Shown here piece after piece: positions 1 to 40,448 of a stretch of DNA of 40,448 nt. The notes under the pieces are model-generated. The model was not told where the DNA came from, ran no database searches, and was given only the letters and a program-made list of their open reading frames with translations. Source of the DNA: an uncultured bacterium (GTDB taxonomy: Bacteria; Hydrothermota; UBA3072). Each line of letters starts with the position of its first letter. Within the stretch, counting starts at the first letter, position 1. Where the stretch lies: the NCBI GenBank assembly GCA_964631335.1, contig CAZVXD010000002.1, forward strand, positions 2,073-42,520, written 5' to 3'. The translations under genes and the position numbers were made by a program.

Positions 1-732
1 TCCTGCGGAAATTGTAAGTTCTGTAATTCAGGAAAAGAGAACCTTTGTCCAACCGCGAAATTCACAGGCTGGGATGTCGACGGAGGTTACGCGGAATTTA
101 TTGTTATCGATGAAAAGTTCGCGTATCACCTGGGAGAAAATCATTCTTTTGTGGAACAGGTGCCTTTTATGTGCGCTGGAATAACCGGTTACAGGGGTTA
201 TCGTCTCGCCGAAATCAAAAAAGGCGAAAAATTAGGTCTCTTTGGCTTCGGCCCCACCGCCGCTTTTGTCCTTCAAATCGCAAAAACGAAAGGTATAGAA
301 TGTTTCGTGGTAACAAGAAGAGAACACAATCAAAAATCGGCAAAGGAATTGCATGCTAACTGGGTTGGGGACTATGATAAAAAGTTTCCAGTCAAGTTAG
401 ATGCCGCGATATTCTATCCTCCGGCGGGAGAGCTTATATCCTATGTCTTGTCTCTTCTCGAACCCGGGGGAAGGCTGATACTCTCCCCCATTTACATGTC
501 CCCTATCGAGATAAAAGATTACACCGGTCTTCTCTGGATGGAGCGAAGCATTAAATCCGTCGCGAATGTAACCCGCAGGGACGGGATAGAGTTCTTAAAA
601 ATCGCAGATGAATTAAAGTTAAAATCACGAGTAGAAACATATAACTTCGACGATATACCCGAAACTCTTATAAAAGTATCAAAAGGTGAAATTGACGGAA
701 CCGCAGTTGTTTCTTTTGAAAAACGAGTTTAA
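1..732 (+). CDS. zinc-dependent alcohol dehydrogenase family protein (5' end outside window)
   Basis: Frame +1 is open from base 1 (SCGNCKFCNSGKENLC, the structural-zinc Cys cluster of MDR/ADH enzymes). A Rossmann segment GLFGFGPTAAF follows. The ORF-track start at 151 is internal. Confidence 0.8.
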   Translation, partial: SCGNCKFCNSGKENLCPTAKFTGWDVDGGYAEFIVIDEKFAYHLGENHSFVEQVPFMCAGITGYRGYRLAEIKKGEKLGLFGFGPTAAFVLQIAKTKGIECFVVTRREHNQKSAKELHANWVGDYDKKFPVKLDAAIFYPPAGELISYVLSLLEPGGRLILSPIYMSPIEIKDYTGLLWMERSIKSVANVTRRDGIEFLKIADELKLKSRVETYNFDDIPETLIKVSKGEIDGTAVVSFEKRV

Positions 733-777
733 AGCTTCAGCTTTACAAAAACCACAAAAGGAGAATTTGAGGTAAGT

Positions 778-2079
778 ATGATGTTATATGCTATCTTAGT
801 GATTCAGTTTCTTATAAGTCAGCAAGTGAGCTGTGCAAATTTAGCAAGAAAACTTTCTTTGTCGGAAAAATTTTCCCCAAATGCGGAACTAATTTGGAGT
901 AGTACCTTTGAGGGGAAAATGATAGATTTTGACATCGCGAAAAAAAGTGGACATGTTGTTATTGGGGCTGTGAATAATTTAGAAGGGTCGGTATATCTCT
1001 TTTCTCCGAATGGAGAACTCTTATGGGTGAAAGAGAGTATAAAGCATTCTGAAATCGACAAGTGTGCCGGGATTAGAGTATCGATTTCTGATAACGCAGA
1101 AACCATTGGCATTTTCTGGTGGGGGGATTACGAAAGAGAAGAAGACCAGGTTTACGATAATTCCGGAGAAAAGCTTTATTCATGTAAACATGGAATGGGA
1201 AGTGTCGGCATCGAGATTTCTCCGGGAGGAGGCTATGTAAAAGCCACAAGTCTCATGGACAAGAAGGGCAAAGAAATACTCCTGAGAAATATATTAAAAG
1301 ATTTTCCAATTGAAAAACTGAGGAAGAGTATTAAGAGTATAAATAAACATATAATAAAAAAAGCAGATGGAACCTACTCAACTGAATACACATATCGATA
1401 TAAAAAGATAACTAATTTCGAATTCATCTCGGAAAATGAAATTGCAGTTTTTCTTGATAGCACACTGTATCTTTATTCTTTTCCTGAGGGTGAGTTGAAA
1501 TGGGAAAGCAATAAATTAGAAAAATTAGAGTCAAGAATCAGCAAAAAGATTGCACCTGTTGGACAGAATATACTTCTCGGTGATGGCAGGAAGTTGTACT
1601 GCTTTGCTAAAGACGGTAAGTTGCTATGGGAAAAAGAGTTAGATAGAAGCTTGCACTACTCTAATATCTCAACTTCAAGCGATATGAAATATATAGCGAT
1701 TCATGTCAGTAAAGAAATCTTTCTTATTGATTTCGAAACAGGAGAAATCAAACTAAATGTTTCCGAACTTAAAAGTCAAGTTGGCGTTGAGAAATTATTG
1801 TGTTTAGCCGATAAGGTTTTCCTTTCGGGATATACAGGTAGTTATGTAAAAGATGCATATAAAGGTTACTGGACATATATTCTCCACTTTGATGAGAACT
1901 GGAATATTGTTGATGAATCATGGGAAAAGGGATTGATCCTTGGAAATTCCGGGTTACCGGTAATTGGCGTGTATGAAAGCGATGCGACTGGCATAACGAA
2001 GAGTGGTCATCAAAATGGAGTTTACGGATATGAGAACTCAACTGTTTTCACTATAGATATTCTTAAATTAAAGGATTGA
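778..2079 (+). CDS. secreted hypothetical protein with PQQ/BamB-like beta-propeller repeats
   Basis: 433-aa ORF with an AGGAG about 14 nt upstream and a hydrophobic N-terminus. Recurring G(E/K)L(L/K)W(x)KE motifs (GELLWVKE, GELKWESN, GKLLWEKE) are typical of PQQ-like propeller blades. Function unknown. Confidence 0.55.
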   Translation: MMLYAILVIQFLISQQVSCANLARKLSLSEKFSPNAELIWSSTFEGKMIDFDIAKKSGHVVIGAVNNLEGSVYLFSPNGELLWVKESIKHSEIDKCAGIRVSISDNAETIGIFWWGDYEREEDQVYDNSGEKLYSCKHGMGSVGIEISPGGGYVKATSLMDKKGKEILLRNILKDFPIEKLRKSIKSINKHIIKKADGTYSTEYTYRYKKITNFEFISENEIAVFLDSTLYLYSFPEGELKWESNKLEKLESRISKKIAPVGQNILLGDGRKLYCFAKDGKLLWEKELDRSLHYSNISTSSDMKYIAIHVSKEIFLIDFETGEIKLNVSELKSQVGVEKLLCLADKVFLSGYTGSYVKDAYKGYWTYILHFDENWNIVDESWEKGLILGNSGLPVIGVYESDATGITKSGHQNGVYGYENSTVFTIDILKLKD

Positions 2080-2172
2080 GGAGAACCACCCCGTTATAGT
2101 CGGTTTTTTTATTCGTGATTAATATTCTTTGGTGGGGATGGGGGATTAAACAAAATATAATCTTTTTGTTTT

Positions 2173-2201
2173 TTCTTTGTGCCTTTGTGACTTCGTGGCA
2201 T
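2173..2201 (+). repeat. 9-nt-period CTTTGTG-type module
   Basis: Units are TTCTTTGTG CCTTTGTGA CTTCGTGGC AT. It ends 8 nt before a -35 hexamer. Confidence 0.7.
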
Positions 2202-2209
2202 AAAAACAT

Positions 2210-2237
2210 TTGCGAAATTCCTTTTTCTTATTAATAT
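2210..2237 (+). promoter_or_regulatory. sigma70-type promoter, TTGCGA-16-TAATAT, for the PK_C-like gene
   Basis: Hexamers sit at 2210-2215 and 2232-2237. The SD-led ATG is at 2260. Confidence 0.5.
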
Positions 2238-2259
2238 ACATTATTAATAAGGAGGCCGT

Positions 2260-2835
2260 ATGGCAGAAATTTCCGTTAACACAGTTTATTTCAAAGAACC
2301 GGGAAAAATAAATACCGAAAGAACTTTAAAGATCGCACTAAACAGAGTTCAGGAACTCCGGCTCGAACAGATAGTTATCGCCTCGACCGTAGGATATACA
2401 GCACTGGAGGCAATGGAAGTTTTCAGAGATTATAATCCCATAATCGTAACTCATTCTTCCGGATTTAACAATCCGAACGAACAGGAAATGCCGGAGGAAA
2501 CGAGAAAACGACTCGAAGATATGGGCGCGACCGTACTGACCTGCCTGCATTCATTTGGAGGATTAGGAAGAGCCGTAAGAAAAAAATTCAACACTTACCA
2601 GCTGGACGATATAGTAGCAAACACGCTTCGTATTATGGGAGAAGGAATGAAAGTGGGATGTGAAATAACACTTATGGCTGCGGACGCTGGACTAATAAAC
2701 ACGAAAAAAGATACTGTTACGATTTCAGGAACAGGAAGAGGCGCAGACACAGCCCTGGTGATCAAACCGGCTAACACCCAGAACTTTTTCGACCTGCGAG
2801 TAAAAGAAATCCTCTGTAAACCCAGACTGGACTGA
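2260..2835 (+). CDS. pyruvate kinase alpha/beta (PK_C-like) domain-containing protein
   Basis: 191 aa with a strong AAGGAGG SD. It is collinear with the stand-alone PK_C-like family I remember (VYFxxPGxxNTExTL ... GTGRGADTAxVxKPAxxxNFFDLxxxEIxCKP). Confidence 0.65.
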   Translation: MAEISVNTVYFKEPGKINTERTLKIALNRVQELRLEQIVIASTVGYTALEAMEVFRDYNPIIVTHSSGFNNPNEQEMPEETRKRLEDMGATVLTCLHSFGGLGRAVRKKFNTYQLDDIVANTLRIMGEGMKVGCEITLMAADAGLINTKKDTVTISGTGRGADTALVIKPANTQNFFDLRVKEILCKPRLD

Positions 2836-2840
2836 TACTT

Positions 2841-2870
2841 AGGATTTTGGGATTGGGATTTAGGATTTAG
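2841..2870 (+). repeat. degenerate heptad array (AGGATTTT GGGATT GGGATTT AGGATTT AG)
   Basis: Read directly. It begins 6 nt after the stop of the PK_C-like gene. Confidence 0.75.
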
Positions 2871-2888
2871 TTAAAAAAAAATGGAGCA

Positions 2889-2917
2889 TTTGTGCTATTC
2901 GTGTAATTCGTTGGTTC
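2889..2917 (+). repeat. TTCGTG..TAATTYGTTG module copy
   Basis: TTTGTGCTATTCGTGTAATTCGTTGGTTC, flanked by an A9 run and a T10 run. Confidence 0.8.
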
Positions 2918-2929
2918 TCTTTTTTTTTT

Positions 2930-2983
2930 AAATTTTTGAATTTTAATCTGTAATTTTTCATTTTGATATTTGATTTTTACATT
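2930..2983 (+). repeat. AT-rich degenerate ~7-nt array (AATTTTT GAATTTT AATCTGT AATTTTT CATTTTG ATATTTG ATTTTTA)
   Basis: Read directly. It ends 9 nt before the GH115 -35 hexamer. Confidence 0.65.
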
Positions 2984-2992
2984 AGATTTGCC

Positions 2993-3021
2993 TTGACTTT
3001 CCCTGAAAAAACATTTATTAT
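2993..3021 (+). promoter_or_regulatory. sigma70-type promoter, ccTTGACT-17-TATTAT, for the GH115 gene (near-leaderless)
   Basis: The -10 ends 8 nt before the ATG at 3030, and there is no SD. Confidence 0.55.
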
Positions 3022-3029
3022 AAAGCGTA

Positions 3030-5918
3030 ATGAATATTAGATTTTCAAAAATAGCATTGTTACTTATTGTCCTTATCGTTTCCTGCTCGACCGTAGAAAA
3101 GGTTACCGAAACCGCGCCATACATCTCCGTCAATAGAGAAGAAGGACGCTTTCCGCTTTCAACTTCGGGAAAATCCACGCCGTTATACGTAAGTTCTGAA
3201 GATTACTCGGGGGTAATAAAAGTAGCAAAACTTTTTCAGTCGGATATCCAGAGAGTAACGGATTCCAAACCGGAAATATTTATTGGTGAAGCTCCGAATT
3301 CAAAGGAAATAGTCATAATCGGAACTATCGGAAAAAGCAAAATAATCGACAAACTAATAGCGGATAAAAAAATAGAAGTAAAGGACATTTTAGGAAAATG
3401 GGAAACATTTATAAGACAGGTCATTGAAAACCCGTTACCGGGTGTCGAGAGAGCTCTGGTTATAATTGGGAGCGATAAACGCGGTACTATATACGGAATG
3501 TTAGATTTATCTGAAAAGATAGGCGTTTCGCCCTGGTACTACTGGGCTGATGTCCCTGTAAAGAAAAAAGAAAATCTTTATATTTCACCCGGTCGATACA
3601 GCCTGGGAGAACCGGATGTGAAATACAGGGGAATATTCATAAACGATGAAGAACCGGCTCTTGGCGGTTGGGTTCGAGAAACATTCGGCGGGTTTAACTC
3701 GAAATTTTATGAAAAAGTATTTGAGCTAATATTACGATTAAAAGGAAACTATTTATGGCCCGCTATGTGGGGCAAGGCATTCTACGTCGATGATCCGCAG
3801 AATCCGAAACTGGCAGACGAATACGGAATCGTAATAGGCACTTCTCACCACGAACCGTTGATGAGAGCTCACGATGAGTGGAGACGTTTCGGTGAGGGAA
3901 GATGGAATTATGAATTGAACGAAGAAAACTTAAGGAAATTCTGGCGGGAGGGAATACGCAGAATGGACGGCTTCGAGAGCATTGTAACAATAGGAATGAG
4001 AGGCGACGGAGACGAACCCATGACAGAAGGAACCGCCATCGCGCTCCTTGAAAGAATAGTAAAAGACCAGAGAGAGATCATCGAAGAAGTAACCGGGAAG
4101 CCTGCTTCCGCCACTCCCCAGGATTGGGCTCTATACAAAGAAGTCCAGGACTATTACGATGGAGGGATGAGAGTTCCGGACGACGTAACATTACTCCTGT
4201 GCGATGACAACTGGGGCAACGTAAGAAGGCTTCCGAAGTTGAGCGATTCGCCGCGCTCAGGCGGCTACGGTATGTACTATCACTTCGATTTCGTGGGAGG
4301 ACCCAGAAGCTACCGATGGTTGAATACAATGCAAATATCGAGAATATGGGAACAGATGCACTTGTCCTACGCTTACGGAGTGGAAGAAATCTGGATTGTA
4401 AATGTGGGCGATATAAAACCCATGGAATTACCCATCGATTTTTTCCTGGATTACGCGTGGAATCTCGAAAAATGGCCCGCTGAAAAACTGCCTGAATATA
4501 CAAAACTCTGGGCGGAACAGCAATTTGGCGAAAAATACGCAACAGAAACCGCGGAAATTTTAAATAAGTACACAAAATACAATTCACGCAGAAAGCCCGA
4601 GTCAATAGATTCTACGACTTACAGCCTTATCGACTACAGAGAAGCGGAAAGAGTTGTTTCTGATTACAATAAAATAGCTCGAAAGGCTGAAAATATCTAC
4701 CAAGAATTACCTTCCGAATATAAAGACGCTTATTACCAGCTGGTATTGTTCCCCGCAAAAGCGTGCGCGAATCTAAATGAAATGCATGTTACTGTAGGGA
4801 AAAATTATTTATACGCCAGACAGGGACGCGCGGCAACAAACATGCTGGCAGATAAAGTCAGAAAATTATTTCAAAAAGACGCGGAACTGACAGAATATTA
4901 TAATAATAAATTAGCAAACGGAAAATGGAACCACATGATGTCTCAAACCCATATAGGATACACAAGCTGGGATAATCCTCCTAAAAACATAATGCCGCCG
5001 GTTAAAGAAATAAAAGTCCCGAATATTAGAGAAATGGGAGTGGCAGTCGAAGGATCGGATAAATGGTGGCCAGCGGAGGAATGCGAAGCTGTATTACCTG
5101 AGTTTGATATATACAATAAGCAAAAATACTACATAGAAATATTCAATAGAGGAAAAATCCCTTTCGAATATAACATTGAATGTGAAGAACCCTGGGTAAT
5201 AATATCAGAAGAAAAAGGAGATATCGATAAGGAAAAACGCATCTGGATAGAAATAGACTGGGACAAAGTTCCGCCAGGGAAAAATTCCGCTTCGATCAAA
5301 ATATCAGGGAATGACACAAAGGTTACCGTCAAAGCAAAAACCAATAATCCGGAATTACCCGGAGTGAAAAAAACAGAAGGTTTTGTGGAGAATAACGGTT
5401 ATGTTTCTATGGAAGCCGTACACTATACCCGTAAGGTCGAAAACAAAGGTATCGCCTGGTTAACAATTCTCAACTTGGGACGTACTCTTTCGGGGATAAC
5501 ACCAATACCTGTTACAGCAGACCGCCAGACACCCGGAGGCAATAGTTCTCGTTTAGAATATAAAATGTATTTGTTTAATAGCGGAAAAGTCAGAGTAAAA
5601 GCTTATTTCTCGCCCACGCAGAATTTCCATAACACCGAGGGACTTCATTACGGAATATCCTTTGACAACCAACAACCCCAGATAATAAACATTCATAAAA
5701 ACGATACCATTCCCGACTGGAAATATCCGCCTGAATGGAATCAGGCTGTAATGGAAAACATAAAGATTTTAACCTCTGAACACTCGATAGAAAATCCGGG
5801 CGAACACAATTTAAAATTCTGGATGGTCGACCCGGGATTGGTTCTTCAAAAAATAGTCGTAGAAACAAAAGAAATTCCGGGCTCCTATCTCGGTCCCCCG
5901 GAAAGTTTTCACAAATAA
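3030..5918 (+). CDS. glycoside hydrolase family 115 (xylan alpha-1,2-glucuronidase-like) lipoprotein
   Basis: 962 aa with a lipoprotein-type signal (LLIVLIVSC). The diagnostic GH115 core is present: YRGIFINDEEPALGGW ... LKGNYLWPAMW ... GTSHHEPLMRAHDEW. Confidence 0.85.
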   Translation: MNIRFSKIALLLIVLIVSCSTVEKVTETAPYISVNREEGRFPLSTSGKSTPLYVSSEDYSGVIKVAKLFQSDIQRVTDSKPEIFIGEAPNSKEIVIIGTIGKSKIIDKLIADKKIEVKDILGKWETFIRQVIENPLPGVERALVIIGSDKRGTIYGMLDLSEKIGVSPWYYWADVPVKKKENLYISPGRYSLGEPDVKYRGIFINDEEPALGGWVRETFGGFNSKFYEKVFELILRLKGNYLWPAMWGKAFYVDDPQNPKLADEYGIVIGTSHHEPLMRAHDEWRRFGEGRWNYELNEENLRKFWREGIRRMDGFESIVTIGMRGDGDEPMTEGTAIALLERIVKDQREIIEEVTGKPASATPQDWALYKEVQDYYDGGMRVPDDVTLLLCDDNWGNVRRLPKLSDSPRSGGYGMYYHFDFVGGPRSYRWLNTMQISRIWEQMHLSYAYGVEEIWIVNVGDIKPMELPIDFFLDYAWNLEKWPAEKLPEYTKLWAEQQFGEKYATETAEILNKYTKYNSRRKPESIDSTTYSLIDYREAERVVSDYNKIARKAENIYQELPSEYKDAYYQLVLFPAKACANLNEMHVTVGKNYLYARQGRAATNMLADKVRKLFQKDAELTEYYNNKLANGKWNHMMSQTHIGYTSWDNPPKNIMPPVKEIKVPNIREMGVAVEGSDKWWPAEECEAVLPEFDIYNKQKYYIEIFNRGKIPFEYNIECEEPWVIISEEKGDIDKEKRIWIEIDWDKVPPGKNSASIKISGNDTKVTVKAKTNNPELPGVKKTEGFVENNGYVSMEAVHYTRKVENKGIAWLTILNLGRTLSGITPIPVTADRQTPGGNSSRLEYKMYLFNSGKVRVKAYFSPTQNFHNTEGLHYGISFDNQQPQIINIHKNDTIPDWKYPPEWNQAVMENIKILTSEHSIENPGEHNLKFWMVDPGLVLQKIVVETKEIPGSYLGPPESFHK

Positions 5919-5953
5919 AAAAAACCCCACTGGTTTTCAGCGGGGTTTTTTTA
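5917..5953. terminator. bidirectional intrinsic terminator between GH115 gene and xylA
   Basis: AAAAAAAA-CCCCACTG-GTTTT-CAGCGGGG-TTTTTTT: an 8-position stem with one A/C mismatch, flanked by an A-run and a T-run, between convergent genes. It is the only clear hairpin-plus-U-tract I found in the window. Confidence 0.75.
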
Positions 5954-5976
5954 TTTATAAGAAATCTGAAATCTCT

Positions 5977-7302
5977 TTACTTGCACTCAAACAAATAATC
6001 GTTGAGTATTATTTCAAGAAGTTCTTGTCTGCCGGATTTCCTTTTGGGTTCTCCGTTTTTAAGCGCGTATTTTTCAAGAGATTCAAAATCTTCTTTACCG
6101 GAAACGATCGATTTTCCGATACCCTTTGTATAACTGGAATATCTTTCCTTTACAAATTTATCGATCTCTCCACCCTTAATCAGCGCGTCAGCGACCTTGT
6201 AAGCTTTGGCAAAGGAATCCATACCTGAAATGTGAGCATATACCAGATCATCGAGTTCAAATGACCCTCTTCTCACCTTGGCATCGAAATTCAATCCGCC
6301 TTTACCGAGGCCGCCATTCTTAATAACTTCATACATAGCCAGAGTTGTATCGTAAATGTTGCTGGGGAACTGATCGGTATCCCATCCGAGAAGTAGATCG
6401 CCCTGATTGGCATCGATACTTCCCAGAACACCATTAATTCTGGCAACTCTTAAATCGTGATTGAAAGTGTGTCTTGCCAGAGTGGCGTGATTGGCTTCGA
6501 TATTAAGTTTGAATTTATCGATAAGATCATAACTTCTCAAAAATCCTATAACAGTAGCAGAATCGAAATCATATTGATGTTTTGTAGGCTCGTGCGGCTT
6601 AGGCTCTATAAGGAACTGTGCTTTAAATCCGATTTTCTTAGCATAATCGCAAGCCATATGAAGAAAACGAGCCATGTTGTCCAGTTCCAATTTCATATCG
6701 TTATTAAGAAGGGTCTCATATCCCTCTCTTCCACCCCAGAAAACGTAATTTTCGGCACCTAATTCTTTTCCTACTTCCAGAGCTTTTTTAACCTGAGCCG
6801 AGGCATAAGCAAAAACATCCGCGTCCGGAGAAGTAGCCGCGCCATGCATAAATCTCGGGTTGGAAAAGAGATTAGCCGTATCCCAGAGCAGTTTCGTTTC
6901 ACTGTTTTTCATATGTCCTTTTATGTGGTCAACAATGATACCGAGATTTTTGTTGGTCTCAGCAAGCGTATCTCCTTCCGGAGCAACATCCCTATCGTGG
7001 AAACAGAAATAAGGAACGCCTAAAATTTCAAACAACTCAAAAGCCGCATCAACTCTTGCTTTGGCTTTATCCATATCATCCGAAAAAGCTTGCCAGGGTC
7101 TATCAAATACCGCGTCACCGAATTGATCGCCACCATCTCCACAGAATGTATGCCAGTAAGCTACCGCAAACCTGAGATGCTCCTTCATCGTCTTACCGTT
7201 AATTTTCTCCTTTGGGTTGTAAAACTTAAAAGCAAGGGGATTTTTTGATTTCTTACCTTCAAATTTTATCTTTTTCATGTTACCAAAAAATTTTTGTGCC
7301 AT
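5977..7302 (-). CDS. xylA: xylose isomerase (class II)
   Basis: 441 aa with the XylA N-terminus ([20 protein letters not shown]) and the motifs FCFHDRD, WGGREGY and [18 protein letters not shown]. SD is AGGAG. Confidence 0.95.
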
Positions 7303-7330
7303 ATCTCACTCTCCTTTAAAGTTTAATATA

Positions 7331-8845
7331 CTAATCTTCCATAACCGCGCAGTCGATTATTTTTTCTTCCGTTGCGTCTTTACGTAAGAATTCTCCTGTT
7401 ATTCTACCTTCAGCCATTACAAGAATCCTGTCACTCATACTCAATATTTCAGGTAGCTCGGATGATATAATAATAATACCTAATCCCTGAAATGCAAGTA
7501 AGGAAATTAGGAAGTGTATCTCAGCCTTTGCCCCAATATCAATCCCTCGGGTTGGCTCATCCAAAATAAGGATTTCCGGCAACGAAGCGAGCCATTTGGC
7601 AAGAACCACCTTCTGCTGGTTGCCGCCGGAAAGGCTCTTTACAGGAGAAAATGGATTAGAGGGACTTATTTTTAATTTATTTATATAATTATCTACTATT
7701 TCATCTTCTTTTTTCTTATCTATAACTTTCAATTTAGAAATACTATTCAAAATGGGAAGCGTTATATTTTCCTTGATATTCATAAGCGATACAAGCCCCT
7801 GCGATTGCCTGTCTTCCGGCACAAATCCGATTCCTTTGTTTATAGCATCGGCGGGAGACCCTATAGATACTTCTTCTCCCCCGAGAAAGATCGAACCCTC
7901 ATCGAGTCTATCCACACCGAATATCGCTCTCATGGTTTCCGTCCTTCCGGCTCCCACCAGGCCATAAAAACCCAATATCTCACCTTTTCTTACCTGGAAA
8001 CTAACGTTATCTATTAATTCTTTTTTTGTTAAATTCTTAACTTCAAAAATTTTTTCACCTATCTTCTTCTTTTTTCCCGGGTACATATCAAGATCCCGCC
8101 CCACCATCATCTGGGTAACTTTCTTTTCGGTAGCGTCCTTTACATCCAGGCGACCGGCGTTTTTACCATCCCGGAGGACAACAATCCGGTCACATATACT
8201 AAAAACCTCACTCAGTTTATGGGTCACAAAAATAAAAGTTAATCCCAGTTTCTTAAGCTTATTTACTATAGCAAAAAGCTTTTCTATCTCATTATCGGTA
8301 AGAGGCGCTGTCGGCTCATCCATTATTATCAGTTTAGAATCGATCGATATAGCCCTGGCAATCTCCACCATCTGTTTCTGAGCCACGCCTAATTTTCTAA
8401 TCGGAGTATCTCCAGAAAACCTCACTCCCAGTTTAGTTAAATGCTCTGAAGCTACCCGTTCCATCTCTTTTCTGTCTAACAACCCTAAAACATTACCCTT
8501 TCTGGGCTCTCTTCCCATAAGTATGTTTTCGGAAACTGAAAGATTGAGAGCTATATTAAAATGCTGATGAATAAAACTTATACCTTTTTTTTGAGCATCG
8601 TGAGGATTCCGCAGTTTTATTTCCTTACCTTCAAAGAATATTTTTCCGCTATCCTGCTGGTAAAAACCGGTCGGCGCGGGATGAGGATTTAGAATCTCCA
8701 TCAAAGTAGTTTTACCCGCTCCGTTTTCACCCACAAGAGCGAGCACTTCCCCTTTATACACTTCGAGATCCACTTCATCGAGGGCTTTTACTCCCGGAAA
8801 ATTTTTTGTGATTTTCTCCATGCGGAGAAGAAATTCGTTACTCAC
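7331..8845 (-). CDS. CUT2-family sugar ABC transporter ATP-binding protein (duplicated ATPase; xylose/ribose type)
   Basis: 504 aa with two ABC cassettes (GENGAGKTT and GLVGAGRTE Walker A; LSGGNQQK signature). The GTG start overlaps the stop of the binding-protein gene (GTGA). It sits in the xylA/xylB operon. Confidence 0.9.
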   Translation of the reverse strand: MSNEFLLRMEKITKNFPGVKALDEVDLEVYKGEVLALVGENGAGKTTLMEILNPHPAPTGFYQQDSGKIFFEGKEIKLRNPHDAQKKGISFIHQHFNIALNLSVSENILMGREPRKGNVLGLLDRKEMERVASEHLTKLGVRFSGDTPIRKLGVAQKQMVEIARAISIDSKLIIMDEPTAPLTDNEIEKLFAIVNKLKKLGLTFIFVTHKLSEVFSICDRIVVLRDGKNAGRLDVKDATEKKVTQMMVGRDLDMYPGKKKKIGEKIFEVKNLTKKELIDNVSFQVRKGEILGFYGLVGAGRTETMRAIFGVDRLDEGSIFLGGEEVSIGSPADAINKGIGFVPEDRQSQGLVSLMNIKENITLPILNSISKLKVIDKKKEDEIVDNYINKLKISPSNPFSPVKSLSGGNQQKVVLAKWLASLPEILILDEPTRGIDIGAKAEIHFLISLLAFQGLGIIIISSELPEILSMSDRILVMAEGRITGEFLRKDATEEKIIDCAVMED

Positions 8846-9840
8846 AGGCTAAAAGTATGCGCAATACCCCATTGATCCATTATTTTTAAATATCCCTCAA
8901 GATTTTCTCTGGAGACAACGTCTACTCCGGTATCTATTATACAATCTCCGTCTTTATTTTTGGGAAGCGAATCGAGGGTCTCTTCCATTCCTTTTTTATT
9001 CATACTATGAAGTATTTTTACTCCCTCATAGCCCATTAAATATTGTTTTTGGGCGATTGTGGCATCGATTAGCCCTTCATCGATCAAATACAAATGTTCA
9101 TCGGTTACGTCGAATGAAACTATATGTATCTTACCCTTTTTTCCGGCTGCTTTTACGGCTTTAGCCGCGGAAGGTCCGTTAAAAGCGTAAACACCAAAAA
9201 AAGCGTCGAGATCCGGATTGTTGAGTAGAGCTGTTTCCGCCAGCTCTACTGCCCTGGAGGTTTCCTCATTGTCACACAAAATCGGCTCTATAATTTCTAT
9301 TCCCGGATGCTTTTTAATCGCGTCTTCGAATCCTCTCATCCGCTCAAGAGAATTCATAGCGGTAAGAGAACCGGTTGCTATGGCAACTTTGCCTTTTCCT
9401 CCGAGAATTTCCGCCATCTTCTCACCGGCAACCCTGCCTGCCGTATAATTGTCGGTACCTATATAACAAATCCTCTCTGAATTCGGAGAATCGGTGTCTA
9501 TGGTAATAGTAGGGATTCCTTTCTCAATAGCCAGATTAATCGGGGAAACAAGAGCCTCAGGATCGGAAGGGGCAACCGCTATGCCTTTATACCCCATGGA
9601 TATCCATGTCTCGATTGTTTCTATTTGCCGTGGGATATCTTCTTTCTGGGGCATAAATACCGTAACTTTTACGCCCAATTCCTTACCCGCGTCTTCAGCT
9701 CCTTTTTTAACCACATCCCAGTAAGGACCAACGCTTTTACCAAGTACGCCATACCGGGATTCTTCCCCGGCGCACCCGGAGAAAAGCCCGAATACAATAA
9801 AAGCTATCAAAAGAAACCAGACCTTTAAAAAACTTTTCAT
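8842..9840 (-). CDS. sugar ABC transporter periplasmic substrate-binding lipoprotein (RbsB/XylF-like PBP type I)
   Basis: 332 aa with a lipobox (LFSGC) and a Peripla_BP_4-like sequence. It lies between the permease and ATPase genes. Confidence 0.85.
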   Translation of the reverse strand: MKSFLKVWFLLIAFIVFGLFSGCAGEESRYGVLGKSVGPYWDVVKKGAEDAGKELGVKVTVFMPQKEDIPRQIETIETWISMGYKGIAVAPSDPEALVSPINLAIEKGIPTITIDTDSPNSERICYIGTDNYTAGRVAGEKMAEILGGKGKVAIATGSLTAMNSLERMRGFEDAIKKHPGIEIIEPILCDNEETSRAVELAETALLNNPDLDAFFGVYAFNGPSAAKAVKAAGKKGKIHIVSFDVTDEHLYLIDEGLIDATIAQKQYLMGYEGVKILHSMNKKGMEETLDSLPKNKDGDCIIDTGVDVVSRENLEGYLKIMDQWGIAHTFSL

Positions 9841-9842
9841 CT

Positions 9843-10796
9843 TTAACCTCCTTTACCCTTTGTTTTTTCCCGTAAAACATCTACCGTTACCGCTATTACA
9901 ATTATCACACCCAAAATTACCTGATGCCAGTAAGAAGATACCTGTAAAAGAACCAGAGAATTCCAGACCGCAGTCAAAATACCCGCTCCTATTAAAGCAC
10001 CGAAGATAGTACCGACACCGCCGAACAGGCTGGTACCGCCTATAACCGAAGCAGCTATAGCATACATCTCATAAGTAACACCCACATTGGGATTGCCCTG
10101 TCCAAGCCGGGAAGTAATAAGTATTCCGACTATTCCGGCCATTACCGCGGATAAAACATAAGTAAGAATTCTCGTATTATCCACATTTATTCCCGAAAGT
10201 CTTGCGGCTTCTATATTTCCTCCCACAGCGTAAATATGCCTTCCGTATATTGTCTTACCCAGTAGAAATATCGAAAAACCCGATACGATTATCAGAATAA
10301 TAACAGGGAAAGGGAAAAACTTAAACAACATTCCATGCCATATAAAAGAAAAAGAATCGGGAAGATTTAAGACAGGCTGTCCTTTTGTTATCACCGTAGC
10401 GAGACCTCTACCCATGGCAAAAGTCCCCAGAGTAATTATAAAAGGAGGTACCTTCAACTTGGTAACAAATATTCCGTGCCAGACTCCGATTAATACAGCG
10501 ATTAAAAGCGTCAGGATAATAGCGGCGGCGATTCCCATTCCGCTGGAGATAAAAGTGGCGACAAGAACAGAAGTCAAGACTATTACCGAACCCGGAGAAA
10601 GGTCTATTCCTTCGGTAAGTATAACGAAGGTTTCTCCGATGGCAATAAGTCCGAAAACGGCTATCTGTCTTGACAGAAGTTGAAGATTATACGAGGAAAG
10701 AAAACGGGGATTTACTATGGCTGTAATCAACCATATAAATAAAAGCGCAAATAATATACCTGCTTCCCGAAATTTAAATATTTTCCTCAAATTCAA
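9843..10796 (-). CDS. sugar ABC transporter permease (RbsC/XylH-like)
   Basis: 317 aa, polytopic, BPD_transp_2-type sequence. The ATGA overlap with xylB indicates translational coupling. Confidence 0.9.
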   Translation of the reverse strand: MNLRKIFKFREAGILFALLFIWLITAIVNPRFLSSYNLQLLSRQIAVFGLIAIGETFVILTEGIDLSPGSVIVLTSVLVATFISSGMGIAAAIILTLLIAVLIGVWHGIFVTKLKVPPFIITLGTFAMGRGLATVITKGQPVLNLPDSFSFIWHGMLFKFFPFPVIILIIVSGFSIFLLGKTIYGRHIYAVGGNIEAARLSGINVDNTRILTYVLSAVMAGIVGILITSRLGQGNPNVGVTYEMYAIAASVIGGTSLFGGVGTIFGALIGAGILTAVWNSLVLLQVSSYWHQVILGVIIVIAVTVDVLREKTKGKGG

Positions 10797-12331
10797 GCGT
10801 GCTTCTCGACTATTTTGTTTAACGCCTGGAATCTATCTTTAAGAGCGGGATACAACGAACGGTAAATATTATAATATTCGTTATATTTTTCCACATTATC
10901 CTTATTGGGTTCTGTAGAACTCTTCACTTTTATTATCGCGTCACAGGCATCTTCGATGCTCGAATAGACTCCCGTTCCTTCTCCCGCGAGCAGAGCAACT
11001 CCAAGAGCCCCTCCATCCGTAACATTAATCGTTGTCATAGGCGCGTTATTTATGTCAGCCTGGATCTGCAGCCAGAAAGGCGATTTTGCTCCGCCGCCGG
11101 ATCCCCTAATCTCTTCAACAGAAATATTCAAATCTCTGATAATTTTCAGCGAATCACGCAAACCAAAAGATACACCCTCCAGAACAGAACGGACAAAATC
11201 TCCTTCAGTATGACGGAGACTCAACCCAAAAAACACTCCTCTCGCGTTCGGATCCGCGTATGGGGCTCTTTCTCCGGTAAGATAAGGCAAAAAGATAAGA
11301 CCTTCACTGCCTACAGGAATTTTACCTGCCTTCTCTTCCATTAAAACATAGGGGTCTACACCTTTCTTTTTAGCTTCTTCTTTCAAATCGTTAAACAATG
11401 TATCCCGCAGCCAGCGCAGCGAACCACCGGCGGAAAGCATAACTCCCATCAAATGCCATTTACCTTTAACCGCGTGGCAAAACGTATGCAATGTATGCCC
11501 GGGATCAAGATGGTGCTCATCGCTCACCGCAAAGACGACACCTGAAGTGCCTACAGTAGATGAAATCAACCCTTCTCTCACTATACCTGTACCAACAGCC
11601 TGGGAAGCCTGATCTCCACCACCTCCCACAACCGGAGTTCCTTCCGCGAGTCCGGTCTCTTGACTGGCATTCGCGCTTACCTTTCCGCTGACTACGGAAG
11701 ATTCGAAACACTCGGGTAAAAGATCCTTATCTATATCCAACTCATCTAAAAGTTCATCGGACCATTTCCTGTTTTTAACATCGAGAAAAAGAGTTCCTGA
11801 AGCGTCAGACACTTCGGTAGCAAACTCACCTGTGAGACGAAATCGGATATAATCCTTAGGTAATAGAATCTTATAAATTTTATCATAAACATCGGGTTCG
11901 TGTTCCCTTACCCATAGTAACTTACCCGCGGTAAAACCGGTTAAAGCGGGATTTGAAACAAGTTCTATCAACCTTTCCGCGCCAATTTTCTCCGTAATAT
12001 ACTCACATTGCTTACCTGTCCTTTGATCACACCAGAGTATGGCAGGACGTAAGACTTTATATTCCTTATCGAGTGCTACCAGACCGTGCATTTGGCCGGA
12101 AAGCCCTATACCTTTTATATCTTCCGGTTTCGCAGAAGATTTACTTAAAACCTTCTTAATTGCTTCAACAGTTCCGTTCCACCAATCCTCCGGTTCCTGC
12201 TCAGCCCAGTTGACCTTTGGAGTATGAAGAGGATATTCGACTGTGGCAGATACAATTTCCCCTGCTTTTTCATCCGTAATCAGAACTTTGACTCCGCTTG
12301 TCCCAACATCAAGTCCTAATAAAAAACTCAT
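10793..12331 (-). CDS. xylB: xylulokinase (FGGY carbohydrate kinase)
   Basis: 512 aa. The N-terminal LGLDVGTSGVK and the GGGAKS motif are typical of FGGY kinases, and the length and context fit XylB. SD is GGAG, 5 nt upstream. Confidence 0.88.
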   Translation of the reverse strand: MSFLLGLDVGTSGVKVLITDEKAGEIVSATVEYPLHTPKVNWAEQEPEDWWNGTVEAIKKVLSKSSAKPEDIKGIGLSGQMHGLVALDKEYKVLRPAILWCDQRTGKQCEYITEKIGAERLIELVSNPALTGFTAGKLLWVREHEPDVYDKIYKILLPKDYIRFRLTGEFATEVSDASGTLFLDVKNRKWSDELLDELDIDKDLLPECFESSVVSGKVSANASQETGLAEGTPVVGGGGDQASQAVGTGIVREGLISSTVGTSGVVFAVSDEHHLDPGHTLHTFCHAVKGKWHLMGVMLSAGGSLRWLRDTLFNDLKEEAKKKGVDPYVLMEEKAGKIPVGSEGLIFLPYLTGERAPYADPNARGVFFGLSLRHTEGDFVRSVLEGVSFGLRDSLKIIRDLNISVEEIRGSGGGAKSPFWLQIQADINNAPMTTINVTDGGALGVALLAGEGTGVYSSIEDACDAIIKVKSSTEPNKDNVEKYNEYYNIYRSLYPALKDRFQALNKIVEKHA

Positions 12332-12349
12332 AATAACTCCTTTTTTTTC

Positions 12350-12379
12350 ATTATACTATCATTCATTTTTTGTAAACAA
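12350..12379 (-). promoter_or_regulatory. candidate promoter of the xylB operon (TATAAT -10, weak -35 TTGTTT/TTTACA)
   Basis: The reverse strand reads TTGTTTACAAAAAATGAATGATAGTATAAT, about 18 nt upstream of the xylB SD. Confidence 0.4.
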
Positions 12380-12646
12380 TAATCAAAGACATTTCACATG
12401 AATATATATAATGACAATTACAATTCATGCAAGAGGTTAAACTTAAATAAAAAATCAAATACAAAAACGCAAAATCGCGAATAAAAATAAAAAAAGGTCT
12501 AAAAAAATATAAAAATAAGTAACTTTTTTGAGAAAATAAAGGTTGATGAACGATAATTTGTCAAATATTGAAAAAATAAAAATCCTTTATGAATCTTGAT
12601 GCCTTATCGCCAATTACTTTTTTATTTAAAAAAAAGAAAAATAGCC

Positions 12647-12674
12647 TTGCAAATTTTCTACACTATATTAAAAT
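12647..12674 (+). promoter_or_regulatory. sigma70-type promoter, ccTTGCAA-16-TAAAAT, for the PAS kinase / regulator operon
   Basis: The -10 ends 11 nt before the ATG at 12686, and there is no SD. Confidence 0.5.
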
Positions 12675-12685
12675 TTATAATACAG

Positions 12686-15016
12686 ATGTCAAAAGATGAA
12701 GTTTCGGTAGAAATAAAACAAAAATCCGATAAAAAGGATAATAATTTAAGATATTTGTCTTCAAAAAACAAAAAATCTTTTTTCCTGATCTTCGACAATT
12801 GTCCCTACCCAATTTTTCTCATAAACAAAGAAGGAATAATCGAAGATTTAAATCCGGCTTCTGCCAAACTATTAAAAAGAAAAAAAACGGAAATTCAAAA
12901 CAAAACCTTTCAAAAACTACTAAAAGAAGAATCGGAAAAATCATTTAATGAAAAATTCGACATTTTTATCAAAAAGGATTATAAAAAAATAGAATTTAAC
13001 ATCATTTTTAAGGGTAAAAAAACAGATTCCGACGTTACCTGCTCCGTTTTGCTGGTCAAACACGACAACACCAAAGACGACAGAATCATCCTTTTCGCAC
13101 ATGATATTACCGAGCTGAAAGAAGCACAGAAAGCGGCGGCTTTCAAAAGCAACCTTTTAACCTCTTTACTCGACAACATCCCTGATCATATTTACTTCAA
13201 AGACAAAAAAAGCCGTTTTGTTCAAGCGAGTAAATCTGTGGCAAATCAGTTTGGAGTTAAAAGCGTAAACGAACTTATAGGTAAAACCGATTTCGATTAT
13301 TTTACAAAAGAACACGCCGACCTGGCTTTTAACGATGAACAGGAAATAATAAAAACAGGTAACCCTATAGAAGTAAAAGTAGAAAAAGAAACACATCCGG
13401 ACGGAAGAATAACCTGGGTGTCAACAACCAAAATACCGAGATACGATGAAGAAGGAAATATCATCGGAATTCTTGGTATATCGAGGGACGTGACCAAAAG
13501 AAAAGAGCTGGAAGAAAAGCTGAAGCAGAAACTTGAGAAACTCGGAGAAGAAATTCTATTTAAAAGCCGTTTGCTTACTTCTCTTTTAAATAACATACCG
13601 GATCGCATTTATTTCAAAGACGAAAAAAGCCGATTCATAACCGTAAGTGAATCACTTGTCAGGTGGTTGGGAGCGGTGAACGCCGAAGAGATGATAGGAA
13701 AGACGGACTTTGATTATTTCACAGAAGAACACGCAGAACCAGCTTATGAAGATGAACAAAACGTCATGAAAACAGGTAAACCGATTGAAGGGAAAATGGA
13801 AAAGGAAACGCACTCTGACGGAAGAATAAGCTGGGTTTCAACAACCAAAATACCGAGATACGATGAAGAAGGAAACGTAATGGGAACACTCGGAATATCC
13901 AGAGACATTACGGATAAAGTACTGGCAGAGAAAAAACTCGAAGAAAGCGCGAACAAATTGAAAACCATAGTAAACGCGGTAAGCGAGGGACTGGCGATAA
14001 TCGACGAAAACCATATAATACTGGAAGCTAACGATTTTCTCTGTCAATTATTCGGCTTAAAAAGAGAAAAAGTAATAAACAAGAAATGCCATAAAATCTT
14101 TCCCCCGTGGGAAGAATCCTGCCGGGATTGCCCCCTTAAAAAAGTATTCGATAAAAAAGAAAGTTCCCCTCTAATAGAAAGAACAAAAGTATTAAAGAAC
14201 GGAACAATACAATATTTCAGCATCCAATGTTATCCTATTCCGAATTACAACGAAAAAGAACTTAAAAGCGTTATATCGATAAGAGATATAACCGAACGCA
14301 AAAACATGGAAAAGGAAAACATGCAAAATTACAAGAGAAAAATGAAAAATTTATCTCATAAATTAACTCTGGCGGAAGAACACGAAAGAAAAAGAATCGC
14401 GACCGATCTTCACGCGGACATCGGACAAACACTTGCCTTTTTGCAACTCAAGATTGGCGAACTAAAGGAAAAAAACTCCTCCCCTCAAATACAAAAATCA
14501 CTGCAGGAAATTTACAATCTCGTTCAGGATGCTATCACTTCAGCCCGTTCGCTGATGACACAGATCAGCCCCACGATTCTTTACGAACTCGGCTTTGAAC
14601 CAGCCGTAGACTGGTTAGCTGAAAATATTTTAAAGAAAAATAATATAGAATATGAATTTAACAACGACGGAAAGGAAAAACCGTTAACCGACGATATCGG
14701 CATCTTACTATTCCAGGCTGTTCGAGAATTATTGCTCAATATAAGAAAACACGCTAAGGCTAAAAAAGTAAAAATCTCAATAAAAAGATGCAAAGAAAAT
14801 ATTCAAATAATAATAGCCGATAATGGGATCGGGTTTGACATTTCTTCGTTAGATTCATATTGTGAAAAAGACGTAGGATTTGGCCTTTTAAATATACGTA
14901 GTCGTATCGACGTAGTAGGCGGATCCTTTGAAATAGAATCACACAAAAAAAGGGGAACCAAGATAACATTAAAAGCACCTATAAACACCTCAAAAGGAGT
15001 GTCGAATGAGCATTAA
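12686..15016 (+). CDS. cytoplasmic multi-PAS sensor histidine kinase (HisKA_3 / HATPase_c, NarL-partner type)
   Basis: No TM segment and at least four PAS-like regions. The dimerisation/phospho-acceptor box is HERKRIATDLHADIGQTL, and a GFGL ATPase lid is present. I prefer the ATG at 12686 because the ccTTGCAA/TAAAAT promoter lies inside the ORF-track extension (12596). Confidence 0.85.
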   Translation: MSKDEVSVEIKQKSDKKDNNLRYLSSKNKKSFFLIFDNCPYPIFLINKEGIIEDLNPASAKLLKRKKTEIQNKTFQKLLKEESEKSFNEKFDIFIKKDYKKIEFNIIFKGKKTDSDVTCSVLLVKHDNTKDDRIILFAHDITELKEAQKAAAFKSNLLTSLLDNIPDHIYFKDKKSRFVQASKSVANQFGVKSVNELIGKTDFDYFTKEHADLAFNDEQEIIKTGNPIEVKVEKETHPDGRITWVSTTKIPRYDEEGNIIGILGISRDVTKRKELEEKLKQKLEKLGEEILFKSRLLTSLLNNIPDRIYFKDEKSRFITVSESLVRWLGAVNAEEMIGKTDFDYFTEEHAEPAYEDEQNVMKTGKPIEGKMEKETHSDGRISWVSTTKIPRYDEEGNVMGTLGISRDITDKVLAEKKLEESANKLKTIVNAVSEGLAIIDENHIILEANDFLCQLFGLKREKVINKKCHKIFPPWEESCRDCPLKKVFDKKESSPLIERTKVLKNGTIQYFSIQCYPIPNYNEKELKSVISIRDITERKNMEKENMQNYKRKMKNLSHKLTLAEEHERKRIATDLHADIGQTLAFLQLKIGELKEKNSSPQIQKSLQEIYNLVQDAITSARSLMTQISPTILYELGFEPAVDWLAENILKKNNIEYEFNNDGKEKPLTDDIGILLFQAVRELLLNIRKHAKAKKVKISIKRCKENIQIIIADNGIGFDISSLDSYCEKDVGFGLLNIRSRIDVVGGSFEIESHKKRGTKITLKAPINTSKGVSNEH

Positions 15017-15653
15017 GATAATGGTAGTAGACGAACACAAGATTTTAAGAGAAGGGCTTTCAACTTTAATCGCGAAACAACCCGAAATGGAAATAATAGG
15101 TGAAGCTACAGACGGGAGAGAAGCTTTACAACTATTAGAGAAAAACACACCAGACCTGATATTAATGGACGTGACAATGCCGAACTTAAACGGTATCGAA
15201 GCAACCAGAAAAATCAAAGCTAAAAAACCGGGTATAGAGATAATAGCGCTCTCACTTCATTCCGACAGGAGATACGTGCTGGGTATGATTGACGCGGGTG
15301 CTTCCGGGTATCTGCTTAAAGAATGCGCGTTTGAGGAACTGGTCCGCGCCATAAACACCGTCATGTCTAAGAAGAAATATTTAAGTCCCGGAATATCCGA
15401 TATCCTTATCGACGAATACGTAAAGAAAACCACAACCGATAAACCCACCATTTATTCAAAGTTAACTCCGAGGGAAAGAGAAATTCTTCAGTTAATCGCT
15501 GAAGGTAAAAACACAAAAGAAATTGCCAGATATTTATTTATATCTGTAAAAACCGTAGAAACTCACAGAAGACACATAAAAAAGAAACTAAAAGTTGACA
15601 GTGTAGCCGAACTAACCAAAATAGCTATTAGAGAAGGTCTTACTGTCCTGTAA
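15006..15653 (+). CDS. NarL/LuxR-family response regulator (REC + HTH_LuxR)
   Basis: 215 aa. It has the acidic pocket VVDEH ... LMDVTMP, a C-terminal LTPREREILQLIAEGKNTKEIA helix-turn-helix, and an 11-nt overlap with the kinase gene. Confidence 0.9.
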   Translation: MSIKIMVVDEHKILREGLSTLIAKQPEMEIIGEATDGREALQLLEKNTPDLILMDVTMPNLNGIEATRKIKAKKPGIEIIALSLHSDRRYVLGMIDAGASGYLLKECAFEELVRAINTVMSKKKYLSPGISDILIDEYVKKTTTDKPTIYSKLTPREREILQLIAEGKNTKEIARYLFISVKTVETHRRHIKKKLKVDSVAELTKIAIREGLTVL

Positions 15654-15824
15654 ATTAAAATATAAAAAAATTTAGACTTTCAGCAACCCGCGGCTGAATT
15701 AAAGTAATTCCAATAAAAATCAAATCAGAATAATGCCATAAAAGTTACGCCCTTCCAACCCTCGTAGGGCACGGCTTTAGCTGTGCAAACCTATTGATAA
15801 TTTTGGCACAGCCTCTTCGGTCAC

Positions 15825-15972
15825 TGGTCACTTGTCAAAAAAGCAAAAAAAATTCGTGTTATTCGTGTAATTTGTTGTTGTTCTTTGTTTTAAATTTAAA
15901 ATTTACAACTTGCAATTTTCAATTCACAATTAAACACTGAAATGTTCCTTTGTGTCCTTCGCGTGCTTTGTG
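15825..15972 (+). repeat. left arm of 148-bp inverted repeat bracketing the TRAP operon
   Basis: Base-by-base comparison with the reverse complement of 19072-19219 gives 147/148 identity. The single mismatch is 15835 T versus C. Confidence 0.95.
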
Positions 15973-15980
15973 TGAACTAT

Positions 15981-16012
15981 AGTTTCGAGTTACGCGTTTA
16001 AAGTTTCGGGTT
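15981..16012 (+). repeat. degenerate heptad array (AGTTTCG AGTTACG CGTTTAA AGTTTCG GGTT)
   Basis: Read directly. Its reverse-complement type recurs at 35538. Confidence 0.75.
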
Positions 16013-16027
16013 AAAAAAACAATAGTA

Positions 16028-16050
16028 TCCTTTGTGTAATTCGTTGTTTC
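16028..16050 (+). repeat. TTCGTG..TAATTYGTTG module, short copy
   Basis: The sequence is TCCTTTGTGTAATTCGTTGTTTC. Confidence 0.6.
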
Positions 16051-16078
16051 TTTTAGTTTTTGGGCCGTAGGTGGGCTT

Positions 16079-17371
16079 TTAAAATCCGAACAAACGAGGC
16101 AAAGAAAGTGAGACACCCGGTATATAGGTAATCAAAAGCAAAGCAATTATCATTGCCGCGAACAGAGGCAAAAGACTTTTAAAAACTTCATGTATCTTTC
16201 CATGCCCCACACCGACCCCGACAAAAAGAACAGTTCCTACAGGAGGCGTAACTAAACCTATACAAAGATTAGCGATTATTATTATCCCAAAATGGACCAG
16301 ATCTATACCAAGATACTGTATTATCGGAAGAAATATAGGAGTAAATATCAAAATAGCCGGGGTCATATCCAGAAAAGTACCCACAAACAGCAATAAAAAA
16401 TTGATCATCAGGAGAATAGCTATTTTGTTGCTCGAAATAGACATTATTCCCGAACTTATAAGCTCGGGAACATTCTGAGACGCCATAAACCAGGACATAC
16501 CTGTCGAAGCGCCGATTAAAAGCATAACAACCGAAGTTGTAATTCCGCACTGAAGTAAAATTCCGGGTAAATCCTTCCATTTAACCTCTTTATAAACAAA
16601 AACCGCGAGAATAAAAGCGTAAACAACCGCGATACTAGCCGCTTCCGTGGGAGTAAACATTCCGGAGAGAATTCCACCCATAACTATCAGAATCAACAAT
16701 AAACCCGGCAGCGCTCCGAAAAATCTCCTGATTGTTTCTTTCATGGGAATAATCTTTCCGGTTCCATAACCGCGCTTCTTCGCTATTATAGCGCTCACAA
16801 TCATCAGAAATAATCCCACTAAAATACCGGGGACAATTCCCGCCAGGAAAAGAGCGGCGACAGATACCGAACCTGTAACAAGAGCGTAAACAATCATCAC
16901 ATTACTTGGAGGAATTAAAAGACCGGTTGTGGCGGCGCACGCGGTTAAAGCTATATTAAAATTCTTATCATACCCCTTTCTGTTCATCTCAGGGATCATA
17001 ACTCCTCCGATAGAGGTTACGGCCGCGACCGAAGAACCGGATACCGCTCCAACCAGCATACAGCCCAGAGTATTGACAAAAGCGAGTCCTCCCGTAAATC
17101 TCCCAACCAGAGCTTCCGCGAAATCGACCAGTCTTCTGGCTATTCCACCTCTTCCCAACAGCAAACCCATAAGAATAAAAAACGGTATTGCCAGGAGAGC
17201 AAAACTATCTATACCTGTCGCGAGACGCGGCGCGACTATATCCATAGCGGAAACACCTCCGACTGCCATAACAGCCCATAAGGTCGCGAGACCAATACAT
17301 ACACCAATGGGTACATTCATGGCAAGGAGTATTAAAAAAGTCCCCACCATTACCAGAACAGGCACACTCAT
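16079..17371 (-). CDS. dctM: TRAP transporter large permease subunit
   Basis: 430 aa, polytopic, DctM-type sequence. It overlaps dctQ by 4 nt. Confidence 0.9.
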   Translation of the reverse strand: MSVPVLVMVGTFLILLAMNVPIGVCIGLATLWAVMAVGGVSAMDIVAPRLATGIDSFALLAIPFFILMGLLLGRGGIARRLVDFAEALVGRFTGGLAFVNTLGCMLVGAVSGSSVAAVTSIGGVMIPEMNRKGYDKNFNIALTACAATTGLLIPPSNVMIVYALVTGSVSVAALFLAGIVPGILVGLFLMIVSAIIAKKRGYGTGKIIPMKETIRRFFGALPGLLLILIVMGGILSGMFTPTEAASIAVVYAFILAVFVYKEVKWKDLPGILLQCGITTSVVMLLIGASTGMSWFMASQNVPELISSGIMSISSNKIAILLMINFLLLFVGTFLDMTPAILIFTPIFLPIIQYLGIDLVHFGIIIIANLCIGLVTPPVGTVLFVGVGVGHGKIHEVFKSLLPLFAAMIIALLLITYIPGVSLSLPRLFGF

Positions 17372-17877
17372 CTTGTCCTCTCCTTAATCAAAAACGATAC
17401 ATCTTTGAAAACAAATTCTATAGAGTATGTGATTATAAAAAAAGCGCTTATAGGGAGACAGAGATAAAGATATCCCGTGGGAATTCCCAATGTAGGCAAA
17501 GTTTGATGGTTGACAAACGCGTTCCACACGAAATTTATACCGCCAATCAGCATAACCTGAAACGCGAAATATCCGACCAAGATAGCAATCACTATCTCCA
17601 GCATTCTTCTGTGACGCGCGCTTAATTTGTAGGCAAAATATTCCATACCCACGTGAGCTTTTTGCCCGTAAGCGTACGCGGCGCCGACTATCCCGCACCA
17701 CATCAACATGTAAGTAGAAGATTCTTCAGTCCAAACGGCGGGTACCTTTAAAACGAGACGCGTAAAAACCTGCCAGAGAACGGCTATAACCATTATAGCC
17801 ACAATAGTAATAACAAAAAAACCAAGTATCCTGTTGCGCCAGTCCGACAAAATCTTCAAAAAATTTCTCAGGGACAT
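17368..17877 (-). CDS. dctQ: TRAP transporter small permease subunit
   Basis: 169 aa with 4 predicted TM helices. It lies between dctP and dctM. Confidence 0.85.
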   Translation of the reverse strand: MSLRNFLKILSDWRNRILGFFVITIVAIMVIAVLWQVFTRLVLKVPAVWTEESSTYMLMWCGIVGAAYAYGQKAHVGMEYFAYKLSARHRRMLEIVIAILVGYFAFQVMLIGGINFVWNAFVNHQTLPTLGIPTGYLYLCLPISAFFIITYSIEFVFKDVSFLIKERTR

Positions 17878-17891
17878 ATTATAAAAAACTT

Positions 17892-18902
17892 TTAATCGGA
17901 TAAATCTACGGATTTAATTTTTTCAAGTAAAGGACCTATAACTTCATCTTCAGCGTATTCTTCATACATCGGCTGTACTGCTTCTATAAAAGGAGTCTGG
18001 TCGGGAATTGTCACTTCCACACCTACCGAGTCCAGAAGCTCAAAATTCTCTCTCACAACCTCCGCCCAGAGTTTTCTCTGATACTCCACTGAAACATCAA
18101 AAGTTTTTATCATTATAGCTTTATCCTCTTCACTCAGTTTCTCCCAGGCTTTTTTACCCGCGATCACAACATCCATCGGTGAGGTGTGCTTATCCAGGGA
18201 AAAATATTTACAAACTTCATAATGCCTCGCCGAGACAAAAGAAGGAGGATTGTTTTCGGCTCCGTCCACGGTTCCCTGCTGCAGAGCGGTATAAAGCTCA
18301 CCCCAGCTTATAGGTGTGGGAGAAGCACCCAGTATTTTCAATAAATTTATAGCCATCGGGCTTTTTATAACCCTGATTTTCAAATTCTTTAAATCAGCCG
18401 GTGTTTTAATCGGTCTATTTTTTGTATAAAAACTCCTTTCTCCCGCTTCATAAAAACCGATTCCCACAAGTCCTCTATCCGAACCGGCAGCCAGCAATTC
18501 CTTCCCAAAAGCAGAGTTAAGAACTTTCCATTTATGTTCCTTGCTCTTAAAAATATACGGCATTCCGAGAACTTTCATCTGCGGCACAAAAGCTTCTAAG
18601 CCGGCTGAAGATACTTTGGTCAAATCCAGGGTTCCCATCTGGAGCTGTTCGATTAATTCCTTTTCTCCTCCCAGCTGACCACCCGGATATATTTTTATTA
18701 CTATACGCCCATCGGTGGCTTTGTTTAAAGTGTCAGCCCAGAATTCCATCGCCTTATGTACCGGATGATTTATGTCCAGAGCGTGTCCCAATTTTAAATT
18801 TATTTCACCTTTAGATGTTTCGCCTTTACCTCCGCAACCTGTGGTAATAAGCAGCACTGAAAGAATAAAAACAAAGAAAAAACAATTCCTTAATAACTTC
18901 AT
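17892..18902 (-). CDS. dctP: TRAP transporter substrate-binding lipoprotein (DctP family)
   Basis: 336 aa with a lipobox (ITTGC) and a DctP-family sequence (LKLGHAL... LQQGTVDGAENN). SD is GGGAGG. Confidence 0.9.
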   Translation of the reverse strand: MKLLRNCFFFVFILSVLLITTGCGGKGETSKGEINLKLGHALDINHPVHKAMEFWADTLNKATDGRIVIKIYPGGQLGGEKELIEQLQMGTLDLTKVSSAGLEAFVPQMKVLGMPYIFKSKEHKWKVLNSAFGKELLAAGSDRGLVGIGFYEAGERSFYTKNRPIKTPADLKNLKIRVIKSPMAINLLKILGASPTPISWGELYTALQQGTVDGAENNPPSFVSARHYEVCKYFSLDKHTSPMDVVIAGKKAWEKLSEEDKAIMIKTFDVSVEYQRKLWAEVVRENFELLDSVGVEVTIPDQTPFIEAVQPMYEEYAEDEVIGPLLEKIKSVDLSD

Positions 18903-18949
18903 ATAATACCTCCCGATTGTTAATACATAATATCTTAAAATCTACGACT

Positions 18950-18977
18950 ATACTAATATTTTAGAATTCTTTGTCAA
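18950..18977 (-). promoter_or_regulatory. sigma70-type promoter, ccTTGACA-16-TAGTAT, for dctPQM
   Basis: Read on the reverse strand. It lies inside the inverted-repeat-bounded segment, about 45 nt upstream of the dctP start. Confidence 0.55.
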
Positions 18978-19071
18978 GGCTATTTTGCCGCGAAGGCTCT
19001 AAGACACGAAAAACAACAAAATTAATATTACTGATTAACAAACCACCCCTATCCCTAAAAACTAATTGAAC

Positions 19072-19219
19072 CACAAAGCACGCGAAGGACACAAAGGAAC
19101 ATTTCAGTGTTTAATTGTGAATTGAAAATTGCAAGTTGTAAATTTTAAATTTAAAACAAAGAACAACAACAAATTACACGAATAACACGAATTTTTTTTG
19201 CTTTTTTGGCAAGTGACCA
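19072..19219 (-). repeat. right arm of 148-bp inverted repeat bracketing the TRAP operon
   Basis: It is the reverse complement of 15825-15972 (147/148 identical). Weak homology (TCTTCGG) continues 11 nt beyond the outer edges. Confidence 0.95.
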
Positions 19220-19248
19220 GCCTCCGAAGACTAATGACCAAGTCGTTC

Positions 19249-19299
19249 ACATGTAGAACATGTAGGGATTGTAGCGGTAATGGTGACAGTACTAATGTA
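19249..19299 (+). repeat. degenerate 9-nt array (ACATGTAGA ACATGTAGG GATTGTAGC GGTAATGGT GACAGTACT AATGTA)
   Basis: Read directly. Confidence 0.7.
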
Positions 19300-19400
19300 T
19301 TTAAGTCAAGGGAACTTCTTGCCACGGAGTACACAGATGAAAAAACGCGCATATAACTAAATGAATGGATGCCTAGACAAAGGCTGTTATCTATCATACA

Positions 19401-20717
19401 TCATTCATTGTCGGCCGCAAGGTTTCTTGAAGAGTACTTTCTGTAAACACATTCAGTTAAAAAAGACAGCGCCAAGACAGAAACAAGAACAATAATAGTT
19501 TTCGGAGAATTCTTAATCTCATAGTAAATCAAAACAACGAAAGAAAAAATGCATCCAAAAATAGAAGACCATATAAGATATGGATTCGCGCCAGTCTCTT
19601 TATAAAGCCTTAGATGCGCAAAATTAACGGCACAATAAATAATCAGAAAGGAAGCGCTGCCGAGCATAGCGATTCCGTCCAGATTCAGTAAATTTGTAAA
19701 TAAAATAACCAGACCGGCAGTTATAAATAGTCCTTCTCTATTTTCTCTCCATAATTTTCTTTCAAAAAAAGCCGGTAATTCTCCTTCTTTTGCTATCATA
19801 TAACTTACATTTGCCCCGCCGTAAAGAGTGGCATTAATGGCTGACGAAGTAGAGAATAATGCGGCAACAGCGATTACTTTAAAGCCTACAACTCCGAGAA
19901 AAGGTTTGGCAGCCATTGCCAGCGCATAATCTTTTGCTTCGACTATCTTAGAAACAGGCAAATTACCTATTACGGTCAAAGAGACCGCTAAATATATAAC
20001 GATACATATCAAAACGCTCAAATACAAAGCCCTGGGCAGTGTTTTCCCCGGATTAACCATATCATCAGCCGCATTCGTAATTAAACCAAAACCTTCATAA
20101 GCGAGAAAGACAATTCCTGAGGCAAAAAATATATTAGAAACATGCGGAAAATTCGAAAAGGACAAAAGCGAAGGCTTAATAAAAAAAACACCTATAGAAG
20201 CAAACGCAATGAGAATCAAAACTTTTATTCCAACAATAAATACTTCCGATTTCCCAACAGCTTTAGACCCAATAATGTTAATTGCTGTAAACACGATAAT
20301 TATACCCGTAGAAAATATATTAATCCAGAAACGACTGGCTTCAGCGGGTAAAAACGTCGTAGCATAACCCGCAAATGCGCGGGAATAAAGGCATAAAGCA
20401 AATATATATCCAACCCACAACAAAATATTTAATCCCCCGCTCAGAATGCTGTCGCCGAAACCCTTAATAAGAAACTCTACGGGACCTCCCGCTGAAGGAT
20501 ACCTAACTCCTAACTTCGCGAAAGAATAGGTGCTCAAAAAAGCTACAATACCGGCAGTCAAGAATGCCAGATACATTGCATTTCCAGCTATTTGCGCTGC
20601 CAGACCCAATACAGAGAAAATCCCCGCCCCTATCATTCCACCTACACCAATGGAAACAGCTCCGAAAAGCCCTATAGTTTTTTTCCCTTCTATCTTACTA
20701 TCCCGTGTATCATTCAT
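19401..20717 (-). CDS. APC-superfamily amino acid/polyamine permease
   Basis: 438 aa with about 12 TM helices and an N-terminal GLFGAVSIGVGGMIGAGIF motif typical of APC permeases. Confidence 0.78.
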   Translation of the reverse strand: MNDTRDSKIEGKKTIGLFGAVSIGVGGMIGAGIFSVLGLAAQIAGNAMYLAFLTAGIVAFLSTYSFAKLGVRYPSAGGPVEFLIKGFGDSILSGGLNILLWVGYIFALCLYSRAFAGYATTFLPAEASRFWINIFSTGIIIVFTAINIIGSKAVGKSEVFIVGIKVLILIAFASIGVFFIKPSLLSFSNFPHVSNIFFASGIVFLAYEGFGLITNAADDMVNPGKTLPRALYLSVLICIVIYLAVSLTVIGNLPVSKIVEAKDYALAMAAKPFLGVVGFKVIAVAALFSTSSAINATLYGGANVSYMIAKEGELPAFFERKLWRENREGLFITAGLVILFTNLLNLDGIAMLGSASFLIIYCAVNFAHLRLYKETGANPYLIWSSIFGCIFSFVVLIYYEIKNSPKTIIVLVSVLALSFLTECVYRKYSSRNLAADNE

Positions 20718-20719
20718 TT

Positions 20720-20736
20720 TTATTCATTATGAATAA
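20720..20736. promoter_or_regulatory. 17-bp palindrome TTATTCAT-T-ATGAATAA abutting the APC permease start codon
   Basis: Perfect 8-bp arms, 2 nt upstream of the ATG (20715-20717 on the reverse strand). It occupies the position where an SD would sit. Confidence 0.3.
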
Positions 20737-20844
20737 GCACAAATACTAAAATACTCCTAATTTTATCCGCAAGATTTAAATCCTTTTTCATAGTGCAAGC
20801 TTTATCCCATAATATAGTCCTTCTTCAAAAAAATCTTTCTTTTT

Positions 20845-20872
20845 ATCTTAAAGAAATTCCACACTTTGTCAA
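20845..20872 (-). promoter_or_regulatory. sigma70-type promoter, TTGACA-16-TAAGAT, for the APC permease gene
   Basis: Read on the reverse strand. It implies a leader of about 125 nt. Confidence 0.45.
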
Positions 20873-20926
20873 TAAAAAAATCCTATTTTTTCTCTAAAAA
20901 AGACAATTAAAGTTCACCTAAATACC

Positions 20927-20954
20927 TTGACATTTATCCTTTTTTCGCTACGAT
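20927..20954 (+). promoter_or_regulatory. sigma70-type promoter, ccTTGACA-16-TACGAT, for kduI-kduD
   Basis: The hexamers are followed by an SD-led ATG at 20983. Confidence 0.5.
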
Positions 20955-20982
20955 TTACAATAAAACAAGGAAGGTGGTAACT

Positions 20983-21813
20983 ATGGAAATAAGATACGCG
21001 GCGGATCCAGTTCGCTTCCCCCGTATGACGACTGATGAAATAAGGAAAAATTTTCTGATTCAATCTCTTTTTAAAGTGGGAGAAATAGAAATGGTTTATT
21101 CCGATACCGATCGGGCTATAATCGGTTCTGCCGTTCCTTTCGATAATCCCATTACGCTTTCCGCGGCTGCCGAATTGAAAGCGACTTATTTTACGGAACG
21201 AAGAGAATTGGGAGTCCTCAATATCGGGGGTGGAGGAATTGTACAGGTTAATGAAAAAAAATACAAATTACAGGAACTCGATTGCCTGTATATTGGTAAA
21301 GGTAATGAGAAGATTTCCTTTAACAGCGATAAAGCCGATAATCCCGCGGCTTTTTATCTTTTGAGTTACCCCGCCCACAGGGAATATCCCGTAAAACTTT
21401 CGAAAAAAGAAGACGCGGAACCATCAAATCTCGGCACCGATAAAAGATCGAACAAAAGAACGATATATAAACATATACATCCGGGCGGAATCAAAAGCTG
21501 CCAGCTTGTAATGGGTGTAACCATAATGGCACCCGGAAATGTCTGGAATACCATGCCTCCCCACACACACGAACGAAGAATGGAAGTCTATCTTTATTTC
21601 GGAATAGGAGAATCCGACAGAGTATTTCACTACTGCGGACAACCCCGGGAAACAAGACATATTGTCGTATCCGACAAACAGGCAGTTATCTCTCCCAGCT
21701 GGTCTATTCACTCGGGAGTAGGAACTTCTTCCTACAGTTTCTGCTGGGGAATGGGGGGAGAAAACCAATCATTCGACGATATGGATCATCTGGATATAGG
21801 AGATTTAAAATGA
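20983..21813 (+). CDS. kduI: 5-dehydro-4-deoxy-D-glucuronate isomerase
   Basis: KduI-type sequence (MEIRYAADP ... NVWNTMPPHTHERRMEVYLYF ... WGMGGENQ). The ATG at 20983 has an AAGGAAGG SD 8 nt upstream. The ORF-track GTG at 20974 lies inside that SD. Confidence 0.9.
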   Translation: MEIRYAADPVRFPRMTTDEIRKNFLIQSLFKVGEIEMVYSDTDRAIIGSAVPFDNPITLSAAAELKATYFTERRELGVLNIGGGGIVQVNEKKYKLQELDCLYIGKGNEKISFNSDKADNPAAFYLLSYPAHREYPVKLSKKEDAEPSNLGTDKRSNKRTIYKHIHPGGIKSCQLVMGVTIMAPGNVWNTMPPHTHERRMEVYLYFGIGESDRVFHYCGQPRETRHIVVSDKQAVISPSWSIHSGVGTSSYSFCWGMGGENQSFDDMDHLDIGDLK

Positions 21814-22586
21814 TAGATGGAAATATACTCGACAAATTCAAACTCGAAGGCAAAAGAGCTCTGGTAACAGGCTGCAGACGCGGAATAGGTCTGGGTATGG
21901 CGGAGGCCCTATCGGATGCCGGAGCGGATATCGTGGGAGTAAGCCGTTCTCTAAAAGAGGGAAGTGAAGTAGAAAAACTGGTAAAATCTTCCGGCAGGGA
22001 TTTTAAGGGTTACTCGTGCGATTTTTCTGATAGAAACGCCTTATATGAATTTATAAAAACAGTAAAGAACGATTTTGAACAAATCGACATACTTGTAAAC
22101 AACGCGGGCACTATAAAAAGAAAACCCGCTGAAGAATACCCCGACGAATACTGGAATGAAATAATAGAAGTCAATCTCAACGCGCAATTCATACTGGCAA
22201 GAGAATTCGGAAAAGACATGATAAAAAGGAATTATGGTAAAATTATATTCACCGCTTCGCTCTTATCATTCTTCGGGGGAATAACGGTTCCCGCCTACGC
22301 TGCCAGCAAAGGAGGAATCGGACAGCTAACCAAGGCTCTGTCCAACGAATGGTCGAAATACGGCGTAAACGTAAATGCCATAGCACCCGGTTATATCGCG
22401 ACCGATAATACACAGGCTTTAAGAGACGACCCGAACAGAAACCAGGGGATCTTAAACAGAATACCTGTCGGCAGATGGGGAACTCCCGAAGACTTAAAAG
22501 GCGCTGTGGTTTACCTCGCTTCAGAAGCTTCAGATTACGTTTGCGGCACTATTTTAACCGTGGACGGAGGATGGACAGGTAGATAA
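21810..22586 (+). CDS. kduD: 2-dehydro-3-deoxy-D-gluconate 5-dehydrogenase-like SDR
   Basis: 258-aa classical SDR (TGCRRGIG, YAASKGG). The ATGA overlap with kduI matches the canonical kduI-kduD pairing. Confidence 0.82.
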   Translation: MIDGNILDKFKLEGKRALVTGCRRGIGLGMAEALSDAGADIVGVSRSLKEGSEVEKLVKSSGRDFKGYSCDFSDRNALYEFIKTVKNDFEQIDILVNNAGTIKRKPAEEYPDEYWNEIIEVNLNAQFILAREFGKDMIKRNYGKIIFTASLLSFFGGITVPAYAASKGGIGQLTKALSNEWSKYGVNVNAIAPGYIATDNTQALRDDPNRNQGILNRIPVGRWGTPEDLKGAVVYLASEASDYVCGTILTVDGGWTGR

Positions 22587-22590
22587 AGCT

Positions 22591-23271
22591 CTATTCCTTC
22601 GAATAGATTATAGACATCCACTTTTCCGCGACTTCTTCCATTTTCTGCGGATTATCTATATTCCTGGTAATTGCCGAACCGCAAAATATTCCATCGGGAT
22701 CGTTTTTTACAATTTCCTCCAGATTTTCCGCGGACACTCCTCCCGTATAGAACACGGCCAAACCTTTATAAGGTCCTTTCCAGGCTTTTGTAATACCATA
22801 AAAAGAATTTGTGGCTGTAACTGTAGGAAAAAGCTTATATACCCACTGGTAAGGATATTTATCTTTTAATTCCGAAAATTCACAACCATAGAGTTCCGCT
22901 TTCTTAACAAGCTGCTTTCCCACATCACCCAAACCTCCTGGGACACACATAATATCTTCAGAAACGCACATTTTCAACACTTCAGGAATATAATCGGCGG
23001 ATATAATACCCGCCACACCCTTACCGATGGCATCTTCCGCTAATTCCGGGGTCATAACCGTTCCGGCAAGAATTAGCGCGTCGGGATATTTTTCGAGAAC
23101 AGCTTCTATACCCTGCGAAGCGATCTCTGAACGAAAAACAATCTCGAGGGTAACCCCGAGAGGATTCAATATTTCATAAGCTTCAATACACTCGGCAGTA
23201 GTTGCCGGAGCTAAAATCGCAATGACCCTATTCTCTTTAATTCTCTTAAAAACTTCTGCCGATTTACTCAC
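22591..23271 (-). CDS. KDPG/KHG aldolase-like protein (Eda family, divergent)
   Basis: 226 aa with a GTG start and a GGAGG SD. Aldolase-like features are RVIAIL, GAGTV-like LAGTVMT and the Schiff-base-lysine context YKLFPT. It carries an internal insertion relative to typical Eda proteins. Confidence 0.65.
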   Translation of the reverse strand: MSKSAEVFKRIKENRVIAILAPATTAECIEAYEILNPLGVTLEIVFRSEIASQGIEAVLEKYPDALILAGTVMTPELAEDAIGKGVAGIISADYIPEVLKMCVSEDIMCVPGGLGDVGKQLVKKAELYGCEFSELKDKYPYQWVYKLFPTVTATNSFYGITKAWKGPYKGLAVFYTGGVSAENLEEIVKNDPDGIFCGSAITRNIDNPQKMEEVAEKWMSIIYSKE

Positions 23272-23344
23272 ATTACACCTCCGTTTATAACCCTATATTT
23301 AGAAAATCATTAAATGTAAAAGTTTATCAGAATCTCTACACTTC

Positions 23345-23373
23345 ATTTTAGATGTAATCATTTAATTTGTCAA
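23345..23373 (-). promoter_or_regulatory. sigma70-type promoter, ccTTGACA-17-TAAAAT, for the Eda-like gene
   Basis: Read on the reverse strand. It implies a leader of about 65 nt carrying a GGAGG SD. Confidence 0.55.
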
Positions 23374-23394
23374 GGACTATTAAAACCATAAAAC

Positions 23395-23406
23395 ACACAA
23401 TTGTGT
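23395..23406. promoter_or_regulatory. 12-bp perfect palindrome ACACAATTGTGT upstream of the Eda-like gene promoter
   Basis: It lies about 22 nt upstream of the -35 hexamer. It may be an operator or activator site, and no family is assigned. Confidence 0.2.
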
Positions 23407-23419
23407 TGGGCAATAGGTA

Positions 23420-23472
23420 ATCTTGTAATAATCTGTGAAATCTTCTGGTTTCTTTTGGAGTCTGTGGTTTAG
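23420..23472 (+). repeat. 9-nt-period module (TCTTGTAAT AATCTGTGA AATCTTCTG GTTTCTTTT GGAGTCTGT GGTTTAG)
   Basis: Six units with 9-nt spacing, ending in CTGTGGTTTAG. Confidence 0.65.
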
Positions 23473-23490
23473 TTATAAAAAATAATTTTA

Positions 23491-23520
23491 TCTCTGCGTA
23501 CTTTGCGTCTTTGAGGTTCG
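23491..23520 (+). repeat. 9-nt-period module (TCTCTGCG TACTTTGCG TCTTTGAGG TTCG)
   Basis: Three units, ending in GGTTCG. Confidence 0.65.
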
Positions 23521-23562
23521 ACTACCCTTGAGATTACTTCGCGGAGGGTGAAGCAGGAGGTA

Positions 23563-23578
23563 AAACTCGTAATGACAA
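23563..23578 (+). repeat. 16-nt exact word AAACTCGTAATGACAA (copy 1)
   Basis: It is identical to 27316-27331 and has the same order and orientation relative to the 45-nt block. Confidence 0.8.
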
Positions 23579-23622
23579 TTTTTTCGTGTGTTTTTTTAAC
23601 AAAATCAAAAGGTGTAGTGGGG

Positions 23623-23653
23623 TTTTCGTATATTTCGTATGTTTCGTGGTTCA
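23623..23653 (+). repeat. 9-nt-period module (TTTTCGTAT ATTTCGTAT GTTTCGTGG TTCA)
   Basis: Three near-identical units, ending in GTGGTTCA. Confidence 0.8.
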
Positions 23654-23684
23654 ATAATTTTGTTGTTTTTCTTTTTGTTCTTTT

Positions 23685-23729
23685 CGGGCTTTGTGCTTCA
23701 TATTATGTGTTAGCGATTTAACCGCGTTG
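23685..23729 (+). repeat. 45-nt conserved block shared with 27376-27420
   Basis: CGGGCTTTGTGcTTCATATTATGTGTTAGCGaTTTaACCGCGTTG matches the other copy at 42/45 positions in direct orientation. Confidence 0.9.
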
Positions 23730-23798
23730 TTGTTACTTAATTAAAGAGAAAATCATCCAACTTAAACCGATTAATCCACCACAACTAACTCTTAATCA

Positions 23799-24731
23799 CT
23801 ATAATATTATCAACTTGGCTGTCTTTCCTGTTTTGTTTGCCGTAACTTTGTACAGATATACTCCGGGTGTTAAATCCAGGTCAACGGAATAATTTCCCGC
23901 AGACTGTAATCCCGGAACAATTTGCTTAACTCTTTGACCGAGGGTATTATAAACCGCAAGGTGAACAAACGCGTTAGCGTTTATCTCATAGCTCAATTTA
24001 TTAATGGACGCTTTTGGTAGAGAAACTATGACACTCGCGTCCTCTGCCGGAATATCGATACCGGAGTAGTCTGTGCTATGTATAAGATCGACCCAAATTG
24101 TATCATTAGGATTGACTGTATCGGCGTATGTGAATTGAACACCTACTGCGAACAACTCTCCTCCGCCGACAGTATCAGGCAGTATAACCTCAAACGCTTT
24201 CCACCCCCCATCGGTAAATCCTTCCACATCATAAAGACTATCTATACCGATAGAGTCGTCGTCGAACACACCCCAATCGAGATACTGGGAATAAGGTTGA
24301 TATAAAAGCTGTGTATCGATTTCGCCTTTAGGCGGAATCCAGACATGGAAAGTGACGGTATCCCCTGTCTCCAAAGTGGCAACCTTTTCACCACCTTCAC
24401 CCGGACGGCTGCCAAAATCCCAGCTCATAGCACCGATTGGTTCAGTGACAGTAGTATCATAAAATATTACACCCATCATATAATCACCTTCATAGGCTGA
24501 CCCCAAAGGAGTCTCCGCCCCAAATGCGCTAAAAACCTCGCCCGGCCTCCTGTCATTAATACCGATTCTCGCAAACCATCCGTCCAAATATGAAAACGTT
24601 GAATCGGTATAACGCACTACCAGGTAAACAGTATCATCAATGCCTTCAAAATCAGATACAAAAGCGAATGTAGATATAGAAAGCAACATAAGCAAAAACA
24701 ATACAATACCTAAACATTTCCTCATCATCAA
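23799..24731 (-). CDS. secreted protein with T9SS type-A C-terminal sorting domain
   Basis: It has a signal peptide (LGIVLFLLMLLSISTFA). The C-terminus LAVYNTLGQRV ... PGVYLYKVTANKTGKTAKLIIL matches the Por_Secre_tail pattern. The true start is probably the 2nd or 3rd Met (24728/24725), after AAGGAGG. Confidence 0.7.
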   Translation of the reverse strand: MMMRKCLGIVLFLLMLLSISTFAFVSDFEGIDDTVYLVVRYTDSTFSYLDGWFARIGINDRRPGEVFSAFGAETPLGSAYEGDYMMGVIFYDTTVTEPIGAMSWDFGSRPGEGGEKVATLETGDTVTFHVWIPPKGEIDTQLLYQPYSQYLDWGVFDDDSIGIDSLYDVEGFTDGGWKAFEVILPDTVGGGELFAVGVQFTYADTVNPNDTIWVDLIHSTDYSGIDIPAEDASVIVSLPKASINKLSYEINANAFVHLAVYNTLGQRVKQIVPGLQSAGNYSVDLDLTPGVYLYKVTANKTGKTAKLIIL

Positions 24732-24956
24732 CCTCCTTTAGTTTCTTTTGAGTTGGATGATTCTCTTTAATTAAAAAAACCATTGAAGGTTTTATTATAA
24801 GGTAACTTAACAAAGAAAAAAGTCAAGGACTCCGTTCCCTTAAATATGAATAGCCTAAGCATTGGAAACCAAAGATATAAAAGAAAATTTTGAAAAAACC
24901 TCCGCCAAAGAAAGCCCCAACAAAACAACACTATAAAAACAAAATTCAAAAACCCC

Positions 24957-24984
24957 TTGACAAAACAAAAAAAATCATTATACC
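24957..24984 (+). promoter_or_regulatory. sigma70-type promoter, ccTTGACA-16-TATACC, for the lipoprotein gene 25023
   Basis: Consensus -35 with a weak -10. Confidence 0.4.
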
Positions 24985-25022
24985 ACTTTAAAAAACAAAG
25001 TACTTTTATTAAAGAGGCAAAG

Positions 25023-25718
25023 ATGAAAAAATTTTTATTAGCGATAAATGTAATTTTTATACTCTTTTTCGCGTCATGCGCGCCACCCGTTTATCTTCCG
25101 AGCAGTATTAATGCTCCCCTGCTTAAGGGAAAAGGGGATGCCGGCGTTGGATACAACAAACCGCTTGGGGGTCACGATATACAAATCTCTCACGCCTCCT
25201 CAGAAAATGTAGGATTAATGTTAAACGGGATCTACCTCTCAGAATCGTGGTCGGATAATTATCGTAGACATAAATTCTTCGAAATGGGGATGGGTTTTTT
25301 TTCTCATCAGGATGAAGGCTTTATTCAGGAAATATACGCCGGCGCCGGATGGGGATCAAATTCACTTAAAGAGGCTATCCTTTTCGATTCAGAAGATGCT
25401 CGTGTCAGCGCGGACTATATTCGACTTTTCCTTCAGCCTACTTTCGGATTACGTAAAGCAATCTTCGAAGCCGGATTTAGTCTGCGAATGTTCTATATAA
25501 ATTTTTACAAAATACACAACTCAAATATTGATTTCCTCAGGGAAACTACTATTTTGGAACCTGTTGTTTTTATTAAACTCGGACCGCCTGTTTTTAAATT
25601 CCAAATGCAGTTGGGTAATTCATTCAGACCTTTTAAAAATCCTGAAGACCGGGGAGATATCTTCTATGACAACCGGATTTTGGGAGCCGGTTTCACAATC
25701 ATGCTGAATATTAAATGA
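25023..25718 (+). CDS. hypothetical lipoprotein (possible outer-membrane beta-barrel)
   Basis: The ATG at 25023 follows an AGAGG SD and gives MKKFLLAINVIFILFFASC (lipobox). The ORF-track start at 24957 is the TTG of a -35 hexamer. No family recognised. Confidence 0.55.
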   Translation: MKKFLLAINVIFILFFASCAPPVYLPSSINAPLLKGKGDAGVGYNKPLGGHDIQISHASSENVGLMLNGIYLSESWSDNYRRHKFFEMGMGFFSHQDEGFIQEIYAGAGWGSNSLKEAILFDSEDARVSADYIRLFLQPTFGLRKAIFEAGFSLRMFYINFYKIHNSNIDFLRETTILEPVVFIKLGPPVFKFQMQLGNSFRPFKNPEDRGDIFYDNRILGAGFTIMLNIK

Positions 25719-25748
25719 ACATATATAAGAATCAAAATCTCTATCCGC

Positions 25749-25776
25749 TTGACAGAGAATTCTAACAAAATAAATT
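25749..25776 (+). promoter_or_regulatory. orphan sigma70-type promoter, gcTTGACA-16-TAAATT, with no downstream CDS
   Basis: It uses the same hexamer pair as the 35658 promoter. It points into a 120-bp non-coding stretch and then antisense into the 3' end of the oxidoreductase gene. Confidence 0.45.
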
Positions 25777-25897
25777 ATAGGACAAATATCGTTTCTAAAA
25801 TATTTGATAATTCTAAATTGAAAAGCACTTAATACATATTTGTGGTGTATTGTGTGTTTAATATATTTAGCATATTTCGTGTTTTAACGAAAACTAT

Positions 25898-27067
25898 CTA
25901 CTTAAATAAAGAGACAAATGAAAAAAACTTATTCGGTACTTTATTTATAAAAAATCCAATCCCAGACTTAATAATATCTCGGTGATAATCAAAACGGAAT
26001 TTTTCTTCCAGTTCCTCTTTAGCAGAAGGGTTCTTCTTGAAAAAATTAAAAACATTATCCACAATCTGCGGTGTGAGCTTAGACGCCACTTTCCTTACCA
26101 TTATACCGTTTCTTATCTCCTCTCCCATCCTCTCCACCCAAATATCTTCGTACTTCTTTAACATACCGGCAGAGAAATTATTTATCTTCGCCGCGCTTGA
26201 AAGGACATCGGCGGCTATCGAAGCTCCTATAAGACCGTAGTAAATACCGCCGCCCGTTGTTGTTTTTACCTGACCGGCAGCTTCACCCACCGCAAGCACT
26301 CTTTCATCCGTAATTTTTTCAGTATTCCCGCAAGCAATCGGAGCTTTTTCCAATTTTTCGAGATTTACATCAAATCTTCCATTACTCTTATATATAAGAT
26401 CCTTTAAAGATTCTTGACTGCTTTTACTTGAAAGAGAACCTATCCTTGTATGACCGTTCATAGGAATAACCCAACCAAAAGAACTTAAATCCGGTTCATT
26501 CAAAATATAAACTTCAACAGACCCCTTTGCTTCTCCCCCTTTAACTTCGACCCGATTCCCCCAAAGTATCCCACCGGGAACGGATAAACCCATTCTACCG
26601 TGAAGAGAAAAATTGGTCCCGGATGCTATAATAATACACCTCGCGCTTTTGCTAAATTCTTTGCCATTTTTGTGATATTTAATCGAAGCCCGGTTCTTCT
26701 CCCTATTGATTTCAAATACTCTGCTATCAAGAGAAATATCCACACCCTCTCTCGCGGCTTCTCCGACTAATTCTTTATCAAATTTCTTTCTGTCGACAAT
26801 ATATGCAAAAGGTTTTTCTCTAAGATATTCTAATTCCACCAGAGACGGAGAAAAAAGTTTAAGAGAAGATATCTCTCTGATAATTGCTTTCACTGGCAGT
26901 TTAAATTTTTCATAGGCATCTTGACCTACTATACCGCTGCAGATTACTCCCTCACCCGCCTTTTTTTTCTGTTCAAAAACACACACAGACCATCCCTCCT
27001 CCGCGAGAGATTTAGACAGGTAAGAACCAGCCGGACCCGCTCCAACTACAATAAAATCATAATCCAT
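25898..27067 (-). CDS. FAD-dependent oxidoreductase, geranylgeranyl-reductase-like
   Basis: 389 aa. The N-terminal YDFIVVGAGPAGSYLS dinucleotide fold and the overall layout resemble the GGR/FixC family. Confidence 0.65.
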   Translation of the reverse strand: MDYDFIVVGAGPAGSYLSKSLAEEGWSVCVFEQKKKAGEGVICSGIVGQDAYEKFKLPVKAIIREISSLKLFSPSLVELEYLREKPFAYIVDRKKFDKELVGEAAREGVDISLDSRVFEINREKNRASIKYHKNGKEFSKSARCIIIASGTNFSLHGRMGLSVPGGILWGNRVEVKGGEAKGSVEVYILNEPDLSSFGWVIPMNGHTRIGSLSSKSSQESLKDLIYKSNGRFDVNLEKLEKAPIACGNTEKITDERVLAVGEAAGQVKTTTGGGIYYGLIGASIAADVLSSAAKINNFSAGMLKKYEDIWVERMGEEIRNGIMVRKVASKLTPQIVDNVFNFFKKNPSAKEELEEKFRFDYHRDIIKSGIGFFINKVPNKFFSFVSLFK

Positions 27068-27077
27068 GATAACCCAG

Positions 27078-27105
27078 AATATATAAAAATAACCGACTTT
27101 CGCAA
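27078..27105 (-). promoter_or_regulatory. sigma70-type promoter, TTGCGA-16-TATATT, for the FAD oxidoreductase gene (near-leaderless)
   Basis: Read on the reverse strand. The -10 ends 10 nt before the ATG at 27067, and there is no SD. Confidence 0.5.
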
Positions 27106-27137
27106 GTGTTTAAAACCCACTCTCAACCCGGGGATAT

Positions 27138-27167
27138 TGAACCACAAAGCCCGCAAAGGTCACAAGG
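27138..27167 (-). repeat. 30-nt inverted repeat, left copy (CTTTGTG..GGTTCA module)
   Basis: TGAACCACAAAGCCCGCAAAGGTCACAAGG matches the reverse complement of 27362-27391 at 28/30 positions. Confidence 0.9.
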
Positions 27168-27178
27168 TTTTATTTTTT

Positions 27179-27210
27179 AGCCAAAAGCCAAAGGCGAAAG
27201 GCTAAGAGCT
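27179..27210 (+). repeat. degenerate heptad array (AGCCAAA AGCCAAA GGCGAAA GGCTAAG AGCT)
   Basis: Read directly. The reverse-complement type is at 28446. Confidence 0.8.
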
Positions 27211-27219
27211 TAGTTAAAT

Positions 27220-27243
27220 AACAAATCACACGAATAACACGAA
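27220..27243 (-). repeat. TTCGTG..TAATTYGTTG module copy (reverse)
   Basis: The minus strand reads TTCGTGTTATTCGTGTGATTTGTT. Confidence 0.8.
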
Positions 27244-27315
27244 TAATTTTTTATTTTTCCCTTCTGACTTCCTCGTCTTTTAAACATTCTAACCGGCAAT
27301 TATCATGTAGAACTC

Positions 27316-27331
27316 AAACTCGTAATGACAA
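27316..27331 (+). repeat. 16-nt exact word AAACTCGTAATGACAA (copy 2)
   Basis: It is identical to 23563-23578. Confidence 0.8.
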
Positions 27332-27361
27332 AATAAACAAAAATAATGGGGTGAGGGGCGG

Positions 27362-27391
27362 CCTTGTGTCCTTAGCGGGCTTTGTGGTTCA
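27362..27391 (+). repeat. 30-nt inverted repeat, right copy (CTTTGTG..GGTTCA module)
   Basis: The sequence is CCTTGTGTCCTTAGCGGGCTTTGTGGTTCA. The two copies enclose 194 bp made of other mosaic modules. Confidence 0.9.
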
Positions 27392-27420
27392 TATTATGTG
27401 TTAGCGGTTTTACCGCGTTG
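27376..27420 (+). repeat. 45-nt conserved block shared with 23685-23729
   Basis: CGGGCTTTGTGgTTCATATTATGTGTTAGCGgTTTtACCGCGTTG, 35 nt downstream of the LVIVD gene stop. Confidence 0.9.
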
Positions 27421-27454
27421 GGGTTAATGTTGTTTGGCTGGATAGGCTTTACGG

Positions 27455-28399
27455 CTATTCAGAAATCTTATAAATTTTAAAACCATCGATTCCGCACGCA
27501 GCGTAAAGCAGATTACCGCTAACAAACACACCGGCTACATCGTCATTTGTGTAAAGAGTACCTGAAAAATAAGGATTAAAAGGAAACAACATATTGACAA
27601 CTCCTATTCTTCCTTTTTGAACAACATAAAGATAAAACCCTGAAAGAAACATATCCTCGATACCGGCATACTTACCGGATAATTCCTGCACTGAAGCACG
27701 GGAGATATTCGATACATCAGCAACGAACAAACCCCTTTCATTCGATGAAGCGAAAAGAAACCTTCCGTCCGAAATAATTTCGTTGACCGATCCCAAGCCA
27801 ACAATCCTTTTATATTCATTTAGTGAATCCGGATTATCGGAAATCAGCAGAGACAATATACCCCTTTCATCCCCTAAATACGCGTATTCGTCGACAACTT
27901 CGACTGTATTTACGTTTTCTGATTTATTCCAGCGTATAATTTCATAAGGAAAAGCAGGTTTTGATACATCAATTAATCTAAAGCCCCCTCTCCCTTCAGC
28001 CACAAAACAATAATCACCTCGAACCCTTACATCCAGCGCCTTTTGAGTAGTTGGTATAAAAGAAATTAGTTCGGGCTTTTTTCTGTTCCGAATATCGAAA
28101 ATCCTGACTCCCGCCATTCCATCCGCGACATATAAATTAAAACCGTCTATATCCATAGCGTAAACTTCATCCATAGACTCCACTACAGCAATCTTCCTGG
28201 GAAAAGTCAAATCAGAAACATCGAATATATGAACACCTCTGTTACCCGCAACCAAAAAAGCATAAGTTCCCAGAATTGAAATATCGGTATAGATGGCATT
28301 TTCTTCATACTCCCCTACCTGTTCAAAAGAAAAGGGAAAAGAAAATAATTCAAAGGGTAAAACAATAATTATTAAAATTAGAAAAGGCAATTTTTTCAT
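27455..28399 (-). CDS. LVIVD-repeat beta-propeller protein, secreted
   Basis: Repeated G(V/F)xIFDVSD-type blades are present (GVHIFDVSD, GVRIFDIRN, GFRLIDVSK, GLFVADVSN, GFKIYKISE). A signal peptide starts at MKKLPFLILIII (28399). The longer ORF-track start is a TTG inside the -35 hexamer. Confidence 0.7.
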   Translation of the reverse strand: MKKLPFLILIIIVLPFELFSFPFSFEQVGEYEENAIYTDISILGTYAFLVAGNRGVHIFDVSDLTFPRKIAVVESMDEVYAMDIDGFNLYVADGMAGVRIFDIRNRKKPELISFIPTTQKALDVRVRGDYCFVAEGRGGFRLIDVSKPAFPYEIIRWNKSENVNTVEVVDEYAYLGDERGILSLLISDNPDSLNEYKRIVGLGSVNEIISDGRFLFASSNERGLFVADVSNISRASVQELSGKYAGIEDMFLSGFYLYVVQKGRIGVVNMLFPFNPYFSGTLYTNDDVAGVFVSGNLLYAACGIDGFKIYKISE

Positions 28400-28407
28400 G
28401 GTTTTAA

Positions 28408-28435
28408 AAGATATAGATAATAACATAAAAGTCAA
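28408..28435 (-). promoter_or_regulatory. sigma70-type promoter, TTGACT-16-TATCTT, for the LVIVD gene (near-leaderless)
   Basis: Read on the reverse strand. The -10 ends 8 nt before the ATG at 28399. Confidence 0.4.
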
Positions 28436-28445
28436 TATTCAAGCT

Positions 28446-28475
28446 GGCTTTTAGCCTTTAGCTTTTTGCTGTTAG
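28446..28475 (+). repeat. degenerate heptad array (GGCTTTT AGCCTTT AGCTTTT TGCTGTT AG)
   Basis: Read directly. Confidence 0.8.
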
Positions 28476-28494
28476 AAAAAAACAAAAATATAAA

Positions 28495-28525
28495 ACTTTG
28501 TGCTCTTTGCGAACTCTGTCGTCCA
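28495..28525 (+). repeat. 9-nt-period module (ACTTTGTGC TCTTTGCGA ACTCTGTCG TCCA)
   Basis: Three units with a variant terminus. Confidence 0.7.
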
Positions 28526-28550
28526 ATTACCTTGTTTTTACTTTGAACAT

Positions 28551-28571
28551 TGGACACTGGACTTTGGACAG
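28551..28571 (+). repeat. degenerate heptad array (TGGACAC TGGACTT TGGACAG)
   Basis: Read directly. Confidence 0.8.
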
Positions 28572-28581
28572 TTTTCTTCTT

Positions 28582-29058
28582 TCACAAATTTTTCTTAATA
28601 AAGATATCGAACATATGTACGCCAAAAACAGAAACAATACTAACAATTATACCGGCGATAATAACCCCTAAAATTACCGCTAAAAAGGACTTTCTTTTTT
28701 TCATTTTGAAAAACCATGCCCCGAGAGTTCCCGTATAAGCTCCGGTCACCGGCAGAGGTATTGCCACAAACAGTGTCAAACCGAGATAACCGTATTTCTC
28801 AACTTTCGGTCCTACCTTTCTTCTGGTTCTTTCGAGAAAAAAATCGAAATATTTCCTGTAAAACTTCAACTTCATCAACAAATCATGAATAAAGGTAAGG
28901 AATAAATAAAAAATGGGAAAAACTAAAATATTAGATAAAACAGCCACCGGAAAAACCACGGAAAGAGGCAATCCTGAAGAAAGACCCACAGGTATACCAC
29001 CACGAAGTTCTGATATAGGAAGAAGAGAAAAAATAATTATCTTTAATATCGGATTCAT
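28582..29058 (-). CDS. small multidrug-export-like membrane protein (COG2426 / Sm_multidrug_ex type)
   Basis: 158 aa. The motifs ISELRGGIPVGL and AIPLPVTGAYTG match my memory of this family. It starts 12 nt after tRNA-Ala. Confidence 0.6.
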   Translation of the reverse strand: MNPILKIIIFSLLPISELRGGIPVGLSSGLPLSVVFPVAVLSNILVFPIFYLFLTFIHDLLMKLKFYRKYFDFFLERTRRKVGPKVEKYGYLGLTLFVAIPLPVTGAYTGTLGAWFFKMKKRKSFLAVILGVIIAGIIVSIVSVFGVHMFDIFIKKNL

Positions 29059-29070
29059 AAGATTTCTAAT

Positions 29071-29143
29071 TGGAGGCGAGCGGACTCGAACCGCTGACCT
29101 CCTGCGTGCAAGGCAGGTGCTCTACCAGATGAGCTACGCCCCC
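29071..29143 (-). tRNA. tRNA-Ala (anticodon TGC)
   Basis: The reverse complement is GGGGGCGTAGCTCATCTGGTAGAGCACCTGCCTTGCACGCAGGAGGTCAGCGGTTCGAGTCCGCTCGCCTCCA. The cloverleaf folds, the G3:U70 identity pair is present, the anticodon loop is CTTGCAC, and no CCA is encoded. Confidence 0.93.
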
Positions 29144-29153
29144 ACAAAAAAAA

Positions 29154-29227
29154 TGGGCCTAAGTGGAATCGAACCACTCACCTCTCGCTTATCAGGCGAA
29201 CGCTCTAACCGACTGAGCTATAGGCCC
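29154..29227 (-). tRNA. tRNA-Ile (anticodon GAT)
   Basis: The reverse complement is GGGCCTATAGCTCAGTCGGTTAGAGCGTTCGCCTGATAAGCGAGAGGTGAGTGGTTCGATTCCACTTAGGCCCA. It has a 7-bp acceptor stem, anticodon loop CTGATAA and T-loop TTCGATT. Confidence 0.93.
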
Positions 29228-29239
29228 ACTATGTCCGTA

Positions 29240-29267
29240 AATATACAGGAAGCACCTTAAATGTCAA
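29240..29267 (-). promoter_or_regulatory. sigma70-type promoter, ctTTGACA-16-TATATT, for tRNA-Ile/tRNA-Ala
   Basis: Read on the reverse strand. The -10 ends 12 nt before the mature 5' end of tRNA-Ile. Confidence 0.6.
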
Positions 29268-29375
29268 GAGTGAAAACTGAACATGGCAAAACGGATATTG
29301 CAAAACATTAAACACAGAGAAACGATTCTGTTTAAAAATAAAAAAAATTGGCGAGCACACAGAGAAAGAATAAAA

Positions 29376-29397
29376 ACTCTGTGATCTTTGTGCTTCA
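29376..29397 (+). repeat. 9-nt-period module (ACTCTGTGA TCTTTGTGC TTCA)
   Basis: Two units ending in GTGCTTCA, followed by a G-rich block. Confidence 0.7.
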
Positions 29398-29423
29398 ATC
29401 TTTTGGGGGGTGGTGATGTGGAA

Positions 29424-29453
29424 TTCTGGATTCCGACTTCTAACTTCTAATTC
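29424..29453 (+). repeat. degenerate heptad array (TTCTGGA TTCCGAC TTCTAAC TTCTAAT TC)
   Basis: Read directly. It ends 8 nt before the hybrid kinase -35 hexamer. Confidence 0.8.
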
Positions 29454-29461
29454 AATCATCC

Positions 29462-29490
29462 TTGACAAAAGCTTTTTGAAAACCTATAAT
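29462..29490 (+). promoter_or_regulatory. sigma70-type promoter, ccTTGACA-17-TATAAT, for the hybrid kinase gene
   Basis: Perfect consensus hexamers with a 17-nt spacer, 50 nt upstream of the TTG start. Confidence 0.65.
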
Positions 29491-29540
29491 TTACTAATAA
29501 TTTTACATTATTTTAAAAAAAGTAAATACGGGAGATTTTT

Positions 29541-32132
29541 TTGAACGAAAAAAACGAAAACGAATTACTTAATATAATTGCTGAATTAATGATTCTTCAG
29601 GACCCTGAACACAAAATACTGTGGGTTAACAAAGCCGCACAAGAATCCATAAAAGGTAATTCGAGCGAAATTGTAGGACATTATTGCTTCGAAGTCTGGG
29701 CAGGCAAGACAAAACCCTGCCGGGATTGCCCTTTAGAAAAAGCTTTAAAAACCGGTAAAAAAGAAGAACAACAAATGTCCTCTCCGGACGGCAGGAATTG
29801 GATAGTCAAAGGATACCCTATAAAAAACGAAGACGGAGAATTAATTAATTTACTCGAAGTGGTAAGAAATGTGACCGATGAAATGAAACTGGAAGAGGCA
29901 CTGAAAGATTCCGAAGCACTCTATAAAACCCTTATCGATATCTCGCCTTACGGTGTGACCGTAACCGACCTGAAAGGCGAAATTACCTTTGCCTCACAGA
30001 AAACAGCAAAATTACACGGGTATAAAAATCCTGAAGAATTACTGGGAAAAAGCGCCATAGCATTAATAATCCCATCCGAACAAAAAAGGGCGTTAGCCAG
30101 CCTTAAAAGCACATTAGAAAAGGGAAGTTTAAAAAAATCAGAATACATGTTCCTAAGAAAAGACGGTTCTACTTTTGTAGGTGAAATCAACGCTTCTTTA
30201 ATAAAAGAGAATAGCGGACAACCACAGGCTTTCGTGGCAATCACCAGAGACATAACAAAACAAAGAGAAAACGAAAAAGAACTAAAAGAAAAAGAAGCCT
30301 TTAATTTCGCTTTATTTAATTACAGTCCAGCGGAAACTATCGTGGTGGATAAAGAAGGAAAGGTTATAAAAAGCAATTTAGCAAAAAGAAAATCCGGCGA
30401 CAGAACGCCAAAAATCGGCGATATCATGTATAAGGATTACGGATCCAAACACGAAACAGACATGTTCGCGGAACTAATGAACTGCATAAAAAAAGGTAAG
30501 GGAAAAGAATTTCCAAGAATGAAATACGAAAACAAATATCTTACTATAAGTATATCGCCTTTCCCTGAAGGAGCAATAATCATTTCCCAGGACATTACCG
30601 AACGTATTAAAGCCGAAGAAGCTCTAAAACAAAGCGAACAGAGATTTCGCTTAATCGTGGAAACAATGCCGAGCCTTCTGGTAATAACAGATAAAGAAGG
30701 GAAAAATCTGTACGTAAGCCCGAATTCCGAAGAAATAACCGGATACAGCCGTAAAGAACTTGAAAATAATTTTATCTGGTGGGTGCATGAAGACGATCTC
30801 GACCGGGCAAAAAAAGTTTTTAACACATCAATTAAAGAGCATACAGACGGAAGAAACTTTGAATATAAAGCCGTCAAAAAAGACGGCAAGGTATGGTACG
30901 CTTCAGGTTCCTGGCAACCGATAATAAACGAAAACGGTGATTTTCAGGGGATGATCTTGCAAACAATCGATATCTCAGACAGAAAAATAATGGAAGAGGA
31001 AATAGCCAAAGTTCAAAAGCTGGAATCCATAGGTATTCTTGCCGGGGGTATAGCTCACGACTTCAACAACTTTCTTACGGGAATCATAGGCAACATTTCA
31101 CTGGCAAAATTAAAAACAGATCCAAAAGATGAAATCTATGAAATACTTACCGAATCGGAAAAAGCAGCCCACAGCGCAAAGAGTCTAACTCAACAGCTTT
31201 TGACTTTCTCTAAAGGCGGTGTCCCAATCAAAGAGAAAACCGACATTAAGAATCTAATTAAGGAATCGGCTAAATTCGCCATCATCGGATCCAGCATAAA
31301 TTGCGATTTCGACTTTCAGGAAAATCTATGGGAAGTTATTATCGATAAAGCTCAAATGGCTCAGGTGGTGAACAACATAATTATAAACGCCATAGAAGCA
31401 ATACCTGAAGAAGGTACAATAACTATAAAAGCGGAAAATTGCGAAGTAAAAGAAACCGCAAAAATACCACTCAATGAAGGGAAATATGTAAAAATCACTT
31501 TTGAAGACACCGGAACAGGTATATCGGCTGAAAATATACCGAAAATCTTCGATCCTTTCTTTACGACAAAAGAAAGCGGCAGCGGTCTCGGTCTGGCAAC
31601 AGTTTTTTCTATTATAAAAAAACACAAAGGCTTTGTTTATGCTAAATCCGCAATAGACAAAGGAACGTCCTTCCATATCTATATTCCCGCTTCCGCAGAC
31701 AGGAAAACAGAAAGCGAAGAAAAAGAAACAAAAGAAAAAGCTCCAAAATCAAGCGGGAGGATTCTTATAATGGATGATAAAGCGTTTATCAGAAGATCCG
31801 CCGAAAGGGCTCTTAATTTATATGGTTACAATGTCTCAGGCGCGGAAAACGGAGAAAAAGCTTTGATTTTATATAAAGAAGCAATGAATAATAAAATCTC
31901 ATACGATGTCGTAATTCTCGACCTGACGGTTCCCGGGGCTATGGGAGGACTAAAAACATTAAAAGAGCTGCAAAAGATCGACCCTGACGTGAAAGCCATA
32001 GTTTCGAGCGGTTATTCTGACGACCCGGTAATGTCCGACCACGAGAAATTCGGTTTTAAAGCCATAATTAAGAAACCCTACGAATATCACGAACTCGCCG
32101 AAGCGGTAAAAAAATTAATCGAAGGAGATTAA
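29541..32132 (+). CDS. hybrid sensor histidine kinase / response regulator with multiple PAS domains
   Basis: 863 aa with a TTG start 5 nt after GGGAGA. It has at least 4 PAS-like segments, a HisKA box (GIAHDFNNFLTGIIGN), HATPase_c (GSGLGLATVFSII) and a C-terminal REC (ILIMDD ... VILDLTVPG). Confidence 0.9.
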   Translation: MNEKNENELLNIIAELMILQDPEHKILWVNKAAQESIKGNSSEIVGHYCFEVWAGKTKPCRDCPLEKALKTGKKEEQQMSSPDGRNWIVKGYPIKNEDGELINLLEVVRNVTDEMKLEEALKDSEALYKTLIDISPYGVTVTDLKGEITFASQKTAKLHGYKNPEELLGKSAIALIIPSEQKRALASLKSTLEKGSLKKSEYMFLRKDGSTFVGEINASLIKENSGQPQAFVAITRDITKQRENEKELKEKEAFNFALFNYSPAETIVVDKEGKVIKSNLAKRKSGDRTPKIGDIMYKDYGSKHETDMFAELMNCIKKGKGKEFPRMKYENKYLTISISPFPEGAIIISQDITERIKAEEALKQSEQRFRLIVETMPSLLVITDKEGKNLYVSPNSEEITGYSRKELENNFIWWVHEDDLDRAKKVFNTSIKEHTDGRNFEYKAVKKDGKVWYASGSWQPIINENGDFQGMILQTIDISDRKIMEEEIAKVQKLESIGILAGGIAHDFNNFLTGIIGNISLAKLKTDPKDEIYEILTESEKAAHSAKSLTQQLLTFSKGGVPIKEKTDIKNLIKESAKFAIIGSSINCDFDFQENLWEVIIDKAQMAQVVNNIIINAIEAIPEEGTITIKAENCEVKETAKIPLNEGKYVKITFEDTGTGISAENIPKIFDPFFTTKESGSGLGLATVFSIIKKHKGFVYAKSAIDKGTSFHIYIPASADRKTESEEKETKEKAPKSSGRILIMDDKAFIRRSAERALNLYGYNVSGAENGEKALILYKEAMNNKISYDVVILDLTVPGAMGGLKTLKELQKIDPDVKAIVSSGYSDDPVMSDHEKFGFKAIIKKPYEYHELAEAVKKLIEGD

Positions 32133-32140
32133 AAATCAAC

Positions 32141-32165
32141 TAACCACGAAATACACAAAACACAC
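32141..32165 (-). repeat. 9-nt-period module, reverse orientation (GTGTGTTTTGTGTATTTCGTGGTTA on the minus strand)
   Basis: It begins 9 nt after the hybrid kinase stop codon. Confidence 0.65.
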
Positions 32166-32211
32166 TAAATTTTTTATTGTCTTTTTGTAAACCCAACCCA
32201 CCTCCAAATCA

Positions 32212-32242
32212 GAAACAACAAATCACACGAACAGTACAAATG
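32212..32242 (-). repeat. TTCGTG..TAATTYGTTG module copy (reverse, diverged)
   Basis: The minus strand reads CATTTGTACTGTTCGTGTGATTTGTTGTTTC. Confidence 0.65.
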
Positions 32243-32257
32243 ATCCTATTTTCTTTA

Positions 32258-32289
32258 CTCAAGACTCACGACGCCCGACTCAAGGCTCA
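32258..32289 (+). repeat. degenerate heptad array (CTCAAGA CTCACGA CGCCCGA CTCAAGG CTCA)
   Basis: Read directly. A second array follows (AACTACT CTCTACT TACTGCT AACGGCT ATCTACA) up to the mnmG -35. Confidence 0.75.
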
Positions 32290-32330
32290 TTTAACTACTC
32301 TCTACTTACTGCTAACGGCTATCTACACCA

Positions 32331-32358
32331 TTGACTATTCATATTTCTCTTCTAATAT
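32331..32358 (+). promoter_or_regulatory. sigma70-type promoter, TTGACT-16-TAATAT, for mnmG-pilD-DUF4416
   Basis: The -10 ends 15 nt before the ATG at 32374, and there is no SD. Confidence 0.5.
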
Positions 32359-32373
32359 TAAAGCAAGAAAAAA

Positions 32374-34248
32374 ATGGAAAAAGAAACAAAGAAATTCGAT
32401 GTAATAGTTGTGGGAGGAGGGCACGCGGGAATAGAAGCAGCACTTGCCTCTACCCGGAGAGGTTTTGATACTCTGCTACTTACCATAAGTCCTGAACTTA
32501 TAGGTCAGATGTCCTGCAACCCTTCCATAGGCGGCGGAGCAAAATCCCAGCTGGTTTTCGAAGTAGACGCCCTGGGGGGAGAGATGGCTTACAATACCGA
32601 TATTACCGGAATACAATTTAAAATGTTAAACTCGAAAAAAGGTCCCGCCATATGGGCTCTTCGGGCGCAATCAGACAGAAAAGATTACAGGGAAACAATA
32701 AAAAAAACACTATTGAATGAAGTACCGGCTAAAAATGAAAAAGTAACAGGAATCATTGTAGAAAGGAAAAGAATAAAAGGAGTTAAAACAGCTTCAGGGA
32801 AAGAGTTCTTCTCAGACGCTGTTGTACTTACCACAGGTACTTTTCTCTCCGGATTAATCCACATAGGACTTGAATCGTTCCCTTCCGGAAGATTGGGTGA
32901 ACCTCCTTCAATAGGCTTATCGGATTCTTTAAAGAAAAATGGCCTCAAACTCGGACGTCTCAAAACAGGCACTTCAGCCCGCGTAGATATGAGATCGATA
33001 GATCTATCAAAAACGACAATTCAACCGGGAGACGAAGACCCACTCAATTTTTCTTACAGAACCAGGGAATTCAATCCTCCCAACGTGCCATGCTTCCTGA
33101 CCTGGACGAATAAAAACACTCACGATATTATACGTAAAAACTTGAAATATTCTCCCCTGGTTCAGGGTAAAATAACCGGAGTAGAACCGAGATATTGTCC
33201 TTCTCTGGAAACAAAAATTCTGAAATTCCCGGAGAAAACTCATCACCATGTTTTTATAGAACCCGATGGATTGGATACTCACGAAGTCTATTTAAACGGA
33301 GTATCTTCTTCCCTGCCGGAAGAAATACAGGAACAATTTTTAAAAACAATACCCGGACTCGAAAACGTGAAAATTATAAAACCTGGTTACGCGGTCGAAT
33401 ATGACTTCGTACCTCCGACGCAACTTAAACACTCACTGGAAACGAAAGCAATAGAGGGTTTATTTCTGGCAGGGCAGATAAACGGAACTTCCGGATACGA
33501 AGAAGCAGCGGCTCAGGGAATAATCGCCGGTATAAACGCGACTCTAAAAATAGAAAAAAAGGGATACCTGGCTCTAAGAAGGGATGAAGCCTATATCGGA
33601 GTTCTAATAGACGATTTAGTCATAAAAGGCACGGAAGAACCCTACCGTATGTTTACTTCAAGAGCGGAACACCGTTTACTGTTAAGACAGGATAACGCCG
33701 ATCTTAGACTCGCCGGATATGGTTACAATCTGGGTCTTCTGAGCAAAGAAAGATTTGAACAGGTCGAGGAAAAAAAGGAAAAAATAAAAGAAACCGAAAC
33801 CCTCCTTAAAAAGACAATTATAACGCCTAAAGATGTTCCGGTAATAAAAAAACCGGTAAACGCGTTCAGCCTGGCTAAAAGAGCCGATTTCGAGATCGAC
33901 GATATAGAAAAGATAACAGGAATAAAAATAAACAAAAACATCAAGAATACTATCAGAATAAATATCCGTTACGACGGATATACAGAGCGGGCAACTAGAA
34001 AAATAAAAGAATTAAAGAAGATGGAAAATTTTCGTATACCTCCGGAGGTGGATTATGCCAAAATTCAGGGAATATGTACCGAAAGCATCGAAAAGCTGAA
34101 TCGCATCAAACCCGAAACTTTCGGTCAGGCGACCAGAATCTCAGGAGTTAAACCCACCGATATGCAGGCACTTATGTCTTATATATCCAGAATCAGCAAC
34201 ACTAAAAAATCCCGTAAAACGACTGAAAAACAAGGAGCAAAAAAATAA
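32374..34248 (+). CDS. mnmG: tRNA uridine 5-carboxymethylaminomethyl modification enzyme
   Basis: 624 aa, GidA/MnmG sequence throughout ([16 protein letters not shown] ... MSCNPSIGG ... RPGYAVEYD ... [16 protein letters not shown]). Confidence 0.95.
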
Positions 34249-35007
34249 ATGATAATTGTAACCGGAATAATCTTTTTTCTTCTCGGAGCCGTGATGGGAA
34301 GTTTCTTTAACGTAATCATATATCGTTTACCTAAAAGTATCTCTATAGTAACACCTCCTTCTCACTGCCCGGGCTGCGGAGAGAAAATACAATGGAAGGA
34401 TAATATTCCGATTTTAAGCTATATTCTTCTAAACGGTAAATGCCGAAATTGCGATTTTAATATTCCCATCAAATATCTGGTAGTGGAAGCAATAAGCGCT
34501 TTCCTTTTCCTTTTCTCATATCTTCGCTTCGGCATATCTCTCGAACTCCTAACTTTTCTTGTTTTTGTGTCGCTGCTTATTCCCATATCTTTCATAGACC
34601 TTCATACAACCTTAATCCCTGATTCTATCTCTATATCGGGTATTGTATTGGGACTTGCTCTTTCAGTATTTCGAGGATTGGTTTTGATATCTCTTATCGG
34701 AGCGATAGCAGGAGCCCTCTTAATATCAATCATAATAATAGCAGGCAGAAAAGTTTATAAACAGGAAGTTATGGGATACGGCGATATTAAACTCGCCGCT
34801 ATGATCGGAGCTTTTGTAGGATGGGCGGGAGTGTTACTTACCGTAATGATAGGTTCTTTTCTCGGAGCGGTATACGGATTAATTCAAATAAAAAGAGGTA
34901 AGCTCACAATGAAATCACAAGTACCTTTCGGACCTTATCTGGCAATCGGCGGCGTTATTTCGTTTCTATACGGAAAATGGATAATACTCAATCTGTTCCT
35001 GCCTTAA
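34249..35007 (+). CDS. pilD: prepilin peptidase (A24 family, type IV leader peptidase/N-methyltransferase)
   Basis: 252 aa. It has the CPGCGEKI ... CRNCDFNI zinc motif, the GYGDIKLAAMIG catalytic Asp motif and a polytopic profile. The start abuts the mnmG stop (TAAATG). Confidence 0.85.
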   Translation: MIIVTGIIFFLLGAVMGSFFNVIIYRLPKSISIVTPPSHCPGCGEKIQWKDNIPILSYILLNGKCRNCDFNIPIKYLVVEAISAFLFLFSYLRFGISLELLTFLVFVSLLIPISFIDLHTTLIPDSISISGIVLGLALSVFRGLVLISLIGAIAGALLISIIIIAGRKVYKQEVMGYGDIKLAAMIGAFVGWAGVLLTVMIGSFLGAVYGLIQIKRGKLTMKSQVPFGPYLAIGGVISFLYGKWIILNLFLP

Positions 35008-35504
35008 CAAAAATTTTTTTCGGACTAATTTACAAAAATCAGCAGGGGCTCGCGTATCTTTTAGAAAAAATAAACCAAATAGCTGAAATCAATGTCCAAA
35101 GTAAAGAAATCCCCTTCGATTTCACCGATTACTATAAAGAAGAAATGGGGACATCTTTAAAAAGAAAATGGGTTTCGATTAAAAAAATCATACCGGAGAA
35201 CGAACTGGTAAATTTAAAACACGAAGCTATAAAATGGGAAAAAGAACTTACTTTTCATGATAAGAGAACAGTAAATTGTGATCCGGGAGGGATTTGCGAC
35301 AATAGAGTCGTTCTTGTAACCACAAAAAACTTTTCTCACAGAATTTACCTGGGAAAAGGAATATTCGGCGAGTTAACTCTAAGATATATAGGAGATAAAT
35401 TCCAACCTCTGGCATGGACTTATCCCGATTATCAAAGTGATATTTTTCAGGAATTCGCGAAAAAATGTAAGAAAAAATTTTTGGAAAACAAAATACAAGA
35501 TTAA
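34977..35504 (+). CDS. DUF4416-family protein
   Basis: 175 aa. The pattern FDFTDYYKEEMG ... NCDPGG ... VVLVTTKNFSHRIYLGKGIF.ELTL ... WTYPDY matches my memory of DUF4416. The start is uncertain (31-nt overlap with pilD). Confidence 0.6.
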   Translation: MDNTQSVPALTKIFFGLIYKNQQGLAYLLEKINQIAEINVQSKEIPFDFTDYYKEEMGTSLKRKWVSIKKIIPENELVNLKHEAIKWEKELTFHDKRTVNCDPGGICDNRVVLVTTKNFSHRIYLGKGIFGELTLRYIGDKFQPLAWTYPDYQSDIFQEFAKKCKKKFLENKIQD

Positions 35505-35537
35505 ACAGATTAACACAAGATTCTTTATTGTTTTTTT

Positions 35538-35569
35538 AACCCGAAACACGAAACCCGTAACTCGAAACT
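35538..35569 (+). repeat. degenerate heptad array (AACCCGA AACACGA AACCCGT AACTCGA AACT)
   Basis: Read directly. Confidence 0.8.
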
Positions 35570-35630
35570 TCAGCTGCAAGAAATTCTTTAACCGTTAGCC
35601 ATTTCCAGTTTTGGCTTACCACCCAAGCCC

Positions 35631-35646
35631 CATGACTCATGACTCA
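35631..35646 (+). repeat. heptad doublet (CATGACT CATGACT CA)
   Basis: Read directly, 11 nt before a -35 hexamer. Confidence 0.7.
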
Positions 35647-35657
35647 AATAATTTCCC

Positions 35658-35685
35658 TTGACAAATTTTGTCAAAAAAGTAAATT
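35658..35685 (+). promoter_or_regulatory. sigma70-type promoter, ccTTGACA-16-TAAATT, for the TPR/PBP lipoprotein gene (leaderless)
   Basis: The -10 ends 6 nt before the ATG at 35692. Confidence 0.55.
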
Positions 35686-35691
35686 CAACCC

Positions 35692-37185
35692 ATGAAAAGG
35701 TTAATATTCGTTCCGATACTTTTCGCGCTTTTTATCATATCTAACTGTACTCCTTCTATACAGGTTGCCTCAGAAGAAGAAGTAGACAAGATTTATGAAA
35801 ATGCCATGAAAGCATACGCCGAACAAAATTATAAAGAAGCAAATGACTTGTTTTTATTAGTTGCAAAAAGCAGTGAATCCAAAAAATTGAAAGCCAATTC
35901 TTTTTTTTATCTTGGCGAAATAAATAAAGCAACGTCGAATTACGGTAAAGCGCTTATCAGTTATGCGGCCGCGAGCCACTACGGAATAAAAACAGAAGAA
36001 AGCATAAAAGAACTGGCGGCTCTGGCGGATTTGAATTCTCTGGAGCAATCTATTTCCTACTCCTCCGAAGATCTGAAACCTTATCTATTATATACTCTCG
36101 CCAGAAAACTTCAAAGTGTAGGAAAAGAAAAAGAAAGTCAAAAATTCTTCTCTGAAATCGAAAAGAAATATCCGACCAGCGAATACGCCAGAAAAGCAAA
36201 ATATATGGCCCGGCACAAAGGCAAAACCAGGGTCGGTGTACTTTTGCCTCTCACCGAAATTTACAGCAAAACCGCGGAATCGGTGAAAAAAGGCATAGAT
36301 GTGGGTTCGAAAGATAATTTCATTCCCCTTTACATAGACACAAAAGGCAATCCGGTTTTAAGCTATAAAGAAGCTGTAGAGTTAATAAAAGAAAAAAGAG
36401 TTTCTGGTATTATAGGTCCTCTTTTTTCACGAAATTGCTTCGCAGTTGCTTGCATCTCCGATTATATAGGAATACCATTTATTTCTCCTACAGCCACAAA
36501 AGAATTTATAGATTCTGTGGGAGATCAATGTTATATAATAAACAGGACGATAGAACTACAGGCAAAAGCTATAGCAGATTACGCTGTCACCAGGCTCGGC
36601 CTCAGAACCTTCTCGATTTTTTATCCGTATTCTGATTACGGGGAAACATTTGAACAATTCTTTTCCGAAAAAGTCAAAGAGTTAGGCGGAGCGATAGTCA
36701 ACTCGATCTCTTTCAGAGAAGGAAAAAAGGATTTTCAGGATGAATTAAAAAGAATAAAAGAGAACAATCCCGATGCCGTATATATTCCAGCAGCCACGCA
36801 AGACGTACCCGCGATCGCGAGTCAGATAAAATATCTGGGTATAAAATCACAGATTCTGGGAGCGGATGAGTGGAAATCAAAAGAGATATTCAGACAACAG
36901 GTCGGCGCGTCCGCCTTAGAAGGAATAATAATATCCGAAAGCCCCTTCAATCCAACTGATGAGTTTTCGGAAGAATTCAACTATATTTTCAGAAAAGAAC
37001 CGGATAGATATGCCTGTCTCGGATACGACGCGGCCACTCTAATGGGAGAACTCCTGCAAAATCCGGATAATACAGGCAGATTAAGAAATATTAAATTAAC
37101 AGCAGGGTCTATCGGCACTAAAGATTCATATGAAAACGTACATATCTACATGATAAGCAAAGGTGATTTCAAACGTATAAAATAG
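35692..37185 (+). CDS. lipoprotein with N-terminal TPR-like region and type-I periplasmic-binding (LivK/LpoA-like) domain
   Basis: 497 aa with a lipobox (FIISNC). A helical TPR-like first 170 aa is followed by a Peripla_BP_6-like domain (RVGVLLPLT ... GIIGPLFS ... PFISPTAT). Confidence 0.6.
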   Translation: MKRLIFVPILFALFIISNCTPSIQVASEEEVDKIYENAMKAYAEQNYKEANDLFLLVAKSSESKKLKANSFFYLGEINKATSNYGKALISYAAASHYGIKTEESIKELAALADLNSLEQSISYSSEDLKPYLLYTLARKLQSVGKEKESQKFFSEIEKKYPTSEYARKAKYMARHKGKTRVGVLLPLTEIYSKTAESVKKGIDVGSKDNFIPLYIDTKGNPVLSYKEAVELIKEKRVSGIIGPLFSRNCFAVACISDYIGIPFISPTATKEFIDSVGDQCYIINRTIELQAKAIADYAVTRLGLRTFSIFYPYSDYGETFEQFFSEKVKELGGAIVNSISFREGKKDFQDELKRIKENNPDAVYIPAATQDVPAIASQIKYLGIKSQILGADEWKSKEIFRQQVGASALEGIIISESPFNPTDEFSEEFNYIFRKEPDRYACLGYDAATLMGELLQNPDNTGRLRNIKLTAGSIGTKDSYENVHIYMISKGDFKRIK

Positions 37186-37193
37186 GAGGCACC

Positions 37194-37409
37194 ATAAAAA
37201 GAAAAAGCAACGAAAAACTTTACTGGGAAAAAACCAATTCTATTATTTTCGCTTCGGGGATTTTAGCAATAATTATAGGCTATATATTCCTCGCAAGGGA
37301 ATCTCTTACCTTAGCTCCTATACTTTTAGTATTGGGATACGCCGTATTAATTCCAATTTCCCTCGTTTACAAAGGCTGGATAAAGAAAGAAGGCAATAGC
37401 GAGAAGTAA
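37194..37409 (+). CDS. possible small two-TM membrane protein (DUF3098-like) lacking a canonical start codon
   Basis: The open frame 37167-37409 encodes ...KRKSNEKLYWEKTNSIIFASGILAIIIGYIFLARESLTLAPILLVLGYAVLIPISLVYKGW..., with two clear TM helices. AGGAGG at 37184-37189 precedes it. There is no in-frame ATG/GTG/TTG before the first TM helix, and the best candidate is ATA at 37194. Confidence 0.3.
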   Translation: MKRKSNEKLYWEKTNSIIFASGILAIIIGYIFLARESLTLAPILLVLGYAVLIPISLVYKGWIKKEGNSEK

Positions 37410-37413
37410 AAAC

Positions 37414-37431
37414 CTGGGTTTTAGGGTTTAG
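37414..37431 (+). repeat. degenerate heptad array (CTGGGTTTT AGGGTTT AG)
   Basis: Read directly. Confidence 0.6.
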
Positions 37432-37447
37432 TTAAAACAACCAATTT

Positions 37448-37492
37448 TCTCTGTGCTCTTTGTGTTCTTTTCTCTGTGTACTCTGTGGTTCA
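37448..37492 (+). repeat. 9-nt-period module, CTCTGTG variant, five units ending CTCTGTGGTTCA
   Basis: The sequence is TTCTCTGTGCTCTTTGTGTTCTTTTCTCTGTGTACTCTGTGGTTCA. It ends 7 nt from the stop codon of the Memo-AMMECR1 gene. Confidence 0.8.
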
Positions 37493-37499
37493 ATATCTT

Positions 37500-38918
37500 T
37501 TATTCCTTTTCCGAGAACACAATCGCCTGGAATTTCCAGAGCTCCGAAGACTTCCACGCATCAGCAGGCAGACTCGCTTTATAACATAAATGTTCAAGGA
37601 ATGTTGCCTTATCCCAACCCTGTTCAACAGGAACCTGCGGAAGCAGTAAACCACTCATATATCCTCTTTTTATCATCAAGCCGTCTCTTCCGACTTTTAT
37701 ATCATTGACATTATCGACCTTCTGCATGGGGGTGAGAACGGATATTTCAATTTCGAGATTATCTATTTCGGAAGGGGTAACGGGAGGAAATCTATAGTCC
37801 TGTGTGGCTGCAGCTATTGCCATATCGCGGATTATAAGGAATAAAGGTTTGTCTCCTATAATATGACCTATACATCCCCTGAGAGTTTCCTCTCTTTTAA
37901 GGGTAACAAAAGCTCCGCAGTTTGTTTTCAAGGTTTCGTCTTCAATTTTAAAATCCGGAATCCTTTTATTTCTTACATATTCATTTATGGTTTTTCTGGC
38001 TATTCCCAACAATTTTCCTTTTTCTTTCTCAGTCAAATTAAATTCAAACTGAGATTCCAAATCTCCGCTTTCAGCCGTATTTATAGTATTACCGGTAAAT
38101 ATCCAGGAACCATAGCCGACTATATACCCGCTCTTTTCCCCTGTGACATCACCCGAGTTAGTCCTCTTAAGAAGACTTACTTTCTTAACTCCCATCTTCT
38201 CCATTACTTCCAATAAAACAGCAATACCCGAACATCCACATGCCGCGCAAGCTCCCGCTGCTCTCATTTCCCTGTCATATCTCAGCAGTCCTTCATAATC
38301 AAAATTATTTATATATTCATCCACTCTATCCGTAACCGTTTTCGCTTCATTGTAATCGTATCCGTGATATAAATCCGACGAAACTATAATCACCCAATCA
38401 TTCCTATCTTTTAATTCCTCGTAAAGAGCATCGGTAAGAACAGAAAGTTCCGGAATTCGATCGGTATTAAAAACAATAGGGACTATTTTAAAATCCTCAA
38501 GAATTTTCTGCAAAAAGGGTATCTGAACCTCGAGGGAATGTTCCCTCAAATGGGCTTCGGGCTCATTTTCTATGAGGTCGCTGTAAGATTTTAATTTTTC
38601 AGCGAAATCTTCATCTATACTTACCGTTCCGAGAGGCGTCTGCCACTTTCCTTGATCATAAACCGAAAAACCTTTAACATAATAACGATGGGAAGGTCCC
38701 AAAAGGATAACAAGTTTCTTGTTTTTATTTTTTAAAGCCCCGAAGGCAAAAGCCGCTGTCTGCCCGCTGTATACATATCCCGCGTGCGGGGAAACAACCC
38801 CGTAAATTTCGTCTTCTACTTTAACATCGGCATTATTTAAAAACTGATCTATCATAGATGAAAGATCCGAAGAATCCGCGACATAGAAAGACCCGGCGAC
38901 AAATGGTTTCCTTACCAT
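37500..38918 (-). CDS. fused AmmeMemoRadiSam system protein B (Memo-like) / protein A (AMMECR1 domain)
   Basis: The N-terminal half is Memo-like (MVRKPFVAGSFY ... VVSPHAGYVYSG). The C-terminal half is AMMECR1 (GAFVTLKREETLRGCIGHI ... GLLLPQV). I place the start at 38918, where GGGAGG lies 6 nt upstream. The ORF-track start at 38984 adds 22 residues that are unlikely to be real. Confidence 0.8.
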   Translation of the reverse strand: MVRKPFVAGSFYVADSSDLSSMIDQFLNNADVKVEDEIYGVVSPHAGYVYSGQTAAFAFGALKNKNKKLVILLGPSHRYYVKGFSVYDQGKWQTPLGTVSIDEDFAEKLKSYSDLIENEPEAHLREHSLEVQIPFLQKILEDFKIVPIVFNTDRIPELSVLTDALYEELKDRNDWVIIVSSDLYHGYDYNEAKTVTDRVDEYINNFDYEGLLRYDREMRAAGACAACGCSGIAVLLEVMEKMGVKKVSLLKRTNSGDVTGEKSGYIVGYGSWIFTGNTINTAESGDLESQFEFNLTEKEKGKLLGIARKTINEYVRNKRIPDFKIEDETLKTNCGAFVTLKREETLRGCIGHIIGDKPLFLIIRDMAIAAATQDYRFPPVTPSEIDNLEIEISVLTPMQKVDNVNDIKVGRDGLMIKRGYMSGLLLPQVPVEQGWDKATFLEHLCYKASLPADAWKSSELWKFQAIVFSEKE

Positions 38919-39002
38919 TTCTGACCTCCCTTTACAATTCAAAGAAAAGAATAAAAAAATTATACAAAAGATTAATCTGTACATTATAGATTTCCAATTA
39001 AA

Positions 39003-39092
39003 CGGAGAGGCAGGGATTCGAACCCTGGAAGGAGCTTTTGACCCCTTAACCGATTAGCAATCGGTTGCCTTCGGCCACTCGGCCACCTCTCC
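39003..39092 (-). tRNA. tRNA-Ser (anticodon GCT)
   Basis: The reverse complement is GGAGAGGTGGCCGAGTGGCCGAAGGCAACCGATTGCTAATCGGTTAAGGGGTCAAAAGCTCCTTCCAGGGTTCGAATCCCTGCCTCTCCG. It is a class II tRNA with a long variable arm and anticodon loop TTGCTAA. Confidence 0.9.
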
Positions 39093-39094
39093 CT

Positions 39095-39176
39095 CGGAGG
39101 GTGAGGGACTCGAACCCCCAAGGGTGTAAACCCGCCGGATTTCAAATCCGGTGCCTTACCATTAGACTAACCCTCC
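39095..39176 (-). tRNA. tRNA-Ser (anticodon TGA)
   Basis: The reverse complement is GGAGGGTTAGTCTAATGGTAAGGCACCGGATTTGAAATCCGGCGGGTTTACACCCTTGGGGGTTCGAGTCCCTCACCCTCCG. It has a variable-arm stem GGGT/ACCC and anticodon loop TTTGAAA, and lies 2 nt from the next tRNA. Confidence 0.88.
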
Positions 39177-39186
39177 CTTTAAAGCA

Positions 39187-39214
39187 ATATTAGCAACCAT
39201 GTAACAAAAGTCAA
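39187..39214 (-). promoter_or_regulatory. sigma70-type promoter, tcTTGACT-16-TAATAT, for the tRNA-Ser pair
   Basis: Read on the reverse strand. The -10 ends 10 nt before the tRNA-Ser(TGA) 5' end. Confidence 0.6.
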
Positions 39215-39223
39215 GAGGAATTC

Positions 39224-39254
39224 AGGTTTTAGGTTTCAGGTCTTGGGTTTTAGG
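39224..39254 (+). repeat. degenerate heptad array (AGGTTTT AGGTTTC AGGTCTT GGGTTTT AGG)
   Basis: Read directly. Confidence 0.8.
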
Positions 39255-39257
39255 CAT

Positions 39258-39320
39258 TATAATTTTTAATTTTGAATTTTGAGTTTTTAATTTAACATTA
39301 AACATTCAACATTCATAATT
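39258..39320 (+). repeat. AT-rich heptad array (TAATTTT TAATTTT GAATTTT GAGTTTT TAATTTA ACATTAA ACATTCA ACATTCA TAATT)
   Basis: Read directly. Confidence 0.75.
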
Positions 39321-39347
39321 ATTGTTGTGTTCTCTGTGTAAATGAAT

Positions 39348-39380
39348 TAGTCGTTAGTCTCCAGTCACTGGTCGTTTGTC
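39348..39380 (+). repeat. degenerate heptad array (TAGTCGT TAGTCTC CAGTCAC TGGTCGT TTGTC)
   Basis: Read directly. Its last units are homologous to the outer end of the 148-bp repeat. Confidence 0.8.
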
Positions 39381-39430
39381 AAAAGAAAAGAATAATTCGT
39401 GCTATTAGTGTAATTTGTTGTTCCTTGTTT
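39366..39430 (+). repeat. diverged third copy of the outer ~70 nt of the 148-bp repeat
   Basis: CACTGGTCGTTTGTCAAAAGAAAAGAATAATTCGTGCTATTAGTGTAATTTGTTGTTCCTTGTTT aligns with 15822-15892 at roughly 85 percent identity with small gaps. Confidence 0.8.
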
Positions 39431-39457
39431 GGGATGGAGAGGGTAAAACAAATAAAA

Positions 39458-39489
39458 ATCTTTGCGATCTTCGTGAACTTTGTGGTTCA
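39458..39489 (+). repeat. 9-nt-period module (ATCTTTGCG ATCTTCGTG AACTTTGTG GTTCA)
   Basis: Three units ending in GTGGTTCA, followed by a G-rich block that abuts the GTPase stop. Confidence 0.8.
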
Positions 39490-39512
39490 AGTTTTCTGGT
39501 TGGGTGGGGTGG

Positions 39513-40448
39513 TTAACGGCTGTGGAATTCGACCACATCTCCTTCAACCAGAATTTCTTCGGGTCCAACCTGCCTGGGATTCTTATTACCTCTCCATAAT
39601 TTTGTATACTTCATTTTATCTGCAAAATCCTTGTGTATATGGTAAGCAGCATCTTCAACGGTAGCATCCTTCCGTAAAACTATAGGTTCAGTAAAATCAG
39701 CATCTTTCCCCGGAGGCTTGGTGTAAATTCTAATAAGGTTAAGAGCCTTAAAGATTTTTTTCTTCAGACCTTCTTTCAATGAATCTTTAAATCCGTAAAA
39801 ATCGAGCCTGTCGCCGTACTTTTCCCGTAACAATTTAAGATCTTGCTCTCGAGCCCTGGAAATTATTATAAATCCGTTCTTTTCCATCAATTCATTCCCT
39901 GTATAATAATCTTTGGACTCCAGAAAAATAGAACCAGTCTCCAATCTTCTCAAAAGTGAATTAAGCTCCTTTTCAGGATCAGGTTTATCTCCGTTGATCA
40001 TTCCTATAATAAGATCGCCACTCCGCGCGAGAGCAAGAAGCCAGGGAGGATGAAAGTTTTCATACAGAGGGGGTGTATCGACTAACTGAATCTGTACATT
40101 TTCAAATTCGATCATACCCACATCCGGTTTCTGAGTGGTAAAAGGATAACTGGCAACCTCGGGCTCGGCATTCGTAAGTTTTCCGAGAATTGTAGATTTA
40201 CCAGAATTAGGAGCTCCCATAAGAACCACCTGTGCTATACCCATTTTGGGCACTTGAGTCAAATCCAGACGCCTGGCCTGTGGTTTCTTTTTTGCTTCTT
40301 TTTTAAGCTTGGCTATCTTGCTGTTTAACTCAGCCCGTAGGCCATCGGTCCCTTTATGCTTGGGCATCACCGCGAGCATTTCTCTTAATATCAAAATTTT
40401 CTCTTCCGGGGTATCGGCGAACTTAAGCCGCCCTTCTATCTTATGATA
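39513..40448 (-). CDS. DRG/Rbg-type OBG-family GTPase with C-terminal TGS domain (5' end outside window)
   Basis: P-loop GAPNSGKST, then YPFTT and DTPP. The C-terminal TGS-like region is IRIYTKPPGK ... EDAAYHIHKDF ... LVEGDVVEF. The frame stays open upstream of the ORF-track TTG to the window edge. Confidence 0.75.
   Translation of the reverse strand, partial: YHKIEGRLKFADTPEEKILILREMLAVMPKHKGTDGLRAELNSKIAKLKKEAKKKPQARRLDLTQVPKMGIAQVVLMGAPNSGKSTILGKLTNAEPEVASYPFTTQKPDVGMIEFENVQIQLVDTPPLYENFHPPWLLALARSGDLIIGMINGDKPDPEKELNSLLRRLETGSIFLESKDYYTGNELMEKNGFIIISRAREQDLKLLREKYGDRLDFYGFKDSLKEGLKKKIFKALNLIRIYTKPPGKDADFTEPIVLRKDATVEDAAYHIHKDFADKMKYTKLWRGNKNPRQVGPEEILVEGDVVEFHSR

Follow-up and report, generated by a model that had tools for sequence, protein, structure and literature searches.

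The CTTTGTG module that recurs between the genes of the analysed stretch of DNA (40,448 nt from an uncultured bacterium related to candidate division WOR-3, hereafter the window) is, we conclude with moderate confidence, one arm of a small selfish cassette whose family spans many phyla, and the window copies are gene-less arms reshaped by unit slippage. The module is not lineage-specific, and in other phyla it brackets genes of the GxxExxY nuclease family as outward-facing inverted arms. All arms in the window are gene-less, and most stand alone or in same-direction tandems, within a composite that is specific to the lineage and also has G-rich boxes and an AT-rich linker; copies 8 and 9 are its sole outward-facing inverted pair (93% complementary, 194 nt apart). 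A GxxExxY gene was found neither in the window nor across ~166 kb of WOR-3-like sequence, so for the window's lineage we infer the link from family resemblance only. An earlier, sequence-only reading of the window had argued against a mobile-element origin. That position is not supported in view of the module's place as inverted terminal arms of GxxExxY cassettes in many phyla, its absence from an orthologous site in a relative, and its in-frame occurrence within a restriction-modification gene.

All 14 module copies listed by the sequence-only reading were recovered at their coordinates (Table 1), and all are intergenic. Thirteen are clear, and copy 4 reached only 11 bits with the unit weight matrix. 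Three-unit chains of at least 18 bits occurred nine times in the window and not once in 10 dinucleotide shuffles, and 13 of the 14 listed copies, together with eight others, exceeded a score threshold reached by no shuffle. All 15 chains of at least 16 bits were intergenic, with intergenic DNA making up 12% of the window. At least eight copies were absent from the earlier list, chiefly of an AT-rich ATTCGTG subtype; same-family sites outside that list include seven copies of the ATTCGTGnTATTCGTGTAATTTGTTGTTC subtype, the extra copy upstream of dctP, and the inverted half-copy beside copy 11. The fixed, non-repeated end is GTGGTTCA(A) or one of the near variants GGTTAA, GGCAAA, and GTGAA, and the same variants occur at cassette ends. 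The GGTTCA hexamer is exact in 6 of 14 copies and has one mismatch in five more; other ends are those of copies 1 and 2 (Table 1) and GTCCA in copy 10 (two mismatches from GGTTCA). The end of copy 13 at 37492 does lie 7 nt from the stop codon of 37500-38984(-), as had been noted, and on the other flank is a small conserved ORF that ends at 37409(+). Each of the nine G-rich boxes lies on the strand of its module. Two copies of a 159-nt composite, which runs in the order GGTCAC units, A run, AT-rich module, T run, AAATTT units, and CTTTGTG module, bracket the dctPQM operon.

Table 1. Module copies and associated features in the window
Feature	Position	Strand	Remarks
Module copy 1	2173..2201	+	three units, 8-nt period, GGCAT end; ~12 nt upstream of TTGCGA -35-like hexamer
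AT-rich subtype copy A1 (ATTTGTGCTATTCGTGTAATTCGTTGGTTC)	2888..2917	+	
AT-rich subtype copy A2	15852..15883	+	within 159-nt inverted repeat
Module copy 2	15946..15977	+	last pentamer TGAAC, not GTTCA
Short mixed copy A4 (CTTTGTGTAATTCGTTGTTTC)	16030..16050	+	
Extra copy (TTTCGTGTCTTAGAGCCTTCGCGGCA)	18986..19011	-	11 nt upstream of dctP -35 hexamer; same arrangement in relative L125
Module copy 3	19067..19098	-	GGTTCA end exact
AT-rich subtype copy A3	19161..19192	-	duplicate of A2
Module copy 4	23420..23472	+	degenerate; ATCTGTG-like units
Module copy 5	23491..23520	+	
Module copy 6	23623..23653	+	TTTCGTA subtype; kept in relative L125
Module copy 7 + 36-nt extension	23671..23735	+	extension holds small GC hairpin (ATATTATGTGTTAGCGATTTAACCGCG...)
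Module copy 8	27138..27167	-	32 nt upstream of oxidoreductase promoter
AT-rich subtype copy A5	27214..27244	-	
Module copy 9 + 36-nt hairpin extension	27362..27426	+	
Module copy 10	28495..28525	+	nearly identical in relative L125
Inverted half-copy (29353-29371) + module copy 11 (29376-29397)	29353..29397	+	
Module copy 12	32141..32165	-	TTTnGTG subtype
AT-rich subtype copy A6	32212..32241	-	
Module copy 13	37448..37492	+	five CTCTGTG-subtype units, between two convergent stop codons
AT-rich subtype copy A7	39395..39424	+	
Module copy 14	39458..39489	+	three units; two in 97%-identity relative L120
G-rich box (GGTTGGGTGGGGTGG)	39498..39512	+	8 nt past GGTTCA end of copy 14
Other G-rich boxes	2131-2145, 19042-19056(-), 23611-23622, 27116-27129(-)		
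Further G-rich boxes	27348-27361, 29405-29421, 32192-32205(-), 39431-39443		
Left copy of 159-nt composite	15814..15972	.	97% identical, inverted, to 19072-19230

Comparison with relatives showed that modules in the window's lineage change in several ways. The claim that units resemble one another more within a copy than across copies stands for all copies together (position-preserving permutation, p < 1e-4) because of the subtypes TTTCGTA, TTTnGTG, CTCTGTG, and ATTCGTG, but not for the eight canonical copies alone (p = 0.39). Concerted change and unit slippage, which had also been proposed, are borne out. Copy 14 has three units in the window versus two in L120 (97% protein identity), between nearly identical flanks, and a segment swap between copies is also seen relative to L120. 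Upstream of the oxidoreductase promoter, the orthologous site is taken in relatives by CTTTGTG-, CTCTGTG-, or ATTCGTG-type modules with all units switched together, and the position of copy 8 is filled in every relative examined, by differing subtypes. In the relative L126, the matching pair of divergent promoters is separated by 8 nt free of modules; in the window, ~190 nt of modules lie between the two. These comparisons show that units are gained and lost by slippage, that segments are exchanged among copies, and that subtypes switch at orthologous sites; the modules are thus dispensable as well as unstable. Module 10 is almost unchanged in a relative with 85% identity, and modules hold the same promoter-proximal place in all relatives examined, both of which are compatible with constraint.

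An exact-pattern scan of GTDB representative genomes gave a cross-phylum set of at least 119 loci. The ~30-base module was found in Acidobacteriota, Planctomycetota, Chloroflexota, Cyanobacteria, Bacteroidota, Proteobacteria, and others, at 30-73% GC, and consists there of about three 9-nt units CTTYGTGnn followed by GTGGTTCA. Culturable carriers include Bacteroides finegoldii, Sphingomonas parapaucimobilis, Adhaeretor mobilis, and Calothrix. Among the matches listed, positions that the pattern did not demand were conserved (C at -20 in 94%, T/T/G/T/G in the third unit in 63-85%, and A after TTCA in 61%), and the CTTYGTG core was conserved with 2-nt spacers that vary freely. Unit number peaked sharply at three (two units in 33 modules, three in 95, four in seven, and five or more in one), consistent with an entity that is recognised, for example a binding array. 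Across 41 low-GC loci, 126 of 144 modules were intergenic in DNA with an intergenic share of only 17%. Modules also lay at the 3' ends of genes, in gaps between convergent genes, and within one ORF, and their share in divergent promoter regions was about that expected by chance. In L091, an MmeI/Eco57I-like restriction-modification ORF carries in-frame arm pairs at several places. Inverted pairs face outward, with the GGTTCA ends outside, at 51:10 across phyla and 8:1 in the low-GC loci, and module termini read 5'-TG...CA-3'. Pairs have an A-rich left and a T-rich right flank, the 3' flank being T-rich in about half of the inverted pairs, and T frequency is 0.47-0.63 at +4..+8 past GGTTCA, GC-rich genomes included. 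A polarity of this kind, with outward pairs and promoters only at the GGTTCA end, is typical of element ends. No protein family recurred beside the modules, the largest cluster covering 7 of 119 loci among the matches listed. Rfam gave no match to the module in the window and 18 loci of other phyla (only tRNAs and one 6S RNA were found), and a literature search with module sequence strings returned no relevant match.

The central result is that modules bracket the genes of one protein family. GxxExxY (PF13366/TIGR04256) is a PD-(D/E)XK nuclease family of unknown function for which we know of no transposition mechanism shown; it is very large, with at least ~8,000 relatives in each homology search. 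Multiple transfers between divisions have been reported for PF13366, also described there as of unknown function (PMC3424549), and the literature is otherwise sparse, with the mentions examined merely listing or naming the family. In L112, hisF and hisH are separated by a PF13366 gene (E=4e-40), and its flanking arms are identical at 31 of 32 positions. When 14 GxxExxY loci were selected by protein homology alone, inverted module arms were present on both sides in nine (L148, L153, L156, L165, L168, L169 from Bernardetia, L170 from Gemmatirosa, L172 from Bacteroides finegoldii, and L182 from Ignavibacteriales) and partial in three more, and were not found at two (Prevotella, Persicobacter). 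Seven GxxExxY loci tested had 27 module matches in the gene-adjacent 4.1 kb versus 3 in the remaining 28.7 kb. The complete element can be written 5'-(T)TGAACCAC(RAAGnn)2-4 ... GxxExxY gene ... (nnCTTYGTG)2-4 GTTCA(A)-3', with arms 0.4-0.9 kb apart, and it lies in short gaps between neighbouring genes of housekeeping operons. Cassette arms are complementary at 22-26 of 26 positions (85-100%), spacers included, compared with ~77% in gene-less pairs. Between orthologous purL|purQ cassettes, the type and the number of units vary, both arms changing together. When the RNA of the L112 cassette is folded, its arms make up the closing stem (z=-7.3). The subtypes CTCTGTG, CTCCGTG, CTTCGCG, ATCCGTG, and ATCTGTG flank GxxExxY genes elsewhere and are gene-less in WOR-3-like loci, and complete cassettes are far fewer than gene-less arm pairs and single arms.

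The same regularities could reflect host cis-elements, namely three-site arrays for a conserved DNA-binding protein that act upstream of promoters as activator site, roadblock, or insulator, with GxxExxY genes merely landing nearby. We consider this unlikely. The modules do have direct repeats with constant spacing and conserved contact positions, as in an iteron or transcription-factor array, and such a role would also fit the near-constant unit number and a core that is kept beside freely varying spacers. In WOR-3-like loci, 18 modules have a same-strand TTGAC[AT]-N15-19-TAnnnT promoter starting 10-55 nt past GGTTCA and none has the mirror arrangement; however, an element terminus would give the same asymmetry. 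In relatives of 80-95% identity, a module keeps its position ahead of the oxidoreductase promoter. Against such a role, the matching divergent promoters of L126 function without any module, and the distance from module to -35 hexamer varies from 10 to 64 nt. Co-orientation of G-rich boxes with modules is strict (47 vs 0 in WOR-3-like loci), and this composite was not seen in the other phyla. A 9-bp period does not place the sites on one helix face, no regulator gene recurs near modules, and modules also occupy the gene ends, convergent gaps, and ORF described above. In addition, a fixed protein specificity would not easily tolerate the complete switch of subtype at an orthologous site.

It is quite unlikely that modules act mainly as RNA, the inverted pairs as bidirectional terminators or RNase III-cut hairpins and the single antisense copies (UGAACCACAAAG..., C/A-rich) as Rho entry or protein-binding tracts in 3' untranslated regions. 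The copy 11 pair does fold into a hairpin (z=-3.9), with a T run after it on the minus strand, a U run in RNA; the arms of the L112 cassette make a closing stem of roughly 40 bp (z=-7.3); and the A-rich left and T-rich right flanks of pairs persist even in GC-rich genomes. The window has no enrichment of canonical terminator-like sites (20 against an expected 18.8), which may also be counted in favour of this role. The antisense orientation that the sequence-only reading stressed is correctly counted for the window (10 of 13) but is not significant alone (binomial p about 0.09), and it vanishes in the 41 low-GC loci, where the 144 modules show no orientation preference toward flanking genes (58 antisense vs 50 sense, and 56/54). 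With orientation unbiased in the larger sample, the role implied for read-through RNA is not general. The folding of single copies does not exceed that of shuffles (z from +1.0 to -1.6). Mismatches between inverted partners show no excess of G-U over A-C (101 vs 87), spacers are non-complementary in gene-less pairs, the share in divergent promoter regions is near chance, and the module is also carried by Cyanobacteria, which to our knowledge lack Rho. Strongly disfavoured, and very improbable, is an origin of the modules as functionless simple-sequence DNA by local replication slippage in AT-rich spacers, never dispersed and alike by convergence. Other short tandem-unit tracts do abound in the window's intergenic DNA, 9-nt units are gained or lost between near-identical relatives, and units of one copy resemble one another. 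However, the GTGGTTCA end is conserved and non-repetitive, unit number is sharply peaked, the identical architecture recurs across many phyla of widely differing GC content, near-perfect inverted arms bracket one gene family, and dispersed window copies have 60-160 nt of flanks in common.

If modules are the arms of selfish cassettes, the arms would serve as the element's recognition sites, probably through binding of the three 9-nt units by the GxxExxY protein, and may pair with each other as single-stranded DNA or RNA. In operon transcripts, the arm stem would loop out the inserted gene, and either mobilisation in trans or ectopic recombination could spread the copies. No target-site duplication was found in 19 of 20 well-defined outward-facing pairs, which gives no support to a classical DDE mechanism of the cut-and-paste type. 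Alternatively, GxxExxY genes might insert into pre-existing arm hairpins, which would make the arms targets and not part of the element. The stereotyped composite, with strictly co-oriented G-rich boxes and mostly non-inverted copies, could have a host function in the window's lineage. Under the selfish-cassette interpretation, we think that the window copies have no gene-specific regulatory role, and paired copies may act incidentally as hairpin terminators. More tentatively, and with considerable doubt, GxxExxY proteins and triple-nonamer arms may constitute an unrecognised class of mobile element with neither an HUH nor a DDE enzyme, which would spread between phyla, insert precisely between operon genes, and be tolerated via arm pairing in the transcript, with gene-less arms multiplying in lineages such as WOR-3. 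Paired arms would then loop out or excise the insert, as an mRNA counterpart of rRNA intervening sequences, and gene-less arms would grow to a sizeable share of intergenic DNA in those lineages.

Tying GxxExxY to a defined DNA partner (a ~30-nt arm of three nonamers and a fixed end) provides a hypothesis on the protein's target. The link would account for three observations: intergenic repeats of this class are conspicuous in WOR-3, Acidobacteriota, Planctomycetota, Bacteroidota, and other groups; modules give rise to numerous spurious small ORFs with HKG/HEG, FVS, or TKD repeats; and contigs with GxxExxY genes are often only ~1 kb. In annotation, modules are best masked as repeats, with no gene or regulatory RNA called on them. 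If it is true that arms shelter genes harmlessly between hisH/hisF or purL/purQ, this would be a new hiding mode for selfish DNA in essential transcription units.

Several known systems share features with the modules. As in the REP/REPIN-RAYT system (Bertels & Rainey 2011, PMC3116915; Quentin et al. 2018, PMC6006769), short intergenic repeats occur at very high copy number as singlets and inverted doublets, their location is gene-independent, a small nuclease-type gene (RAYT, or TnpA_REP, a Y1 HUH enzyme) is flanked by repeats, and singlets are more decayed than gene-adjacent doublets. In contrast, REP is an imperfect palindrome of 20-40 nt, whereas the module arm has three direct 9-nt units and a fixed end; modules end in TGAACC / GGTTCA and lack the conserved GTAG or CGTC 5' foot of REPs (PMC3733652; PMC6006769). 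REPs are also specific to species or RAYT, whereas the module sequence is common to many phyla, and the module-flanked gene is a multi-copy PF13366 PD-(D/E)XK gene, not a Y1 HUH transposase. With no palindromic unit, GTAG/CGTC foot, or Y1 HUH gene, we rejected membership in this system. Like MITEs, the modules form small elements with terminal inverted repeats and 5'-TG...CA-3' ends, many gene-less copies, empty sites in relatives, and insertion beside genes. They differ in the absence of target-site duplication, in that no DDE transposase partner was found, in their internally repetitive arms with unit slippage, and in their many solo arms or same-direction tandems.

The 23S rRNA intervening sequences (S23p-type, in Leptospira and Coxiella) hold a small ORF inside long inverted repeats that form a closing stem in the transcript of the host. 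GxxExxY cassettes likewise consist of a small ORF bracketed by inverted repeats, with an insertion tolerable in an essential transcription unit, but they lie between protein-coding cistrons, hold another ORF family, and are only putatively excised by RNase III. Rickettsia palindromic elements, reportedly described by Ogata and colleagues in 2000, are said to be selfish, to insert in frame into protein-coding genes, and to be translated. In-frame insertion recalls the restriction-modification gene of L091, but this is the one such module case, the sequences are unrelated, and the Rickettsia elements are confined to that lineage. The STRR repeats are tandem heptamers (CCCCAGT, TTGGTCA, or CAACAGT) restricted to heterocystous cyanobacteria. 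Modules differ in having about three 9-nt units of other sequence, a defined end, and a spread far beyond Nostocales, and membership was rejected on the basis of 9-nt units of different sequence in many phyla; a link to a gene family is not described for STRR or for small dispersed repeats (SDR). STRR and SDR (Mazel et al. 1990; Elhai et al. 2008, cited in PMC3116915) are like the modules in that tandem-unit tracts fill intergenic DNA and tiny repeats are nested among them. Calothrix and Fischerella carry both STRR/SDR and the module, and CTGGTCA units in the window resemble STRR2.

The module, a repeat of about 30 nt in which about three 9-nt units with a CTTYGTG core run into a fixed GGTTCA-type end, occurs in the window amid ordinary chromosomal gene content, including sugar and TRAP transport, PAS histidine kinases, mnmG, and tRNAs. 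GC content is 39.4%, promoters are of the sigma-70 type, Shine-Dalgarno sites are strong, and homologues of the oxidoreductase at 71% identity carry the name candidate division WOR-3; for two window ORFs, no recorded gene has an exactly identical product. All 14 module stretches listed in the sequence-only reading were present, and that observation is confirmed and extended here. An nhmmer profile built from anchored copies was too rigid, so modules were scored with a one-unit weight matrix summed over three units. With this matrix, nine chains of at least 18 bits were found in the window and none in ten dinucleotide shuffles, and every one of the 15 chains scoring 16 bits or more was intergenic, in a window with a 12% intergenic share. 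The list of 14 was incomplete: seven copies of an AT-rich subtype (ATTCGTGnTATTCGTGTAATTTGTTGTTC) are also present, an additional copy lies 11 nt upstream of the dctP -35 hexamer, and copy 11 has an inverted half-copy immediately upstream.

Units resembled each other more within than between copies, as had been proposed (p<1e-4, in a test preserving unit position). This signal came from subtypes that carry the same variant in every unit; the eight canonical copies alone gave p=0.39. The associated idea of concerted change was right. Comparison with syntenic relatives (protein identity of 97, 95, 85, and 80%) shows that modules of the WOR-3 lineage are dispensable and that they vary extremely, through gain or loss of units, exchange of segments, and switches of subtype. 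In module 14, the three units of the window contrast with two in the 97%-identity relative (L120), where there are also further substitutions, and the module's flanks (~560 nt) show only a handful of differences, all within other tandem-unit tracts. The middle of module 13 in L120 is a segment matching the 36-nt hairpin extension beside window copies 7 and 9, which points to exchange between dispersed copies. Upstream of a conserved oxidoreductase promoter, all relatives carry a module, identically placed and oriented, with varying subtype: CTTTGTG-type in the window and the relative L123, CTCTGTG-type with the end GTGAGA in L125 and L126, and ATTCGTG-type in L128. Between the divergent histidine-kinase and tRNA-Ile promoters, modules occupy about 190 nt in the window and 75 nt in L128, and in L126 the two promoters lie 8 nt apart with no module between them. 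These module-free promoters, together with the differences among relatives, indicate that modules are dispensable there and turn over fast. Unit structure is maintained despite this rapid turnover.

The module is a cross-phylum entity of defined architecture. An exact scan with TTNGYGNNCTTTGTGGTTCA over one genome per GTDB species (1.2e12 positions) matched at least 119 loci. We note that this count alone is about the chance expectation for that many positions, but the matches are not due to chance, because positions left free in the pattern are conserved. Among the matches listed, C precedes the second unit in 94%, a third in-phase unit is conserved (T 85%, T 72%, G 65%, T 63%, G 64%), A follows TTCA in 61%, and a T-rich stretch lies at +4 to +8. 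Also among the matches listed, several genomes have multiple matches, for 51 of 129 copies an inverted partner lies no more than 200 nt upstream, and unit number peaks sharply at three (two units in 33 copies, three in 95, four in 7, five or more in 1), a distribution that unconstrained slippage would not produce. The main hosts among these matches were Acidobacteriota, Planctomycetota, Chloroflexota, and WOR-3-like MAGs, with other carriers in Cyanobacteria (Calothrix, Fischerella), Bacteroidota, Ignavibacteria, Myxococcota, and several Proteobacteria; cultured carriers include Adhaeretor mobilis, Endozoicomonas elysicola, and a Flavobacterium. Module-bearing loci range from 30 to 73% GC, and the window's AT-rich and CTCTGTG subtypes recur in a 67%-GC planctomycete and in Calothrix. 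Rfam searches of the window and 18 loci of other phyla (gathering and E-value thresholds) gave no match on modules, full-text literature searches for module sequence strings matched unrelated primers only, and plasmid BLAST with the consensus arm pair gave two cyanobacterial matches only, which were uninformative. Viral contigs contained 18 exact matches, of which ~12 had a third unit; chance would give about as many, so these are no evidence for a phage vector.

Modules form the inverted terminal arms around genes of the GxxExxY family of PD-(D/E)XK nucleases in at least five phyla, and gene-less copies far outnumber gene-bearing ones. A search for outward-facing pairs with nearly identical arms yielded a Planctomycetaceae locus (L112) in which a 137-aa gene, matching PF13366 PDDEXK_3 (E=4e-40) and TIGR04256 'GxxExxY protein', lies between hisF and hisH with flanking arms identical at 31 of 32 positions. 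An acidobacterial locus (L035) has a second GxxExxY gene beside an outward-facing pair. Further genes were selected by protein homology alone. Five out of five planctomycete-type genes from assemblies had reverse-complement modules upstream and sense modules downstream (hisH/gene/hisF once, purL/gene/purQ three times, murB/gene/ddl once). Among eight from a plasmid collection, those of Bernardetia, Gemmatirosa, and Bacteroides finegoldii had arms on both sides, that of Sphingomonas (fabD/gene/fabG) an upstream arm only, that of Treponema one inverted unit, and that of a Fusobacteria plasmid direct repeats of ATCCGTG units; no arms were found at the Prevotella and Persicobacter genes. The ATCTGTG-type arms of an Ignavibacteriales gene (DUF72/gene/dinB) match at 15 of 16 positions.

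Around seven cassettes, two-unit hits numbered 27 in the gene-adjacent 4.1 kb versus 3 in the other 28.7 kb. Arm complementarity in nine cassettes was 22-26 of 26 positions, spacers included, compared with about 77% in gene-less pairs; the best match of 17-18 of 26 in three loci with no clear inverted arms (L171, L173, L174) was taken as background. Two orthologous purL/purQ cassettes differ in both arms together (CACAAAG twice versus CACAGAG twice plus CACAAAG). When the complete L112 cassette was folded as RNA, the arms formed a closing stem of ~40 bp (z=-7.3).

GxxExxY genes split gene pairs that are adjacent and functionally linked. Insertion sites, compiled from L112, L148, L153, L156, L165, L168, L171, L172, L169, and L182, were hisH/hisF, purL/purQ (three lineages), murB/ddl, fabD/fabG, radA/next gene, ade/manC, and DUF72/dinB. 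The upstream gene's stop falls within or against the arm (TGA in TTGAACC at L148, TAA in CACTAAG at L153), and the next gene starts 9-13 nt past the opposite arm. Many family members lie on contigs only ~1 kb long, as expected if flanking repeats break assemblies. A superfamily survey gives no known function for PF13366 and notes multiple transfers between divisions (PMC3424549), which fits a selfish element. The association of this family with modules appears to be undescribed in the literature searched, where the papers checked only list or name the family.

We consider it very probable that modules, as a family, are the arms of GxxExxY cassettes, and the sequence-only reading's dismissal of a mobile-element origin is not supported. 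For the window copies we lean, by a modest degree, towards gene-less members of this arm family with no gene-specific role. These copies would have descended from GxxExxY cassettes, with the GxxExxY protein perhaps recognising the three nonamers. The arms may function in paired form, as single-stranded DNA or within the operon transcript, and spread could have occurred via mobilisation in trans or ectopic recombination. For the window copies, the link is at its weakest in that neither the window nor the WOR-3-like loci yielded a GxxExxY gene. GxxExxY genes may alternatively have inserted into pre-existing arm hairpins, but the much better arm matching in gene-bearing units speaks against this order of events.

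Another view is that the module is an upstream promoter element of the host, and here the composite architecture in WOR-3-like sequence is relevant. We counted 99 modules in 166 kb of such sequence (in a wider low-GC set, density was about one per 385 nt of intergenic DNA). Composites follow the order AT-rich module, T run, G-rich box, linker TTTAAACAAAATATAATTTTTGTTGTTTT, CTTTGTG-type module ending GGTTCA, T run, and G-rich box. A G-rich box lay within 35 nt of 47 module sides, on the module strand every time, and a C-rich box at none. In 18 cases a promoter on the module strand began 10-55 nt past the GGTTCA end, with no case of the mirror arrangement, and within 150 nt the counts were 29 versus 10; each counted promoter is real, having a ribosome-binding site and gene, or a tRNA, downstream. 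This polarity is the chief argument for a promoter element. It is also as expected if an inserted element has its outer boundary at the GGTTCA end, and adjacent inverted modules faced outward eight times and inward once. The G-box composite and promoter-proximal placement could reflect host use in the WOR-3 lineage.

Other readings of single and paired gene-less copies fared poorly. The count of 10 antisense copies among 13 was correct, but the orientation bias drawn from it was weak and is not accepted, because, for 144 modules in 41 low-GC loci, the GGTTCA strand was antisense in 58 and sense in 50 cases relative to 3' ends of neighbouring genes, and split 56 and 54 relative to 5' ends. As orientation is unbiased, the proposed antisense read-through RNA is unsupported and a Rho-entry reading is rejected. 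By crude gene calls, co-directional, convergent, and divergent gaps carried modules in roughly chance proportions. Gene-less pairs gave no indication of a selected RNA hairpin, because their 77% complementarity equals the expectation for two independent consensus draws, their 2-nt spacers mismatch, and G-U mismatches (101) are not in excess of A-C mismatches (87). Single copies with flanks were not more stably folded than shuffles (z from +1.0 to -1.6); the sole folding case was copy 11 with its half-copy, a hairpin that leads into a U run (z=-3.9). Target-site duplications were missing at 19 of 20 well-defined outward-facing pairs, and in the loci listed by the GTDB scan we found no linked transposase, common neighbour gene, or recurrent adjacent protein family (largest cluster, 7 of 119 loci). 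Module strand was not associated with GC skew (46 versus 56, not significant), and keto (G+T) skew of flanks was absent across phyla and modest in the window.

The 9-nt period preserves reading frame, and an Anaerolineales locus (L091) translates arm pairs at three or four places in one ORF (e.g. EPQRAQRTQRE...LSDLRVLRG). A coding role was rejected, as two different frames are used there and intergenic copies occur in both orientations; 'inside ORF' modules in GC-rich loci mostly lay in spurious ORFs or upstream of the Pfam-supported protein part. Several likenesses were dropped for misfits of spacing or key bases: the DnaA box (7 of 9 matches, at the module end only), MraZ repeats (10-bp period), the CRP half-site, boxA, ECF -35/-10 spacing, IHF, the tRNA T-arm, and E. 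coli 16S h44 (CTTTGTGATTCA).

Among known systems, REP/REPIN sequences with RAYT genes are functionally closest, as a small nuclease-type gene flanked by genome-populating repeats. However, the module arm is no palindrome, it has neither a GTAG nor a CGTC foot, and the associated gene does not encode a Y1 transposase (features from PMC6006769). Cassettes resemble MITEs in their inverted ends and TG...CA termini, whereas module pairs lack target duplications (19/20) and a DDE partner. Cassettes are like rRNA intervening sequences in the notion that a long stem loops out an ORF within an essential transcript. The in-frame arm pairs of L091, one genome here, recall Rickettsia palindromic elements.

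Coordinates of features in the window and in comparison loci
Feature	Sequence	Position	Strand	Remark
tRNA-Ala(tgc) and tRNA-Ile(gat)	window	29070-29228	-	no rRNA genes nearby
Promoter of the tRNA pair	window	29267-29240		own, strong
Multi-module composite, left copy	window	15814-15972		159 nt; ends CTTTGTG/TGAAC
Multi-module composite, right copy	window	19072-19230		inverted duplicate, 97% identity; ends CTTTGTG/GTTCA
Amino-acid permease gene	window	19401-20717
MITE-like element, ~150 nt	L125	~1665-1810		between small exporter gene and LVIVD gene
Fragment related to MITE-like element	window	~15750-15815
Other tandem-unit tracts	window	2836-2867, 37417-37432, 39222-39254, 28446-28475, 27179-27213, 15814-15835, 39348-39380, 35630-35648, 15981-16013, 35531-35569		same orientation as modules
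G-rich box	window	39498-39512		one of nine
Bidirectional terminator	window	5919-5960		clear
Small membrane-protein ORF	window	~37190-37409	+	downstream of 35692-37185
Arm pair, 68 nt	L010, acidobacterial MAG	4840-4908		pheS stop to pheT start
MmeI/Eco57I-like restriction-modification ORF, 1505 aa	L091, Anaerolineales MAG	454-4971	+	in-frame arm pairs
IS3-family element	L122, 95%-identity relative	1375-2640		HTH_Tnp_1 and rve ORFs

Several further features accompany the modules. The composite duplicate surrounds the dctPQM TRAP operon, and its terminal pentamer is inverted in the left copy. In L125, dctP directly follows kduI, so the permease gene is absent there; the separate MITE-like element of this relative has terminal inverted repeats GAGGCTGTGCC...GGCACAGCCTC. 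The IS3-family element of L122 sits at a C-rich box beside the module 9 orthologue, and in the arm pair of L010, TGAACC comes directly after the pheS TGA. The nine G-rich boxes adjoining modules (e.g. GGTTGGGTGGGGTGG) could form two- or three-tetrad quadruplexes, and resemble the G-quadruplex sequence upstream of Neisseria pilE. Window intergenic DNA has many other short tandem-unit tracts, with telomere-like TTTAGGG/TTAGGA, AGCTTTT/GCCAAAG, CTGGTCA, GACTCAT, and GTTTCGRG units; the CTGGTCA units are like cyanobacterial STRR2, and similar heptamer tracts lie beside modules in Planctomycetota and Chloroflexota loci (L045, L077, L088, L095, L025). Hairpin and U-tract terminator-like sites were not enriched in window 15000-33000 (20 found versus 18.8 expected), and nearly all lay within genes. 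The tRNA-Ala/tRNA-Ile pair is usually found in the rRNA spacer; its stand-alone arrangement with a promoter of its own is conserved in L126 and L128. The small membrane-protein ORF (...LAIIIGYIFLARESLTLAPILLVLGYAVLIPISLVYKGWIKKEGNSEK*), below the 80-aa cut-off of the ORF list, is conserved in L120, L121, and L126.

Follow-up and report, generated by a model that had tools for sequence, protein, structure and literature searches.

The dctPQM operon of an uncultured candidate division WOR-3 bacterium, encoding a TRAP transporter, is bracketed by two nearly identical inverted arms, which are probably paralogous copies of an approximately 160-bp composite of a lineage-specific repeat family, generated by recent, short-range and non-reciprocal copying around an operon ancestral at this site. 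The window (the whole stretch of 40,448 nucleotides analysed here) has long spacers filled with modular, non-coding and non-palindromic repeats. Base-by-base comparison of positions 15825-15972 with the reverse complement of 19072-19219 found 147 of 148 bases equal, so that the 148-bp inverted repeats described in the initial annotation are real; the lone mismatch between these cores is T at 15835 against 19209 (C in the reverse complement), and perfect inverted identity runs for 137 nt. A repeat search lengthens the pair to 15814-15972 and 19072-19230 (159 nt, 97% identity, 3099 nt between), by a wide margin the strongest non-coding repeat in a self-BLAST of the window. The genes for the P, Q and M subunits are all present and adjacent according to Pfam and, just as had been annotated, the arms enclose exactly these genes and the dctP promoter. 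The locus is laid out as follows.

12596-15653, plus strand: PAS/HisKA_3 histidine kinase and NarL/LuxR-type response regulator genes, convergent with dctPQM; adjacency seen in 10/10 related species
15654-15800, plus strand: conserved segment 3' of the response-regulator gene, forming the fixed left-hand limit of the variable cassette position; also in L012
15814-15972, plus strand: left arm (core 15825-15972, 147/148 against the right arm), found in L003 and L004, missing in L005-L010
16079-17371, minus strand: dctM, large TRAP membrane subunit (Pfam PF06808, E 7e-118)
17368-17877, minus strand: dctQ, small TRAP membrane subunit (Pfam PF04290, E 5e-28)
17892-18902, minus strand: dctP, TRAP solute-binding protein (Pfam PF03480, E 1e-85)
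18950-18992, minus strand: dctP core promoter (TTGACA-16-TAGTAT at 18977-18950) with the GGCAAAATAGCC motif just upstream
19072-19230, minus strand: right arm, the left-arm composite in reverse orientation, situated upstream of the dctP promoter; L001 and L002 show its join to the dctP side
19401-20717, minus strand: amino-acid permease gene, in the same direction as dctPQM and beyond the right arm

The left arm with both its junctions is reproduced in L003 (JGI, 99.98%) and L004 (ENA), and the join between the right arm and the dctP side in L001 (JGI 3300031355) and L002 (Logan). A collapsed or chimeric repeat might be suspected because the window is a metagenome-derived contig and is the only source of the outer junction of the right arm; with the other three arm junctions recurring in four independent contigs from three pipelines, however, we give such an assembly artefact virtually no weight. 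Exact-protein look-ups for further bridging contigs with the permease, a DctQ of 169 aa and the SDR gene returned no match, and that with the DctQ of 163 aa returned L002 again and no other contig. The contigs L001, L002 and L011 all terminate within repeat modules.

Each arm is one composite of the WOR-3 modular spacer repeat family, bearing out the proposal that the arms belong to a family of mosaic repeats. Such composites occupy most long spacers of this genome and typically consist, in order, of arrayed periodic units of 7-9 nt, an A-run, module M1, a variable core and module M2; the arm has all five parts, its periodic module being of the GTCAC type and its core T-rich and periodic. The modules in and next to the arms are listed below.

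15852-15879, plus strand: M1 of the left arm, ATTCGTGTTATTCGTGTAATTTGTTGTT, three 9-mers; right-arm partner at 19165-19192 (minus strand)
15950-15977, plus strand: M2 of the left arm, with the alternative terminus GTGTGAAC; identity with the right arm ends after GCTTTGTG at 15972
15978-16050, plus strand: module X (TATAGTTTCGAGTTACGCG...) with an M1-like tail, just inside the left arm and kept in all conspecific contigs
19020-19071, minus strand: variable modules, among them the G-rich TTAGTTTTTAGGGATAGGGGTGG, on the inner side of the right spacer; common to the L008 allele and not to the L006 allele
19067-19094, minus strand: M2 of the right arm, with the usual terminus GTGGTTCA

M2 is made up of about three 9-mers and terminates either in GTGGTTCA or in GTGTGA.... 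The window is enriched in M1 (22 per 100 kb) and in long-form M2 (15 per 100 kb), both of which also occur in related loci, and neither was found in 1.3 Mb of loci from other phyla. M1 is strictly intergenic, with 0 of 43 matches inside ORFs, and its 22-mer core was found in 28 metagenome loci with other gene contexts and unrelated flanks, none of which contains the whole arm. The weaker family member annotated elsewhere in the window was recovered by self-BLAST at 39358-39422 (83% over 66 nt); no further full-length arm copy was found in the 40-kb window, the short strain contigs or the metagenome scans. The 22-mer GCAATTTTCAATTCACAATTAA from the arm core had 0 matches in the metagenome scan, which is weak evidence of absence because the collection evidently lacks L003 and L001, and the genome may have, dispersed elsewhere, a third full arm that served as the source. 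A literature search found no description of these repeats in WOR-3.

Comparison with conspecific strains and related species places the operon and the arms in different time frames. The site and orientation of dctPQM are unchanged across eight conspecific contigs and across ten related species with DctP identities of 81-86%, where the operon always lies convergent to the kinase and regulator genes found in the window. In L005-L010, conspecific contigs of 98.4-99.2% identity, dctPQM stays in place but both arms are missing; a mosaic of roughly 265 nt, 90% like window 23528-23683, stands in for window positions 15801-15962, and at least two different mosaics stand in for positions 19020-19245 (L006, L007, L008, L009). 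Since dctPQM occupies the same site in arm-less conspecifics and in ten species, the operon is ancestral and the arms are newcomers; the empty site, uninterrupted palindrome or flipped operon that the initial annotation had proposed to look for gave way to relatives that all keep the operon in the standard orientation. The spacer between dctM and the regulator gene ranges from 44 nt (L019, L021) to 683 nt across related species. Inverted pairs of differing sequence surround dctPQM in three lineages (the window, L006/L009 and L018), including an inverted copy of the module X segment (73-80 nt, 90-93%) upstream of dctP in L006 and L009, and no such pair was found in L008, L012, L014-L017, L019 or L021. 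Near-identical copies in neighbouring spacers recur through the clade, inverted (L018, 118 nt, 93%; L119, 127 nt, 95%; L107, 53 nt, 92%) and direct (L100, 206 nt, 97%) alike. The duplicated segments in L119 and L100 run from the A-run/M1 to the M2 terminus; the end points differ between loci, and the L018 arms contain neither M1 nor M2.

The strain variation around the ancestral dctPQM and its promoter lies in the mosaics of the two flanking spacers, and in the copying process that we favour one composite would have spread to both spacers in the sublineage of the window, either by template switching during replication or as a patch resembling gene conversion. As donor, the right spacer is most likely because other strains also have the M1...M2 scaffold there, the right alleles of the window and L006 having M1, with 30 identical nt, and the beginning of M2 at homologous positions; the recipient would be the dctM-regulator spacer, which holds an unrelated composite in most strains. 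One copy junction would fall within M2, immediately after GCTTTGTG, and the other at TCTTCGG, although the outer junction offers just 7 nt of common sequence, which counts against copying. The view that the arms were duplicated recently or are kept alike by conversion accords with the single difference in 148 positions between them, set beside about three positions (read by eye from the alignment) between the orthologous left arms of L004 and the window, and conversion between the arms may indeed have contributed. The presence of the left-arm allele (allele A) in L004, a strain 1.5% diverged, implies either that the copying event is not brand new or that the allele has moved between strains. 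The apparent locality of copying is partly an ascertainment effect, because a within-locus comparison sees nearby pairs alone. In Salmonella, one study reports that intrachromosomal recombination rates are uncorrelated with distance (PMC8262849), so that plain RecA conversion alone would not predict short-range copying. The repeat pair would then be a by-product of spacer turnover and a substrate for RecA-dependent inversion. More generally, and with somewhat less than even confidence, we propose that these modules form an undescribed WOR-3 family of non-palindromic repeats that undergoes short-range copying in either orientation and whole-allele replacement between strains of 98.4-99% identity, with operon-bracketing pairs arising as by-products. 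If this is true, the copying mechanism, be it template switching or some unknown enzyme, would be novel among the spacer repeats of bacteria, and the long inverted or direct pairs around single operons would be substrates for inversion or deletion.

Two explanations invoking mobile DNA have to be weighed against local copying. The initial annotation had raised, while allowing for chance, an insertion of dctPQM into the centre of a palindrome, as a mobile cassette with TGAAC as its 5-bp duplication and TAGTTT as its short terminal repeats, and TGAAC does adjoin the inner edge of both arms (15973-15977 and 19067-19071), with TAGTTT and AAACTA 2 nt further inward. However, TGAAC and GTTCA are the two normal endings of M2, the left arm carrying the alternative one (GTGTGAAC) and the right arm the usual one (GTGGTTCA), and they lie within the variable part of the spacers, not at its boundary with conserved sequence, so that a 5-bp target duplication is rejected. 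The junction of GTGTGAAT with TATAGTTTCGAG recurs independently in the right allele of L006, where it matches the GTG/TGAAC-TATAGTTTCGAG of the left arm, and TAGTTT is part of two unrelated modules. The operon and promoter are moreover syntenic and equally oriented in the eight conspecific contigs and ten related species, with no empty site among them, and the comparison of base composition suggested by the initial annotation gives a GC content of 0.41-0.44 for dctPQM against 0.36-0.44 for the flanks, a lack of contrast on which a foreign origin is rejected. The arms have stops in all six reading frames, the only ORF overlapping an arm (19104-19397) has no Pfam match, and no target-site duplication of the kind left by a composite transposon was found; a mobile cassette is thus hardly credible. 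Alternatively, a non-autonomous element (MITE-, REPIN- or PATE-like) mobilised in trans might have inserted twice independently, in keeping with a family that is dispersed, strictly intergenic and strain-polymorphic and with the A-run/M1-to-M2 extent of some duplicated segments (L119, L100). We consider this unlikely because the arm has no terminal inverted repeats, flanking target duplication or hairpin, TCTTCGG.CTGGTCAC at its outer end having no inverted similarity to GCTTTGTG at its inner end and no direct repeats flanking them; because segment ends vary by locus, down to the absence of M1 and M2 from the L018 arms; and because the accessible data contain no other full-length copy and the window no candidate transposase.

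The arms might instead make dctPQM an invertible operon: recombination between them, by RecA or another catalyst, would turn the 3.1-kb segment around, the two isomers would coexist, and in its flipped state the operon would be coupled to read-through from the kinase/regulator genes. The 137 nt of perfect inverted identity exceeds the minimal length for homologous recombination, and RecA-dependent inversion is, judging from the sequence, possible; no canonical terminator was found in either of the two spacers of the window, including the interval from the regulator gene to the left arm, as had been annotated, so that inversion could conceivably bring about such coupling. The contig L001 links left-type outer markers (T at the polymorphic site and GGTCAC) to the dctP-promoter side, a join expected at an inversion junction, but it stops 6 nt past the arm, and longer identical arms or an assembler switching copies would explain it equally. 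As judged from contigs, orientation in the population is standard in every bridging contig (the window and L003-L010), the end of L001 being ambiguous and compatible with arm-to-arm exchange or inversion, and it is constant over ten related species, while most conspecific strains lack the arms. A Pfam scan of 28 window ORFs found no recombinase, integrase or transposase domain, in agreement with the initial annotation, nor a nearby serine or tyrosine recombinase; three unscanned ABC-transport ORFs match transport-domain genes of L006. The promoter lies within the arms together with dctPQM and would stay connected to the genes after a flip, which is not the architecture of a classical invertible switch. 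An invertible operon is accordingly quite improbable, and nothing points to a programmed switch. Selection for complementarity itself, through a long-range RNA duplex bracketing permease read-through transcripts or a DNA-level insulator pair, could be read into the pairing of differing sequences in three lineages (the window, L006/L009 and L018), which resembles compensatory change on the scale of modules. It is very unlikely, as most lineages have no pair, direct pairs around other genes are as frequent as inverted ones, and the right arm, being upstream of the dctP promoter, would be co-transcribed by read-through only.

The WOR-3 modules share features with several known repeat systems. Like BIME/REP elements (PMC3333891, PMC2817692), they are short, dispersed, strictly extragenic mosaics of a small vocabulary, often located at gene 3' ends and strain-variable, the extragenic dispersion being evident from the M1 counts given above (0/43; 28 loci). 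REPs, known from enterobacteria and pseudomonads together with RAYT transposases and REPINs, are G+C-rich, hairpin-forming palindromes of 20-40 bp in alternating orientation (PMC3333891, PMC2817692), whereas the WOR-3 modules are A+T-rich, strand-asymmetric arrays of 7-9-nt units, GT-rich on one strand. On neither strand did the arm fold better than its shuffled versions (z +0.50 and +0.34), so that a REP-like hairpin or imperfect palindrome was rejected, and no RAYT-like gene (Y1 transposase) was found in the window. The STAR elements of staphylococci (PMC3532100) are likewise interspersed intergenic direct repeats of short reiterated units that differ in location between species and expand or contract between strains, with locus-specific sequences reported to be stable within lineages. 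The WOR-3 composites, in contrast, are swapped whole between strains of 98.4-99% identity and copied into neighbouring spacers. MITEs and Correia elements, defined by terminal inverted repeats and target-site duplications, are also non-coding, about 100-200 bp long, dispersed and strain-polymorphic, but the arm has neither of these defining features and the duplicated segments vary in their ends. Site-specific invertible promoters have repeats of approximately 10-30 bp, an adjacent dedicated recombinase and a promoter that flips relative to fixed genes; the present locus resembles fimS, hin, the Bacteroides invertons and shufflons in having inverted repeats around a promoter-bearing segment, and differs from these in its long arms, in having no recombinase and in genes that flip along with the promoter. 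Inverted pairs maintained by conversion, such as tufA/tufB and those of plastids, are kilobase-long, ancient and functional, whereas the arms are 148-159 nt long, non-coding and missing in most conspecific strains. What they have in common with tufA/tufB of Salmonella and with the plastid inverted repeats, which exist in two isomers (PMC7145664), is an unexpected similarity of the copies and the capacity to invert the segment between them.

These results remove the attractive interpretation of a mobile TRAP cassette and provide no evidence for a phase-variable operon. They point to an uncultured phylum with a rich, rule-like vocabulary of spacer repeats whose turnover is faster than gene divergence and which repeatedly yields near-identical pairs around single operons. 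Short-read assemblies break at such pairs, which may also drive small inversions or deletions and shape regulatory variation at the strain level. If short-range copying is confirmed on complete genomes, these spacers would offer a tractable natural system for the birth and spread of intergenic repeats without a recognisable transposase.

The dctP promoter region inside the arms is conserved between strains and between species, and control of dctPQM by the adjacent kinase and LuxR-type regulator is suggested by their adjacency in ten species and by the conserved motif upstream of the -35 element. A canonical terminator is present in the corresponding spacer of the related species L016. Neither at the gathering threshold nor with E allowed up to 1 did any Rfam family match the arms or their surroundings. 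Rho-utilisation sites received no support, because C is about equal to G (22 each in the arm) in what would be A-rich RNA leaving the genes. M1 points toward a 3' gene end in 29 cases and a 5' end in 8, and of 35 cases 25 face the closer gene. Keto skew in the inward direction amounts to +0.07 next to 3' ends, compared with +0.02 next to 5' ends and about 0 in controls. A rule that the GT-rich strand of a module points into the adjacent gene, by which units on either side of a gene would be inverted as a matter of course, was dropped, the bias being real but weak, and the units of L119 face outward, against such a rule.

The segment 15825–15972 and the reverse complement of 19072–19219 are identical at 147 of 148 bases when compared base by base, the single mismatch being a T at 15835 against a C in the other arm. 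Three further mismatches extend the similarity to 15814 and 19230 (159 nt, 97%), with 3099 nt separating the arms and a perfect inverted match of 137 nt between them, and the pair is the strongest non-coding repeat of the window. As the initial annotation had proposed, the arms enclose exactly one functional unit, namely the TRAP operon dctPQM with its promoter, and no transposase or recombinase domain is present in the scanned ORFs of the window. The features at this locus (genes assigned by Pfam) are as follows:

12596–15016, PAS/HisKA_3 kinase, left of the arms, convergent with dctM
15006–15653, NarL/LuxR-type regulator, left of the arms, convergent with dctM
16079–17371, minus strand, dctM
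17368–17877, minus strand, dctQ
17892–18902, minus strand, dctP
18977–18950, minus strand, dctP promoter TTGACA-16-TAGTAT, inside the arms
19401–20717, amino-acid permease, right of the arms, co-directional with dctP

The repeat is real, because three of its four arm junctions recur in independent assemblies: the conspecific contigs L003 (JGI, 99.98% identical) and L004 (ENA, 98.5%) contain the left arm together with its two flanks, and L001 (JGI) and L002 (Logan) contain the right arm running into the dctP side. The near-identical inverted arms around dctPQM described initially are thus confirmed. The close contigs all come from JGI, ENA, and Logan metagenomes, and in the species collection the nearest genomes are MAGs; the named relatives of MnmG (32374–34248) are candidate division WOR-3 according to NCBI labels (a partial protein 98% identical and another 74% identical).

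On the dctM side, eight conspecific contigs (L003–L010) bridge the spacer; the arm is present in L003 and L004 and absent in L005–L010 (five samples and one NCBI MAG; 98.4–99.2% identity with the window), in which the place and orientation of dctPQM are unchanged. These six carry, instead of window 15801–15962, a mosaic of ~265 nt that is 90% like window 23528–23683 (allele B, as opposed to the arm-bearing allele A). On the dctP side, there are at least three alleles (the window's, that of L006, L007, and L009, and that of L008), homology to the window picking up only at ~19019, 50 nt inside the inner edge of the arm, and the core promoter and the GGCAAAATAGCC motif just upstream are kept in all of these alleles as well as in related species. 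Ten such species (DctP 81–86% identical) all have dctPQM converging on the same regulator and kinase genes, across a dctM–regulator spacer of 44 nt (L019, L021) up to 683 nt. Because synteny and orientation are kept in strains and species and the GC content of the operon (0.41–0.44) matches that of its surroundings, dctPQM is native and fixed at this site, and the spacer mosaics, arms included, are the variable, recently arrived parts. A mobile TRAP cassette is thereby refuted, and the recent mobility envisaged in the initial annotation is contradicted: the operon is syntenic without arms, shows no GC contrast with its flanks, and stands in the standard orientation throughout the eight conspecific contigs and ten species.

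An alternative view of the pair is that its arms recombine in a RecA-dependent manner and invert the 3.1-kb dctPQM segment, which a perfect inverted match of 137 nt can sustain. This view is unsupported, the standard orientation being found in every junction-bridging contig and being invariant across species. The sole hint in its favor is the start of L001, which resembles what an inversion junction would look like: the contig opens with 154 nt identical to the left arm and 6 bases beyond its outer edge, carries T at the polymorphic site, and then runs into the dctP side. However, L001 extends no further outward, and longer identical arms produced by arm-to-arm conversion, or an assembler following the other copy, would explain it equally well. 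The operon would not be silenced by inversion, since its promoter is part of the 3.1-kb segment. That inversion would couple dctPQM to transcription reading through from the kinase/regulator operon is speculative; the initially noted lack of a visible terminator after that operon does hold, no canonical one being found in that spacer; in one related species (L016), the dctM–regulator spacer contains an ordinary bidirectional terminator.

The repeat family composing the arms is a more interesting object than the arm pair itself. The long spacers of the window mostly hold strand-asymmetric, A+T-rich modules of two to four reiterated 7–9-nt units, including M1 (ATTCGTGTTATTCGTGTAATTTGTTGTT; 9 matches at ≤3 mismatches versus 0.15 expected) and M2 (...TTGTGTCCTTCGCGTGCTTTGTGGTTCA; 8 matches at ≤2 mismatches versus 0.8 expected). 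Both are enriched in the window and conspecific contigs and also occur in related species; loci of other phyla totaling 1.3 Mb contain neither M1 nor M2 in its 28-nt form. An exact M1-derived 22-mer is found at 28 metagenome loci of widely varied gene context, with the M1 core 94–100% conserved and the flanks unrelated, and M1 matches fall inside ORFs in 0 of 43 cases. The modules recur in the order periodic array, A-run, M1, G-rich or T-periodic core, A-run, and M2, the last ending in this composite with GTGGTTCA/GTGGTTA or GTGTGAGA/GTGTGAA, and each arm is one such M1/M2 composite. The segment 39358–39498 is an arm paralogue sharing the outer module and M1 with a different core (83% over 66 nt), and 27143–27244 is a 94% paralogue of the L006 right allele. 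For the arms, there is no secondary structure above chance (z +0.50 and +0.34) and no Rfam match. Two M2 modules also form a 30-nt inverted repeat (93%; 27138–27167 and 27362–27391, 194 nt apart) within one spacer between two minus-strand genes.

The modular build also accounts for the supposed insertion scar, a 5-bp TGAAC target duplication with TAGTTT terminal repeats in a pre-existing palindrome. Arm-to-arm identity ends inside M2, after ...GCTTTGTG, where the right arm goes on with GTTCA, the usual M2 ending, and the left arm with TGAAC-TATAGTTTCGAG, an alternative M2 ending followed by module X (15978–16050). An independent copy in the right spacer of L006 has the identical junction GTGTGAAT-TATAGTTTCGAG, and left allele B reads GCGTAAAT-TATAGTTTCGAG at that point. 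The left TAGTTT is part of module X, kept in all strains, and the right one is part of a G-rich module, TTAGTTTTTAGGG, common after M1 or M2; both pentamers lie inside the variable region, off its boundary. Target duplication with terminal repeats is rejected, the pentamers being M2 endings, one of which recurs in L006, and the two TAGTTT motifs stemming from separate modules.

As to the origin of the pair, the right spacers of the window and L006 alleles agree in where M1 and M2 lie, at homologous positions, and the left spacer is in most strains an unrelated composite. The simplest history suggested by these alignments would be that the composite of the right spacer was copied non-reciprocally, and inverted, into the left one, the copied tract being joined within the M2 homology at one end and at TCTTCGG at its outer end; the grouped mismatches there (TCA versus AGG, T versus C) would then represent a ragged tract end. 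The duplicated segments of this and other pairs in the clade have no constant ends, and segmental copying (a conversion patch or a template switch) is therefore favored over transposition of a defined element. A caveat for a short-range origin is that rates of intrachromosomal recombination in Salmonella showed no dependence on distance (PMC8262849). The pair is recent or homogenized, as initially claimed (147/148), but the presence of allele A in L004, from a strain 1.5% diverged and with ~3 differences from the window in its left arm (read from the alignment), means that the event is not brand new, unless the allele moved between strains.

Near-identical pairs in neighboring spacers recur in the clade, and the arm pair is no isolated event. 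L006 and L009 have another inverted pair around dctPQM, made of module X (80 nt, 90–93%; L006 8093–8172 and 11328–11407), and in another species (L018) the operon is flanked by a 118-nt inverted pair of other modules (93%; 3054–3171 and 6429–6546). Among related metagenome contigs, L119 has a 127-nt inverted pair around two divergent genes (95%; 288–414 and 3383–3509), L100 a 206-nt direct pair around two small ORFs (97%; 7210–7415 and 8437–8642), and L107 a 53-nt inverted pair in neighboring spacers (92%). A 135-nt direct pair in L099 (97%; 1–135 and 5689–5823) is unlike the M1/M2 mosaic in sequence. The spacing in L100, L119, and L099 is 1–6 kb, in a survey confined to the window and contigs, where within-locus comparison sees nearby pairs only. 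We consider it fairly likely that the arm pair is a short-range copy within a fast-turning-over spacer-repeat family. L098 (8517–10108) and L099 (125–4858) have in common a mosaic unit (97.5%) and, downstream of it, a gene (99.4%); the interval between the two is ~0.4 kb in one contig and ~3.5 kb in the other, a further several-kb indel starting at a mosaic spacer.

It is worth comparing this family with known systems. It resembles BIME/REP elements (PMC3333891, PMC2817692) and staphylococcal STAR repeats (PMC3532100) in position and mosaic build, but has neither the palindromic hairpin diagnostic of REPs nor the terminal inverted repeats and target duplications diagnostic of MITEs. The arm pair is reminiscent of inverted paralogues that conversion keeps alike, from which it is set apart by being short, non-coding, and strain-specific. 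It differs from an inverton in having no recombinase and a promoter that travels with the genes, and from a composite transposon in having no transposase in the arms and a native cargo. No description of these repeats in WOR-3 was found in the literature.

Several further features were observed. The motif GTGGCAAAA(T/C)AGCC (18978–18992, minus strand) lies immediately upstream of the dctP –35 hexamer. Strains and species alike retain it (at the same place in L006, L012, L019, and L021), and the neighboring NarL-type regulator may bind there. The 150 nt 3' of the regulator gene (15654–15800; L012 ~13110–13260) show a between-species conservation that the remaining spacer lacks, and hold small hairpins (TTCAGC-N8-GCTGAA and GCACGGC-TTTA-GCTGTGC), with no canonical terminator detected in 15654–15800. 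The sensor kinase has an internal direct repeat of ~300 nt (13142–13441 and 13559–13858, 71–75% identical) that corresponds to tandem PAS domains and is found in all relatives. A tRNA-Ala(TGC) and tRNA-Ile(GAT) pair at 29070–29228, a pairing typical of rRNA operon spacers, is isolated, no rRNA gene being detected anywhere in the window. L006 (~98% identical) has a P-type cation ATPase gene (815 aa) between KduI and the permease and a DUF4861 gene between the SDR and aldolase genes, both missing from the window (sites at window 20729–20920 and 22587–22592; L006 3886–6544 and 934–2217); this is within-species gene-content variation of over 3 kb adjoining the TRAP locus. Finally, two related species (L014 and L017) have a second kinase/regulator pair upstream of dctPQM, flanking the operon with ~2-kb direct repeats of paralogous two-component genes (L014 3450–5391 and 9917–11859, 81% identical; L017 6949–9011 and 13454–15520, 78%).
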